A stretch of 59,283 bases of DNA from Limisphaerales bacterium (lineage in GTDB: Bacteria > Verrucomicrobiota > Verrucomicrobiia > Limisphaerales > SIBE01): the NCBI GenBank assembly GCA_044225505.1, contig JBGAIN010000030.1, positions 1 through 59,283 on the forward strand. Direction: 5' to 3'. The position numbers and the translations under genes were made by a program. Positions 1 through 59,283 of this stretch are shown here, one piece after another. Position 1 is the first letter of the stretch. Each line of letters opens with the position of its first letter. Below the pieces are notes generated by a model, which saw only the letters and a program-made list of their open reading frames with translations, was not told the origin of the DNA and made no database searches.

Positions 1-279
1 TTCTTCCGTTCAATGCCACGTCCTCGGCCGTCCCGTCGGGACTTGGAATCGCGCCCATTCAACCTCGGCGTTAAAACGCCGAGCTATTCTCGAGTTGCCC
101 CATCCGGGGCGCCAGGAGGCAATTACCGAATGGCATTAGAGTTTATCCCGCCGGAAGCCTCGACTGCCGGATTGCGCACGAAATCATCCGTTGCCCACCC
201 TCCCCGCGTCCGTTCCTACGGACTGGAAGTCCGCGTTCCCATGAAGTCGCGGGCCTTGCGGTAGAGTCAGAATAAGGGG

Positions 280-864
280 TCAAATACGTTCCAGGATGCG
301 ATCTAACTGGCGGGCGTGTACTGAAATCCCTCCCTCCGTCCAGATGACGTAGGTCGACAACGTCATCTTTTTCTCTATCGGCCACTGAGCGTTACGACGC
401 CGTCCGATTTCTTCGGGAGTCCAGCCGCGCTGCCGCAAGCGTTCCTGTTGCGTTGCCTCTGAACAGGCCACGCAAACGGTAGAAGAAAACTCCGCAGTCG
501 CGTTCGTCTCGAACAGCAGGGGAATCACCACGGCAACGACCGGATGGCCTTCCTCCCTCCATTGTGCAACCTGCGCTAGCCAGGCCGTCCGAATGCGCGG
601 ATGCAAGAGGCTCTCGAGACGCCTCCGAGCTTCGGCATCCGCAAAGACGCGCTGGGCCAACGCGTCGCGGCGCAGTCGGCCATCGGCATCGAGTAGATCC
701 CGCCCGAATGCTGAAACAACCTCCTCCAGCGCTGGTTGCCCAGGTTCCACGACCTGCCGGGCGATGACGTCCGTGTCAATCCCTGGCACCTCGCGAGCTC
801 GTAGCAACTCGGCGCAAGTCGATTTCCCCATCCCAATTCCGCCGGTAATTCCGAGGATTTTCAT
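280..864 (-). CDS. coaE: Dephospho-CoA kinase
   Basis: N-terminal ILGITGGIGMGKST P-loop, IDTDVIARQVV, LESLLHP, IPLLFE. Start trimmed to the ATG at 864 (ORF track gives 885). Confidence 0.95.
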   Translation of the reverse strand: MKILGITGGIGMGKSTCAELLRAREVPGIDTDVIARQVVEPGQPALEEVVSAFGRDLLDADGRLRRDALAQRVFADAEARRRLESLLHPRIRTAWLAQVAQWREEGHPVVAVVIPLLFETNATAEFSSTVCVACSEATQQERLRQRGWTPEEIGRRRNAQWPIEKKMTLSTYVIWTEGGISVHARQLDRILERI

Positions 865-913
865 ACTCGCATGAATTTCACGCATTTTGCGTGGGCTTCA
901 CTCATCGCCGCGC

Positions 914-3900
914 TCAGCGAACGAGCGCACGGAAGAAGCCAGACTCCGTGGAAGGCGTGGGCAGGTTCGACCAATCGATCACGCCCCCAGTCGCACTGTT
1001 GGTAGAGATTGAATTCCAGCTGTTTAGGGCCGCGGAGCTCTGGATTTCGTAGAGCTGTTCCGCTTGTCCGTGCACCGTCAAGCGGTAACCGCCGGTCGGC
1101 AAACGAGCTAAGTCGAGTCGCGCGGGTGTGCTCTCGTCGATCGGGATGGTCAAGGGAAGATCGAGATTATCGACGAACGCAGCGTCCAAGCCAGCTTTGG
1201 TATCGAGGAAATCCTTGGAGTATCGCCATTCGAACGTATTCGTGCCGGCCGAGATAGAGAATTGGTAATTGGTCCAGCCCAGTTCCCCAGACCAGCTGGT
1301 CAGGCGTTTGCCGTTGAGATAGAAGTCCAGTTTGTCCCAGGTTGGTTCGGAACTCACTTTAACCGCAAAGGCTCCGGTCCCAGCTCGGCAGATCTCCGTG
1401 AGAAGCAACGAACTGCGCTCGCCATTCCCAATCGCCCCAGAGCGGACGGCATAGCGTCCCGCGAGGACGACATTCGTTTGCACTGTCCAAGCCGCAACAC
1501 CTGAAGAACGCCAAGGCAGGGTAGTCAAAGCACCCGTCTCAAACCCGTCCGTAAACGCGAGCGAACGAAAGTTGGGGACCAGGTCGAAATCCCCGGTAAT
1601 GGACAGGGCCAGGGGATTGTCCGTTGAACTGACGGCGCCGCTCCAATGATCAAAGGCATAGAAGGAAGCGGGCGTTGCCAGAAACGTGGTGATCTTCCCA
1701 TCTTCAAACCAGTTCGAGGCGGGAGAAACCGTTCCGCCGAACGCATCGTGGACAGTCACGAAATGAATGGTCGCTGGGCGGAAGTTGAATTCGAGCTGGA
1801 CGATGCCGGACGCGCCCCCAAAGCCATCCACGGCAATGGAGTAAGTCTCGCCAGAGCGGACGACCTGACTGATTCTGCTGAAATCGGCTGGAGCCGCAAC
1901 ATCATCATTACTGGCCACCAATTCCAGCCCTGCCATGCCCAGCCCTTTGTTTCGATACAGAGCGAGCAAGGTGTTGAAGGTTGAGTTCGCCGTGTTCAGA
2001 GTCAGCACGCCGTCCGTCCCTGGCCGGTAGCTCCACCAAACGCTCTTGCCGCCAGCATTACCGGCATGGGCTGGCTCACCGGGCTCCTTCGCTGCCCGCG
2101 TATTGTTGCCCGCAACTACGTCGTTCGTCCCCGTCAATTCGAAAGCGTTGGCCAGCATGTCATTCGGACTGATGAGCGGCTGATAGGTCACCGTCACACT
2201 TCGAGTCGGCGAGGAATTGCCGGCGTAATCGGTGGCGACGATCTTAATTCGATTCTGGCCCTCCTTCAGAAGGACATTACTCGTCCAGTTGGTCGTCCCA
2301 AGCGCGGTGCTGGCCAGTTCTCGATTTACTTGCACTTGCACCTGGCGAACCCCAGTCGTATTTGGGGCCAAATCCTCTGCCGTGCCTGTGACGACAAGCT
2401 TATTGTCAGTCGTGTTCGTGACGATCAGACCGGACGCCGGGCCCGTGATGATCACGCGAGGCGCATTGGTGTCAGGTCCACCGCCAGGCTCAACCCGCAG
2501 TCGAATCGCTCCCACGTCGGCCGCTGAAAAGCCGGCCACCGCGATATGATATTTGGTTCCAGCCTTCGCATCGAAGAGAACGTGGCCTTGTTTCTGATTT
2601 CCTGCATCATCCGCCGACGCCACTTCTTTGAGCGAGGTGAGGCTGCTATTTGTGTAAACAGCGACAAGTGTGTCGAACGAACTGCCCGCAAGGTCGACGA
2701 TCGTCCGCGCGTCCGCTGCCGGCACCCAGTTCCACCAGACCGACGCCGCGGCCGACGGTGTGCTCGCGTGCTTCGGTTCCAACGGTTCAATCGTGGCGAA
2801 ACGGTTGGTCCACAACACCGTGCCACCGGCACTGGGCAGATCTAAGGCGTCCGCAAAATTGTCGTTCAATGGCGGAGACGCAATGTTGTATCCGACCGTT
2901 TGGGTGAGTGCGGTTTTCCCAGGGGCCGTCACGGTGAAGGTAATGCCAAAAGGCCCGGGCGTCGTGGGCAACGTCAACTCGGCGCTGTAAACCTCATCCA
3001 GCGACTTAAAATCCACCCCCGTGCCATCGTTCCGAAACGTGACTTCGGACGGATTGTCTTGAACCTTCGCGGTCACAATCGCATTCGTGATCGCCGCCAG
3101 GTCCGTGACCGTCACGTAAAACGGAACGGGTCGCCGCGCGGAGAGATCACTGTTTTCCGGTGGGTCCAAGGCCAGTTCGATGGTCCCGTCGGGCATGGCG
3201 GATAGTGCCCGGAACGCGTTGACTCTTCCGCCCGTGGTCGTTCGTCCCGCCAGAGTGGGAATTGGTACCGCCGTCGTCAGCAAACGACCTCGGACTTCGG
3301 GAATCGACGCGTTGGGAAACTTGGCCAGAATCAGCGCAGCGACCCCGCTGACGTGCGGCGTCGCCATGCTCGTTCCGTCGAACGAATCATACGAACTGTC
3401 CGAGGCCGCGACACAGGAGAAGATCTCCTCGCCTGGAGCCCCGATGTGAACCGAGGTTTCGCCGTAATTCGAAAATGACGCCAAGCGATCATGTCGATCG
3501 AGCGCGGCCACCGAAATGACGTTGTCCAGTTTGTACGATGACGGATAATGCGCGAGTTCGTCGTTGTTGCTCGAGTCATTTCCAGCCGCCGCCACAAACA
3601 AAACCCCTGCTCGGCGTGCTGCGGTCAGGGAGTCGAGCAAAGCGCGTTCGAAAGGCCCCCCACCCCAGCTGGCATTGATAATCCTAGCCCCATGTTCAAC
3701 CGCGTAATCGATGCACCCAATCGCTTCGTCCGTCCCGCCGAAACCGTCCGCGGCCAGGAATTTGCAGGCCATCAGGCGGACGTTCCAGGCGACACCGACG
3801 TGCGGATTCCCATCATTCGCCGCTGCGCCGATCGTCCCGGAGACGTGGGTTCCATGGTCGTTATCGTCGAAAGGGTTCCCGTTACCCTCGGCTGTGTTTA

Positions 3901-4585
3901 CCCCATAAACGTCATCCACCCAACCGTCGTGGTCGTTATCAATCCCATCCCCGGGGATTTCATCCGGATTTCTCCACATCTGACTGGCTAACTCCAGGTG
4001 CGTGTAGCGAATGCCTGTGTCGACCACTGCCACAATCACGTTGGTCGAGCCTGTGGTCAGGTCCCACGCTTTGACGGCGTCAATATCCGCGCCGGCCACC
4101 CCGCCAGCGGTGCCAGTGTTCCGCAAGCCCCACAAGGTGTTATCGACAAAGCGCTCATCGTCCGGCGTGACCGTGTTGGTGTAGAGGTAACTCGGTTGGA
4201 CGTACTGAAAGGACCCGGAAGCCTCCAAGGCTTGAATCCGAGCAAGGAGCAACGCCGCACGCGTATCCGCCGCGCTGGGTAGACTCGATTTTTGCAGGGT
4301 GCCAGGTCCATCCGCGACATTCAAGACCACGAGACCCGGCACGAGCTTGGATCGATGTTCGACCACCATACCCACCGATTGCAGCGTGGCGGTCTGTGCT
4401 TGTAGATTGGGCCCCTCAGCATATCGGGCGAGCAGTCGAGTGGCATGGACCGAGTATTTACCTAGCCGGATATAATTGGTCGGCGCGGCTCTGCCAGGCT
4501 CACCCCACATTAGGAAAACCGCCGCGACCGTTAGGAATAGACCGAAGCGGTAAGATTGCCCTCGCTTTAAGTTAAAACCACTCAC
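914..4585 (-). CDS. Secreted multidomain S8 subtilisin-like serine protease
   Basis: Signal peptide; triad motifs VAVVDTG, HGTHVSG, GTSMATPHVSG; oxyanion AAGND. Followed by a choice-of-anchor-X-like segment, two PPC-like repeats (NDxxAxA...SVWW), an Ig-like domain and a C-terminal domain ending GFFRALVR. GTG start. Confidence 0.93.
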   Translation of the reverse strand: MSGFNLKRGQSYRFGLFLTVAAVFLMWGEPGRAAPTNYIRLGKYSVHATRLLARYAEGPNLQAQTATLQSVGMVVEHRSKLVPGLVVLNVADGPGTLQKSSLPSAADTRAALLLARIQALEASGSFQYVQPSYLYTNTVTPDDERFVDNTLWGLRNTGTAGGVAGADIDAVKAWDLTTGSTNVIVAVVDTGIRYTHLELASQMWRNPDEIPGDGIDNDHDGWVDDVYGVNTAEGNGNPFDDNDHGTHVSGTIGAAANDGNPHVGVAWNVRLMACKFLAADGFGGTDEAIGCIDYAVEHGARIINASWGGGPFERALLDSLTAARRAGVLFVAAAGNDSSNNDELAHYPSSYKLDNVISVAALDRHDRLASFSNYGETSVHIGAPGEEIFSCVAASDSSYDSFDGTSMATPHVSGVAALILAKFPNASIPEVRGRLLTTAVPIPTLAGRTTTGGRVNAFRALSAMPDGTIELALDPPENSDLSARRPVPFYVTVTDLAAITNAIVTAKVQDNPSEVTFRNDGTGVDFKSLDEVYSAELTLPTTPGPFGITFTVTAPGKTALTQTVGYNIASPPLNDNFADALDLPSAGGTVLWTNRFATIEPLEPKHASTPSAAASVWWNWVPAADARTIVDLAGSSFDTLVAVYTNSSLTSLKEVASADDAGNQKQGHVLFDAKAGTKYHIAVAGFSAADVGAIRLRVEPGGGPDTNAPRVIITGPASGLIVTNTTDNKLVVTGTAEDLAPNTTGVRQVQVQVNRELASTALGTTNWTSNVLLKEGQNRIKIVATDYAGNSSPTRSVTVTYQPLISPNDMLANAFELTGTNDVVAGNNTRAAKEPGEPAHAGNAGGKSVWWSYRPGTDGVLTLNTANSTFNTLLALYRNKGLGMAGLELVASNDDVAAPADFSRISQVVRSGETYSIAVDGFGGASGIVQLEFNFRPATIHFVTVHDAFGGTVSPASNWFEDGKITTFLATPASFYAFDHWSGAVSSTDNPLALSITGDFDLVPNFRSLAFTDGFETGALTTLPWRSSGVAAWTVQTNVVLAGRYAVRSGAIGNGERSSLLLTEICRAGTGAFAVKVSSEPTWDKLDFYLNGKRLTSWSGELGWTNYQFSISAGTNTFEWRYSKDFLDTKAGLDAAFVDNLDLPLTIPIDESTPARLDLARLPTGGYRLTVHGQAEQLYEIQSSAALNSWNSISTNSATGGVIDWSNLPTPSTESGFFRALVR

Positions 4586-4880
4586 ACCAGGAATGCTCGC
4601 AGTGGATTTGGAGTGCGGCTATGTCCGAAGGTCCAATCGCAGAAATCCTCGCAAATCCACCGGATAGGGATAACCGAACCTGTGGCTGGCGCTCCGCACA
4701 CAGCCGCGCCCCGTGCAATGCAAAGCTCTTCACTCCCACGGACCTCCGCAACGCTGACCGGACCTAACCTATCGCCATCAGCGCCGTCGGTCAGCTAGGT
4801 CCTTGAGATGTATCGACTCAGGACCAACCGATCCTTATGAGAGATTCGGCAAATCCCAAAGCGTCCGCCATCACGGAACG

Positions 4881-7799
4881 CTATTGTGCCGAACGGACTC
4901 GGTAATAGCGCTGCGCGTGATTCCCTGTCATGGAATCCTGCACCACGGCCGTTTGCGTCGCTGAATCGGAATTCGTGTAGGTCGCCAGCGCCTTCCAGGT
5001 CGGGTTCTGGAGGTCAGTAGCGTACTCAACCTGGTAGTTGATTTGAGGTTGTGCCGGCCAGGAGAGCGCAATGCTCGTGAGGTCGTTCACCCGGAAACCT
5101 TTCAGGGTTAGCGGCGCGTCGAAATCGAGCGGATACGCATCATAGGCGTTCGCGATACCATCGCCATCGGTATCGATCACCGTGCTTTGGCGGACGATCC
5201 GTTCCATCGCCACGCTGCTTCCGCCGGAACGGACTGGCACTTGCACCACATTGTCCGGCCCGGCAAACTCGACATGCACCAATCGGCCGTTGGAAAGTTC
5301 TTCCAACTGCGCTGCGGGAATATTGGAGTCCGAGAAGTAAATCGTCAGGCTGGGATCAACCTCGAGCGCCGCGCTCAGATCTCCCGACACGACGGCATTG
5401 GTCAGTGGCCCGGTTAATTCCAGGAGATCCACATAGAGCCCGTTCTTCCCAGTCGCGCCCCGGAAGGCGTGGAGCACTTCACGGTCACCGCCGAGGACTA
5501 AGTGGCCGATCGCCACGTTATTCTCAAAGCCGGACGCGCTCGCGCCCCGGTCCTCACCCGCCCAGGAATATTCGACCCGCGCAAATCGCGGTGCCATCGA
5601 CTCAATCGTTGTCCCGAGTAAGTCTCCGAGCGCTGGCTTGATCGGCAGATCAAAACCGTCGCGCGTGCGAAACACGTTGTTCGCACCATCACCGGTGTCG
5701 GAGAGACTGTGGGTCGCGCGCAGCGTCAATTTACCCACTGATCCATTGGTCGCCGAATTAAACCGGATGTCCGTGCCCACGATGTTCAGGTCCCGCGCGG
5801 AGAAGGTGCTGCCGCCTTGGAACTGCGCGGTGGTAGCGTTGATAATGATGCCATCGACGCGAGAGGTGATCGTGCCGGAATTCTCGAAAGCCGTGCTGGC
5901 AAAGAGTAGACCGTTCGCACCAATAAACCCGAGGTTGGAGAACGTTTCGTACGGGGTCGTTCGGTCAGCGCCGAAATTCGCCACGTCCGTGACTGTCAAT
6001 GTCCCTTTGCTGGTAAACGATTTCAAATGCGGCGCAGTAGCGGCAGACCAATCTTCCTGATCCCCTTGCAGCGTCATTCGGGCATTCAGCGTGAATTTGT
6101 CCGTATCCAAGAGCAGCTTACGCACGATGGTCATCGGATCATTCACGACAACCTCTGGCGCGTGACTGATAAAGTCGTGCGTGATGACAGGCTTAGTTGC
6201 TTGCAGCCCGGTCGCATCGACAATGAGCACGTGGGTATCGATCTCTGTGACAAGATTTGTCACCACGTTCGTGAGCGTGCCCGTTCCAGACCCGTCATCG
6301 ACTTTGTTAGTGGCAAGGGTGCCGTAAAAGTTCGTCCAAACACCGCTCCAAGCGCTCAGACTGCCATTAAGACGCACCACACGTTCGCGAGCGATTCCCT
6401 GCATTTGCAGCGTGCCGGTCGGAACGGCGAGGTCGTAAGCGATGTTCTCGGAATCGAGCAAGATCCCTTGGCTGCCGATCAAGTTTGACGTGTTGATCGA
6501 GATCAACCCAGTTCCACGAACACGCGTTCGGGACATATTCAGGTTCTGCGCCACAATCTCAACGCGGCCAGGATTGTCGTTGGCGCTGGTGAGCCCAGGC
6601 ACTTGCGGAGGCTGCGAGGCCAAGCTGTCGATACGTGCCGAATAGGCCGCGTAAAAGTTGGTGACGAAAGGAATGAAATTCGTGTCTTTCGCATTGAAAA
6701 ACAATGTGTTCGTCAGTTTGCCGTTCCCTGTGGCGCCGGTTAGGAAATCGAGGGGCGGGGTGCGCGTGAGCTCGAAGGAGGCGGGAATGTAGGTGGTCGG
6801 GAAAGCTGCCAAGTTCTCGAGAAACACCTGGTTGGTCCAGGAAGCTAGCAAGTCACGCAGATAGAGCGTCGAGGATTCAATATCGCCAGTGACCGTATTG
6901 GTTTCAGGCAAGCTGATCTCGATAACGGCGGTCTTAAACGGATTCGTCAGAATGGTGCTCGGAGCCCATTTGATGGTCGCACCCAAGTTCGTATCGCTCA
7001 CAGCGACGAACGCCGCTTGCACAAGAATATTGGTAATCCGGCCGGTGTCGGGATCAGCGCCGCCAGCGTTGGTAAAGACGGATGAAACCGGGTTAACCAA
7101 TGCCAGGGAGTCGAAGCCGGGAAACCCAAAAGGCCCGTTCGTGATCAAGCTGAACGGTGAAGTCACGTTCGTGGAGGTCTTGCTGATCGAAATCAGGTTG
7201 GCAACGCCCATCACCTGGTTGGTCTCACCGCCCCAGTATTGATCGTAAATGCCAGGGTCAGGAAAGTAGTTGGTATCGCCGGCAAAATGGGTCGATGTCA
7301 CTTCGAGTCGCCCGATGCCAATACCACCCCGGCTCAGATCGACGTCCCTTCCGGTCAATCGGAGCAAGCCAGCCGCGCCTGTCACCATATACCCGTGATT
7401 GACGATCGTATCGGCCGAAACCAGCAAGTAGGACGGAGACAGAATTTGTCCGGTGAATGTGTTGGCAACGCCGCTGGCGGCGTCTGTGGCCCGGATCGAG
7501 CCGCCCGTCTCGTTGACAAAAGCGATCGCTGGCTTCGCGGCGCCCAGGTTGGTCCCGGTATCAAAACGAAACCCGGGCTGCGAGATCATCGTGCCGCGAT
7601 TCGTGAAGTACCGGGTGCTGTTAAAGTCAAACGGGAGCGTGCCGAAGACGTCGAATCGTCCGTAATTCGCGAAGGCGAGCGCATCAATCGTCGGGCTGCC
7701 GTTGACGACGCCGAAGTTCTCATAGAGCGGCGTGACTTGCGCATCGGTCACTGCGGTCAAGGCCGACGCTGCCGCAACTGCTATCAGTAAATGCTTCAT
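4881..7799 (-). CDS. Large secreted hypothetical protein (beta-rich, T/N/G-rich, DTDGDG Ca-binding motif, C-terminal sorting-like domain)
   Basis: Long ORF; signal peptide MKHLLIAVAAASALTAVTDA at ATG 7799; IDTDGDGIANAYDAYP; ends QRYYRVRSAQ. Confidence 0.85.
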   Translation of the reverse strand: MKHLLIAVAAASALTAVTDAQVTPLYENFGVVNGSPTIDALAFANYGRFDVFGTLPFDFNSTRYFTNRGTMISQPGFRFDTGTNLGAAKPAIAFVNETGGSIRATDAASGVANTFTGQILSPSYLLVSADTIVNHGYMVTGAAGLLRLTGRDVDLSRGGIGIGRLEVTSTHFAGDTNYFPDPGIYDQYWGGETNQVMGVANLISISKTSTNVTSPFSLITNGPFGFPGFDSLALVNPVSSVFTNAGGADPDTGRITNILVQAAFVAVSDTNLGATIKWAPSTILTNPFKTAVIEISLPETNTVTGDIESSTLYLRDLLASWTNQVFLENLAAFPTTYIPASFELTRTPPLDFLTGATGNGKLTNTLFFNAKDTNFIPFVTNFYAAYSARIDSLASQPPQVPGLTSANDNPGRVEIVAQNLNMSRTRVRGTGLISINTSNLIGSQGILLDSENIAYDLAVPTGTLQMQGIARERVVRLNGSLSAWSGVWTNFYGTLATNKVDDGSGTGTLTNVVTNLVTEIDTHVLIVDATGLQATKPVITHDFISHAPEVVVNDPMTIVRKLLLDTDKFTLNARMTLQGDQEDWSAATAPHLKSFTSKGTLTVTDVANFGADRTTPYETFSNLGFIGANGLLFASTAFENSGTITSRVDGIIINATTAQFQGGSTFSARDLNIVGTDIRFNSATNGSVGKLTLRATHSLSDTGDGANNVFRTRDGFDLPIKPALGDLLGTTIESMAPRFARVEYSWAGEDRGASASGFENNVAIGHLVLGGDREVLHAFRGATGKNGLYVDLLELTGPLTNAVVSGDLSAALEVDPSLTIYFSDSNIPAAQLEELSNGRLVHVEFAGPDNVVQVPVRSGGSSVAMERIVRQSTVIDTDGDGIANAYDAYPLDFDAPLTLKGFRVNDLTSIALSWPAQPQINYQVEYATDLQNPTWKALATYTNSDSATQTAVVQDSMTGNHAQRYYRVRSAQ

Positions 7800-7824
7800 A
7801 ACGGATTCTCGCAATTCACCGGGT

Positions 7825-9408
7825 CTACGGAGTGGTCGTGCCGGTTCCAGTCGTCGTTCCAGTCCCAGTGGTCGTCCCGACCGGCAGGAGGACCGAGACG
7901 CTTGGCGTCCAGACGTCAGTCAACGCACCACCGCCACTACTGCCACCAGAGCTTCCTCCACCAAGCACAAGGTCTTCAATCTGCTGGATTGTCGTGGCTG
8001 TCGGATAGACGAGAGGAGCGTTGGTCGTCCCGTCAAAGGAACCCCAACGGTATACTTGGAAAGAGTTCACTTCGCTGAGGAATGAAGGGGTCGCGTTGAA
8101 GAAGATCGGCCCGACACTGTTCAGCGTGAGGACAAACTCCGGAGCGGCGCCTGACGGCGGAATGATTCCTGGACCCCAGTGGGTGCGTGCCGCTGACAAT
8201 TCTGGAATACCGTTGGTCAACCAGTCCGAACTCTGAGTATTGAAGGCGGTAGTAATGCCGACGTCCGTATCGTTACCCTGTAGATCGCCGGCGTTAAACA
8301 TAATGTCAGGCGCGACTAACGGTCGGATAAGATTCTGCGATATCGCTCGCCCGTTCGTAATTATCCGGTCAGTAAATGAAACCGTGTTGGATTGGAAGAA
8401 ACCCACTTGCGAATCAAAGTCGAGTCGCTCAAAGCGTGGAATTTTTCCTAACCCGGGGCGGAGCGCGGTCGTGACGAAATTTGTCGCGCTGGAAACCGTT
8501 CCACCGGTGGTTGTTCCTGTGGGTGGAGTCACCACTGGGAACGACCAAGGTGAGTCGTTCCCGCCCGAAGTCACAACCCCTAACCCCGCTCTCAGAGCCG
8601 AGGGAGCTGGTTGTTCGACATTAAAGTTGTCACTTCGGTAAACGTATTTTAACCCGCCTACATCATCGCGCGTCAACCCCGTCCAGAAACCACCGAATTG
8701 CAGAAGTCCGTTAAACCACCCGGATGTCACCGGCGCGTTGATGAGTCCTTGCAGTGCCAGTGGATCAACCGTCTCATTAGCGGTTAGCGTGGTAGGGACG
8801 TCCTGGCTGTCGATAATGTAAGTATAGGTCCAAAGCTGGCCATTGATAAATGAACTTGGCTCCCAGGTTATAGGGTCGAAGTTGCGCTTAATGATGTGAT
8901 AGTTGGTCGTCGTATTGATGATGTATCGATTGCGAACGGTAAAAACGTAGCGAGTCGGATCGGTGATTCCCAGGGCATGCAGCAGAAACGAGAGAGTATA
9001 AGACTTCACGTCCAACAAATTGAGCGCTTGGGCCTGGTAGTTCATCCGTTGCGCGCTAAGCGGGAATTCATCCAATTTGGCCGAGTCCATCGTCGGAAGA
9101 CTGTTTAGGATCGCAATCGCTTTTTCAATTTCATCGATCCCGCGTTGCCCGAAGTAATCCTTGAACTGAGGCGAATAAGCGTAGTAGATCGTTGGCACGT
9201 TCCAACGAAACTCGTCGCCTAGATTCATCGGGCCACCCCCTGCGCCGTTCGCGCCTCCACCGGTCTCGGGAGAAGGGTTCGGCAACCCATAGCCAATTGA
9301 GACCGTCATCCAGTCGGCAGTCGGTCCCAACAGCGTAAACGCTCGCGTGTTGGAGGCGCCAGCGCAGGCAACGAATACCAGAACAACTGCTTTAATAAAA
9401 CGCCACAT
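7825..9408 (-). CDS. Secreted hypothetical protein with degenerate matrixin (M10)-like features and a Thr/Gly tail
   Basis: Signal peptide; FRWNVPTIYY, LLHALGITD and LTRDDVGGLKYVY resemble matrixin elements, but there is no HExxH; ends GTTTGTGTTTGTGTTTP. Confidence 0.75.
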   Translation of the reverse strand: MWRFIKAVVLVFVACAGASNTRAFTLLGPTADWMTVSIGYGLPNPSPETGGGANGAGGGPMNLGDEFRWNVPTIYYAYSPQFKDYFGQRGIDEIEKAIAILNSLPTMDSAKLDEFPLSAQRMNYQAQALNLLDVKSYTLSFLLHALGITDPTRYVFTVRNRYIINTTTNYHIIKRNFDPITWEPSSFINGQLWTYTYIIDSQDVPTTLTANETVDPLALQGLINAPVTSGWFNGLLQFGGFWTGLTRDDVGGLKYVYRSDNFNVEQPAPSALRAGLGVVTSGGNDSPWSFPVVTPPTGTTTGGTVSSATNFVTTALRPGLGKIPRFERLDFDSQVGFFQSNTVSFTDRIITNGRAISQNLIRPLVAPDIMFNAGDLQGNDTDVGITTAFNTQSSDWLTNGIPELSAARTHWGPGIIPPSGAAPEFVLTLNSVGPIFFNATPSFLSEVNSFQVYRWGSFDGTTNAPLVYPTATTIQQIEDLVLGGGSSGGSSGGGALTDVWTPSVSVLLPVGTTTGTGTTTGTGTTTP

Positions 9409-9411
9409 AGG

Positions 9412-11355
9412 TCATCGCAATCGAATTACACGGTATAGGGCTACGTCCTGGTCGCCTCCCACCGGGATGGAATCGACCGTGCCGGCCGCGAACCGGGCAG
9501 TGCCAACGTTCGTCCATGCTTTCGCCTCTGCGGCTTGCTGGACTTGATAAAGGAATCCAGGCTGAGTGTTCCATTCCAACCGCCAGCCCTGTTCAGCTGA
9601 AGAAACCAACCGGGTTCGAAGGACGCTGGCGCTATCTTGCGGGTTTGTCCCAGCCAGGAACTCCTCAATATTCGAAGCTCCGTCTCCGTCGGTATCTTCC
9701 TTCGCCGATTTCCAATTGGACGCGTCGGCTCCCCAGTAAAGCGCTTGCCAATCGTCGGGCAGACCATCGAAATTCTCATCCTCACCCCAGGTTTTGCCGG
9801 AGACTGGGTCCGAAAGCGGGGATCGTCGGCCATCGGAGAGTTGATAGGCCAACCGGATCGAGTGAGTGCTCCCTGCGGTCAAGCCTGTTGCAGTCCATTG
9901 GTTCCCTTCAACCAAGACCGGACTTGTCGATTGATCGAGATAAATCTCGTATTTTACACCGGTGAATCCCGCCAGGTCCGGCCAGGTAACACTCAGTTTG
10001 CTTTGGCTAAGGGCTGCGATCGACGGTGCGGCTGGCAAGGCCAAGTCCTCGGCAACGGAGTAGCGTTGAGCAAAAAGATCGAAGCTGGTGCGCAGGCCCG
10101 TAAAACTAGACCAGGTCACGATAAAGTCACGGTTCCCGTTGGAAGTGACCGTTGGGTGAATTTGCTGACTAGCCGTTGTGGTGTTCACTCGGAATTCAGG
10201 GCTGCCCGATTCGGCAGAGCTCGTGAAGAATCGCGCGATCACCCCTTCACGCGATCCGTCTTGACCTAAACTTGTCCAGACGACTAGGTGGAGACCATTT
10301 ACCGAGCTGGTTTTGGGCAAATACTGGTCGCCGAAAGTATAGGTGTTGATCTTGATATCGGTGCGGACCGGAGCGCCGTTATTTCGGAAGGCTCGGCCGT
10401 AGATATCCCAGCCGTCTTTTTGCTGTTGGATAGCTGTAATCTTGTTCGGTTTTCCACTCCAAACTGCGAAGAAACCGTCGGTCGACGCGCTCAAGGATGG
10501 ATTGGCGCAAACCGTCGCATCGCTGTTTAGCTTGAATTCATCCGTCACTGGCGAACCGTTCGGAGCGTAAATTCGTCCAAAGGTATCAATGTCAAATAGC
10601 TCTACACCCGATGTAGGATCGGTCGAGACTCCTGTTGGATCAGTATTTTGGGCAATCCCTTTGAACTTCTCCGAGACCCAGGCCACGACAACGTTTCCGT
10701 TGGCGAGAGCTGTCACCGCCGGGTTGCGCTGGTTCAGCAGGGTCGTCTGATTCACGAGAAACTCTGCGCCGACTTTGCCGCCGTCCGCGGAGAACCGTTG
10801 GCCGTAAACGCCGAGCATGGAACCATCCTGACCAGAGCTCGCCCAAACGATCAGCGCATTGCCGTCGGGCAACGCCGTCACTGCGGGAGTCAGTTGTTGT
10901 TCGGCGGAATAATCACTCACTGCGACGTCGCCCGTGACGAAGGTGCCATCGGCTTTAACGAAACGAGCGAAGACCTTGGTCTTCGTTGACACGGTGCTCT
11001 GCCAGGTGAATACCGCGCCTCCTCCCGTCAGCACAGCTGCGCGAGGCATCATTTGATCTCCGGCGCCATTTTCGTTGACTCGGAATACCCCTAAGGACCC
11101 CGACAGATTCCGGTTCAGTCGTCGTGCACTAATCCCGTAACCATCGCCGTCCGTGGCGTTGTCGTGCCAAACGACGTATCCGCCCAAAGGGTTGATCGCT
11201 GTGTCCGGAAACACTTGGTCGCCTTGGAGCGCACCAATCACCGGGTATTCGCCGCCTTCGGCTTGAAACTTGACCTGGCCCCAAGCAAGACAGGAAAACG
11301 CGCCGAGACTAGCCAGGACACCCAGCCTTTTGCAGGCGCTTACGAGTGAGGACAT
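9412..11355 (-). CDS. Secreted protein with seven ~55-65 aa repeats (probable beta-propeller), FN3 domain, Ca-binding DxDxDG motifs and C-terminal domain
   Basis: Repeats of type EFxVNxxTxxxQxxPxV...VxW...YGxRF; FN3-like LSVTW...YEIY...TGLTAGSTH; DTDGDGASNIEEFLAGTNP. Start moved to ATG 11355, which precedes a signal peptide. Confidence 0.85.
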   Translation of the reverse strand: MSSLVSACKRLGVLASLGAFSCLAWGQVKFQAEGGEYPVIGALQGDQVFPDTAINPLGGYVVWHDNATDGDGYGISARRLNRNLSGSLGVFRVNENGAGDQMMPRAAVLTGGGAVFTWQSTVSTKTKVFARFVKADGTFVTGDVAVSDYSAEQQLTPAVTALPDGNALIVWASSGQDGSMLGVYGQRFSADGGKVGAEFLVNQTTLLNQRNPAVTALANGNVVVAWVSEKFKGIAQNTDPTGVSTDPTSGVELFDIDTFGRIYAPNGSPVTDEFKLNSDATVCANPSLSASTDGFFAVWSGKPNKITAIQQQKDGWDIYGRAFRNNGAPVRTDIKINTYTFGDQYLPKTSSVNGLHLVVWTSLGQDGSREGVIARFFTSSAESGSPEFRVNTTTASQQIHPTVTSNGNRDFIVTWSSFTGLRTSFDLFAQRYSVAEDLALPAAPSIAALSQSKLSVTWPDLAGFTGVKYEIYLDQSTSPVLVEGNQWTATGLTAGSTHSIRLAYQLSDGRRSPLSDPVSGKTWGEDENFDGLPDDWQALYWGADASNWKSAKEDTDGDGASNIEEFLAGTNPQDSASVLRTRLVSSAEQGWRLEWNTQPGFLYQVQQAAEAKAWTNVGTARFAAGTVDSIPVGGDQDVALYRVIRLR

Positions 11356-11595
11356 AAGATAAGAGTCTTGTAACAACGTGCCGGCAGATTGTCGATGCGC
11401 AACTTGGAAATCTCCGTCGGCCTGTGTCATTGTGAACGATTGATAATTAAGCACTTTTGCTGCCATGAGCCGAGCTTCCAGCCCGCTCCGGAGGATGACT
11501 CGTTCCAAGGTCTCCCTTGGCGCGACATCCACGAGGGGTCACGCGTTGCGCTCCCCCCCAGGTCAGCATTCGCCAGCACATGACGCCACCCTCGA

Positions 11596-14415
11596 TTACG
11601 GCGCCGGCGGGTTCATCAACATCGGCGGCACGGGATGCGGCGCAGCCGGGTCATACGGCAAGCTCTCGTCCGCATGCACTCGATTTCCAGCTGGATCGAT
11701 AATCGTGGGTGTGACGAAGATGATCAGGTTCTTCTTGGTGGTGGACATCGACTCGCTGCGGAAGAACCGGCCCAAGAATGGAATATCGCCAAGCAACGGG
11801 ACCTTGTCCTTGATCTTTTGCACATCCTCAGCGATCAGGCCGCCCAACACTACCGTCTGACCGTCCCAGACCACGCAACTCGTAATCACCGAACGTGCGC
11901 GGAAGCGAGGCAACGGCAACCGAGCCACGAGCGGAGTGCCCAGGGTGTTGCCAGCCACGGACTGCGCTTGCGGGATGAACTGTCCCGGATCGTCATAGCC
12001 AAGGAATTCCGTTAAGCTCGGGATCAGCGTCATCTGAATCGTGAATCCGTCCGCCGAAACGTAAGGAATGACGTCCAAGGCCGGTCCCAAGGGCACCGGG
12101 ATCGGTTGGAAGTTGACCTGTTGAGCCACGCCACCGCCGAAGTTGCCCACACCTGTGGTTGCCGCGGTTGTTGCTGTTCCGCCGGACGAGGTCGCGCCGA
12201 AGTTCTGGTTCGCCACCACGTTGCGGAGTTCGATGATCTGAATCTGCGCTTGGCGTCCACTCAAGGTCGTCACGCGCGGAGCCGCCAGAAGATCCGCTCC
12301 TGCTCGTTGCTCGAGCGCACGAATCACGACGCGGAACTGGGGATCGGTCAGAATGCCGGTGATCGTTGCCACCGCTGGAATCTGCGAGCCACCGCCTTGA
12401 GCGGCGTTCCGCAGACCTGCCGTCAGCTGTTGATCTGAAGACTGGGGCGGAATGATTGTTCCAGCGGGATTGATTGCATCGGGTGGTGCGCCAGGGAATA
12501 CGCCTGTTGGATTCGCGGGCGAGCCTGCTCCGGAATAGGACGGCGCCGTGCCACCTTGCGCGCCAAGGGCTCCGCCGTTCATTAGGAAGTTTCCTAAGAA
12601 CCAATCAAATCCGAGCGCCCGGGCGTCTGTTTGGCTGATTTCCGTGAACTTGGCTTCGATGCTTACTTGAGGAGGCGCCACGTTCAGGACTTGGACCGCT
12701 TTCTCCACGATATCAAGTTCATCCATTGTGGCGCGGACGAGTAGGAGACCTGTCCGATCATTGAAAAACAAGGCTTTGCCGCTGGGTTGCGGTAATCCGG
12801 TCGCACCGATCGTGATGGCGTTGGTCGAGAAATCCACGCCTGCTGCCACGAAGAAGTTTCGGACGAGTTCAATCGTGCTGGACTTCAAGTTGGTATAAGT
12901 GATGCCAGCGATACCGATCCCGCCGCCGCCGCCACCACCGCCCAGGCCACCACCACCACCGCCCAGACCGCCGCCACCACCGCCGCCGCCGCCCAAGCCA
13001 CCACCAAAACCGCCACCACTCGATGATCCTGTGACGTCAACACGGGCAATACCGAAACCACCGGTCGAGCCGCCACCACCGCCGCCCAAACCGCCACCAC
13101 CACCGCCACCGACGCCACCACCACCCCCCCCTTGAGCGCCGCCGCCGACGCCCAATTGGACGAAGCCGACGCTCTGTAAGCCTTCAACGAACGTGTTAGG
13201 ATCTACCCGGTAAGTGCGAGTGAAGAGTTGTTGCGCCTCCGTGCCACGTTGAGTGAACACGACCGCATAATCTTCCACCGAATACTTGATAGGAGTTTCC
13301 GCCACCTTGGCCACGGCATCGATCACGTCGACTAGTCGGACGTTCGACAGGCGCAGGCGAACAATCACGTCGTTCAAATTCACGCGTTCGGCCGGCGGCG
13401 GAGCTGGCAGAGGCGCCCCGGTCGTTGGATCCACGCCGCCGACCTGCGCGACTTGCGCTGGGACATCGACGTGCGGATTGATGATGATGTTGAGGCCGCG
13501 CTTATCTGGGTCGCGTTTACGGGCCTGTTCGTTCAAGTCGCGAACGACTTCGCTCAAAGGCAAGCCATCATACAGGATTTCGTTGAGGAGAATCTTATCG
13601 AGCTTCTGGTAAATCTGTTGCCGGCCGTAGCTGGTTCGGACGAGATTGGTTTGGGTAAACGGATTCGGACTGGGCAGTCGTTCGCGGGAGATCGGCACGT
13701 TCCATGATTTTTCCACCTCAACCAATGCGTCTTTGGCTGAGATTTCGCGTTTGCGAGCTTCCTGGGCGTAACGGGCTTCCTTGATCAAGCTGAGGTAGTA
13801 GAAAGCGTTACGGTCTTCGGGATTGCGGCGGACGGCCTGTTGCAATTTGGCTTCTGCTTCGTCCAGTTTGCCCATCTCGATGAGCATGCGTCCGTCCTGG
13901 ACGAGAGTCGACGTGGCGATCGTTTCCTGTTTGGCTTCAGGAATCTTGTCGAGAATCTCTTTGCTAGGCACTTTGCCTTTGCGCTCTTCCAAAGCGCGAT
14001 CGATATCGCGTTTCAGGTTTTGCGCGGTGGCGTTATGGGGATCGACTTTCAACACGCGGGTGACCTGGGCGTCCGCTTCGGTGAAATTGCTGACTCGTCG
14101 GGCCTGCTCGGCGAGCTGAAGGCGCACGGCCGTCAGACCAGCCACGGCATCTTTGCTCTCGCGGTCGACGCCCACGCCGATATCACGGACGAGATCGAGT
14201 GCTCGTTCGAAACGCCGGGCGGACTCCTGCAAGTCGCCTTGCTTTTGGATGCGAGCGGCATCCTCCAAGGTTCGCCGGAGCTCAATAATGCTGGCCTGTC
14301 GGCGAATCGCTTCTGTGCTGGCAATATCTGCAGTCGAAGGCTGACCGTGGAGAGAAGATCCTGCCGCCGCTAACAGGAGCAGGACGGAGATAGAGAACGA
14401 GGCTGCTTTTATCAT
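11596..14415 (-). CDS. Outer-membrane secretin (GspD/PilQ family, Amuc_1098-like) with TPR-like N-terminus and Gly-rich insert
   Basis: FFNDRTGLLLVRAT (N3), PQVSIEAKFTE, LLAAPRVTTLSGRQA, DGQTVVLGGLI, KVPLLGDIPFLGRFFRS, NLIIFVTPTII; signal peptide. Confidence 0.93.
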   Translation of the reverse strand: MIKAASFSISVLLLLAAAGSSLHGQPSTADIASTEAIRRQASIIELRRTLEDAARIQKQGDLQESARRFERALDLVRDIGVGVDRESKDAVAGLTAVRLQLAEQARRVSNFTEADAQVTRVLKVDPHNATAQNLKRDIDRALEERKGKVPSKEILDKIPEAKQETIATSTLVQDGRMLIEMGKLDEAEAKLQQAVRRNPEDRNAFYYLSLIKEARYAQEARKREISAKDALVEVEKSWNVPISRERLPSPNPFTQTNLVRTSYGRQQIYQKLDKILLNEILYDGLPLSEVVRDLNEQARKRDPDKRGLNIIINPHVDVPAQVAQVGGVDPTTGAPLPAPPPAERVNLNDVIVRLRLSNVRLVDVIDAVAKVAETPIKYSVEDYAVVFTQRGTEAQQLFTRTYRVDPNTFVEGLQSVGFVQLGVGGGAQGGGGGGVGGGGGGGLGGGGGGSTGGFGIARVDVTGSSSGGGFGGGLGGGGGGGGGLGGGGGGLGGGGGGGGIGIAGITYTNLKSSTIELVRNFFVAAGVDFSTNAITIGATGLPQPSGKALFFNDRTGLLLVRATMDELDIVEKAVQVLNVAPPQVSIEAKFTEISQTDARALGFDWFLGNFLMNGGALGAQGGTAPSYSGAGSPANPTGVFPGAPPDAINPAGTIIPPQSSDQQLTAGLRNAAQGGGSQIPAVATITGILTDPQFRVVIRALEQRAGADLLAAPRVTTLSGRQAQIQIIELRNVVANQNFGATSSGGTATTAATTGVGNFGGGVAQQVNFQPIPVPLGPALDVIPYVSADGFTIQMTLIPSLTEFLGYDDPGQFIPQAQSVAGNTLGTPLVARLPLPRFRARSVITSCVVWDGQTVVLGGLIAEDVQKIKDKVPLLGDIPFLGRFFRSESMSTTKKNLIIFVTPTIIDPAGNRVHADESLPYDPAAPHPVPPMLMNPPAP
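12915..13150. repeat. GGN-codon low-complexity tract encoding poly-Gly segments in the secretin; includes a C8 run at 13124-13131
   Basis: Iterated ccgccg/ccacca on the plus strand; protein GGGAQGGGGGGVGGGGGGGLGGGGGG...GGGGGGGIG. Confidence 0.9.
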
Positions 14416-14455
14416 GGTTTGGTTTCCTTTGACTGAAAAAGCTTACATCACTGAC

Positions 14456-15286
14456 TCACTTAGCGGAGGCGGTAGCGCTGCTGGCATTGGACTTAATCAC
14501 CGTTCGTTTTTTGGTTGAGTCTGCGGACAATACAACTTCGTTTCGCGTTATGGCAACGATTTTGTACAACTCAGGATCGTCTTCCAACTTGATCTGGTCG
14601 TTCACACGCTTGTTATTCAACTGTTTATTCGCAGGCACATAGACCAAATCCGCGGCATATCCGACCACACGCGAATAGGGCTTTTCCTTCGTCAAAGTCA
14701 CCGGGACGAAATCTTCCTTCAACTTAATGACCAACGCTGTGGGTTCATTCGTCGCGCCCTGCACGTTGAGCAACTCGAACAGGTCGTTTCTGGGTGTCGC
14801 CGTGCTGATCGTCCGCGTGTTCGGACGCGGATTATGCTCGGTCTCACGCCGAATTGTCACCTGATATTTTACCGGCTCGCCCGGATTGCCTGCCACCACC
14901 GCGTCAAACGAGGCGGTCAAGGAGAGCTCCCGGATCTGCACGATCTTGAGGGCGCCCGGCCCGATCTCCGAGCCTGTCCGAACGGGAATGAGCCCCCCGT
15001 TCGGGAGCTTTTTCCAGGGCACAGGATTGAAAAGGTTATGCGTCCCGGAGAAGTCCAGGTTAAGCGGATGTTCGATACGCGCCAGAACGGTCTTGTTGGT
15101 CATCAGCCAATCGTCGAGCGGTTTAAACGGCTTTGCCTTGACCTTGACCGTCAAGTTGCGGCTGATCTCCTCCAGCCGATCGCGTTCATGGGAGACCTGC
15201 CATGGGAGCGCCGCTGCGGCCGCGGCCAACCCGAGCAACACAATGCTCAGCAGGACCTTCTCGTAGTGCTTTTTCAGAAACTGCAT
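14456..15286 (-). CDS. Pilus/T2SS-like accessory protein (Amuc_1099-like)
   Basis: N-terminal KKHYEK plus a TM helix, HNLFNP, C-terminal YKIVAITRNEVVL; lies between the PilO-like gene and the secretin. Confidence 0.7.
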   Translation of the reverse strand: MQFLKKHYEKVLLSIVLLGLAAAAAALPWQVSHERDRLEEISRNLTVKVKAKPFKPLDDWLMTNKTVLARIEHPLNLDFSGTHNLFNPVPWKKLPNGGLIPVRTGSEIGPGALKIVQIRELSLTASFDAVVAGNPGEPVKYQVTIRRETEHNPRPNTRTISTATPRNDLFELLNVQGATNEPTALVIKLKEDFVPVTLTKEKPYSRVVGYAADLVYVPANKQLNNKRVNDQIKLEDDPELYKIVAITRNEVVLSADSTKKRTVIKSNASSATASAK

Positions 15287-15293
15287 GCTGAGT

Positions 15294-16391
15294 CTATTGG
15301 GCGGCGGCGGTGGCGGTTGAGGAATCAGCCGCGGCAGCAGCGGCCGCGGGAGCGGCTGCGGCAGGTGCGGCGGCCGCTGTCGGTTTAAGCTTTACCGCTT
15401 GAATCGAGAGCGTGAAGCGGAGCGGTTTCTCGTCGAGGATCGTGGTCGGCCCGCGTGGCGCCGCAGGGCGAACGGCCACGGGCGCTTGCGGCATCACAGG
15501 CATAGGACGGGCCCCACGTCCGTAGCGACCGCCTCCCATACCGCCGTAGCGTTGCATGAGCGCTTCTCGAGCCGCGTCTTGCCCTGGCGCAGCGGCTTGC
15601 GGCCGCATCATCCCGTAGCGGCTGTAAACGTCCGTGCTTTGGCTGTTCTCATCGGTTGGCGAACTCGCTGTTGCCGCCGGTTCAACCACGATGTTGGTCA
15701 CCATGAAACACTGCGGCAGCTTCGCCAGACCTTCCAGAACAGCCGCCAGTTCGGAACTGAATCCTTGGAACGCCACTTCATATGGCATGGTGACAGACCA
15801 GCTGTTCGTGACGGGTTTGGCGTTCAGGTAATCCTGCCCGCCCGTCGCGTCGTCCAGCTTATCGATCGGCGACCGTTTCAGCCAGACCAACGAATTGACT
15901 TTGGCATCGAACAACACTCCGCACACCGTGCGAATGTCAGCCAGTTGCGTCGCCAGCGGCGGCAAGGTGGAGGGCGTGAAGGTCATCGCCCCTTTTTGCG
16001 CCGCGAAGGTGAACCAGTAATTGGTCGGCACCTCAACTCCGGCCCGCTGCGCATCGACCAGGAGCAACGCGCGCGTGTTGTCCAGGTAAGTGCGGAATTG
16101 CATGTTCCCTAACTCCTGAGGCAAAGGCGCCGGTTCGAAATGCTTTTCCACTTCGGTCAGAAAATTCTGCAACCGTTTCCCTTCATCTTTGGCTGCACTG
16201 ATGTTCTCTGGATTTGGATAGGGATCCCTTTTGGCGAGGGCCTCGAGTTTTTGCGTTGCCGCATTCAACTCTTCCGTGACCCCTTGGTCCTGCTGAATCT
16301 TGGTGTAGAGGTAGAAGCCAGCAATGCCCAGCAAGGCCAAGGCGACCACGCCCCCGACTACCAAGAACAAATTGCGCTTGATCCACTGCAT
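15294..16391 (-). CDS. Amuc_1100-like / PilO-GspM-like alignment-complex protein
   Basis: N-terminal TM helix, coiled coil, PYPNPENI, YWFTF, MPYEVAFQGFSSELAAVLEGL (ferredoxin-like PilO pattern); directly follows pilM. Confidence 0.8.
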   Translation of the reverse strand: MQWIKRNLFLVVGGVVALALLGIAGFYLYTKIQQDQGVTEELNAATQKLEALAKRDPYPNPENISAAKDEGKRLQNFLTEVEKHFEPAPLPQELGNMQFRTYLDNTRALLLVDAQRAGVEVPTNYWFTFAAQKGAMTFTPSTLPPLATQLADIRTVCGVLFDAKVNSLVWLKRSPIDKLDDATGGQDYLNAKPVTNSWSVTMPYEVAFQGFSSELAAVLEGLAKLPQCFMVTNIVVEPAATASSPTDENSQSTDVYSRYGMMRPQAAAPGQDAAREALMQRYGGMGGGRYGRGARPMPVMPQAPVAVRPAAPRGPTTILDEKPLRFTLSIQAVKLKPTAAAAPAAAAPAAAAAAADSSTATAAAQ

Positions 16392-16392
16392 A

Positions 16393-18300
16393 TTATTTCT
16401 TCTTGCCGGCGCTAGGTTGGGCTCCAGGAACTCGCAGCTTCAGCACCATACCAAAGGTAAAGGTGTTTTCCGAGTCGCTGGCTTGATCTAATTGGCCATC
16501 AAGTTTCGTGCCATCTTTGTCGAAGAACGGACTCGATTGCATGGCGTTCTCTACCACGAACGCTAGCTTGCTGTTCGCGGAACTGTCGCCCCCTTTATTC
16601 AGGTTCACCGCGCGGAATTGCACTTTCAGATTCTCCAGCTCGTTCGTGCTTTTCGCGGCCGAGGTTCCACCTGTCCCGCCCGCCGCGGCGTCCCCACCTT
16701 CTCCTTCCGTGGCCGCCCCACGTCCGCGAGGTTTGAGGCCGTAGCGCTCTAACAAGCGCGGGTCCATGCGATAAATGTTCAAGCCAGAATCTTCCGATGA
16801 CGATTCACCCCCGCTTCCGACCACCATCGAGGATGAGGCGGTGCCGAACTTCTCCAGCCAAACGCCCACCTTGAATCCCGGACGCGCTTCTTCGACCGAG
16901 CGTTCGGTCGATTGCAGGATGTTTCGAATCTCACCGAGGACATCCGGCCAGAACAAACGCCACTTGACCTTTTCCAACAACGCGTCGGCCTGGTCTTTCG
17001 TCGATTTCACCTGGCTTTCGTACTTCTGCAAGTCGCGTTCCTTGGCTTCCAACGGTTCCAACTGACGCTTGATTTCTTCCAACGAGGACGCTTTCACCTG
17101 CGCCACGCGATCGAAGAACCATCCATAGGCAAAGACGACCAGCACCAAGCTAAAGACCGCCGCGATGAAATACGGTTTTTTCTGATCGAATTGCTGCCGT
17201 TTCCGAATGCTCTTGGGCACCAAGTTCAATTCCACCGGGCATTGCGCCACGTTGCGCAACCCCAATCCGACCACTTCGCCGAACCCATGGGCCACCTTGG
17301 CCAGATCTTCGATATCGATACCAGGGTCGATCTGCACATTGCGGAACGGATTGAAATAATCGACCGGGATATTGAGTTTTTCCGCGAAGAACTGCGACGT
17401 ATACGGCATGATGGAGGCCCCACCGGCTAGAAACAAGCGTTGCGGCGCCGCCCCACCTTGTTGACCTCGGTAAAACTGAATCGTCTGGTTGACCTGGATG
17501 TGCAACCGCGTCATGACCTGGCGCGCGATCTTGGAAATGGCCGCTTGATGCGGGTTTTCCGGCTCTTCATAAGCCCCCCCCAAGCTGACGAACCCTTCCG
17601 CAATCTTAACTTTCTCGGCGTCGTTAAAACGCAGTTTCGCTTCGGCCGCAAACTCTTGCGTAATGGAATTGGCGCCGATGTTAATGCCGCGGGAATAGAC
17701 CTTGCCCTTTTCAAAGAAGAGCAAGTTGCTGGTTTTCGCGCCGATATCCAGCAGCATGGTGCAACCATCGAGATCGCCATAGTTGAACCGGAACGCATTG
17801 CAAAGCGCGGCGGGCGAGACATCGACCAACTGCAACCGGAGGCCAGTCGCTTCGGCGGTGCGGAACAAGCCTTCCACCACATCCGATTTGATCGCCACGA
17901 GCAGGACTTCCAGTTCACCGTTAGGGGTCGTGCCGAGAATCTGGTAGTCCCAGACCACCTCTTCCAAGGGGAACGGGACGTTTTGTTGGGCTTCGTACTG
18001 GATGATCTGAGTGACCTTGGACGTATCGACCGGGGGCAGCTTCACGAACTTGGAGAAGACGTGAAAACCCGGTGCGCACACGTTGGCTTTGCGCGAGCCA
18101 AACCCTTTTTCGGCGAAAAGCTCCTGGATCGCCTTCTTTAAAATCGTGTCGCGCGCGCTTTCCTGGGAGCCTTCCAACCCTAGCGAGCGGGTGCCATAAC
18201 GCTTGAGCAGGAGCGTTCCAGCTTCGTTGAGCTCAAACTCGGCGGCTTTCAATGTGCCCGCGCCAAAGTCAAGACTTAGAAATGAGTTTGAATTTAACAT
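16393..18300 (-). CDS. pilM: Type IV pilus assembly protein PilM fused to a PilN-like TM/periplasmic region (Amuc_1101-like)
   Basis: Actin-like motifs LSLDFGAGTLK, EAQQNVPFPLEEVVWDYQ, LLDIGAKTS, LFLAGGAS; then LNLVP, a TM helix and a coiled coil. Confidence 0.92.
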   Translation of the reverse strand: MLNSNSFLSLDFGAGTLKAAEFELNEAGTLLLKRYGTRSLGLEGSQESARDTILKKAIQELFAEKGFGSRKANVCAPGFHVFSKFVKLPPVDTSKVTQIIQYEAQQNVPFPLEEVVWDYQILGTTPNGELEVLLVAIKSDVVEGLFRTAEATGLRLQLVDVSPAALCNAFRFNYGDLDGCTMLLDIGAKTSNLLFFEKGKVYSRGINIGANSITQEFAAEAKLRFNDAEKVKIAEGFVSLGGAYEEPENPHQAAISKIARQVMTRLHIQVNQTIQFYRGQQGGAAPQRLFLAGGASIMPYTSQFFAEKLNIPVDYFNPFRNVQIDPGIDIEDLAKVAHGFGEVVGLGLRNVAQCPVELNLVPKSIRKRQQFDQKKPYFIAAVFSLVLVVFAYGWFFDRVAQVKASSLEEIKRQLEPLEAKERDLQKYESQVKSTKDQADALLEKVKWRLFWPDVLGEIRNILQSTERSVEEARPGFKVGVWLEKFGTASSSMVVGSGGESSSEDSGLNIYRMDPRLLERYGLKPRGRGAATEGEGGDAAAGGTGGTSAAKSTNELENLKVQFRAVNLNKGGDSSANSKLAFVVENAMQSSPFFDKDGTKLDGQLDQASDSENTFTFGMVLKLRVPGAQPSAGKKK

Positions 18301-18314
18301 GTTCGCTTTCCGTC

Positions 18315-18343
18315 ACATTCCCTGCAGAACCTTTTCACGTCAA
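18315..18343 (-). promoter_or_regulatory. Candidate sigma70 promoter for pilM
   Basis: Minus strand TTGACG-N17-GAATGT, ending 14 nt before the pilM ATG. The -10 match is weak. Confidence 0.35.
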
Positions 18344-18438
18344 CCTGACGTGCGTCCCGCAGAACAGGCGAGGGCGGCGATGCTGGTTACTGAAAAAGCA
18401 TCGTCCGGTCAAACAGAAAAGTGCCGCGGCAATCGACT

Positions 18439-19425
18439 TTACCGTCCCCGTTTGCCCGATGCCTCCGGCATTTTCCCTCTGAAATAGGCGATTGTCTTTT
18501 TCAGGCCGTCGGCCAAACCCACGCATGGGCTCCATTTAAGCATTGTTCGTGCCCGAGTTATGTCCGGTTGACGCTGGCGCGGGTCGTCCTGCGGCAGCGG
18601 TCGATACACAATTCGACTCCGCGATCCGGTCGCTGCTATCACCGCCTCCGCAAACTCCAGCATCGTCATTTCCCGCGGATTCCCAATGTTTACAGGGTCC
18701 GCAGTGGCACTCAGCATCAAGCGGTAAATCCCTTCGATCAGGTCGGAGCAGTAACAAAAACTGCGTGTTTGGCTCCCGTCACCAAAGACCGTCAGGGGCT
18801 TATTGGCCAGCGCCTGGCTGATAAAATTCGGCACGACCCGCCCGTCGTTCAACCGCATGCGCGGTCCGTAGGTGTTAAAAATGCGCACGATGCGTGTCTC
18901 TACCCCATGTTCGCGGTGGTACGCCATCGTCAGGGCTTCCGCGAAACGCTTCGCTTCGTCGTAGCAACCGCGCGGTCCGATCGGGTTCACGTTGCCCCAG
19001 TAATCTTCGGTTTGCGGATGCACCAAGGGATCTCCGTAAATCTCCGAGGTCGAAGCCAGAAGAAACCGGGCGCCATTGGTTTTGGCTAACCCGAGGGCTT
19101 TATGAGTGCCGAGCGACCCGACTTTTAAGGTCTGGATGGGTAACTCGAGGTAATCAATCGGGCTGGCTGGCGATGCGAAATGCCAGACGTAATCCACTTC
19201 TTCGTCCAGAAACAGAAACTCGGTAACGTCCTGCTCGATAAACCGAAAGGCGCGATTCCCAGCGAGTTGCGCGATATTCGCGAGGTTGCCCGTGACCAGG
19301 TTATCCAAACCGATGACGCGATGCCCGCGTTCCAGCAGCAGATCCACCAGGTGCGAGCCGAGAAACCCGGCTGCGCCCGTCACGACCGAGACCGGCAAGC
19401 GCCCGGCCACTTTCCTTTTTTTCAT
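18439..19425 (-). CDS. UDP-glucuronic acid decarboxylase (UDP-xylose synthase) family SDR
   Basis: [69 protein letters not shown]. Confidence 0.93.
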
Positions 19426-19504
19426 GAATGCAATGCTAACCCACGGCTACGCGGCCACGTCCGGCAACGCTGAAGGCACGTCAAACGGGGAAATGCGCCG
19501 GTTC

Positions 19505-20899
19505 TCATTTTGCACCCGTTCCCATAAGCACGACCGGGACGGTGCGGAAGAGGATCTTCAAATCGAGCCAAAGCGACCAGTTATCGATGTATTCGAGATC
19601 CAAGCGGACCCAATCCTTGAAATCCGTGACATTATTTCTCCCTGACACTTGCCAAAGACAGGTTAACCCCGGCCTTACGCTCAGCCGGCGCCGGTGTGAA
19701 AAATCATCAAACCGTTTCACTTCATCGACCGGGAGCGGGCGGGGTCCTACCAAGCTCATTTCGCCACGCAGCACATTGATCAGCTGGGGGAGTTCATCGA
19801 TGCTGAATCGGCGGATGATCCGTCCGATCGGCGTGATGCGTGGATCTTCGGTCAATTTAAAGACCGGACCGGCCATTTCGTTCAACGCGGCCAGCTCTTG
19901 CTTCCGCTGCTCTGCGTCCGTGACCATGGAGCGGAATTTGAGCATGGTAAAGGGGCGTCCGTTCAAGCCGCTCCGTTGTTGGCGGAAAAGGACGGGACCC
20001 GGAGACGCGAGCTTGATGGCGAGGGCGGTCAACACGAAGACCGGGCTGCACACGAGAAGGAGGAAAAAAGCCCCGGCCACATCCAAAACGTTCTTAGCCA
20101 AGCCTTGCCAGCTCTCTTCAGGCGTGCAGCGAAAGACCAGCATCGGGCGGCCGTAAAAGTCGTCCAAGGTCGTTTGGGAAAGCTGGGTATTAAAAAAATC
20201 CGCCATCAACCAGGCTTCTACCCCTTCCAGTTCGCACGCTTGGATGGCCTTTTCCACCTTGCCAAAATAGGTGTGCTTGGCGCTCAGGATGACGCCATTG
20301 GCCGAGTGCTCGTGAAGCAGGTTGACCAACTCGTCGATCGGGGTCTCGTTCAAGTTCAGTTCCGCCAGCACTTCGATCCCGTCCCGGGCCGTCTCGGCGA
20401 GCTGTTTTTGCAGTCGGGCGGTATCCTCCGTTGTTCCCACCAGGATCAAGCGTTTGCGTAACTGAGACTGAGCCACGGTGCTCGCCACCCAGACCCGCAC
20501 GAGTTCCTCTTTCAACATGACCAACGCGAAGCTGATAAACCCGAATAGAATGATGACGGCGCGTGCCAGTTCCGCCTGACGGAAGAAGCTCAGCACAATC
20601 ATGATCAGGACCGTGAGCACACACGATTGCAAGAGCTGCAACGCGGTGCGCCGTCTCGACGCGAGCAACGGGCGGCTGTAAAAGCCGTGCGCCTCGAGCA
20701 GGAGCGGGCTGGCCGGGATGATGATCAGAAGCAGCCAGGCGTAGGAATGAAAGGGCCCGATGCTAATGGGTCCACCCAGTTTCGCCAGAGTCGCGTTATC
20801 CGCCCGAACGACATGCGCCAGCCAGAAACTCAACGCGAACAACGTCGCATCGAGCAATCTGTAAAACTGCATTCGGACCTGGCGCTGACGACGTAACAT
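19505..20899 (-). CDS. Polyprenyl-phosphate glycosylphosphotransferase (priming sugar transferase, WcaJ/EpsE-like)
   Basis: Four N-terminal TMs, CoA-binding-like middle region, KFRSM, DPRITPIG, SIDELPQLINVLRGEMSLVGPRP, PGLTCLWQV. Confidence 0.93.
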   Translation of the reverse strand: MLRRQRQVRMQFYRLLDATLFALSFWLAHVVRADNATLAKLGGPISIGPFHSYAWLLLIIIPASPLLLEAHGFYSRPLLASRRRTALQLLQSCVLTVLIMIVLSFFRQAELARAVIILFGFISFALVMLKEELVRVWVASTVAQSQLRKRLILVGTTEDTARLQKQLAETARDGIEVLAELNLNETPIDELVNLLHEHSANGVILSAKHTYFGKVEKAIQACELEGVEAWLMADFFNTQLSQTTLDDFYGRPMLVFRCTPEESWQGLAKNVLDVAGAFFLLLVCSPVFVLTALAIKLASPGPVLFRQQRSGLNGRPFTMLKFRSMVTDAEQRKQELAALNEMAGPVFKLTEDPRITPIGRIIRRFSIDELPQLINVLRGEMSLVGPRPLPVDEVKRFDDFSHRRRLSVRPGLTCLWQVSGRNNVTDFKDWVRLDLEYIDNWSLWLDLKILFRTVPVVLMGTGAK

Positions 20900-20961
20900 G
20901 ACAGTTCAATTCTCTGCGGAAATCCAATTCACGGCGAGTGAATACCAGATTCTACGCGTAG

Positions 20962-21750
20962 TCAGTTCTTTTCTTTTCCGGAATTATCCGATACCGAAGC
21001 GGTTCGACCCAGGGGTGAGGGTGGACCTGACGCCACCTGAAATTCGGGCACAGAGGCAGCGATGAAATCCTTAAGGCGCGCGTAGGCGGCCTCTTCCTGC
21101 CCAGGCCAGCAGACCGTGAAATAAGTCACGTAAGCCCAGCGCTGTAACACGCCCGTCAGGACTAGGTCCCGCGCCATCCACCACATCCGTTCGCCATGAT
21201 GGGGCGTCAGCAGTTTGTCCGTTACAAACCAGTAGACGTACAACCCCCGCGCCAATCGAGGGGCGCCATTGGTTCCCGGGACCGGCCGGGAGGTTGTCAG
21301 CTTCATGACTTGCAAGTCGTAGGGATACGGCCGGGTCATGGGAATCGCGACCGTCTCAGTCTTTTCGATCTTCCAACCTTGTCCGTCCAAACAGAACTGC
21401 GGTTTATGGATGCTGGTGCGGTCCGTTCCCATCAACACCACGCTTAACTGGGTCCAAAAACCGTCCTTTGCTTGGTAGACCTTTCGGCCGAACAGAGTGT
21501 CTTGCGGCAGCCAACCCGCTTCCAAGGGGGTGATATGCTCGGATTTCGCTGTAAAATCAAGGATATCGCCCGGCAAACTCACGGATTGATCCCGGATCAC
21601 TTTGCCATCTGTCGTATAGGTCGGCTCATGGACCAACCGCAACCCGGGATTCCCCAAGCGCTGACTCTGCCCGAGATGCACCAGCACCGCTGCGGTCAGG
21701 CCGACCAGGCTGAGCACCGTCCCTAGCACTGTCCAATGGCGCGAAGTCAT
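20962..21750 (-). CDS. epsI: Exosortase-associated EpsI family protein
   Basis: ATG at 21750 overlaps the exosortase stop (ATGA); N-terminal TM; SIHKPQFCLDGQGW matches the EpsI HxPxxCxxxxGW motif; YVYWF. Confidence 0.85.
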   Translation of the reverse strand: MTSRHWTVLGTVLSLVGLTAAVLVHLGQSQRLGNPGLRLVHEPTYTTDGKVIRDQSVSLPGDILDFTAKSEHITPLEAGWLPQDTLFGRKVYQAKDGFWTQLSVVLMGTDRTSIHKPQFCLDGQGWKIEKTETVAIPMTRPYPYDLQVMKLTTSRPVPGTNGAPRLARGLYVYWFVTDKLLTPHHGERMWWMARDLVLTGVLQRWAYVTYFTVCWPGQEEAAYARLKDFIAASVPEFQVASGPPSPLGRTASVSDNSGKEKN

Positions 21751-22727
21751 ACGTTCGTCGGTCGAGGGTAAGCAGGCTCGCGGAGGGGTGGAGGGTTTGG
21801 GGTGGTGACGCCGCCTTGCAACCAGCGGCCGAGAAACATGAGGCAAACCAAGGCGACGGTGAACGTGACCAACCCGAGGTACTGTTCCACTTGCATCGCG
21901 AGTTCTTTGCCAAAGACGTCTCCTAGAATAATGACCGTGGTCACCCGCGCCACGTTGCCGGCCACCGCCAAGGGGATGGCCGCCACCAGGATGATCAGCC
22001 GTTTCCAACCCACGGTGAACGCCATGAATGCGTAGATCATGGTAATCGCGCCCATGGCTGTCAGGCTTCGGATCCCACTGCATGCGGGGGCCACGTCGAA
22101 CGAGCCTTCCGGCCCCACGATCGTGGAGCCGTCCCGGACAATGGGCATGGCCAGGATCCCATGGCCGATCCCCCAGGAGATCTTCGTCACCAGGATCCGC
22201 AAGGGATAAGTGAGCGATTCGCTGATCGTGCTCAGCGGAATGGAGAACACAAACAACACCATTGGGAAGAAGCTGTGCCCCAGAAAGCGCCGGCCCCACG
22301 TGAGCCCGAGCAACCCCCAAAGCCCGAAGGCAAACGCCATGATGGAGATACGGGTTTGCTGAATGCGATATCCGATGATGTGCAGCAACAACGCCGCGAC
22401 GACAATACCGAGCGCTGGCCACCAGATATCCCCGGCGCGCTCGAGCAATTCCCGGCGTTTCCACCAAAACAAGACGAGAATCACCGCTGGGATCAGGTAA
22501 CCATGTTCGTCATCCGGATGTTTGCCGTAGCAATAGCGCATCCAGCCGAACAGGGAGGGGGTTTCGATGTAGCCGAAAGTTGAGTTACCCCAGAATTGGA
22601 ACAGGATCAGCCAGGCGGCAAACAGGGTCCACCAGAGCGGTTTCGAGGGCCATTGCTTCCAATAAGAAAGCATTTCCTGCCACAAACTAAGTGCAGCTTC
22701 GTTCTCTGGTTTGCGGCTCTCGGCCAT
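21747..22727 (-). CDS. Exosortase (EpsH/Xrt family)
   Basis: Multi-TM protein; DEHGYLIP, VAPACSGIRSL (Cys), GNVARV (Arg); coupled to epsI. Start could be 22736 or 22727. Confidence 0.9.
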   Translation of the reverse strand: MAESRKPENEAALSLWQEMLSYWKQWPSKPLWWTLFAAWLILFQFWGNSTFGYIETPSLFGWMRYCYGKHPDDEHGYLIPAVILVLFWWKRRELLERAGDIWWPALGIVVAALLLHIIGYRIQQTRISIMAFAFGLWGLLGLTWGRRFLGHSFFPMVLFVFSIPLSTISESLTYPLRILVTKISWGIGHGILAMPIVRDGSTIVGPEGSFDVAPACSGIRSLTAMGAITMIYAFMAFTVGWKRLIILVAAIPLAVAGNVARVTTVIILGDVFGKELAMQVEQYLGLVTFTVALVCLMFLGRWLQGGVTTPNPPPLREPAYPRPTNV

Positions 22728-22863
22728 AGGATGCAACTCCGCTCGACTACCTGCTCTCTGGCATTCTGGGTTTCAGGCCTGACCTGCGCTCGTCCCGGCG
22801 TGGCGGGCCTGCCCGAAGGTCACCCGCAGTTTAACGCGCCGGGCGCGCCTTCAGCGAGTCAAT

Positions 22864-24048
22864 TCATGAGACAGCCAAGGCATACGCCCGTTCAAGCTCT
22901 TCGACCGATCTTCCCCAATCGACCCATTTCCTAAAGCGATCCTCTCCAATCTCACCCATTTTCCGCCTTAAATCCGGATTGTCGATCAAATGTGCGATGG
23001 CCTCACCCAATTTTTGGGAGGAACATTCCGGCACGTACCACCCTGCCTGATCCGCTGAAACCCTGCTTTCCACCAGATCGAACATCACTTGCGGTTTCCC
23101 AAATGCCATGTATTCCAGCACTTTGTTCATCGTGCAACCGTCGTTGTAAGAGTTTTTCGGATCGCACGACACTCCCAGATCGATCGTTTGCAGCGCGCGG
23201 AACAACGGTTCCCCTTTCATCCAGCCGGGCATGTCGACATACAACCCGAGTCCAAGCCGATCGCGCAACGCCACCAACCGGTCATACTCCGGTCCTGTCC
23301 CCATCAATAGAAACTGGATATCCTTCCGTCCTTTTTGGCGGACCAGGTAATCCGCAGCTTCCAACAAGTGATGGACGCCGTCCGCGCTCCCCATCACGCC
23401 AATATAGCCAACCAGATGCGGTCGCCCTTTTTTCAGCGCGGGGTCAGGCGAGGACGAAGTCGTCGGCATTTTGGGGGCCGTCCGCACTGCGAAAACCCGG
23501 TCCGAACGCATGCCGCCGCGCCCGAGGGCGACCGAGCGGACGGTATCGTTGGTGACCAGCGCGACATGGGCGGCGGCATAGGTGAGACGTTCGGCGATCC
23601 GGACTGCCCAGTAGAACAAGCCGCGTCCTTTGAACTTGGCCTCGAACATTTCCGGCCAGAGATCGTGCACATCGTAGATCATGCGCACCCCAAACAGCCT
23701 GAACTGGAGGGCGACCAGAAACAGGAGATCGGGCGGATTGCACACATGAATGACCTTAAACCGTTTGCGCCGCCAGATTTTCCAGGCCAACCGGCTTTCC
23801 CCCCACAAGGCCGAGGCATATTCCAGGAAAAACCCTAAAAATCCTTTGGCTTCGCTGGCGAGCGGGTGGCGGAAGATGTGGATCCCTTCCAAGGTCTCTT
23901 CGGGCAGCACTTGGCCGTGCATTTGGGGACAAATCACCGTCACGTCGTAACCGGCGTCCCGCAATGCCAGCGATTCCTGCCACACGCGCCGATCCAGCGG
24001 CACGGGCAGATTCTCCACCACGATGAGGATTGGAATCTTCTTATCCAC
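22864..24048 (-). CDS. Glycosyltransferase family 4 (GT-B)
   Basis: VENLPVPLDRRVWQE, HVCNPPD, YDVHDLWPE, MNKVLEYMAFGKP. Probable GTG start at 24048. Confidence 0.9.
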   Translation of the reverse strand: MDKKIPILIVVENLPVPLDRRVWQESLALRDAGYDVTVICPQMHGQVLPEETLEGIHIFRHPLASEAKGFLGFFLEYASALWGESRLAWKIWRRKRFKVIHVCNPPDLLFLVALQFRLFGVRMIYDVHDLWPEMFEAKFKGRGLFYWAVRIAERLTYAAAHVALVTNDTVRSVALGRGGMRSDRVFAVRTAPKMPTTSSSPDPALKKGRPHLVGYIGVMGSADGVHHLLEAADYLVRQKGRKDIQFLLMGTGPEYDRLVALRDRLGLGLYVDMPGWMKGEPLFRALQTIDLGVSCDPKNSYNDGCTMNKVLEYMAFGKPQVMFDLVESRVSADQAGWYVPECSSQKLGEAIAHLIDNPDLRRKMGEIGEDRFRKWVDWGRSVEELERAYALAVS

Positions 24049-24255
24049 GAAGCTGTTCCCGGCTGATTCCCTAGCACTCCTGGAATCCGCCGCCCACATT
24101 GACTTCCACTGGCGCCCCTCGCAAGCCCCCTGCCCTCGCCATTCCCAGGCAGAACGAGGACCCTAACAACCTTCTTCCCACGATTCAAGAGCATGGAAAG
24201 ACTGCTGCCTAATGCTTGCCTACCTCTCGAACGGCCCCGATCACGGCGCCCCCCC

Positions 24256-24609
24256 TTACCGCAGGGCAAGTTCGGTTCTGCACAAGGTTAAGAGCATCGA
24301 GAATTCAGTGATGGCTTTGACCGCGTGGGGCGTGTGCGCCGGCATCGAGAGCAGATCGCCCGCTTTCATGCGGTGCGGTTCGCCGCGCACAAAAAAGTCA
24401 CACTCCCCGGATAATGCCTGGACGAGCGCGTGTTGCGTCGACGTGTGTTCGGTGAGTTCTTGGCCCGCCGCAAACCCAAAGAGCACAACGCGGCAGCCAG
24501 GGCTCTTGAACAGCGTCCGGCTGACAATCCCATGCGGCGCGAACTGCGTTTCTTCGGACAAGCTGACGACCTTGGACGCATCGACCGGGATTAAAGGTTG
24601 TTCGTTCAT
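24256..24609 (-). CDS. Cupin domain protein
   Basis: GIVSRTL, VLFGFAAGQELTEH, GDLLSMPAHTPHAVKA; ATG at 24609. Confidence 0.88.
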   Translation of the reverse strand: MNEQPLIPVDASKVVSLSEETQFAPHGIVSRTLFKSPGCRVVLFGFAAGQELTEHTSTQHALVQALSGECDFFVRGEPHRMKAGDLLSMPAHTPHAVKAITEFSMLLTLCRTELALR

Positions 24610-24645
24610 AACAGGTTCAACGTGGCACAGGGCGGCCCGGGTTCT

Positions 24646-24659
24646 TTGATCCAAATCAA
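24646..24659. promoter_or_regulatory. FNR/DNR-type (CRP family) binding box
   Basis: Perfect TTGAT-CCAA-ATCAA centred about 43 bp upstream of the cupin ATG. Confidence 0.7.
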
Positions 24660-24732
24660 CGGGCGGATGCAGCCCGCTCCCAAAAAGGAGCACGCGGGCT
24701 TCCCCGATGGCCCCGCGCTACCCCGCCGCACG

Positions 24733-26559
24733 TCACGGGATCGCTTGGATCCGGTAGAACTGCAGATCGACCGATCCGACCGGATCGAGATACTGCGCAT
24801 GGTTCCCGGTCGATAAGACCGGCGCCCCCACCGGTTGCCACCCTCGGACGCTGTCGAGCTTCGATCGACTCAAAACCTGGTAACGTTTTCCGGGCGCACT
24901 CGGCCATGTCAAAGTCACTCCCGAGGCATCCCAGCGCGCGCTTTCAATTTTCAATACGGACTGCGGATCTAACGGGTTGGTGCCCGCGAGATACTCGGCT
25001 TCATTGGAAAAGCCATCCTGATCTGGATCTGCTCCATTCGGACGCGCTTCGGGCGCTGTCCAAACAGGGAAGAATCTCTGGAACCGGTCATCGACGCCGT
25101 CGAAGTTGAAATCGGGGATGGAGGGCGGCAATTCCACGAAGCCATTCGCGTAAACGACGGTAGTGCCTTGCTGCAGCGCGAGGCTCCGCATGCCTGGCGT
25201 GGCGTTGGGCGCCATGTGCACCGGGACCGAGACGAGGTGAAGCGGCGGATTCACTCCGGGAAAGGCGTTGCTGCGCACGGTGGTGGGCCCAAAGGTCAAA
25301 TCATTGCCGGTCAAGCGCAGGACCGCCTCCGCGGCTGGCAAATCCGTGCAATAGACCCCAACCTCGAAATCGGCCGCACCCAATGGGATGGAGACCGCAT
25401 AATTGACGACCACTAATGTCGCATCGGTCGACGGCGGCCAAATTCGGTTAATGCGAACGGCGGGCGTCCCAGTCAGCACGGCAAAGTTCTGGGCGGCATT
25501 CCCACTGGCCGTCACGGTTACAGCGACGTTTGGACTGGGCAGGAAGTTCGGTTCCGCGCTGAAGAACGTTTGATCGATGTCCGGCCCGCGAAACAGATAC
25601 CAACTGGCACTCGCCGGGTCGAGCGGGGTCGCCCGGAGCCCGTAGGTCCCCGGGGGCATGGCCGGGAGTTCGTAAAAACCGTTCGTGCGCGACACGGTGC
25701 CAGCGATGGTATTCCCGAATGAATCTTCAGCCGTGATAATGGCCCCTAACACCGGTTTAGATCCCAGGCTGACCACGCCGGAGATTCGCCCGAGCTTGGC
25801 CAGCGTCCCGGCGCTGGGGTAGAGAGCGTGCAGCGCGGCGAACTCATCGCTCGACAGCCCGGCTTGCACAGAGACGCCCCCGCCGCCTCGCGGATACATG
25901 GTCGACGCTCCCACGGGCGAATGGGATAACCCGACGAAATGCCCGATCTCGTGCAGGAGAACCGATTCGACGAATTGCGCCTGGGTCACGGAGTCGTTGA
26001 AGTCGGTAAACCAGGAGTACCCTCCGCCCGAGACACCGTTCAGCACGATATCCGCTTCCGCCAAGGTGCTATCGGAGAAGTAGTCGGAGAACGTCACGCC
26101 GGTCGTTCCCGCAATGTTGTCAAACCCGCCATTGACGATCGTCGAATTCTTCGCCCAATAGACGAGGTTGGTATTGTCCGTTGTATTGATATCCAGGTTG
26201 CCCGTGGCCAAGCCTCCTTCCTCGAAGCGCAAGATCGAACCGGGCACCGCTTGCCATTGATCGAAACACGCCCGGGCCGCGTTGAGTTCAGCGGTGCGAT
26301 TCGCGCTCGAGAAGGCATCTGCCGCCAGGAAGTAACGGACCGCACGCGTGGTTGGGTTGACCACGTTGGTATGCACAAAAGGGCTCGGAGCGGCCAGACT
26401 CCACTTTTGCGGCTGGCCGATCTTGTTAATGTAACTCACGTAGGCTCGGTTCGGGAGAGTGCTGCAGAGCAGCACCAATCCCAAGAGCCAGCCCCGCGCC
26501 GCCCAGATTCCGGCGGCCGACCGTGCCGGGACCAGGGTATCATCGCAACCTGTCCTCAT
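24733..26559 (-). CDS. Secreted matrixin (M10/metzincin) metalloprotease with carboxypeptidase-regulatory-like and C-terminal domains
   Basis: EADIVLN, LLHEIGHFVGLSH, Met-turn STMYP, LSSDEFAALHALY; DPDQDGFSNEAEYLAGTNP; ends QFYRIQAIP. Confidence 0.92.
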   Translation of the reverse strand: MRTGCDDTLVPARSAAGIWAARGWLLGLVLLCSTLPNRAYVSYINKIGQPQKWSLAAPSPFVHTNVVNPTTRAVRYFLAADAFSSANRTAELNAARACFDQWQAVPGSILRFEEGGLATGNLDINTTDNTNLVYWAKNSTIVNGGFDNIAGTTGVTFSDYFSDSTLAEADIVLNGVSGGGYSWFTDFNDSVTQAQFVESVLLHEIGHFVGLSHSPVGASTMYPRGGGGVSVQAGLSSDEFAALHALYPSAGTLAKLGRISGVVSLGSKPVLGAIITAEDSFGNTIAGTVSRTNGFYELPAMPPGTYGLRATPLDPASASWYLFRGPDIDQTFFSAEPNFLPSPNVAVTVTASGNAAQNFAVLTGTPAVRINRIWPPSTDATLVVVNYAVSIPLGAADFEVGVYCTDLPAAEAVLRLTGNDLTFGPTTVRSNAFPGVNPPLHLVSVPVHMAPNATPGMRSLALQQGTTVVYANGFVELPPSIPDFNFDGVDDRFQRFFPVWTAPEARPNGADPDQDGFSNEAEYLAGTNPLDPQSVLKIESARWDASGVTLTWPSAPGKRYQVLSRSKLDSVRGWQPVGAPVLSTGNHAQYLDPVGSVDLQFYRIQAIP

Positions 26560-27137
26560 GGCCGGGCCTCCACGACGCGCCGTTTCAACTCCGCCAACCC
26601 CAAGGCGTCCGGCCGCACGGCCATCCCGGCACCGGCCTGGAGCGCGGTGGCGGAGCCCGCCGGAGGGACTCCGTGGAATGGATTGGAGACAAATTTCGCC
26701 TGGCTGACCGGGTCTTTCCAGACATGGAACTTGCCTTGCATCAGACCCAAGGTCACCGCTTCACCGCGGTCATTCCGGACTAGAAACGCCACGACCTCCT
26801 CGCCGATGGCGTAGTCTACCTGGCCCGCCACAGTCGCTTGCCGTTCCCCGAGCGTGCCACCCCCATGCACAATGAGGAGCGGGCTGCCGGAAACAGCGCC
26901 TTTCCAAAGCTCCGTCACATCCACTTCCACGCGCGTGTAAATGCGGCCGGCGCGGTCTTGCTGACAGACTTTGCTGCGCACCGTGCCCTGCACCACGATC
27001 TCGGCCTGGGTTCCGAGAGTCTCAAGGGAGAGCGGTTGCATGACCAGCGCGTGAAGCCATTGGGGATAACAACTCGCGATCACCAAGAGCCATCGAGTGA
27101 GCCTCGTCGCGCGAGACAAAAGTTTAGATTCTAGCAT
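26556..27137 (-). CDS. Secreted hypothetical protein translationally coupled to the matrixin
   Basis: Signal peptide; AEIVVQGTV...IYTRVEVDVTELWKG...GEEVVAFL...GLMQGKF; ATGA overlap with the matrixin start. Confidence 0.8.
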   Translation of the reverse strand: MLESKLLSRATRLTRWLLVIASCYPQWLHALVMQPLSLETLGTQAEIVVQGTVRSKVCQQDRAGRIYTRVEVDVTELWKGAVSGSPLLIVHGGGTLGERQATVAGQVDYAIGEEVVAFLVRNDRGEAVTLGLMQGKFHVWKDPVSQAKFVSNPFHGVPPAGSATALQAGAGMAVRPDALGLAELKRRVVEARP

Positions 27138-27212
27138 GGCACAGACAAGCCGGTCGGGTTCGGGTTTGGGTCGTCCATCATAAGCGTCAACGGCACGGAA
27201 TATGACAGGCCC

Positions 27213-29072
27213 TCAGTCGCCTCGCAACCCTCCACCCATCATTCGCGCGTAGTATCCTCCCGCGGCCAGCAACGCGTCGGGCGCACCGGTTTCAACCAAC
27301 CGTCCGCTCTCCAGCACGACGATCCGATCCACGCGCCGGACCGTGCTGAGGCGATGGGCCACAAGGAGGGCGGTCCGATTCTCCATCAGCCGCGCCAGGC
27401 CAGTGATCACCAATTCTTCGCTCTCCGCGTCCAGCGCGCTGGTCGGCTCGTCCAGAACGAGGATGGGCGCATTCTTCAGGAACGCCCGGGCCAGATTGAT
27501 GCGTTGTTTCTCGCCGGAACTTAACCGCGCGGCACCTTCTCCGACCAAGGTCTCGTACTGGCGGGGCAACCGTTGGATGAATAGATCGGCGTTGGCCGCG
27601 CGCGCCGCTTCGTGAATCGCATCGGGCGTCGCGCTCGGATTGCCATAGGCGATGTTTTCGGCAATGCTGGCCTGCAGCAGAATCGGTTCTTGCGGCACCC
27701 ACGCGACCAACCCGCGCACGTCTTTTAATCGCAATTCCCGCAAATCCGCCCCTTCTAAGCGTACCGTTCCCCCGGTTGGATCGTAAAAGCGCGGGAGCAA
27801 CTGGAGGAGTGTGGTTTTGCCAGCGCCGCTCGGGCCGATGATCGCTACAGACTCCCGTTCTCGCACGGCGAACGAGACCCCGTGCAAAACGGGCCGTCCT
27901 TCGTCGTAAGCAAAGGAGACGTTCTCAAAGGCGATATTGCCGCGGACCCGCAGCGGCTCAGAAGCACGGAGGAGATCTCCGTGGCGAAGCAGCGGCGCTT
28001 GGGTTCCCGTCGCCTCGACGGCATTGGCCGATGCTTGCGCGGCACTCACGGCCCGGCGCGCCGTGGGAAGATCGGACACTTCCTGCGGCGTGTCCAAGAG
28101 TTCAAAGACGCGTTGCGTGCTGGCGTTGGCATCGGAGACGGTGGCGCCGACATGGGAGAGTTGGTTCAAGGGTTCGTAAAGCTGAGTGAGGTATCCCAGA
28201 AACACGAGCAGTTCTCCGACGGTCAACTGCCCGGCCAGCACCTGGCGAGCGCCCAGCCAAGTTAATCCGCCCGTCATCAGGCCAAACCCCGCCGCGATTG
28301 CCAGCCAGTAAAGAACCTCCCAACCATGTTGCGCGACGCGCTTGTGATAGGCGGACTTTACTCGTTCGCCGAATCGTTCATGTTCCGCTGCCTCGCGGGT
28401 ATAGCTTTGGATCAGTGGTAAAGTCGCAATAGTCTGCTGAATGAACGACGTGACCAGACTGTCTGCCTGGTGAGCCGCGAGGCTGCGCTGGCTCATGGTT
28501 TTTCCCAACACCTTCATACTGAAGACAAGCAACGGCACCATCAGCATGGCCAGCCCGGCCAACGGCCGGTTGAGCTGCCACATCACCACGAGCATCAGTC
28601 CTAGGGACAATGAAGCATTGAGAAAGGTGAACAGGCCCTGTTGGAAAAGGGTCTGAAAAGCGTAGGTATCCCAACTGACGCGGTAGATCAAGTCGCCCTG
28701 GCTGCGACCTTGATGGAAACGCAAGGACAAGTGTTCCAGCCACAAAAACACTTCATTGCGAACCCGGACCAAACCGCGCAAACCAATCTGGATGGAACTG
28801 TAGTTCTGCCAAGCCGCTAACGTCCCCTGCCCGATGTAAAGGGCAATCAGCGCAAACGCCAGCAGCCCTAACACCACCGCGCGATCCGCGCCGGCCACGG
28901 TGGTCAACCAACTGGGTAGCGGCCGCTGACCCAGGATGCTATCCACCACGAGCGCCAACGGCCATGGCTTGAGCAAGTTCCCCGTCGTGCTGAGCACCAG
29001 CAGTCCGAGCGTGCCGACAATCCGCGCCGCGTCAGGTCGGAAGAATCGGAGGACGCGCCGCAGACGTTTCAT
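27213..29072 (-). CDS. ABC exporter, fused permease/ATPase (MsbA/MdlB-like)
   Basis: TM domain, then GPSGAGKT, Q-loop WVPQE, signature LSSGEKQR, ILVLDEPTSALD, VAHRLST. Confidence 0.93.
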   Translation of the reverse strand: MKRLRRVLRFFRPDAARIVGTLGLLVLSTTGNLLKPWPLALVVDSILGQRPLPSWLTTVAGADRAVVLGLLAFALIALYIGQGTLAAWQNYSSIQIGLRGLVRVRNEVFLWLEHLSLRFHQGRSQGDLIYRVSWDTYAFQTLFQQGLFTFLNASLSLGLMLVVMWQLNRPLAGLAMLMVPLLVFSMKVLGKTMSQRSLAAHQADSLVTSFIQQTIATLPLIQSYTREAAEHERFGERVKSAYHKRVAQHGWEVLYWLAIAAGFGLMTGGLTWLGARQVLAGQLTVGELLVFLGYLTQLYEPLNQLSHVGATVSDANASTQRVFELLDTPQEVSDLPTARRAVSAAQASANAVEATGTQAPLLRHGDLLRASEPLRVRGNIAFENVSFAYDEGRPVLHGVSFAVRERESVAIIGPSGAGKTTLLQLLPRFYDPTGGTVRLEGADLRELRLKDVRGLVAWVPQEPILLQASIAENIAYGNPSATPDAIHEAARAANADLFIQRLPRQYETLVGEGAARLSSGEKQRINLARAFLKNAPILVLDEPTSALDAESEELVITGLARLMENRTALLVAHRLSTVRRVDRIVVLESGRLVETGAPDALLAAGGYYARMMGGGLRGD

Positions 29073-29312
29073 TGCGCCGCGAGTCTAACGAGGCGTCTCT
29101 GAAATAGCGACACAATCGCGACGAAGAGGGCTGCACGGACCAAGAGACAGGGCTGCAGCGGGTGCTCCGCATCATTCTCACCACACTCGGATACTCTTCG
29201 TCCCAGACATCCGAAACCGGAAGAAGGAGCCACGTCGGCCAGGTCAACGGCCACGGCCGTTGCCAACGCGAGATCATACAGCCGAAAAGTGCGCGTCCGC
29301 GGTCATTTCGCC

Positions 29313-31706
29313 TTACTTCGGCTCTGGAAACCCGCGTGCGAGAAGATCGTGGCAGTTCAGCACCTTCTCCGCCAAATCGAGAGGGACATAGTAATAGTGA
29401 TTGGTCGCTTCAAACCCAATTCGGGAGTCGCGGAGTTGGATCGCGTAAAGGCGCCGCGCCAGATCCGCTTCGGCACGCAGAAGACCTTCGAGTTCCTCGC
29501 GCAAACGCGCTCTCGCCGTGGCGTCCGGCGCGACGGCCAGGGCATCACGCGCGCGGACGAACCGGGCCTGATTCGCGGTCGTGCGAAAGTGAATGGCGGC
29601 CGCTTCCGCCACGTTCAGTTCTTCGTCCAATGCGCGGGCTTGCTCAGGGCGTTCGGAGGGCGGGCTAGAGCGCGCCTCCTGGCGGAGCAGTTGGAGAGCG
29701 TGGTCAAACCCGTTCGCAACGGTCTCGAATTGTTGGATAAACGTTTCGGGCGGATAAGGCCCGCGCCATCCCGCAAAATCGTCGTAGGGAAAGCCGATCA
29801 TCGTGGCCCGATATTTCGTGGGCGATGCCCAGAGCAGATTACTGGGTCCATATTGCATCGGCGCGTTGTAGACCAGGCCCCCGTCGAAAGGAAATTGACT
29901 AAAGGCCGCGCTGAACTCGCGCCAGGCCTTCACTACAGCAGGGGCAATGGCCGCGCCAAACCGCCGCGTGGCGACGGCTTCCAGGGCGGCGGAGACGGAG
30001 TCCTGGCCGCTGCCAACCCCGCGTTTCGTCCGCGCGATTTCCATGACGATTTCGAGATTCGGCGATGGATAACCTCCCAGTGTCCATCCCAACATCAGAC
30101 CGTCGACACCCGCATCGGCCAGGTTGGCGATGTGCTGGGCCACGTTCTGGAGCGCAGGGATATACGGCACCGCCGAGAGTTCCCACGTATTGCCTGCTTG
30201 GATCTTGGCCAGCGTGCGCAAGCCGCGTTTCTTCGCCAGTTCCCAACGACCGCGCGCCCGCTCGCCCGGTCCGATGGTGGAGATCGAGTATTCGCCCACG
30301 TTGGTTGGAACGCCGCCGCGGTGGATGGGGATGCCCCATTCGCTGACGCTGAGCAGCGACGCTTCGGCCGGTAACTGCCCGATGATCCCCTCGACCCAAT
30401 CGTCGCGCCAGCCCCAGTCCCAGACCAGGAGCCGCGCTCCGTGTCCCGCTTTCTGAATGCCCTCCTGGACAAGCCGGTTTGCTTCCGCCACCACATCGGC
30501 GGGCGGCCGCTGCGAGCAACGGGGGCAGCGTCCTCCCTGGTGATGCGACCAGCAATGCGTAAAGTTCTCCGACGCTGAAATTGTAAAGAACCCTGCGAGA
30601 TCCGGCACGGCCTGGCAGATGGTTCGGACCGCTTCGGTCATCCACGCTTGCACCTCGGGATGGCTCGTGCAAAGCGCGGCGTATTCGCCCTCCACCGTGC
30701 CTCGGAGAGATTCGCGTCCATTAAAAAAGGCCAGCGGCATGGACCGCGGCTCATTCAGATATAGATAAACGCCCACACGGGCACGGGCGGCGCGCTTGAC
30801 CAGGTCTTTGAGCGCGGCCAGGCGTCCTTTATAGCCGACGCTCACTTCGGGCTCCCACGGGAAGGGTGCCAGTTTTTGGAGGACGCCCTGGAGCCAAACG
30901 CCGTTGACGCCCAAGGCGCTCAACTGGGCCAGATAGCCATCGGGATAAGGCTGAATCGTCTTATCGGAAAGCGGGTCTCCGTAAAGCGCGAAGTAAGAGT
31001 AGCAATAACGGGGTGAGAATTGCCCAATCTCCGCTGGACGTTCGCTCCGATCGGGTCGTTGGCAAAGGCGTTCGATAAACCCAAAGAGCGGATCTGCCGC
31101 GAGCCCCACCTCCGTTCCGAACGTCGCGCGGATCAATGTGGCCATCTGGCGAGCACGCGCTTCGGCGGCGAGGGTGGGAGGAGCGTATTGAAGACGCGGG
31201 CATAAGGGTTTCAGATTACCCAGTTTGACGAAGAGAAAATCGTCCTCGCGCAAGCTGAACGCCAATTGTGCGGGCGTCCAACCGAGCAACTCGAGCAGTT
31301 GTTCGTACGGAAGCAGATGCCAGTTACGCCGAATGACCGTGATGTAAGAACGTCTTTGTTGAGCGGTGGAGATGGCTGCTGGGCCGGCCAGCCCCATGGA
31401 TCGTCCCACACGAACCATCTGCGGCACGCGCGCGCCGACCACCTTGGCCATGCGCTCAACTGGAACCAAGGTCCAGTTCCGCCAAACGAAGGCGTGAAGC
31501 CGATCTGGGAAGTGCGCCAACTCCAAGGCCGGCGGCGCCGCGCCTTCCGGCAAGAGCGGCCGAGTCCCTCCCGCCAACTTTGCCGCTGAGTGATCCGCAG
31601 CCCAGGCGTTGGGCGCGAAGAGACTGGCTGCAGCCGTGGCCGCGGTCGAAGCCAGGAATTGTCGTCGGTTCCAAGCTGAAGGTCCGCGTAAGGGGGTCAC
31701 GGTCAC
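29313..31706 (-). CDS. Tat-exported hypothetical protein, possible TIM-barrel enzyme
   Basis: NRRQFLAST twin-arginine signal; LGVNGVWLQG, GVYLYLNEPR, SASENFTHCWSH...CPRC, WDWGW. Confidence 0.75.
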   Translation of the reverse strand: MTVTPLRGPSAWNRRQFLASTAATAAASLFAPNAWAADHSAAKLAGGTRPLLPEGAAPPALELAHFPDRLHAFVWRNWTLVPVERMAKVVGARVPQMVRVGRSMGLAGPAAISTAQQRRSYITVIRRNWHLLPYEQLLELLGWTPAQLAFSLREDDFLFVKLGNLKPLCPRLQYAPPTLAAEARARQMATLIRATFGTEVGLAADPLFGFIERLCQRPDRSERPAEIGQFSPRYCYSYFALYGDPLSDKTIQPYPDGYLAQLSALGVNGVWLQGVLQKLAPFPWEPEVSVGYKGRLAALKDLVKRAARARVGVYLYLNEPRSMPLAFFNGRESLRGTVEGEYAALCTSHPEVQAWMTEAVRTICQAVPDLAGFFTISASENFTHCWSHHQGGRCPRCSQRPPADVVAEANRLVQEGIQKAGHGARLLVWDWGWRDDWVEGIIGQLPAEASLLSVSEWGIPIHRGGVPTNVGEYSISTIGPGERARGRWELAKKRGLRTLAKIQAGNTWELSAVPYIPALQNVAQHIANLADAGVDGLMLGWTLGGYPSPNLEIVMEIARTKRGVGSGQDSVSAALEAVATRRFGAAIAPAVVKAWREFSAAFSQFPFDGGLVYNAPMQYGPSNLLWASPTKYRATMIGFPYDDFAGWRGPYPPETFIQQFETVANGFDHALQLLRQEARSSPPSERPEQARALDEELNVAEAAAIHFRTTANQARFVRARDALAVAPDATARARLREELEGLLRAEADLARRLYAIQLRDSRIGFEATNHYYYVPLDLAEKVLNCHDLLARGFPEPK

Positions 31707-31913
31707 AGGTTAGTCAGAGCCGTCCGATTCGCCAGTCTTATCGTGATGGGATTGATCCTCATCGGACGGAGCCCGACGGTGTCGCAGACCAGTCGCAGAA
31801 TTGTCCCACGGCGCGTGTCGATCGAGACGTGCGCCACGCTTCGACCCGGAGAATTGCTCTCCGGAACTGATTTTCATGTTCCCCCAAAGGCAACTCGTGG
31901 CTTAGAGTGCCCT

Positions 31914-33290
31914 ATGCGGATCGTCAATCTCAATCCGGACACCGGCGTTGGAGCCAGCGCGTGGTTTGTCGATTTCGAAGGCCATCGCATCTTGCTTGAC
32001 GCGGGCACTCATCCGAAACGGGAAGGGCGCTCGAGTTTGCCGCTCTACGATTTGATCAAAGAGGAACCGCTCGATGCAATCGCAGTCACACATTGCCACC
32101 ATGACCATGTCGGTTCATTGCCCGTCGCATTGCGCCACTTCCCGAAAGCGCAAGTGTTGATGAGTGAATTGAGCTATTTCCTCATCGAACGAGTGCTCCA
32201 TAACTCGGTTAATGTCATGATTCGGCAACGGGACGAACTCGGGATCAAGGAATACCCGCTCTACAGTCATGATGAAGTGGATGACATCGCCTACCTCTTT
32301 GAAGGATTCAAATACAACCGCGAGATTCCCTGGGCATCCACCGAGCGGCGCCGTTCGGACTTAGACTCGCCCACACTCGAGTTTTATGACGCCGGGCACG
32401 CTTTGGGATCCGCCGGCGTGATGATTCGCGGTCAGAAACAAACGCTTTTTTATACCGGCGATGTTTGCTTTCACGACCAGACCCTCTTGAAAGCGGCGCG
32501 GTTCGAGGATGTGCAAGCGGATGTTCTCATCATGGAAACGACGCGTGGGACGCGCAACGTCCCAGCAGGCTTCACCCGAGCGGCGGAGGCCGAGCGGCTC
32601 GCGCAGGCCATCCAACGCGTCTTAGCGCGGCGCGGGAATGTGCTGCTCCCGGTCTTTGCCCTCGGGCGAACGCAGGAGATCCTGGCGCAACTCGCTTTGT
32701 TGATGCACCGGGGTGAGATCGCGAAACAAGCGGTCTACATTGGCGGCCTGGGCCGTGTCTTTACGGAGATCTACGATCTAGAAGCTCACCGGACACATCG
32801 GCAACATACCCATTTGATGCTGCACGAAGCGCTCAACCTGGTGGTGCTCGACCCGGGCCAACTCCAGTCCATGAAACTGAGTGGCAGCCGCCTGTTCGTG
32901 CTGACGGCCGGAATGATGAGCGAAAAAACCGCCGCTCACGACCTGGCCTTGCGCATGATTGGCGATGAACGGCAAGCGATCTTCTTTGTCGGCTATGCCG
33001 ATCCCGAAACCCCCGGCGGCCGACTGAAGGCCGCGCAACCGGGCGAGACCTTCATGTTCAGCCCGAGCGGCGGAGAAGTCACCAAACGCTGCGAAGTTCA
33101 GGATTTCGACTTGACCGCCCATGCTAATCGCGAAGACCTGCTCCGCTTTGTGGGGCTGGTGTCGCCGCGAACCATTTTGCTCGGGCATGGGGATGACGAA
33201 GCGTGCCATTGGTTTGAAGACCAAATCCGGGCGCAGCATCCCAAGATCAACGTGATTCGCTCCACGCCAGGACTCTCGGTCGAGGCTTAA
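31914..33290 (+). CDS. MBL-fold metallo-hydrolase, beta-CASP ribonuclease family
   Basis: LLDAG, THCHHDHVG, AGHALGSA, YTGD, LIMETT, PVFALGRTQE, TAHA; ATG at 31914. Confidence 0.9.
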   Translation: MRIVNLNPDTGVGASAWFVDFEGHRILLDAGTHPKREGRSSLPLYDLIKEEPLDAIAVTHCHHDHVGSLPVALRHFPKAQVLMSELSYFLIERVLHNSVNVMIRQRDELGIKEYPLYSHDEVDDIAYLFEGFKYNREIPWASTERRRSDLDSPTLEFYDAGHALGSAGVMIRGQKQTLFYTGDVCFHDQTLLKAARFEDVQADVLIMETTRGTRNVPAGFTRAAEAERLAQAIQRVLARRGNVLLPVFALGRTQEILAQLALLMHRGEIAKQAVYIGGLGRVFTEIYDLEAHRTHRQHTHLMLHEALNLVVLDPGQLQSMKLSGSRLFVLTAGMMSEKTAAHDLALRMIGDERQAIFFVGYADPETPGGRLKAAQPGETFMFSPSGGEVTKRCEVQDFDLTAHANREDLLRFVGLVSPRTILLGHGDDEACHWFEDQIRAQHPKINVIRSTPGLSVEA

Positions 33291-33297
33291 GCGGCGT

Positions 33298-34173
33298 TTA
33301 GACGCTTTCGCCCGTATCAGGACCACGGCTCAGGACTCTCTGGACTACGTCCTGGCGGAATCGTTCCAGTTGTCTCACAAAGCGCATGCCTTCACTGCCG
33401 CCAAACATGCGCTGGGCAATGGTGATCTCGGCCCCGTTCTTCAGACACATCGCCAGGATCAGCGTGACACGTTCGGACGCCATCTCCCCTTCCTGATCGG
33501 GATCGTCCGGCACCACCTGCTGACGAATGGCAAAGCGTTGAACATCACTCAAACGATAGGTCTGCTGCCGCCCGCAGAGACGCCCGGGCCCCCAGATCGT
33601 CACGCGATCCGCTTCTTTATCCAGACAACACTTGGTCCAGGAGAACCATGTCGCCCCAACCGCCACGAAAAACAGGAACGCTTCCGCAACGTAGATCCAC
33701 GCGCTCTTGGCCACCACAATGGTCCGAGCCCCAGCTTTCGAGTCCGCGATGAAGGCATTCAACTGGGCGATGGCGTCTTCCTTTTGCGACTGTCCGCATT
33801 CGAAACCGCTTTCGGTTGGGACGGGGCCATGATCGGTCTGCAAGACAATCCGGCAGGTGTCATCAAAGACGAACGTCACGCCGGGTCCGCGTTGCACCTC
33901 ATTCACCGACGAGCCTCCAGAAGTGGAGAATTGCAGGGATGCTTGGCGAACATTGGTCACGCCTTGGCGTGCCATTAAGAGACCGCACAGCCGGTGTTGA
34001 ATTTCGCAGGTGATCTCTCCGGTCGGGGAACGCTGGCAAACAAGCGTGAGACGTGGGCCGATCCACAAGGTCACGGGCAGCGCGATCAACCAAAGCAGTG
34101 TGATCAGCCAGATCGGCAACCGGGCTTGGAGCGTCAGGCGCGTCGGAGTTTGCTCGATGATTTTGACGTTCAC
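33298..34173 (-). CDS. Hypothetical membrane protein
   Basis: GTG at 34173 preceded by AGGAAGG; two hydrophobic segments. The ORF-track extension to 34401 overlaps the upstream gene. Confidence 0.6.
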   Translation of the reverse strand: MNVKIIEQTPTRLTLQARLPIWLITLLWLIALPVTLWIGPRLTLVCQRSPTGEITCEIQHRLCGLLMARQGVTNVRQASLQFSTSGGSSVNEVQRGPGVTFVFDDTCRIVLQTDHGPVPTESGFECGQSQKEDAIAQLNAFIADSKAGARTIVVAKSAWIYVAEAFLFFVAVGATWFSWTKCCLDKEADRVTIWGPGRLCGRQQTYRLSDVQRFAIRQQVVPDDPDQEGEMASERVTLILAMCLKNGAEITIAQRMFGGSEGMRFVRQLERFRQDVVQRVLSRGPDTGESV

Positions 34174-34238
34174 ACTGCGGCTGACCTTCCTGGGACTTTC
34201 CCGGCGATCGCCTCTGCCTTCAGACCCGTTAGGACAGA

Positions 34239-35372
34239 TCAAGGCTCCACCAACACGGGCGTTCCGATTTCCACGATCTCCGCCAGATACTCCGCGTTCC
34301 AATTGGCCAATCGAAAGCAGCCGTGCGATTCCGTTCGACCGACATCTTCCGGTCGGGGCGTGCCGTGAATGCCGTAACCCGGCTTGTTCAGGCCGATCCA
34401 CGCGGTTCCGACGGGATTGTTCGGCCCTTGCGGGATCATCAACGGCTTTTTCAACTGCCGCGCTTCGTCCGACTCCGGGAAAATCTCCGGACTAAACTTG
34501 TAGTTCGGATTGAGGACGATGGTTTCCACTTGCAGTTTGCCGGTCGGACGCTTCTCCACTTGTCGAGCGATGCTGCACGGAAAACAAGCGAGCAAGTTCG
34601 TGCCGCGCCCGAATGCCAGGAGTCTTTTTTCTCCCAAGCGTATGCGGATTATCGCCGCTTTATATTTCACTGGTGGATACTCGACATCGGGGATGCGAAT
34701 GGCGGTACCCACCGCGACTTTGTTCCAATCCACGGACGGGTTGAGCATTCGGATCAGGTTCGGGTGGGCGTGGCCTTTTTCAGACACGAGTTCCAAAATG
34801 TTTTCGTAGTCGAGCCGGTCCTGCAGCGATTTTGCCAGCCAGGTTCTTCCCAGCGGCGACAAGCGACCTAAATCCTGCGGGGTGATCGTGTAAAACCGCT
34901 CCATCGGCAAGGTCAAAGACAACCGGCTCTTGGTCGCTGCGTCCGCTTCGCCCGTGACGGGCAGGCGCTCGCTTTGCTGAAAAGCGCGCAAGGCCGCCCG
35001 GGTTTGGGAGCCAAGCCTTCCGTCGAGGCTGCCTCCGGAAATGGCCTGGCGTTCCAGGGCAATCTGGACTTCAAAAAGATTGCGCGGATTGCGTTGGCCG
35101 GCGGCCGGCGTTTCAAACGGGCTGGTGCCGTTCGGTCGAACCATCACCATGGTCGGCGGTGCGTTCGTCGCTTTATCCCGCGGGCCGCGAAAGACCGGTG
35201 TAACTTCCACCCGAGGCGCCTGTTCCGGAGTGGCGCCACGGTCCGCGTGCTGGAGGTTCTTCCACCAAATCCAAATGAGGAAGCCCGCGAACATGCAAAC
35301 GAGGAGCCATTGAAAATGACTGCCCGAAGCTTTGCGCGTTCGCCGTGTGCGATATTTGGTGTAGACCCGCAC
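34239..35372 (-). CDS. L,D-transpeptidase (YkuD family) with peptidoglycan-binding domain
   Basis: N-terminal TM; LDGRLGSQTRAALRAFQ (PG-binding); GPNNPVG, YGIHGT, SHGCFRL. Confidence 0.92.
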   Translation of the reverse strand: MRVYTKYRTRRTRKASGSHFQWLLVCMFAGFLIWIWWKNLQHADRGATPEQAPRVEVTPVFRGPRDKATNAPPTMVMVRPNGTSPFETPAAGQRNPRNLFEVQIALERQAISGGSLDGRLGSQTRAALRAFQQSERLPVTGEADAATKSRLSLTLPMERFYTITPQDLGRLSPLGRTWLAKSLQDRLDYENILELVSEKGHAHPNLIRMLNPSVDWNKVAVGTAIRIPDVEYPPVKYKAAIIRIRLGEKRLLAFGRGTNLLACFPCSIARQVEKRPTGKLQVETIVLNPNYKFSPEIFPESDEARQLKKPLMIPQGPNNPVGTAWIGLNKPGYGIHGTPRPEDVGRTESHGCFRLANWNAEYLAEIVEIGTPVLVEP

Positions 35373-35545
35373 GCGTCTATTAAGTCACAGAACGCCGCGA
35401 AGCCAAAGCACTTTTCCACTTCGGCACCAGGCTTTGTATCCAGCCGCTGCACAAGGCCTGAACTTGACCATCGGTTTTTCGAATGCTTGACCTTTCAGGA
35501 TAAGTAGTCACATTACACGGCTCGATTTCGTTCGACCGATCGTTT

Positions 35546-37381
35546 ATGCAGCACATACGCAATATCGCCATTATCGCCCACGTTGACCACGGGAAGACCA
35601 CCTTGGTTGATTGTCTTCTCAAACAGTCCGGAACGTTTCGCGCTAATCAGGCGATCGCAACCGAAGAGCGGATCATGGATTCCATGGACTTGGAACGGGA
35701 AAAGGGTATCACAATCCGTGCCAAGAACGCCGCGTTCAAATATAAAAACTTCCACGTCAACATCGTCGACACTCCTGGACACGCTGACTTTGGCGGCGAG
35801 GTCGAACGGGCGATGAGCATGATCGATGGGGTGCTTCTCGTCGTGGATGCCGCGGAAGGTCCGCAAGCTCAAACCCGCTTCGTCTTGCGAAAAGCGTTGG
35901 AAGCCGGAGCCAAGCCGATCGTTGTAATCAATAAGATTGACCGCGAGAACGCCAATCCCAAGAAAGTGCTCGACCTCGTCTTTGAACTTTTCATCCAGTT
36001 GCACGCGACGGACGAGCAGTTAGATTTTCCGTTTGTATACGCTTCCGCGAAAGAAGGTTATGCCAAGCTCGATCTGAGCCACGTCACCGGCACGATGGAA
36101 CCGCTCTTTGATTCGATCGTGAAGTATGTTCCTCCCCCTCGAGCCCACGCGGGTGAGGGGTTCCAGCTTCTCGTCGCCAACCTCGACTATAGTGATTATC
36201 TCGGACGTATCGCCTTCGGCAAGATATACACCGGTAAAGTCAAAGTCGGTGACCAATCCGTTTGTCTCCATGCCAATGGAACCAAGAGCACGGGCAAGAT
36301 CACGAATATCTTCCACTTCGAAGGCCTGAAACGCATCGACATCCCCGAAGCGCACGCCGGTGATATCGTGGGCGTGACCGGGTTTGAAGAGGTCTTCATC
36401 GGCGAAAGCCTGGTCGATAACCCAGAGCGCCCGCCGCTACCCTCTAAACCAATCGATCCTCCGACCATCACCATGGAGTTCGCCGTGAACGACGGTCCCT
36501 TGGCCGGTCAGGACGGGAAACTCGTGACCGCCAGGCACATCTGGGAACGATTGGTGAAAGAAATCCGCACCAATGTCGCTTTGCGCGTCAAGCAAACGGA
36601 AGACCCCAAGGTCTTCGAGGTGGCCGGCCGCGGCGAAATGCAGATCGCCATCCTCGTAGAGCAGATGCGCCGGGAAGGGTACGAAGTGCTGGTTTCTCGC
36701 CCGGAAGTCATTTGGCATAAAGGCCCCAACGATGTTTTGATGGAACCGATCGAGCGCCTGTTCCTGGAAATCCCGCAAGGCCACATGGGCGCGGTCTTGG
36801 AAAACCTCGCTTGGCGCAAAAGCGAAATCGTGAACATGACTCACCATATGGATCAAGTGAGTATCGAAGCGCTCATCCCCATGCGTGGGTTGATCGGTTT
36901 CGAGACTGATCTCGTGAATATCACTCGCGGAATGGGCGTGATGAGTCACCTCTTTCACGAGTACGGTAACGACCGTGGCGAGATTCCGGCCCGCAAAAAT
37001 GGATCTCTCGTTAGCATGGAGGACGGCTTAGCCACCGCTTACGCCTTGGACTCCATCCAGGCACGCGGCCGGCTGATGGTCGAACCAGGAGAAGCCATCT
37101 ATCGCGGCATGATCGTAGGCGAAAACGCTCGCGACAACGACATCCCGGTCAATCCCTGCAAAGTCAAGCACTTGACCAACATGCGTTCTCAAGGCGATGG
37201 CAAAGGAATTCAGCTCTCCGCGCCGCTCAAGCTGAGCTTGGAACGAGCCTTGGAATACATCAGCCAGGACGAATACGTCGAGGCAACGCCGAAAAACTTG
37301 CGTTTGCGCAAGAAGATCCTGGATGAAACGGTGCGGAAACGCGCTCTCCAGAGTCGCTCGAGCAAGGTGCTAGCCGAATAG
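35546..37381 (+). CDS. typA: Translational GTPase TypA/BipA
   Basis: IRNIAIIAHVDHGKTT, EREKGITI, DTPGHADFGGEVER, NKID, GRGEMQI, KHLTNMRS, LRLRKK. Confidence 0.97.
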   Translation: MQHIRNIAIIAHVDHGKTTLVDCLLKQSGTFRANQAIATEERIMDSMDLEREKGITIRAKNAAFKYKNFHVNIVDTPGHADFGGEVERAMSMIDGVLLVVDAAEGPQAQTRFVLRKALEAGAKPIVVINKIDRENANPKKVLDLVFELFIQLHATDEQLDFPFVYASAKEGYAKLDLSHVTGTMEPLFDSIVKYVPPPRAHAGEGFQLLVANLDYSDYLGRIAFGKIYTGKVKVGDQSVCLHANGTKSTGKITNIFHFEGLKRIDIPEAHAGDIVGVTGFEEVFIGESLVDNPERPPLPSKPIDPPTITMEFAVNDGPLAGQDGKLVTARHIWERLVKEIRTNVALRVKQTEDPKVFEVAGRGEMQIAILVEQMRREGYEVLVSRPEVIWHKGPNDVLMEPIERLFLEIPQGHMGAVLENLAWRKSEIVNMTHHMDQVSIEALIPMRGLIGFETDLVNITRGMGVMSHLFHEYGNDRGEIPARKNGSLVSMEDGLATAYALDSIQARGRLMVEPGEAIYRGMIVGENARDNDIPVNPCKVKHLTNMRSQGDGKGIQLSAPLKLSLERALEYISQDEYVEATPKNLRLRKKILDETVRKRALQSRSSKVLAE

Positions 37382-37414
37382 CACGGTCCTTTCGAGATTT
37401 TAGAATTCGCGATG

Positions 37415-37443
37415 AGCGCCCGCCGGAAGGCTGGCGCTTTTTT
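37415..37443 (+). terminator. Rho-independent terminator of typA
   Basis: AGCGCCcGCC-GGAA-GGCtGGCGCT hairpin followed by a T run, about 34 nt after the stop. Confidence 0.8.
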
Positions 37444-37588
37444 GTTGCTTGGCCATAACGCTTGCGAGGTTTCGACTGGGTGCCGGTGAGTTTCGATGCG
37501 CCCCGCTGGGCACCTTCTTGCCGCCGGGCACGCCGGGACCAAGGTGATCCGCCCGCAGTTTCGCCGATTCTCTGACGTTCATCGACTC

Positions 37589-37650
37589 TTGATCTACTAT
37601 CAATCCACTATGGTTTCACTATGTTTACATTAAGATATCTTAGTTAAACC
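37589..37650. other. AT-rich element with phased direct repeats and palindromes between convergent genes
   Basis: TTGAT-N5-ATCAA at 37589-37603; YACTAT at 37595, 37606 and 37617 (11-bp period); perfect palindrome TAAGATATCTTA at 37631-37642. Confidence 0.55.
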
Positions 37651-37906
37651 ATCGTTCATTCCCACTTAATACACCCTATAGCAATAGCCGGACAGGGGAA
37701 GAAGAGCGTCAGGCAAGAACCGTTTTAGAAGCGCTAACGTTGCTGCTCGTGAGCCCGGCGCTGAAACCCGCGCCACGGCGGCAACGCCCGCACACCGACC
37801 ATCCTACGGCGCGTTCCTTGTTACCTAGAACGAGTTCGACTGGTGAGCGTCTGCGGCTGGTCTTTCAGATCCAGCCGCACCCCGGTTAAAGCGAGTGAGC
37901 TGATCC

Positions 37907-40321
37907 CTATTCGCCCGCGTCAAACGCAAACAACGTCACACTGCAAGGGGCGACCGAGAGCTTTTCACCGGCGCGTGCGAGCGCCTTTTCCTCGATGGTC
38001 AAGCGCCCAGGCTGGCTCGGATCGTTGTAGACCATCGGATCGGGGTCCGCTATTTGCCAACACTTGCCCGCGCCACTCAGCTTCGCACCGCGCAGGTCAA
38101 ACGGAATCTCGACGGCGTTCTTGGTCGGATTCACCACCCCGATCGTGAGGGTCTTGCGATCAGAACTCCAGGCCGCTTGCGCATCGATGAGCCCGGTGAT
38201 CTCCGTGTGCACGGGCAATTCTCCGAAATGGTGGCGATATAATTTCAGGACCAGCCCAGTGGATTCCAAGGCCGCCGCGGTTTTGCTCGTTTTAATGCAG
38301 CCAATGACATTGACAGTCTGCGCGTAAAAGGCCGACGCCACGATGTCGCTCTGCCGCGCGTATTCGTGCAGACCGGAGGCAATGCCGAGCGCGTCCTTGA
38401 GGAAATAGCGAGTCCCCAGTTCACCGAACACGTGGGGCCCGTACCAATAGTTCCACTCGGTCATCGCGATGCGGATGTCTTTGCCCTTGAGTTCGGGGAT
38501 ATCCTTGCGAGCTTGGCGATGGAACTCGGCTTTGCGGCGAATTTCATTGGCGATCTGCCGGACATGGCCGCGCAGGGCGGGCTGTTCCTGGCAATAAAAG
38601 TGTTCGGCAATGAGATCCATGTGATCGGAGCAGTTCTTCAAAAGCCCGGCACTCCAAGGTCCGCTATTGCCGGACGAGATGCAGATAATGCTCGGGTCGA
38701 CTTCGCGCATTTTATCGACGACCCAGTTCTGCTTGATCTCGTAATGCTCCAGCTTCATGAAGCCGAGCTGCCAGGTTCCCCACATTTCATTGCCGATGCC
38801 CCAATACTTCACGCCAAACGGCTTGGCCGCCCCGTTATCCGCGCGACGGCGCCCCCAAAACGTGTCAGCAGAACCGTTGCAATACTCCAGTTGCCCGGCC
38901 GCCGAATAGGCATCGCCGAATCCCGTGTTCACCGTGATCCACGGTTTGGTATTCACGAGTTCACAGAAGCGGATGAACTCGTGCATCCCGAAATCGTTAT
39001 GTTCCACGCCCGTCCAGGCCGGGTTGGTTCGGGGCGGACGGCGATCGCGATCGCCTACACCGTCGCGCCAGTCGTAACCGCTCACGAAGTTCCCGCCGGG
39101 CCACCGATAGATCGGCGCGTTCAACTGTTTCAATAAGGCAAGGGTGTCCGCACGCATTCCTTCGACATTGTCTCCCGGCATGAGCGACGCCGTTCCGACC
39201 AGCACGTTGCCTTCGCGCGCGTGGATTTCGAAGTCGGCCTTGTCGGTCGCGGTGCCTGCGAGAAACTCAAACCAATAGCGGCGGTAATAATTCGGGATCT
39301 TCTCAATCCGCACGGATTGGGCATCCTTCGTGCCATCGCCCCAGCGAAGGCGGATCTCGGCGACCGCGTTATTTCCGTCCGCGCGTAGCCAGGCGTAGCC
39401 GACATACTTCTCCCCGGCCTTGACTCCCAAATCGCGCTGGCGAAGGCCCGCGCCAGATTCGAGCCGCGGGGTATGCCGCCCGACGAACGGACGGTTGGTC
39501 GACATGGTCACGGCGCTGGCCGAGCCAAGAATCTGCCAAGGGGAAGCACCGACCACTGGGAACGCAGAGTCCCGCAACGAGCGATACGGCTGGTACTTTT
39601 CCGTGATGGGGAAGTAGAACTTGCGATCCTCCAGCATCTCAGCCCAGATCCCGCCGTAGATGCACCGGCCTAGATGTTCGATAAATTGGCTGTAAATGTT
39701 TTCGGAAAGGGGAGCACCGACCTGTTTCGCGTCAATCACCAGACGCGGGGCTGGAACCTCTCGGGTGGCAATCTGTTCCAATCGGACCTCGTCAAACCAG
39801 GCTTTACCCGTGGCCAGGCCCCATCCTCCGAAAAGACAATTGATCTGCAAGCTGTCCTGGTCTTCCACATCGAATTCCACTTCGACGCGCTGCCAATCCG
39901 CCGTCCCAGTAATGGCCTTGGTCGCGGCAGATTCGAGTCCGTGCACATTGAGCAACGCTCCGCGAGCGTTAGGCGCAGCCACGTTCTCGGTCTTGATCCA
40001 GCCGGACAGGCGGTAGCGGGCGAATGGTTCCACGAGCGCGCTGGCACTCCAGCTCGCATCCGCCCCTTGCGTGGAGGCTAACGTGACGCTCCGTTGGCCG
40101 GCATGGGCCGCGGCGTCGGTGCCAAACGTGGCCTCGCCAGCGAACCGTTCCTGGCGCCATTGGCGTGGACGCCCAGTCTCTCCCTCTTCAAACGAGGCAT
40201 TGCGCAGGAAGTTCTGCGTGGTGGCAGTTTCCGCCGCACGCAGGTCGCTGGCCAGCGAAGCGGCGCATAGCCCAGCGAGGAGGGCAGCGGCGAGTCGAGA
40301 ATGGAAACGGGCGGTGCTCAT
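37907..40321 (-). CDS. GH51 alpha-L-arabinofuranosidase with N-terminal CBM4/9-like module
   Basis: Signal peptide; NASFEEG; SQFIEHLGRCIYGG, RWPGGNF, WGIGNEMWG, MTEWN, AQTVNVI. Confidence 0.93.
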   Translation of the reverse strand: MSTARFHSRLAAALLAGLCAASLASDLRAAETATTQNFLRNASFEEGETGRPRQWRQERFAGEATFGTDAAAHAGQRSVTLASTQGADASWSASALVEPFARYRLSGWIKTENVAAPNARGALLNVHGLESAATKAITGTADWQRVEVEFDVEDQDSLQINCLFGGWGLATGKAWFDEVRLEQIATREVPAPRLVIDAKQVGAPLSENIYSQFIEHLGRCIYGGIWAEMLEDRKFYFPITEKYQPYRSLRDSAFPVVGASPWQILGSASAVTMSTNRPFVGRHTPRLESGAGLRQRDLGVKAGEKYVGYAWLRADGNNAVAEIRLRWGDGTKDAQSVRIEKIPNYYRRYWFEFLAGTATDKADFEIHAREGNVLVGTASLMPGDNVEGMRADTLALLKQLNAPIYRWPGGNFVSGYDWRDGVGDRDRRPPRTNPAWTGVEHNDFGMHEFIRFCELVNTKPWITVNTGFGDAYSAAGQLEYCNGSADTFWGRRRADNGAAKPFGVKYWGIGNEMWGTWQLGFMKLEHYEIKQNWVVDKMREVDPSIICISSGNSGPWSAGLLKNCSDHMDLIAEHFYCQEQPALRGHVRQIANEIRRKAEFHRQARKDIPELKGKDIRIAMTEWNYWYGPHVFGELGTRYFLKDALGIASGLHEYARQSDIVASAFYAQTVNVIGCIKTSKTAAALESTGLVLKLYRHHFGELPVHTEITGLIDAQAAWSSDRKTLTIGVVNPTKNAVEIPFDLRGAKLSGAGKCWQIADPDPMVYNDPSQPGRLTIEEKALARAGEKLSVAPCSVTLFAFDAGE

Positions 40322-40334
40322 GGTTAGGTTTAGC

Positions 40335-42404
40335 TTAACGGGTTCTAAGACGCAAGACCGTCACAGACACGGGTTTAAAGGAGTACTCGAACGAAGGGTC
40401 GGCCGGAGGCACGAGAACCGATTGCGGCGCGACGTGGCGAGGTATCTGCAAGCTGTTCTGCGCCTGGAGATCAGCGCTGGCCAGCACCAGGCCCGTCCCT
40501 TTGCGCACGCGCGTCACTCCGTCGAGATGAATCACGCTGGTGACAATTTGGCTCGTTGCGTTCACGACTTTGACAAGGACCTCGCCAGATTTGGCATCGC
40601 GACTGGCACTGGCGTAAAAGCGAGGTTCACCCGTCGGCATGGTCGGCACGCCGCTGAGCCGTGTGGGCAACAAGACATCCCCACGGTTCCGCGAGAAGAG
40701 CTGTTGCACATAGTAGTTGGGAGTTCCGTAAACCCCAACGTTGTCGAACCAGATCAGATTCGGGGTCCATTGCCAGGCATCGACATGCGCCAGCAGCGGC
40801 GCGTAGGAGGACATCACCACCACGTCGGCGTTCCGTTCCAACCCGATCATATAAGCGGCTTCGGCCAAGGCGCATTCCCACGTATTGCGATTGTCCGGGC
40901 TGACCGTTTTGACGCTCTGGGCTGCGTATTCTCCCATGAAGACCTTCGGACCGGACCGATCGTAATGATCGTAGCGAGTGGTGTTGTTCAGAAACCAATC
41001 CGGGCGGGCGTAGCAATGTTCGTCCACGATATCCGCTTTGAGCTCGCGGAGCTTCGGCCAGGCAAAGGCGAACTTGTCGTCCGCGGGTCCTGGACCGGCG
41101 CTGGAGATCAATTGAATCTCGGGGTGAGCAGCCTTTAAAGCGGTGGCAAATCGCGCGTAACGCTCGATGTACTGCGGTCCCCATTGTTCATTGCCAATGC
41201 CCAATAGATTCATCGTGAACGGCCGCGGATGTCCCATCTCCGCGCGACGGCGGCCCCAGGGGGTGGTAGGCGCGCCCTTGGCAAACTCAATGAGATCGAG
41301 CGCATCTTGAATGTAAGGATCCAATCCATCCAAGGGAACCAGCTCGCCAGTGTTGAACTGGCAAGCCATTCCGCAGTTCAGAATGGGCAACGGCTCCGCG
41401 CCGATGTCTTCACACATCTGGAAGAATTCGAAAAAGCCAAGTCCGAATGATTGGAAGTAATCGGGCGCCGGCCGGTGTTTGAATTCGTCATTCCAGCGAT
41501 TGATCTTGCCGCGACGATCGGCCGACGGGCCGATCGTGGCTTTCCAATCGTAACGCTTGCTCAAGTCGCGTCCTTCCACAATACAGCCGCCCGGAAAACG
41601 AACGAACCCGGGCTTGAGATCGGCCAGCATTTGCACCAAATCCGCCCGCAAACCCTCGGGCCGCCCTCGCCAAGTCTTTTCCGGGAAGAGCGAGACCATG
41701 TCGAGGTCGACCGCCCCTGCGCCCTGTGCAATCACGCGCAGTTCGGCATCGGCTTCGGTCGTCTTCGGACGCAGCGTCGCCGTGCGGCGAGCCCAAGCGG
41801 GTGTGAATCGCTTAAGGTGCTCTTGAGCCAGGATCGTTCCGTCCGGCCGCACCAGTAACACATGCAGTTCTACAGCCGCCGGATGGGGCGTGCGTGCGAG
41901 AACGGAAAATCGATATCTCTCCCCAGCGCGGACGCTCAACTGTCGGAAACCACGATTTCCGATGCTTGCCGGTTGATCGGGGCTGGCTTGGAGGTGGAGG
42001 TAATGCTGGTTGGTAGCGCTAGGCGCGTTGTCTTCAAGTATAGTGACGGCTCGCGATTGGGCCAGGCCCGCTGGGACAGTCCAACCCATGAGCGGGTCGG
42101 GGAACTCAAACGAGCGATTTTTGACCAGTTCGCCGTAGAGGCCGCCATCGGCGCCAAAGTTGATATCTTCAAAGAATATTCCCCACATCGTGGGACGGAT
42201 GGCCGCTCCGGGGTGCGCGACATCTACCGTCATGGTAACAGCCGGCGCGGCCGCGCGCGCCGATCCTGAGGTCCACACAGTGAGTGCCAGGGACCAGGCC
42301 AAAACCCTCCTCCATGCGACTGTGGGACGCCGCCGTGCTCCCTCCGCGCGGACCCAGGAAAGGTCCCGCGGGCCGACGGTGAATGCTAGCGCAGTTCTCG
42401 ACAT
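40335..42404 (-). CDS. GH51 alpha-L-arabinofuranosidase (second, divergent subtype)
   Basis: GIFFEDINFGADGGLYGELVKNRSFE, RFPGGCIVEG, GIGNEQWG, VDEHCY, FMGEYA, SYAPL. Start trimmed to ATG 42404 to avoid overlap with the regulator. Confidence 0.93.
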   Translation of the reverse strand: MSRTALAFTVGPRDLSWVRAEGARRRPTVAWRRVLAWSLALTVWTSGSARAAAPAVTMTVDVAHPGAAIRPTMWGIFFEDINFGADGGLYGELVKNRSFEFPDPLMGWTVPAGLAQSRAVTILEDNAPSATNQHYLHLQASPDQPASIGNRGFRQLSVRAGERYRFSVLARTPHPAAVELHVLLVRPDGTILAQEHLKRFTPAWARRTATLRPKTTEADAELRVIAQGAGAVDLDMVSLFPEKTWRGRPEGLRADLVQMLADLKPGFVRFPGGCIVEGRDLSKRYDWKATIGPSADRRGKINRWNDEFKHRPAPDYFQSFGLGFFEFFQMCEDIGAEPLPILNCGMACQFNTGELVPLDGLDPYIQDALDLIEFAKGAPTTPWGRRRAEMGHPRPFTMNLLGIGNEQWGPQYIERYARFATALKAAHPEIQLISSAGPGPADDKFAFAWPKLRELKADIVDEHCYARPDWFLNNTTRYDHYDRSGPKVFMGEYAAQSVKTVSPDNRNTWECALAEAAYMIGLERNADVVVMSSYAPLLAHVDAWQWTPNLIWFDNVGVYGTPNYYVQQLFSRNRGDVLLPTRLSGVPTMPTGEPRFYASASRDAKSGEVLVKVVNATSQIVTSVIHLDGVTRVRKGTGLVLASADLQAQNSLQIPRHVAPQSVLVPPADPSFEYSFKPVSVTVLRLRTR

Positions 42405-42448
42405 AGGCAGTGTGTGTGGGGGAATTCTACTTGACGGCTCGGGAAGCC

Positions 42449-42466
42449 CAACGCCAATTTGCGTTG
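42449..42466. promoter_or_regulatory. Inverted repeat in the divergent GH51/regulator promoter region
   Basis: CAACGC-CAATTT-GCGTTG within an 83-bp intergenic gap. Confidence 0.4.
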
Positions 42467-42487
42467 AAATTCCGCCACTTTGCGAAC

Positions 42488-43663
42488 ATGAAAACTCAGG
42501 CCCGCCCGCGCTCGCGCCGAGGCATCCCGCGCATTGTGCTTTTGATCGAATCGTCGCGCTCTTCCGGACGCAGTCTCCTGCGCGGCATCGCCAATTATGC
42601 GCGAGAGCATGGACCCTGGGCGTTCTCATGGGAACCAGGAGGGTTGGAAAAAGCCTTGCCTCAGCTGGAGACGATCGGGGCGGATGGAATCATCTTGCGG
42701 GACGGGGAGAACATGGAGGAGGTGCTCCGGTATCGGATGCCCGCCGTCGTGGTGGGGCATCGCCAGCGGGAAATTGCCGGATTGGCCAACGTGATTACCG
42801 ATTCGGAGGCTATTGGCCACATGGCTGCCGAGCATCTCTTGAACTGCGGCTTTCGCCATTTTGCGTATTGTGGTTTCGACGATATGCCCTGGTCGGCGTT
42901 GCGGGGGCAAAGCTTTCAGACTCGCCTGGCGAAGGCTGGGTTCACCACACAGTTCTGCCCTCCAGGCGCCGCCGCTCGGGAATTCAACGGACGCCGTCAT
43001 GACCAATTGCTGCTCAACTGGCTGAAATCGCTTCCCAAGCCGTTAGGCATTATGGCGTGCAACGATGATCGGGGCGAACAAGTGATTGAAGCGTGCAAGA
43101 TCGCTGGCCTGCAAGTTCCCGATGAAGTCGCAATTATCGGCGCGGACAACGATGATCTTCTGTGCGACCTCTCGGATCCACCGATGTCCAGCGTCGCGAT
43201 CAACTTCGAAAGGGCTGGATACGAGAGTGCCGAGGTGCTCGACCGTTTGATGCAGCGGCGACGCGTTCGCCAATGGAAGATCTTAGTCCCAGCGACTCAC
43301 GTGGTGCCGAGGCGCTCGACGGACATTGTGGCCGTCGAGGACCTCCAACTCGCGAATGCGTTGAAGTTCATTCGGAGCCACGCTTCGCAAGTGATTGCCG
43401 TACCGGACGTCGCGCACGCGGCCGGTTTGTCCAGAAGGGTGCTCGAAAAGCGCTTCCAGAAACACCTCCGCCGCTCGGTTTTGAGCGAGATTCGTCGGGT
43501 GCGCGTGGGTGAGATTTGCCGTCAACTCGTTGAGACGAGCGATTCGATCGGTCAAATCGGCCAAACCCTCGGATATGCCGGAACGGAACATCTAGCCCGC
43601 TATTTTCGACAAGAAAAGCAAATGACACCATTGGCGTATCGACGGCGTTATGGCCAAAAGTGA
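42488..43663 (+). CDS. XylR-type transcriptional regulator (periplasmic-binding-protein-like sensor plus C-terminal AraC HTH)
   Basis: LLRGIANYA, LPKPLGIMACND, VPDEVAIIGADND, LSRRVLEKRF, RYFRQEKQMTPLAYR; ATG at 42488. Confidence 0.92.
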   Translation: MKTQARPRSRRGIPRIVLLIESSRSSGRSLLRGIANYAREHGPWAFSWEPGGLEKALPQLETIGADGIILRDGENMEEVLRYRMPAVVVGHRQREIAGLANVITDSEAIGHMAAEHLLNCGFRHFAYCGFDDMPWSALRGQSFQTRLAKAGFTTQFCPPGAAAREFNGRRHDQLLLNWLKSLPKPLGIMACNDDRGEQVIEACKIAGLQVPDEVAIIGADNDDLLCDLSDPPMSSVAINFERAGYESAEVLDRLMQRRRVRQWKILVPATHVVPRRSTDIVAVEDLQLANALKFIRSHASQVIAVPDVAHAAGLSRRVLEKRFQKHLRRSVLSEIRRVRVGEICRQLVETSDSIGQIGQTLGYAGTEHLARYFRQEKQMTPLAYRRRYGQK

Positions 43664-43743
43664 AGCTAGTCCGCCCCTTGTGGGCGTTCCGGCCAAGCGC
43701 GCCGTTGGGCCGGGCCAGCAAGTGCAGAAGCGGATTTTCGGTA

Positions 43744-43816
43744 TGCGCCAGACCACTTATCGTTCGCAAAATGGTCTTTCTTTACCGCAACCTGGCGTTG
43801 CAATTCTTGATACGAT
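43744..43816 (+). promoter_or_regulatory. Candidate activator-dependent promoter of the prepilin-like gene
   Basis: Imperfect direct repeat TGCGCCA/TTCGCAA at 43744 and 43763; extended -10 TG-A-TACGAT at 43808-43816; poor -35. Confidence 0.4.
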
Positions 43817-43947
43817 AGCGAGAATAGGATCATAGCCCGTTCCGCACCGGTATGCGCAGGTCAGCTATCTGCAGTCTATAGGAACGACGGGCGCTGGCGT
43901 CTTCTGCGCAAGCGGTCCGAAGCACTAACTTTGTCTCAACTGAACGT

Positions 43948-44718
43948 ATGGGTATGAACTTTGACGTGCATCGTCGCAAAGGCTTTACGCTGATCGAACT
44001 GCTGGTGGTCATCGCGATTATAGCGATTCTGGCGGGCATGCTGTTGCCCGCGCTCTCCAAAGCCAAGAGCAAGGCCATTAAAATAAAGTGCGCCAGCAAT
44101 TTGAAGCAACTCGGAATCGCGTCGCTGATGTATGCACACGATTCGAATGACTGGTTTCCTCTGCTCCAGGATCCCGTCACCAAGTCGGTGGGGGCCTGGC
44201 CGTGGGACATCCCCGCTTACGTCGCCAACCTGCTCACCTCCAATGGCGGTCAACGTCACGTCCTGTACTGTCCTGGCTTCGCCAAACAGGATAACGACGA
44301 ACTCTGGAAGTTTACCACGGACTCGGTAACCGAAACCACCCGGAGCAACACGGGCTATCGCGTGGCCGGATACCAATTCGCCTGGAAATTCGCGGGACGG
44401 GTCGTGGAAACCAATATCACCGAAAGCCTAAATCCGAAGCCGTGGAAGTTGACCGGCGGTATCGATTACAATCCGGGTCCGTCCGAACGGACGATCATTG
44501 CGGACGGAACGCTCTCGATGGGAAGTAATCTCAAGGAGCGGAATAAGAATCGTTACGTCAAAGTGGACGGCGGTTGGCGTGGTCATCAAGCGCCGCATCT
44601 CGGAGCTCGGCAGATGCCGGAAGGTGGCAATCTCCTTTACGGGGACGGTCATGTGGCATGGACGAAGTTCGATAAGATGGTCGTTCGAACCACGGGCGAT
44701 CCGGCTTTTTGGTGGTAA
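43948..44718 (+). CDS. Prepilin-type N-terminal cleavage/methylation protein with C-terminal H-X9-DG-like motif (DUF1559-like)
   Basis: [53 protein letters not shown]. Confidence 0.92.
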
Positions 44719-44778
44719 GCGGCCCACTCACCGCCGCTCGTCTATTCCCGGTCGGGCGCTTTATTGGACAGCCTGCGT

Positions 44779-45786
44779 TTAGGCAGGAACGACCCAGCGT
44801 CGGCATCGCGGCAGATACAGCGCGGCGGTTGTTTTGTTTTCCCCTTTCAGGATGAAGCTGACATTCCCTTGCCAGGCCGGTTCTGCAATCATGACGAGAG
44901 CGTCGAGATGCGGTACGACGTGGACTTCGTGCCGGCGAACCTGATCCAAACGACGTCGGGTATGCTCGGCCTGGGCCGCCGCCAACCGATCCTGAACCTT
45001 GATCTTGGCACTGTCCGCGTGAGAACGCCGAGCGCGAGCGGTCAATTCTTTCTCGTAGGAATCAAAGTATTGATCGATGCGCTCGAGTTCACGGCGAAGG
45101 TACTGTTGCTGCCGCGCTCGAATGGCGAGGAGATCCGGCTCTAACTCGAGCGCAAAAGCTTCATTCAACCAGACGCGCCAAAGGTTCAGATCGGGCCGAG
45201 GCCAATCGAGCTTGGCGGGAGCAGGGGTCAATTCGACAAAGTCGAGGCTGGCGGGAAGAGTTTCGTCTCGTAGATGATTCACCAACGAGATCGCCAGGCG
45301 ATGCAATGCCCAATGCTGGTCGATCGCTTGGATCTCGCAGCGCGCCAGCACCAGGAGTGAGAAATGCCAGCTCGCTGTCAGGTTGCCCAGCAATCGCCAT
45401 CGACCAGAGCCTGGAAACTCAGCATGCCACAGGCGTTCCGCCGCCTCCAGGGTTGGAGCTTTGCCCCCGTCCGGGAGATGAAGGGCCGCCCGCTCCAATG
45501 GAAGGGGTTTAGGGCGAAGCTCCTCAGCCAATTTAAACGTGAGGGGGCAACCTGGAAACACCTCGTCATCCGCATGCCGCGGCGCGGTGTCGTTCGCTGG
45601 CACAAAGCGGATTTCCCGCTCTATCAACCCTCCTGCAGGATCCCAAAGCTGTGCCGGCTTGCCTTCAGCGACCACTTGCAGCTTGTCATGCCAGGTCCGC
45701 TCACAGATGGCCCCCGTCGCGTTCAACCCTTCTTCGAAGAAATCGAGAAGCGCAGAGGGCGAATGCTCAAGCCGGGTCAGTTTCAT
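44779..45786 (-). CDS. Hypothetical protein coupled to the SNF2 helicase (possibly YqhG-like)
   Basis: 335-aa ORF with ATGA overlap on the helicase stop; C-terminal coiled coil RRELERIDQYFDSYEKEL. Confidence 0.75.
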   Translation of the reverse strand: MKLTRLEHSPSALLDFFEEGLNATGAICERTWHDKLQVVAEGKPAQLWDPAGGLIEREIRFVPANDTAPRHADDEVFPGCPLTFKLAEELRPKPLPLERAALHLPDGGKAPTLEAAERLWHAEFPGSGRWRLLGNLTASWHFSLLVLARCEIQAIDQHWALHRLAISLVNHLRDETLPASLDFVELTPAPAKLDWPRPDLNLWRVWLNEAFALELEPDLLAIRARQQQYLRRELERIDQYFDSYEKELTARARRSHADSAKIKVQDRLAAAQAEHTRRRLDQVRRHEVHVVPHLDALVMIAEPAWQGNVSFILKGENKTTAALYLPRCRRWVVPA

Positions 45787-48170
45787 AAAGACTCGTAATC
45801 CTTGGCGAAGAGCGTCGTGTCCAGCTGCTGCACTTCGGAGTATTGCCGTTTCGCTTCCGCGAGTTCCTCGCCGAAGATTTGAAGCGCTTGGGCGACCTGT
45901 CCGTCCGAGTCCCGCCAGCGTCGCAAGATTTCCTCGGCAAACTCGTCACTGGTAAATTTCTCACCTAGGATGAGTCCCGTCTCACCCACGACCAATTCAA
46001 ACAGGTTCAGCTTCTCCTGCAGGATCTGGAGCAAATGCTCCTGCAGCGTGCCCGCTTGCACGATATTGTTGATCTGGACAGGATGCTTCTGACCGAGCCG
46101 ATGCAAGCGCCCGATCCGCTGCTCTATCTCCATCGGATTCCAGGGCAAATCAAAATTCACAAGTCGATGGCTGAACTGCAGATTACGCCCTTCCGTGCCG
46201 CTATGGGTCAAAAGCAAGGCGCCTCCCTGCGCACGAAACTGCTCGGTCAACGGTTGACGTTCGGGTGCGGGAGTTTGTCCGTTAATGACAACGGTCGACA
46301 CGCCCGCGCGCCGAAGATGATCCGCTAGCGCCGCTTGAGTCTGAAGGAACTGCGTGAAGATGACCACACCCCCTTCGCCTTTGGTTAAGGGCGTCAGCGC
46401 TTGGCACTTCTTGCTCCAACTCACTTCCAACGGTGCCTGTTCGCTCCAGCGGTTCGCCGCGGCACGATCGGGAAATGATCGTAGTGCTTCCCGCCAGGCT
46501 GCCGGACTGCTTCCCGCCGCCTGCAAAAGCAATCGTCCCCAGAGACTGCCTTGACTGGCGTTCAAGTCCGCCAGCCGCAACCGAAGCTCCCCATCCCAGG
46601 CCTGCCAAAATTGCCTCTCCGCATCGTCCGGCTCAAAAACGACCGTCTCCGCCCGGCGCGGTGGCAATTGAATCCCGGCGTTGGCGCGAGTATTGCGAAT
46701 CATGACCTGGCCGAGCAGTCGGCGGAGCTCCTCGGGTTCCTTCGGATGGTGAGGCCTTTTGGGATCGACGAAACGGGCTCGGAATTCTTTGGGCGACGGC
46801 AGCTGACCCGGTTGCAGGAGCGTGACCAGATTATACAGTTCCTCGAGCGAGTTCTGCACTGGCGTCGCCGTGAGGAGCAGCAGGAATTGCCGGGGCAGCG
46901 CGCTGATCGCTTGCCATGCCTGTGAAGTGCGGTTCCGGAGATAGTGCGCTTCGTCAACGATGAGGAGGTCCCACGTGACCGACTGAGCCACGGCCAGTTG
47001 GGCCGGTTGTTTCAAGGTGTGGAGAGAGGCCACAATGCCCAAGTTCTGCCGCCAAAATCCTTCCGGATCATTCCGGACGGCGGAGCGATTCGTCGTGGCC
47101 ACGGTTAAGTGAAACTTCTCGGCCAGCTCTTCTTCCCATTGATCCACCAGAGACGGCACTGTGATCACCAGGAACCGTTTGACCATGCCCCGGGTCAGAT
47201 ACTCTTTTAGAACCAGACCCGCTTCAACGGTTTTGCCCAAGCCCACTTCGTCGGACAACAAAGCGCGCCCGCGCAGCGGCCCAATAACCCGGAGTGCTGT
47301 GCGAATCTGGTATTCCAATCGTTGGATGCTGCAATACGGCAACGCCAGCAGATCGTCTGATTGATTCGACACCCACCAAAGGGCCGCTCGTTCGCGCAAC
47401 GAATAGCCGCGTAAGTCGGTAATCGGTAATAGGGTCTCCTGCAGAGAGAGCACGGGCACCTCGAGCTGCACGGGCACCTCTGGCACAGGGAGCTTGAGCG
47501 GCGCCGGAGTGACAGCCTGGCTGGGCGAAACATTCATGGCTCGCTCCGCCTTGGCTGCGTCGCGGCGCCGTGGTGCTGCAACGGCAGGCCGCGACGCTTC
47601 TCCAGTCTGTGCGCGCATCGCCTCCGGTCGGGGCCGCACCGGTTCCGTCTTGGAAGCAAGCCGCGTCGACCGCACTCGCCCGGACGCAGGCTGCGACGTC
47701 TGGCGGCGCTGCGCTTCGTGCCAGGTCAGCGTCATTTCTGTCCCCATTCGCAGGATCTCGTTCTCCAGCCATTCCCACGGGGCACCTTGAGTTCCCCAAT
47801 TCGAGATTGAACGTGCGCAGCGCTTTCTGGGCCGAGTTTCATCCGGACCGATCTCGAGGGCGGTGATTTCCGCGTCTGGACTGATGCGTTTCTTGATTTT
47901 ATCGATCTGAGCACGAATCCTTTCGCGACTCAGGGGGATTGGCTCGTCGCGGTTCTCGATGGCCCGCTTCCATTGCAAAACATTCGGCGCGACACAGCGA
48001 ACGCGGACATGTTCAGCGAGAGGTGCCACCTTCGGCGTCTCATAGAATGTCAAATCAATGTATCCATCCGCGTAATTCACATGGATCTGCACGCCGCGCC
48101 AAAGAGGAGAAGGGGCTTCCGCTTTCGGCGCAAAGAGCTCTGGTTGATTCTGATTATTGCGTTTGGACAT
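45783..48170 (-). CDS. SNF2-family (RapA/YqhH-like) helicase/ATPase
   Basis: LSDEVGLGKT, LIVDEAH, LLTATP, VIFTQF, GTEGRNLQ, NFDLPWNPMEIEQRIGRLHRLGQ. Confidence 0.93.
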   Translation of the reverse strand: MSKRNNQNQPELFAPKAEAPSPLWRGVQIHVNYADGYIDLTFYETPKVAPLAEHVRVRCVAPNVLQWKRAIENRDEPIPLSRERIRAQIDKIKKRISPDAEITALEIGPDETRPRKRCARSISNWGTQGAPWEWLENEILRMGTEMTLTWHEAQRRQTSQPASGRVRSTRLASKTEPVRPRPEAMRAQTGEASRPAVAAPRRRDAAKAERAMNVSPSQAVTPAPLKLPVPEVPVQLEVPVLSLQETLLPITDLRGYSLRERAALWWVSNQSDDLLALPYCSIQRLEYQIRTALRVIGPLRGRALLSDEVGLGKTVEAGLVLKEYLTRGMVKRFLVITVPSLVDQWEEELAEKFHLTVATTNRSAVRNDPEGFWRQNLGIVASLHTLKQPAQLAVAQSVTWDLLIVDEAHYLRNRTSQAWQAISALPRQFLLLLTATPVQNSLEELYNLVTLLQPGQLPSPKEFRARFVDPKRPHHPKEPEELRRLLGQVMIRNTRANAGIQLPPRRAETVVFEPDDAERQFWQAWDGELRLRLADLNASQGSLWGRLLLQAAGSSPAAWREALRSFPDRAAANRWSEQAPLEVSWSKKCQALTPLTKGEGGVVIFTQFLQTQAALADHLRRAGVSTVVINGQTPAPERQPLTEQFRAQGGALLLTHSGTEGRNLQFSHRLVNFDLPWNPMEIEQRIGRLHRLGQKHPVQINNIVQAGTLQEHLLQILQEKLNLFELVVGETGLILGEKFTSDEFAEEILRRWRDSDGQVAQALQIFGEELAEAKRQYSEVQQLDTTLFAKDYESL

Positions 48171-48296
48171 CGGACCGGCCTCGGAAGAGCGTTCCTCTCA
48201 CGAAGTGAATCGTCAAGCTTTGGACGCGCCAGGCCTCGCCCCCGGTCCGAATCCCAGCTTGGCCTCGCGAAGGCCGCTGGGATAGGCTGCGGCTGC

Positions 48297-49004
48297 ATGA
48301 ACCCAGATTACGTGGATGGGATCAAGTGGTACCTGGCGTTTCTCGTCTCTACGGCGTGCCATGAGGCAGCCCATGCCTGGTCCGCCCAACGCCTCGGCGA
48401 CGACACGGCAGCGTTAGGCGGACAAACCAGTCTCAATCCCGCGGTCCACATCCGCCGGGAACCTTTCGGCATGGTCGTGGTCCCGATCCTCTCCTACGTC
48501 CTGGGAGGGTGGATGGTGGGATGGGCCAGCGCGCCCTACAATCGAAATTGGGCCGCCATGTATCCGCGTCGCGCTGGCGCCATGGCCCTGGCAGGCCCGG
48601 CGGCCAACTTGGTATTGCTGCTCGTTGCGGCATTACTTTGCCGAGTGGGCTGGGAATGGGGCGTCTTTCGTCCGTCTCCCCACGCGGGGATGCTGCGTAT
48701 TGTGACGGGAATTGGGCCATCCGACGGTGGTTGGGCGTTCGTGGCCAAAATGGTGAGCGTCTTTTTCTCGTTAAACCTGCTGCTGTTCACGTTCAATCTA
48801 CTGCCGGTGCCTCCATTGGATGGCAGCGCCGCGCCGCTGCTCGTTCTGCCACCGCACTGGGCGGACAAGTATCAAGCGCTGCTGCAACAGCCTGCCTGGG
48901 CCTGGATGGGGCTGCTGCTGGCATGGAAGCTGTCCGACATTGTCTTCCCAGTGGTGTTTTCGGCGGCGACAAACGTGCTTTACTCCACCATGTCCCTGAG
49001 GTAA
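48297..49004 (+). CDS. Site-2 protease (M50) family membrane metalloprotease
   Basis: HEAAH, LGDDTA, ALAGPAAN, FNLLPVPPLDG; ATG at 48297. Confidence 0.92.
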   Translation: MNPDYVDGIKWYLAFLVSTACHEAAHAWSAQRLGDDTAALGGQTSLNPAVHIRREPFGMVVVPILSYVLGGWMVGWASAPYNRNWAAMYPRRAGAMALAGPAANLVLLLVAALLCRVGWEWGVFRPSPHAGMLRIVTGIGPSDGGWAFVAKMVSVFFSLNLLLFTFNLLPVPPLDGSAAPLLVLPPHWADKYQALLQQPAWAWMGLLLAWKLSDIVFPVVFSAATNVLYSTMSLR

Positions 49005-49040
49005 GACGAAAACGAGCGTGAACCCCTTTTCTCTTCATCC

Positions 49041-49958
49041 ATGCGAACTACGAGTCACATCTTGAGACGTTGGATCTGGTGCATCCTTGTCGGCAGTACG
49101 CTGCTCGCGCAGAATTGCGTCTGGGGCGCTTCCGCAGAAAATGAGGCGCGCATTTCCGAGATCAAATCGATGGCGCAGCGCATCCACTACAAAGAAGGCC
49201 AAATTGAGCTGCGCGGCGGGTTGGCAACTTTGCATCTGACCGAGGAATTTCGGTATGTCGACCCGGCTGGGACGGAAACGATCCTCACGGGTATTTGGGG
49301 TAATCCGTCGTCGTCGCAGAGACCGCTTGGGTTGATCGTTCCCAAAGGCTTTAGTCCATTCGCGACCAACACCTGGTGTGTGGTGGTGAGCTTTGAAGAG
49401 GATGGCTACATCAAGGATGACGACGCTGCCAAGCTCAACTACGCCAAGTTGCTCAAGCAGATGCAGGAGTCGACCAAGGAAGCCAACGCCGAGCGCGTGA
49501 AGAGCGGCTACCCGAGTGTGGAATTGATCGGCTGGGCGACCCCTCCCCGATACGATGCGGCCACGCACAAACTCTTTTGGGCTAAGGAAATCAAGTTTGG
49601 CGATGCCTCGAACGGGAATACGCTCAACTATAATCTCCGCTACCTCGGGCGCGAAGGAGTCCTCGTCCTCAACGTCGTCTCGGGAATGTCGCAGTTTAAG
49701 GAAGTGGAAGCGGCCGCGCCCGAGTTGCTACGAATGGTCGATTTCAATGAAGGTCATCGCTATGCCGATTACAAACCGGGGACTGACAAGGTAGCTACCT
49801 ATGGGTTGGCAGCTCTGGTTGCAGGCGGCATTGCTGCAAAAACCGGACTGTTGAAAGGGTTGCTTCTCGGCATTGTTGCCATGAAGAAGTTCATCATTAT
49901 CGGGTTGGTGGCTGCAGGCGGTGCCGTGAGCCGAATCTTCAAGCGCCGCGACGCTTGA
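49041..49958 (+). CDS. DUF2167 family membrane-anchored protein
   Basis: WGNP, EEDGYIKDDDA, LIGWATPPRYD, LNYNLRYLGREGVL, FNEGHRYADY, DKVATYGLAALV. Confidence 0.88.
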   Translation: MRTTSHILRRWIWCILVGSTLLAQNCVWGASAENEARISEIKSMAQRIHYKEGQIELRGGLATLHLTEEFRYVDPAGTETILTGIWGNPSSSQRPLGLIVPKGFSPFATNTWCVVVSFEEDGYIKDDDAAKLNYAKLLKQMQESTKEANAERVKSGYPSVELIGWATPPRYDAATHKLFWAKEIKFGDASNGNTLNYNLRYLGREGVLVLNVVSGMSQFKEVEAAAPELLRMVDFNEGHRYADYKPGTDKVATYGLAALVAGGIAAKTGLLKGLLLGIVAMKKFIIIGLVAAGGAVSRIFKRRDA

Positions 49959-49988
49959 GCTCGGCGTCGCTATCGCCCACGCTGTCTT

Positions 49989-52130
49989 CTACTGGGTAAC
50001 CACGCGGAAAAACCGCTGCGCTGCGGTGCTGGACGGCGACGTGGCCAGGAAGCTTCCATTCTCGGTCCCAGGTTGCACCGTCGCTGCCTCATCGACAGTC
50101 CACGGTCCGGCCGGATCGAGGGCGGATTGGATCTGGTAGCTGGCGTTGTTGGAATTCGTCACGCTAAATCCAATCTGGAGCCCCCCGTTCGTTGGGCGCC
50201 GCACAGAAGTAATCCGCAAAACCGGCGTCGTGCTGATTTGGGCGACCACCGTCTTGCCCGGGCCCCAGGGCAGCAATCGATCGAGAATGCGCGGCCGAAC
50301 ACTCAACTCAAACGTTCCAATCTCGCTCGGTTGGAATGGAAAGGAAGGCGTGGCGGGAATTTCGGCGACGACTTCGTCGGCGATGCGGTCGCCGTTAAAG
50401 ACGGCAATCTCGTCGATGTGAAAGCCAACGGCCGCATCGGTCTGGCTGAAGAACGTGCCCCCTAAGTAGTCGTAAACAAACCGAACGTTAATCTCCTGCC
50501 CTGCAAGATTGCCCAACGGAATCAACTGATTATTGAAGCTGCTATCCCCGACGTTGCCCGTTCCCACTTGGGTCCAAACGTCCTGCCAATTGAGTCCGGT
50601 ATTGACGCTGATCTGCGCGCGCGCCACCTGGTCGGAAGCAGCCCAACTCAAGCGGCTGGCGAATCGTAATTGCGTGTCGGATCGGACGCGGAAAGTCCCA
50701 TTCAGCTGCAGGTATTGATCTTCTGGAGCGGAGTTCGTTCCACCAGGCCGGGGATGCGCCAAGTGAAATGAATTTTGACCCGCAGCACGCACCACATTAT
50801 CGATCACGGCGTATCCAGGAGTGGTTTGAGCGGTGACACCGGCCAACCCAGCTTCGGCACCTTCACTGCCAGTGACGGGAATCAAACGGTTCGAACGCCA
50901 CTGGTAGCGAGTCGCTCCGCCAACGACAGGGAATGTGTAGGTATTGTCCTGGCCCACGGCCGGACGATCAGGCCCGGAAAGCACCGGAGGTGAGTAGGAC
51001 AAAACGTGGTCCAATTTCACGTTGTCATTGGTTACCGAAAGAGGCGAAGTAACGTCGGCCAGGCCGGGCACTTGGACTGTCACCGAGTAACTGCCGGGTC
51101 CAGGCACCGGCACGGAATAACCACCGGAGTTCGCGCTCACTCCATAAAACGTAGACCCTGGCACCACCACGCGCACTCCGCCAACTCCCTCACCCAGATC
51201 GTATTGGCTGTTCCCGTTCAAGTCATAATACACCACGCCAGTGACAAACGGGCTGAGCCCCTGCCGATTCCCAAAGTCCTGTGTGACCAACTGCGGCCCC
51301 ACCGGGGCCTCATCCGACGGAGGCACCGGACTCTTGGTTCCGGTCACGATCCCAATTCCAATCTCACGGAAAGTCGCGTCATGGATATTCAATCGATGGC
51401 CGGGTGGGTTTTGCATCCCGCCAACCGAGGAAGGAGCGTTACCCCAATCCACTTCAAAGCCAGCGTGACCATGTTCGACCGACTGCGCATACGCGAAGAC
51501 ATTCTCTCCAATATTGATCCAAGAATATCCTTCGTCCGTGGCACGTTCGGCGAACCCGCGGCCATCAGAGCCGTTGTGCGCCTGAAAAACATGGTCTAGC
51601 ATATCCTGACTGTGCAACCGGGCCGCCGTCGTCAGCAGCGGATTGAAAGAAAGGGGCGGAGCGGCGGGCAACGAGGCGATAGCGTTCGCCATAAGATCCA
51701 AATCCACGGAGAACATGTCGAAGTTCAGGACCAAGTCCGCGTCCTGGCTGGATTTCAAGCGGGCTCCTTCAGCGGCAGGGTTGCGACGTGCTCGATTGAT
51801 GTATTCGAGATAGAGCTGTTCCAAATCGGTCGGTGAACCGATCGTATACGGACTTGTTCCGGTCGGGACGGCCATTCGCTGGACAAAAGCCCGACTCGAC
51901 GGCTGGCGGGTCAACGCTGGTACCGATGGGGGCGGCGCTGGCGTGCGATCGGGAGTGTCCAGCTCCGGGACGGCCAGTGATGACGCCAAGGTCAAACCCA
52001 AGGCAAAGCCAGACACCGCGCGCCACCGACACAAGCACGCCAAACTTCGTCCCGCGAGACGATTCCTGGGGAAAGACTTCTCGGACTTCGTGGACTGGCC
52101 CATCGGGAATTGGGTAAGGCTTATCATCAC
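49989..52130 (-). CDS. Secreted CAP/SCP-domain protein with Ig-like and C-terminal domains
   Basis: EQLYLEYINRARRNP, ARLHSQDM, GENV, PGHRLNI, EIGIG, VTQDFG, GVVYYDLNGN; ends QRFFRVVTQ. Start uncertain. Confidence 0.88.
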   Translation of the reverse strand: MMISLTQFPMGQSTKSEKSFPRNRLAGRSLACLCRWRAVSGFALGLTLASSLAVPELDTPDRTPAPPPSVPALTRQPSSRAFVQRMAVPTGTSPYTIGSPTDLEQLYLEYINRARRNPAAEGARLKSSQDADLVLNFDMFSVDLDLMANAIASLPAAPPLSFNPLLTTAARLHSQDMLDHVFQAHNGSDGRGFAERATDEGYSWINIGENVFAYAQSVEHGHAGFEVDWGNAPSSVGGMQNPPGHRLNIHDATFREIGIGIVTGTKSPVPPSDEAPVGPQLVTQDFGNRQGLSPFVTGVVYYDLNGNSQYDLGEGVGGVRVVVPGSTFYGVSANSGGYSVPVPGPGSYSVTVQVPGLADVTSPLSVTNDNVKLDHVLSYSPPVLSGPDRPAVGQDNTYTFPVVGGATRYQWRSNRLIPVTGSEGAEAGLAGVTAQTTPGYAVIDNVVRAAGQNSFHLAHPRPGGTNSAPEDQYLQLNGTFRVRSDTQLRFASRLSWAASDQVARAQISVNTGLNWQDVWTQVGTGNVGDSSFNNQLIPLGNLAGQEINVRFVYDYLGGTFFSQTDAAVGFHIDEIAVFNGDRIADEVVAEIPATPSFPFQPSEIGTFELSVRPRILDRLLPWGPGKTVVAQISTTPVLRITSVRRPTNGGLQIGFSVTNSNNASYQIQSALDPAGPWTVDEAATVQPGTENGSFLATSPSSTAAQRFFRVVTQ

Positions 52131-52144
52131 CAGCCCCCAACTAT

Positions 52145-52160
52145 AGCACGATTCCTGCCG
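52145..52160 (-). promoter_or_regulatory. Candidate sigma54 (-24/-12) promoter upstream of the CAP gene
   Basis: Minus strand CGGCAGG-AATC-GTGCT versus consensus TGGCACG-N4-TTGCW; GG and GC are correctly spaced. Confidence 0.35.
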
Positions 52161-52381
52161 TGCGAAACCAGCATGTCCAGGCCAACTCCGCGATTGGCAT
52201 TGTGCCGAGTCCAGACAGGTGTGGCCGAGCGACCGAGCGCCGGGACTACGCTCTCGTAACGGGTTGATTTGCAGGCAGCCTCTGCGGCTGGCGCTTTTGG
52301 AATGCCCCCTGCCCTATGGGACAACGTGAATTCTCGGGGGTTTCCGCCCGTATCAACACTGCAGTTCAGCCATCCGTTGAA

Positions 52382-55090
52382 TCACGGGCCCGTGTTTTGG
52401 CGGCGCACTTGGTAAAACTCCGCGCCACGCTCCGCAGCAGGCACAACATACTCGGTGACCGGGAAATGGCCTGGAACTGTCGGACCGGATTGAAAACCGC
52501 TGCCCAAAAGGCCGGTCGATTCAAGTCCGTATGACTCCCCGTCCAGGCCGGGCCAGCTCAATCGCAGGTAGCCTGGAGCGAGTTCCGTCAAATCAATCCC
52601 GAATAGAGCGGCCGGTGCCGTTGGATCCATCCCAATCGCCTGCTCGCGCGCGTTATTGAATCCGTCATGATCCGGATCGTCCTGCGGGCCTTGGTCCAGG
52701 TTGCCAAACCACTTCATTTCCCAGTAGTCATCGAGACCGTCCGCATCGCGGTCAGTGATTTTCACCCCTTGCAATATCAGTTCCGCGTAAGTGACCGACC
52801 CGGTCGCAGCGCGCGTTCCCGAAGGGAATGTGCGCAAGGTGGTATTCCGCTCGTCGCTAACCTCCAGTCGCCATTCGCCGGCGCTGCTTTCGTAGAAATG
52901 TTGTGCAGTCCAGTAGGTCCAGTCGACCGGACCTCGGGTGGTGTCAGCGTTGATCGACTGCAAGACCGAACGGGTGCCCATGGGCGAGACCAGCGTCACA
53001 CGCACGTCCGCCCGTTGAGTGTGGGTCGTCTTCAGACGCACCCCGATATGTTCGCAAATGAGGGTCTCGCTGATCGGAATACGATAGACCGCCGGAGTGA
53101 GCCGAATCATCCCGGTAGTCTCCGGGTGCGCACTGATGAAATCGCGCAGGGCTTGACCGTCACTTAACCCGATACTGACCGCTGGAATGGGGACAAAGGT
53201 CGTGCCACCCAGCGCCTGAATCTGATTCGTGCCTTGGTTATTGTAGATGATAGCAAAGGCCGCCCCAGCCCGCGCGGCTCGCTCAATTTTCTCTACAAAT
53301 AGACTTTGGCCCCGCTCGATCAGAGCTCCTTTCCCATGCAAATCGACCGTGATCTCTTCGTTGGCCATGCCAACATCAACGAGAGGCAAGGCCTGAGTGG
53401 GCGTGTCCGCGTGGGGTCCGAGACTCGGCAGGCAACGGATGGCCGTGAAGCGAACTGGAATATCGGGTGCTGCGCAGACCACACGCAACGCATCATCGGG
53501 AATGTCTTGCCGCACGGTGTTGGTGGCATGCACGACTTCCAGGGGTGGGTGATTGGACCACGCCTTGGCCAGTCGCACCGCCAAGCCCGCGTCTGGAACG
53601 CCGTAGCCTACGTTATGGCTGACCCACAAGCCCGCACCGTTCCGACGTAGATCCGGGTCCGAAACGTCATAGTGGTGAGCACTCTGCAGCAGGATCTGCT
53701 GCACGTCTCGGTATCCGAGATCGGGATTCGCACTGAGGATCAGCGCTGCGACGCCCGCCACTTGGGGACTGCTGGCCGACGTGCCGTCAAAGAAGGCATA
53801 GTTTCCCTCGTCGCCACTGGTCGTATTGTATCCGTCGCTGCCAGTGCGGTCAGTGGTAAGAACGTCTGGCGCATCGGGATCTGTGGCATCGGCCTGACCA
53901 TCCCCATTGGTATCCAGCACGTCGCCGCTCGGAGCCGCGACCAGTAAACAGGCGCCTGGGCTGCTATAACTGGTGGCACGCCCGTCCTTGCGCACAGCCG
54001 CGACCGCGATCGCGCGGGGATCGGTCGCATAACCGTCGTCGTTCGCGTTGATCAGCTCTTCGCGTTCATTGCCAGCCGCACGGACCAGCACCACGCCCAG
54101 CCCGTGCCGGCCGCGGTTGACGGCATTCTCAATGCCTGCATTGGAAAGCGCATCGATCGGAGAAAAACTGGTGCTGGTACTTCCCCAGCTGTGATTCTGC
54201 ACAGACACACGGTTGGATGCGGATTGAAACATGTTCATCAACTGTTCATCGGTCACGAAGCTCTCCACACCCCGAAACGATGTCCCGAAAATGACCCAAC
54301 TCGCCAAGCGCGCTGCCGGAGCTACACCAGCCACCCCGACCTGGTTGTCCACAGAAGCCGCAATTAGCCCGGCGACACAGGTAGCGTGATTGGCATCGCT
54401 CGACGCGGGTCCACCGTTCGCCCGACTCCGATAAAAGTTGTAGCTGACAGACGCATCCGCTCGTTCGGAAAGCTCCGGATGATCGAGTTGAAATCCGTCG
54501 TCGGCCACGGCGACGAGCACGTTTTCTCCTCGCGTCAAAGGCCAGGCTGCGCGCACGTTAAGATCTGGGCCAGCCCGTTTCCAATCCGGGCCACGGTTCT
54601 CGAGATGCCACTGTTGCGGAAAGAGTGGGTCGTCCGGCAACGGACCGTAGCGATCATGTTTCTTGAACGGGCGACGCATCATCGGGTAACTCGCCAAAAC
54701 GCCCTCCATGGCGGCCAACTCCGACGCCAGCTGAATTGCGGCAAAACTGTCTTTCGCCTGCAGTATGAACAAATCAGCGCTCACCGCCCGCACGAGCGTC
54801 AACGCCCGTCCTGCGAGATAGTTCTGAAGCGTCTGCCCGGCGTCAATTTGAAGCACGACGCGGCTCCCGAGATCCACCGTTTGCGTTGTCCCTTCCAACG
54901 TTGCTTGAGTCCAGGACTCCTCCCCCAGAGAGGCGGAGGTGAGCTGAGCCGCAGGTGACAGGACCTCTTTTGCAACCGAATATTCCCTGGGAATTGGCTC
55001 GCGAAAGGTGAACTGGACCGTGTCGTTCGTCTGAGCACGCACACCTGCGGCCAGCAGAAGCATTAAGCTACAGCAAATCCATCTGTCCAT
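52382..55090 (-). CDS. Secreted kexin/furin-like S8 protease with PA and P (proprotein convertase) domains
   Basis: DPLFPQQWHL, VAVADDG, HATCVAG, AAGN, GTSASSPQVAG, YRDVQQIL, SHNVGYG; PA-like GALIERG...AIIYNN; P-domain TLVSPMGT...GEWRLEVSD. Confidence 0.92.
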   Translation of the reverse strand: MDRWICCSLMLLLAAGVRAQTNDTVQFTFREPIPREYSVAKEVLSPAAQLTSASLGEESWTQATLEGTTQTVDLGSRVVLQIDAGQTLQNYLAGRALTLVRAVSADLFILQAKDSFAAIQLASELAAMEGVLASYPMMRRPFKKHDRYGPLPDDPLFPQQWHLENRGPDWKRAGPDLNVRAAWPLTRGENVLVAVADDGFQLDHPELSERADASVSYNFYRSRANGGPASSDANHATCVAGLIAASVDNQVGVAGVAPAARLASWVIFGTSFRGVESFVTDEQLMNMFQSASNRVSVQNHSWGSTSTSFSPIDALSNAGIENAVNRGRHGLGVVLVRAAGNEREELINANDDGYATDPRAIAVAAVRKDGRATSYSSPGACLLVAAPSGDVLDTNGDGQADATDPDAPDVLTTDRTGSDGYNTTSGDEGNYAFFDGTSASSPQVAGVAALILSANPDLGYRDVQQILLQSAHHYDVSDPDLRRNGAGLWVSHNVGYGVPDAGLAVRLAKAWSNHPPLEVVHATNTVRQDIPDDALRVVCAAPDIPVRFTAIRCLPSLGPHADTPTQALPLVDVGMANEEITVDLHGKGALIERGQSLFVEKIERAARAGAAFAIIYNNQGTNQIQALGGTTFVPIPAVSIGLSDGQALRDFISAHPETTGMIRLTPAVYRIPISETLICEHIGVRLKTTHTQRADVRVTLVSPMGTRSVLQSINADTTRGPVDWTYWTAQHFYESSAGEWRLEVSDERNTTLRTFPSGTRAATGSVTYAELILQGVKITDRDADGLDDYWEMKWFGNLDQGPQDDPDHDGFNNAREQAIGMDPTAPAALFGIDLTELAPGYLRLSWPGLDGESYGLESTGLLGSGFQSGPTVPGHFPVTEYVVPAAERGAEFYQVRRQNTGP

Positions 55091-55128
55091 ACGATGCTAC
55101 GGAACTGGTTTCCGACTTTTGGTTCTGG

Positions 55129-56268
55129 TCAACGCGCGGCGACCGACCTCGTCGATCGGCCTGGGCTAGGCATAAGACTCAAATCGACAATCTCGCCAGG
55201 GAACAGCTTCGCCTCGCACGGTAAGCTCACATGGACTGGTAACCCCAAGTCCGAAGTTCCCGTGCTGCCCGGCCATCGCAAACTGGCGATAATCGGCTCC
55301 ATCCGGCTGCCCACCCTCAACACTTTACCATGCCCGATCGAACCCCCAAATCCACGTGAGCGGATTTCCACCGCCATCCCCACGGCCAGTCGCGTCCGGA
55401 GTGGCGGACGAAGGTACGAGACAATGTGCTCCGGGTTGGTTCCCGTAATCGTCACGACCGGTTCGCCCGTCGCCAGGCTTTCCCCTGGGCGTCGATGCAC
55501 AGCGCTGACCACACCATCGATCGGAGCCCGCAAGATCACAGGTCGCATCTCCGCTTCTGTTAAGCGGAGTTTGGCTTCCTGGACATGGATAGCAGCCTCG
55601 ACGGCTGGATGATGTTCGTCCCGGCGAGCAGGGTTGAGGGCCATGGGCTCCGGCCGGGGCGCTGCCAATGTGGCTTCTTGTTCAGCTAACAACTTAGACC
55701 GCTCTTGAACCTCTTCCGCGAGCCGTTCATGCGCCGTCTTCGTTTGTTCCAAGGCTTGTTGCGATAGAATCCCACTGCGAAACAACTCCTGCGCGCGCCG
55801 CCACTCGCTCTCAGCCAACCCAAGCTTGGCGCGACTCGCCGCGAGTTCGACCCGTTGCTCCAGGCAGGCCAAGCGAAGGCGATCAAAACTAACCGCCAGG
55901 CGTTCGTGCGGAAGGAGAGGTTCGAGACTAGCGCGCAACGATTGGATCTCCGCACGAATCACGCCGACCGCTGCCTGCACGACTTCCGGGTCCGTGGTGA
56001 GGACTTCGGCCAGGACCTCGCCCTGATGGACAGGTTCCAGGCAGGTCTTTTGCAGTTGCGTAAGAACCCCGGCTTTCGAACTGCTGATCGTTGCGACCGG
56101 ACCTTCCGCTTGCCCGGACAAAGTGGCTGTCGGTGAAGCCTGGCGCCAGAACCAGAGCGTGCTGACGATGGTTCCCAGGATCACGAGGAGTGGCAGAACG
56201 CGTATGCGAAACTCGCGCCAAAGGCACGTGAAAGGAATTGGGACGGCTGGGCGACGGTCGGTATCCAT
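55129..56268 (-). CDS. HlyD-family membrane fusion / periplasmic adaptor protein
   Basis: Single N-terminal TM, lipoyl-like halves ISSSKAGVL and LRAPIDGVVS...PGE, long coiled coil. Confidence 0.85.
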   Translation of the reverse strand: MDTDRRPAVPIPFTCLWREFRIRVLPLLVILGTIVSTLWFWRQASPTATLSGQAEGPVATISSSKAGVLTQLQKTCLEPVHQGEVLAEVLTTDPEVVQAAVGVIRAEIQSLRASLEPLLPHERLAVSFDRLRLACLEQRVELAASRAKLGLAESEWRRAQELFRSGILSQQALEQTKTAHERLAEEVQERSKLLAEQEATLAAPRPEPMALNPARRDEHHPAVEAAIHVQEAKLRLTEAEMRPVILRAPIDGVVSAVHRRPGESLATGEPVVTITGTNPEHIVSYLRPPLRTRLAVGMAVEIRSRGFGGSIGHGKVLRVGSRMEPIIASLRWPGSTGTSDLGLPVHVSLPCEAKLFPGEIVDLSLMPSPGRSTRSVAAR

Positions 56269-56270
56269 GG

Positions 56271-56957
56271 TCAAAGTTCAGATTCGTCTTCGGCGGCCAG
56301 GCTGCTCAGTTTTGAGACCCCGTCCAACCGTCGGAGTTCGTCGAGGAAATCAGGCGTTCGAGCCGGATCGCGCAGGAGCAGACGATAGGAAAGGTCCGTG
56401 CCCGTGTCCCCGTCATGTAGTCTTTGGCTGGCGCATTGCGTACGTAACGAGTAGCGGGACATTAAACCCGTCAAAGCTGCCAACTCGGTCAGCGGCCGAG
56501 CCCAGTGCAAGTTGAGGATCAGATCGTAGCGATGACGGGTCCCGAAGGAAGTCACGCGCAGGAAAAAGAACATGGCACAGACCAGAACCAGGCCGATGGT
56601 GGCCGTGGCGAACTTCATTGTGCCCGCTGCCATCCCTAAGACGATGGCCGACAGGATGAACGTGGTATCGAGAGTGTCTCGCAGAATATTGCGAAACCGA
56701 ACGATCGCGAAGATCGCCATTAACCCGAAGGCCGTGACGAAATTGTTGCTCAGAACTTGCATCACCAGACAAACCAGGGCCGGCATGATCACGAGGGAAC
56801 CGACAAACGAGCGCGAGTAGGAAAGCCCGGAATGCGTCCAAACATACGTCCAAGCGATCAGTTGTCCTGCGAGAAACGCCAAGCTCAGCGCCATGAGGAG
56901 CAAGGGCAGATTCAAGGGAACTGCCGCAACGTCCGCTTGTAACAATGACTCCCACAT
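56271..56957 (-). CDS. DUF4956 family membrane protein
   Basis: YSRSFVGSL, AFGLMAIFAIVRFRNILRD, GMAAG, soluble C-terminal domain; ATG at 56957. Confidence 0.87.
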   Translation of the reverse strand: MWESLLQADVAAVPLNLPLLLMALSLAFLAGQLIAWTYVWTHSGLSYSRSFVGSLVIMPALVCLVMQVLSNNFVTAFGLMAIFAIVRFRNILRDTLDTTFILSAIVLGMAAGTMKFATATIGLVLVCAMFFFLRVTSFGTRHRYDLILNLHWARPLTELAALTGLMSRYSLRTQCASQRLHDGDTGTDLSYRLLLRDPARTPDFLDELRRLDGVSKLSSLAAEDESEL

Positions 56958-56982
56958 AACTCGGTCGAAGTGTCCCCGGGGG

Positions 56983-59283
56983 CTATGGAATAACGACTTG
57001 ATAAAACCAGACCGCACTCGTGGGCAACGCCACCTCGAACCTTACTGTGCTGGTCGCCGTGGTCTGCGTGGCGACAGTCTGCCATGCGGCAGCCGTGAGC
57101 GCCTCCGTGGCACGGAGTTGATACGTCCCCGGTTTCGAGACTTGATACTCCACCACGAGTGTATTTGCTTCCCGTCGCATCGCCAGGAAGACCGGGATCA
57201 CCAAAGTGACTTCCGCAGCCGTGCCGAGGATCTCTTCTCCTGCTCCATTGGCCGCGGCGATCGTGACTTTGCGGAGGTTCGTCGAGGCCGCAAAGGACGT
57301 TGTCCAGGTTTTCGTCGACGTCCAAGTGACGGGAACCGATTGGCCGTTGACCAACAGCGAAGCCATGTTCAGCGGCCCGGTGCCACTTAAAGTTACGGGA
57401 TCGTCTCCTTCAACCGACGTAATGCCAAATGAAGCCGTCTCCTTCGTCACTTGCGCGAGAATATAATTCCTTGCCGACGTCACCCAAGTCTTGATCGGAT
57501 CAGGAGAAGCCGCGGTGACGCCGTGCTCTTGGAACGCAGCATACTTGGCATCGAGAATTGGGGTCAGAAGTGCCGTTTGCATCGGTCCGTTCACGAGGTT
57601 GTAATAGGCCGTCAACAAGCGACGTTTAAAACCGCCTTGGGAGAACCAGCGCGTGAAGGTGGGATCTCCCGTCGTAAAGAGCGGGAGATTCGAAGGCCCG
57701 TCCGACCCGCTATTCCCCAGGACGATATTCGCATCCCAAATAATTAATTCCCACCGCGCTTGGCTCGGCTTGTACGAATAGGTGTTCTGTGCGTTGCGAT
57801 ATCCAATACTATCCCAATTTCCCAGGGCGTGATTGACAGCGAAGAATCGCATCCATTCATCCACGTCGACCAATTGTTCGATGTTTTCCTCGTAAGCCGG
57901 ATTCGCGTAGTCGGTCGCCACGGTGACAAACTTCAAGACGTTGCTGTAATTGTTGGCGGTGGAATTCGCGCCGCGAGTCAGCCAGTTCCAACGGTACCGA
58001 GCCAGCTTCAGTTCGTTGCTGGTGGTTGTAAACCGGCTGATTGTGACAAACGTGCTGCTCTGCATGTTGAGGCTTTGCGTCACGGCGTCAGGAAATTCAA
58101 ACCACGGTTGCATTTTAAACAGATCGCCGTCCGCATCCTCCGGCCAGAACTCTTTCACCAAATCGTCGCTGCCGACTTGCGTATCTTCCATCAAGGACTG
58201 CTTCTTGGATCCGTTGACATAGAAATGAATGAACCGGCGATGCAACCATGGGTTTCCCGACTTCCTCGCCAGCCAATACGCGATCTGTTCGCGTTGCAGT
58301 GTCGTATCGTCGAACGCGCCATTACCGGGAGCGTGAAGCTTGTTCAAACCCGATGCCCCAAGCACCCGATCATCCTTCGGCAGATCAATCGTGAAATGGG
58401 CGCTACTGGCCGGACCACTGGTAAACTGCTGGTGGTAAGGGCTGCCCGCGAATCGACCGCCGGCATTGTAAATTGCCCGTGAATTGCCGTAGACAAACGT
58501 ACTCTCGATCGGCTCGTTGCTCAGCACAGGCCGGGTTTTCCACACGTCGGAGTTCGCTTGCGTAACCCAGAGACGATAAACACCAAAAGCGCCGCTCGGT
58601 GTGCCGTCACCAAACCGTAACAAACACTCGCGACCAAAGCCTGGGGGGTAAACAATGCTAACAGGCGTCGTGGCCCGGTCGCGCGCTTCAATCGTGAAGG
58701 CGACCAATGCGGTTCCGCCAGGCGCCGGAATCGTCGCGGAGAACAAACCATCCCCCGGGACGGCGTCCCCATCGCGCCCGAGATCATTCATCGGCACGGT
58801 CAGGACCGTCGTTGCCGGATCGATCCGATAACGGAGAGTCACCGCTGCGATCCCGTCCGGATCATCGACCTGCGCAGTCACTATCACAGGTTCGTCAATT
58901 GCAGGAACGACCGGGAAATGCTGCACTTCACCAAAGTTTGGTCCGGCGTTGGCCAGCGTCCGTGTATTCTTGCCGCCGGGCGTCCCAGGCGTCCGGGGCA
59001 CAAGCAAACGGCCATAGGCTTCCAGACCGTTGCCATGGAGACGCAAAAGCACTTCCGGCCATCCCCGAAGCCATTTGACCTTGGCGCGCAGGGTGGCGGT
59101 ATTCCCATTCGTCAATGCCGCCGAGAGTTTGACAAAAACCTTGTTGGCGCCGGTATCTCCATTACCACTGGCACGCAAGTGAAGTGATTGTTGACTCTCG
59201 AAGCCATCGCTGGTTTCGAGGGTGCTCCGAATGTGATTGCCTGAAACTGTCCAGCCTGACAGACCCTGTTCGAAAGTACTGTT
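56983..59283 (-). CDS. CotH-kinase-family secreted multidomain protein, 5' end outside the window
   Basis: Frame stays open to the window edge (NSTFEQGLSGW...); LQREQIAYWL, GDLFK, VDVDEWMRFFA, NWDS...NTYSY, IIWDAN; MNDLGRDGDAVPGDGLFSA; ends WFYQVVIP. Confidence 0.85.
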   Translation of the reverse strand, partial: NSTFEQGLSGWTVSGNHIRSTLETSDGFESQQSLHLRASGNGDTGANKVFVKLSAALTNGNTATLRAKVKWLRGWPEVLLRLHGNGLEAYGRLLVPRTPGTPGGKNTRTLANAGPNFGEVQHFPVVPAIDEPVIVTAQVDDPDGIAAVTLRYRIDPATTVLTVPMNDLGRDGDAVPGDGLFSATIPAPGGTALVAFTIEARDRATTPVSIVYPPGFGRECLLRFGDGTPSGAFGVYRLWVTQANSDVWKTRPVLSNEPIESTFVYGNSRAIYNAGGRFAGSPYHQQFTSGPASSAHFTIDLPKDDRVLGASGLNKLHAPGNGAFDDTTLQREQIAYWLARKSGNPWLHRRFIHFYVNGSKKQSLMEDTQVGSDDLVKEFWPEDADGDLFKMQPWFEFPDAVTQSLNMQSSTFVTISRFTTTSNELKLARYRWNWLTRGANSTANNYSNVLKFVTVATDYANPAYEENIEQLVDVDEWMRFFAVNHALGNWDSIGYRNAQNTYSYKPSQARWELIIWDANIVLGNSGSDGPSNLPLFTTGDPTFTRWFSQGGFKRRLLTAYYNLVNGPMQTALLTPILDAKYAAFQEHGVTAASPDPIKTWVTSARNYILAQVTKETASFGITSVEGDDPVTLSGTGPLNMASLLVNGQSVPVTWTSTKTWTTSFAASTNLRKVTIAAANGAGEEILGTAAEVTLVIPVFLAMRREANTLVVEYQVSKPGTYQLRATEALTAAAWQTVATQTTATSTVRFEVALPTSAVWFYQVVIP

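Follow-up and report, generated by a model that had tools for sequence, protein, structure and literature searches.

A fibronectin-III-like terminal domain on exported proteins of a Limisphaerales bacterium: a candidate surface-docking tag

Why should a subtilase, a CAP-domain protein, a CotH-domain protein and four further proteins with different cores all end in the same way? The window analyzed here, a stretch of 59,283 nucleotides in its full length, encodes seven such proteins, and the original prediction had read their common closing pattern as a candidate lineage-specific signal for secretion or sorting. We have examined whether the tails form one family, what they fold into, where they sit in the chain and on which proteins, and what these features together suggest about their role.

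Seven homologous tails

The seven genes lie on the reverse strand and their ends are as the original prediction described them. An S8 subtilase (ORF 914-4585, Peptidase_S8 core) carries the domain at 917-1147 (profile match E 2.0e-25) and stops directly after GFFRALVR. A 977-aa protein without Pfam or NCBIfam match (ORF 4881-7814) has it at 4887-5132 (E 1.7e-26), the tail reading RYYRVRSAQ before the stop. The protein of ORF 9412-11532, encoded next downstream of a secretin gene and likely starting near 11358, has it at 9418-9645 (E 5.4e-28), immediately preceded by a TSP3-like repeat. The set is completed by a matrixin-like (M10) protein (ORF 24733-26559; domain at 24739-24978, E 6.1e-29), a CAP protein whose CAP domain was matched (ORF 49989-52130; 49992-50231, E 5.3e-21), a protease with S8, PA and P-domains (ORF 52382-55090; 52397-52627, E 1.4e-24) and a CotH-domain protein that also matches choice-of-anchor X weakly (ORF 56983-59283, still open where the window ends; 56986-57222, E 1.4e-25). 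The tail of the 52382 protease is the most divergent of the seven and reaches E 3.4e-15 with a 29-sequence profile. By eye, a signal-peptide-like N-terminus is seen in each of the six carriers whose 5' end is intact; in the 9412 protein it requires a start at an internal Met, at residue 60 of the longest ORF.

Profile comparison showed that the tails are homologous. When each was left out in turn, the E-values, scaled to 30,842 ORFs, were 1.3e-8, 7.6e-7, 7.5e-9, 4.7e-8, 4.5e-4, 0.071 (the 52382 protein) and 1.5e-4. The seven-tail profile matched 87 of the 30,842 six-frame ORFs of the genome and the iterated profile 266, and neither matched any reversed or shuffled sequence. The 266 ORFs hold 274 copies of the domain and represent about 3.5% of the 7,669 ORFs in a rough gene call. 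Within the window only the seven ORFs were matched; thus the GH51 enzymes and the cytoplasmic proteins lack the tag, as had been proposed.

The domain had not been recognized as a named family, and indeed no Pfam or NCBIfam family covers the seven tails. Likewise, we found no paper that describes it, and a description elsewhere is possible. In public data the profile matched 50,182 protein clusters at E up to 0.001, some of which are cross-hits to true fibronectin type III (FN3) domains. The nearest Atlas clusters and the named matches are all from Verrucomicrobiota.

A fibronectin-like sandwich without its last strand

The domain spans about 66-75 residues and has a fibronectin-III-like fold that ends after strand F (the "RFYRV" motif), followed by three or four residues, often with a final Pro. 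An AlphaFold2 model of the matrixin-like tail is all beta (pLDDT 90.6), and fold searches with it placed FN3 domains on top (Foldseek TM 0.5-0.6, E 0.03-0.3; VIA Z 6-7.4). Matches of this common type, with Z under 8, speak for a class of fold and say nothing of function. Together with the conserved W, Y, L, W and F-Y-R positions, and in spite of the modest scores, they assign strands A to F and their core residues to the FN3-like type.

FN3 domains (PF00041), among them bacterial ones such as PDB 3mpc, share with the tag the strand order A-B-C-C'-E-F, a Trp in strand B, a Tyr in strand C and an F strand that contains Tyr, and the tag profile cross-matches true PF00041 arrays. However, PF00041 itself matched none of the seven tails (E up to 10) and none of 60 further carriers from the genome (E up to 1e-5). 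Moreover, the tag has no G strand, the chain ending three or four residues past strand F, and therefore falls short of the seven strands of the canonical domain. In 3mpc_B, a chain of 96 residues, the model of the tag aligns with residues 3-78. The stop codon lies at this distance from the F-strand motif in 132 of 213 tails, and Pro is the last residue in 109 of 222 C-terminal copies (49%) versus 11% of 4,736 other ORFs. The possibility that the G strand is supplied in cis after N-terminal copies was rejected, as the segments past FYR in 20 copies were mutually unrelated and held no conserved segment.

The most conserved positions (W36, F62, Y63, R64, L13, Y23 and L31) largely coincide with the usual fibronectin-III core and hence no ligand site stands out. 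The charge of the tag is mildly basic on average (+0.85 per 66 aa, 59% of copies net positive), whereas the carrier cores, at -2.25 per 66 aa and with 2.5% of them net positive, are acidic.

A conserved core on a sturdy fold would also suit a module that has no partner at all, one that protects the extracellular end from exopeptidases, aids folding or solubility, or acts as a removable pro-domain. The final Pro would resist carboxypeptidases. There is a precedent in CbsA, a secreted cellobiosidase of Xanthomonas oryzae, whose C-terminal FnIII domain is reported to aid export across the inner membrane via SecB and to be absent from the secreted enzyme (PMC9190976). Like our carriers, CbsA is an exported protein with a C-terminal fibronectin-like domain, which in CbsA is reported to matter for export and not for catalysis. 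It differs in that one protein alone is concerned, whose FnIII domain is complete and acts at the inner membrane, whereas the tag is a strand-short family on hundreds of proteins. We regard such a passive cap as rather unlikely, considering the placement and the exchange of the tag described below.

Placement and carriers

The tag is mostly found at the extreme C-terminus: the stop follows within 15 residues in 222 of the 274 copies. The same holds elsewhere, the distance to the stop being at most 11 aa in all 11 best matches from other genomes and in all 40 matches of a word-based search. The expected strict confinement to the C-terminus did not hold. A C-terminal copy is absent from 43 ORFs, and in 32 of these the domain directly follows the signal peptide; tandem copies, moreover, occur both in this genome and in public proteins. 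The tag is therefore not an obligate C-terminal signal. Truly internal copies number only about ten. A module that can be used from either end resembles known docking modules, unlike a signal that has to be threaded.

The arrays set the tag further apart from FN3. In public proteins, arrays of the short type repeat with a median period of 78 aa and reach a counted maximum of ten copies; among the matches listed, the final copy finishes no more than 15 aa from the C-terminus in 118 of 149 proteins. True full-length FN3 arrays have a period of 92 aa and, unlike the short type, are not placed at the C-terminus. The arrays P0001, P0005 and P0010 are of the short type and gave no fn3 match, whereas P0016, P0041 and P0067 did. 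Terminal tandem arrays fit a binding that is strengthened by several copies. A passive cap leaves unexplained both the multiple copies at the chain end and the different siting of the two array types.

The cores of the carriers are indeed unrelated and include proteases, CotH kinases, CAP proteins, PhoD, SpoIID, multihaem cytochromes and adhesin-like giants; many are hydrolases. An export signal was recognized by eye in 35 of 39 assessable random carriers. We have relied on this count, because scripted signal-peptide heuristics had poor specificity (53% versus 33%; 81% of carriers versus 52% of background). The expectation of a module common to exported proteins with different cores was thus borne out.

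Terminal position and tandem copies are also common for carbohydrate-binding modules, and the many hydrolases among the carriers would benefit from a domain that binds an environmental polymer and brings them to their substrate. The very diverse cores make one shared substrate unlikely, there was no match to a CBM family and the GH51 enzymes of the window have no tag. We consider a substrate-binding role highly improbable.

Other anchors are scarce on the carriers. A lipobox was found in 4 of 266 and the tag in none of the 20 PEP-CTERM-like ORFs of the genome. Sortase-type tails (PEP-CTERM, LPXTG) were rejected as relatives, for the tag tails lack the hydrophobic helix. The pre-peptidase C-terminal domain (PF04151) was likewise dismissed, with no match in the seven window carriers and 60 further ones. 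Choice-of-anchor NCBIfam domains scored above cut-off in 6 of 40 randomly drawn C-terminal carriers. Conversely, 10 of the 16 choice-of-anchor D, Q or X proteins of the genome, a small sample, are tagged (nine at the end, one at the start), a preference that a passive cap does not explain. Elsewhere in bacteria, choice-of-anchor proteins are reported to belong to the surface, where LPXTG, PEP-CTERM or type IX secretion system (T9SS) tails hold them (bioRxiv 10.1101/2023.03.06.531300). The tag fills the place that a T9SS tail takes in choice-of-anchor proteins from other phyla.

The likeness to the T9SS sorting domains of Bacteroidota (TIGR04183 for type A, TIGR04131 for type B) extends further, since both are small terminal beta-sandwiches on unrelated signal-peptide proteins that number hundreds per genome. 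They differ in that the tag lacks its last strand, can stand in tandem and is also found at the N-terminal end of mature proteins. No T9SS had been seen in the window, and in line with this neither model matched the seven window carriers (E up to 0.01) or 40 random carriers (E up to 1e-6). The T9SS tail models gave no match genome-wide either, in a search whose positive control was likewise silent, and the SprA/Sov model TIGR04189 had no match in the genome (95% complete), nor in any of 14 control genomes.

From secretin operon to a proposed surface docking

Three of the carriers had been placed directly downstream of a secretin operon, and the genes 9412, 4881 and 914 do follow the secretin gene on the same strand. 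This gene (11596-14415, reverse strand) encodes an Amuc_1098-like (PilQ-type) secretin (NF042912, E 1.3e-112, below the curated cut-off). Upstream of it, at 14456-18300 on the same strand, are three genes: one PilM-like (Amuc_1101 family; NF045709, E 7.2e-151), one Amuc_1100-like (NF038287, E 5.3e-22) and one without a name, the 14456-15286 product, for which no family was matched. Secretin orthologues are present in 23 of 25 relatives. In 15 secretin loci from the same taxonomic order, across 14 genomes, orthologues of 9412, 4881 and the subtilase follow downstream on the same strand in 15, 14 and 11 cases, respectively, and all 15 contain an orthologue of an untagged operon member (7825-9408, reverse strand) with a Gly/Thr-rich tail end. 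Within the order Limisphaerales, the position of these carriers behind the secretin operon is conserved. The tag was detected in 13 of these loci; in the other two the 9412 and 4881 orthologues end instead in another domain that they share, about 130 aa long. This exchange of one shared tail for another is not explained by a passive cap.

The conserved arrangement could suggest that the tag serves export itself: an outer-membrane translocon would recognize the folded tag in the periplasm and pass the protein outwards. That translocon could be the Amuc_1098/PilQ-type secretin of the operon or a type II secretion system, and N-terminal copies would be allowed. Type II systems export folded proteins and hence the position of the tag in the chain need not matter. 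The signal peptides of the carriers agree with this, as does the share of tagged ORFs, which is similar to that of T9SS cargo. Nevertheless, the predicted co-occurrence with the Amuc_1098-1101-type cluster failed at the level of the phylum, where tag and secretin do not co-vary across 301 genomes. The secretin was found in 285 of them, including lineages in which the tag is scarce or gave no match, among them genus g6 (22 of 22) and families f20 (47 of 48) and f27 (21 of 21). There the seven-sequence profile found no tag (0/22, 0/48 and 0/21) and the 29-sequence profile gave single weak matches (6/22, 2/48 and 2/21). In 13 other families, several of them tag-rich, none of 20 secretin loci has a carrier downstream. 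In addition, the carriers show no clustering along the genome (another carrier lies within 10 kb for 115 of 266, versus 102 +/- 10 at random), signal-peptide enzymes such as the two GH51 proteins do without the tag, and tandem arrays would not be expected. A role as an export ticket is thus, in our opinion, unlikely.

Our preferred reading, which we put forward tentatively and short of an even chance, is that the tag is a modular, non-covalent docking or address tag for the cell surface with a putative partner. The self-folding FN3-like beta-sandwich of about 70 residues, which ends the seven proteins without its G strand, would bind one common partner and in this way keep enzymes and adhesins exported through Sec on the cell surface, or else attached to an extracellular scaffold that they share. 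The reading is based on the terminal placement, the tandem arrays and the exchange of tails between orthologues; on the choice-of-anchor slot, the scarcity of other anchors and the export signals; and on the basic tag against acidic cores and the conserved chain end with its final Pro. SLH domains and dockerins offer a parallel, being non-covalent anchors that are usable from either end, often in multiple copies and on unrelated enzymes. However, they have no relation to the tag in sequence or fold, and their partners are known (a cell-wall polymer or cohesin). It should also be considered that promiscuous domains tend to gather at termini merely through gene recombination, that the conserved residues are largely those of the fibronectin-III core and that the choice-of-anchor sample is small.

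A wider version, which we offer as speculation and deem improbable, would be an address system of the whole phylum Verrucomicrobiota. The open edge of the tag would be captured by a putative outer-membrane or surface receptor, perhaps by strand complementation. In this way each cell would display hundreds of enzymes, adhesins and cytochromes and need neither T9SS nor sortases nor lipid anchors. The second tail in relatives would then be an alternative tag that follows the same logic.

No curated model names the tag, though it is present on about one in thirty ORFs of this genome and in tens of thousands of public clusters. The Verrucomicrobiota are major degraders of polysaccharides and have many secreted enzymes to place. 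Should the tag direct docking or export, surface proteins of an entire class could be predicted from sequence, and the tag would point to a new receptor or pathway and provide a display handle for the engineering of Verrucomicrobiota. Even if it is passive, a curated model would improve the annotation of thousands of hypothetical proteins.

The shared domain and its carriers

The original prediction held that seven unrelated proteins of the window close with a common domain, here called the tag. Inspection of the ORF tails confirmed that all seven, encoded on the (-) strand, end as claimed, and searches against Pfam and NCBIfam showed that the cores of these carriers are mutually unrelated. 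More specifically, the core is an S8 subtilase in the carrier at 914, M10 matrixin-like at 24733, a CAP domain at 49989, a protease with S8, PA and P-domains at 52382 and CotH at 56983; the 977-aa carrier at 4881 has a core of no family, and in the one at 9412 a TSP3-like repeat alone was recognised. None of the seven tails is covered by a Pfam or NCBIfam model, even at E up to 10, in line with the earlier remark that no named family was recognised for the domain, and a literature search below full-text level returned no description of it.

As judged from sequence comparison, the similarity of the seven tails is real. Leave-one-out profiles recovered six of them with E-values (scaled to 30,842 ORFs) between 1.3e-8 and 4.5e-4; the tail of the 52382 protease is the exception, at 0.071, and reached 3.4e-15 with a wider profile. 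The seven-sequence profile matched 87 of the 30,842 six-frame ORFs of the genome, a 9.04-Mb draft in 342 contigs, and no reversed or shuffled ORF. After four iterations the family comprised 274 domains in 266 ORFs, with both controls again at zero. These profiles and the empty controls bear out a common domain on the seven unrelated cores. When the whole genome was searched independently with the seven tails, 93 of the 150 candidates scored were matches. The end motif [FY][FY]R[VLIAT] occurs within the last 13 residues of 216 of 10,314 ORFs, versus 11-13 in control windows. Since 39 of the 216 fall outside the profile family, the family is larger than 266. About 30 of these 39 have a shorter tail of approximately 50 residues (..W..G.L(E/Q).A....GPWT.V....SP.......KF(F/Y)R(L/A)K, then stop; e.g. 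at C329:1683-4454, C184:8965-14697 and C30:77258-80692 of the same genome), which is missed by the profile and is probably a compact variant of the tag.

The carriers are not clustered in the genome generally; nonetheless, the window is its densest 59-kb span. Besides the carriers, the window encodes at 44779-48170 (-) an SNF2-type helicase that matches the DISARM DrmD models at E 1e-61, below their cut-offs. Its gene overlaps the end of an unnamed 335-aa gene, and the two may form a defence-related pair.

Fold and placement of the tag

An AlphaFold2 model of the 24733 tail, based on a 29-sequence alignment, is all beta (pLDDT 90.6). Fibronectin type III (FN3) domains topped both fold searches, although their scores were modest (Foldseek, E 0.03-0.3, TM 0.5-0.6; VIA, Z up to 7.4). 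This comparison defines the fold class and nothing further. The profile consensus comprises strands A, B (with a Trp), C (Tyr-x-Leu-Glu), C' (with a Trp, 88%), E and F (Arg-Phe-Tyr-Arg-Leu/Val), and in 132 of 213 tails the stop codon lies 3-4 residues past the F-strand motif. The tag profile cross-matches genuine FN3 arrays (PF00041), with copies spaced at 92 residues (10th-90th percentile 87-97), whereas the short-type arrays of the tag have a period of 78 residues (72-86) and are not recognised by PF00041. On basis of this cross-match, the shorter period and the end of the chain after strand F, the tag is a distant FN3 relative that lacks strand G, and it folds without this strand in cis. 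The FnIII domain of CbsA, as described in part of PMC9190976, provides a precedent for a passive protective or folding end-cap, a role that we consider rather unlikely for the tag. Most of the conserved positions belong to the core of the fold. That the domain is a substrate-binding module seems very improbable. The tags are mildly basic on average and the cores of the same carriers acidic.

Strictly C-terminal placement had been anticipated, and this held for the majority of the copies: 222 of 274 end at most 15 residues from a stop (197 within 5), and Pro is the final residue in 109 of the 222, versus 11% of 4,736 other ORFs. It did not hold for 43 ORFs, which have no C-terminal copy; in 32 of these the domain begins no more than about 110 residues into the ORF and directly follows a signal-peptide-like segment. 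Only some 10 of the 274 copies are truly internal or tandem. Low-complexity linkers connect the copies in tandem arrays, and the stretches behind N-terminal copies bear no relation to one another. Of 217 C-terminal carriers, 28 have a TSP3-like calcium-binding motif ahead of the tag.

The variety of the cores was also apparent in random carriers scanned for domains (40 C-terminal and 20 N-terminal), none of which gave a Pfam match on the tag itself. The cores included FG-GAP, CotH with LTD, Ig, TIG, PQQ propellers, S8, M4, PhoD, SpoIID, beta-helix, LVIVD and C5-epimerase, and the N-terminal carriers included FGE-sulfatase-like enzymes, lipases, DUF3160 and Spondin_N. At loci L078, L084, L086 and L073 of this genome, three paralogous FGE-sulfatase-like (SUMF1-type) enzymes and one protein with a PPDK_N ATP-grasp-type domain have the tag behind the signal peptide. 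Inspection by eye, which was used because scripted heuristics were too unspecific, identified an export signal in 35 of the 39 random C-terminal carriers that could be assessed (one of the 40 is cut by a contig end), one of the 35 being prepilin-like. The N-terminus of the carrier at C60:45277-46383 (locus L065) resembles a prepilin-type leader (GFT...LL) and not a classical signal peptide. A lipobox is found in only 4 of the 266 carriers, and none of the approximately 20 short PEP-CTERM-like ORFs of the genome belongs to the tag family.

Distribution and the link to the secretin operon

When 1.84 billion representative proteins were searched with the profile, 50,182 clusters matched with E up to 0.001, a count that includes cross-matches to canonical FN3; with the limit set at 1e-10, 3,557 remained. 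Among the best 150 proteins, a set biased to multi-copy proteins, 149 have a domain match; the last copy ends at most 15 residues from the C-terminus in 118 of them, and 70 of these 118 end in Pro. A word-based search gave 40 matches, in all of which the tag ends at most 11 residues from the C-terminus; they include a protein named by NCBI "choice-of-anchor tandem repeat GloVer-containing protein". The tag likewise closes three metagenomic multihaem cytochrome-like proteins (P0167, P0186 and P0189; PF14537, PF14522 and related). Of 301 genomes drawn from the whole phylum, 113 were matched by the seven-tail profile and 132 by a 29-tail profile; at most 18 candidates were scored per genome, a ceiling reached in many of them. 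In 11 other genomes the best match ends 0-4 residues before the stop in all cases. The tag is rare or not found in one genus (g6; 0 of 22 genomes with the seven-tail profile, single weak matches in 6 of 22 with the 29-tail profile) and in two families (f20, 0 and then 2 of 48; f27, 0 and then 2 of 21).

Three of the window's carriers (9412, 4881 and 914) lie downstream of the Amuc_1098-like secretin gene (11596..14415, (-)), a member of a PilMNOPQ-like operon that further contains a PilM-like gene (Amuc_1101 family), an Amuc_1100-like gene and one unnamed gene. Together with the nearest ESM Atlas clusters, these matches assign the source organism to Verrucomicrobiota. An exopolysaccharide gene set adjoins this operon at 18439-24099 (-), with a sugar dehydratase/epimerase, a polyprenyl glycosylphosphotransferase, a weak EpsI/exosortase-associated match and a GT4 glycosyltransferase. 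In a comparison of 15 secretin loci from 14 related genomes of the same order, orthologues of 9412 (15/15), 4881 (14/15) and the subtilase (11/15) were found downstream on the same strand, and the tag was detected at 13 of the 15 loci. The arrangement was absent from 20 secretin loci of 13 other families, where a single weak internal match was seen. Therefore, the three carriers belong, as conserved members, to an extension of the operon that is specific to this order. Between two of them lies a gene without the tag, at 7825-9408 (-), which encodes a 527-aa protein of no family with a Gly/Ser- and Gly/Thr-rich tail; its orthologue is likewise downstream on the same strand at all 15 loci.

This conserved operon is the argument for considering the tag an export ticket for the secretin or for a type II system. 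However, the secretin family is present in 285 of the 301 genomes, including those of the tag-poor lineages (g6, 22/22, mostly above the curated cut-off; f20, 47/48; f27, 21/21). Thus, the proposed co-occurrence with the Amuc_1098-1101 cluster is seen at the operon level within this order but fails at the level of the phylum. With co-variation missing, an export ticket is unlikely, and the conserved linkage is no evidence that the secretin serves all 266 carriers.

Exchange of tails and a candidate role in docking

At the two loci of the same-order comparison that lack the tag, in the related genomes G322 and G323, the 9412 and 4881 orthologues share another C-terminal domain, some 130 residues long (L105:9416-9805 and L105:3289-3678 in G322; L108:6516-6905 in G323), with the pattern ...G.F.G.F..P.TG..V.F.G.LLQ.Q..G.G.F....G.V...P followed by the stop. 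This second domain has no match in Pfam or NCBIfam. It is the C-terminal domain of 4, 8 and 4 proteins in G322, G323 and a further related genome (G316), respectively, and of none in the genome under study or its congener; G322 and G323 still have matches to the fibronectin-like tag (76 and 41). Thus, one shared tail takes the place of the other in orthologues, an exchange comparable to that of sorting signals on proteins of other phyla.

Choice-of-anchor domains (NCBIfam, above cut-off; types X, Z, Q, D, B and Q) are present in 6 of the 40 random C-terminal carriers. Conversely, of the 16 proteins of the genome with a choice-of-anchor D, Q or X domain, 9 have the tag at the end, 1 at the start and 6 not at all, one of the six running off a contig end and one beginning at a contig end. 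Elsewhere in bacteria, according to part of a published account (bioRxiv 10.1101/2023.03.06.531300), choice-of-anchor proteins sit at the cell surface, where LPXTG, PEP-CTERM or T9SS tails hold them.

The best fit, which we put forward tentatively, is that the modular tag may dock its carriers non-covalently at the cell surface or on a shared scaffold. It would act after Sec export, and would work from either end of the protein and in multiple copies.
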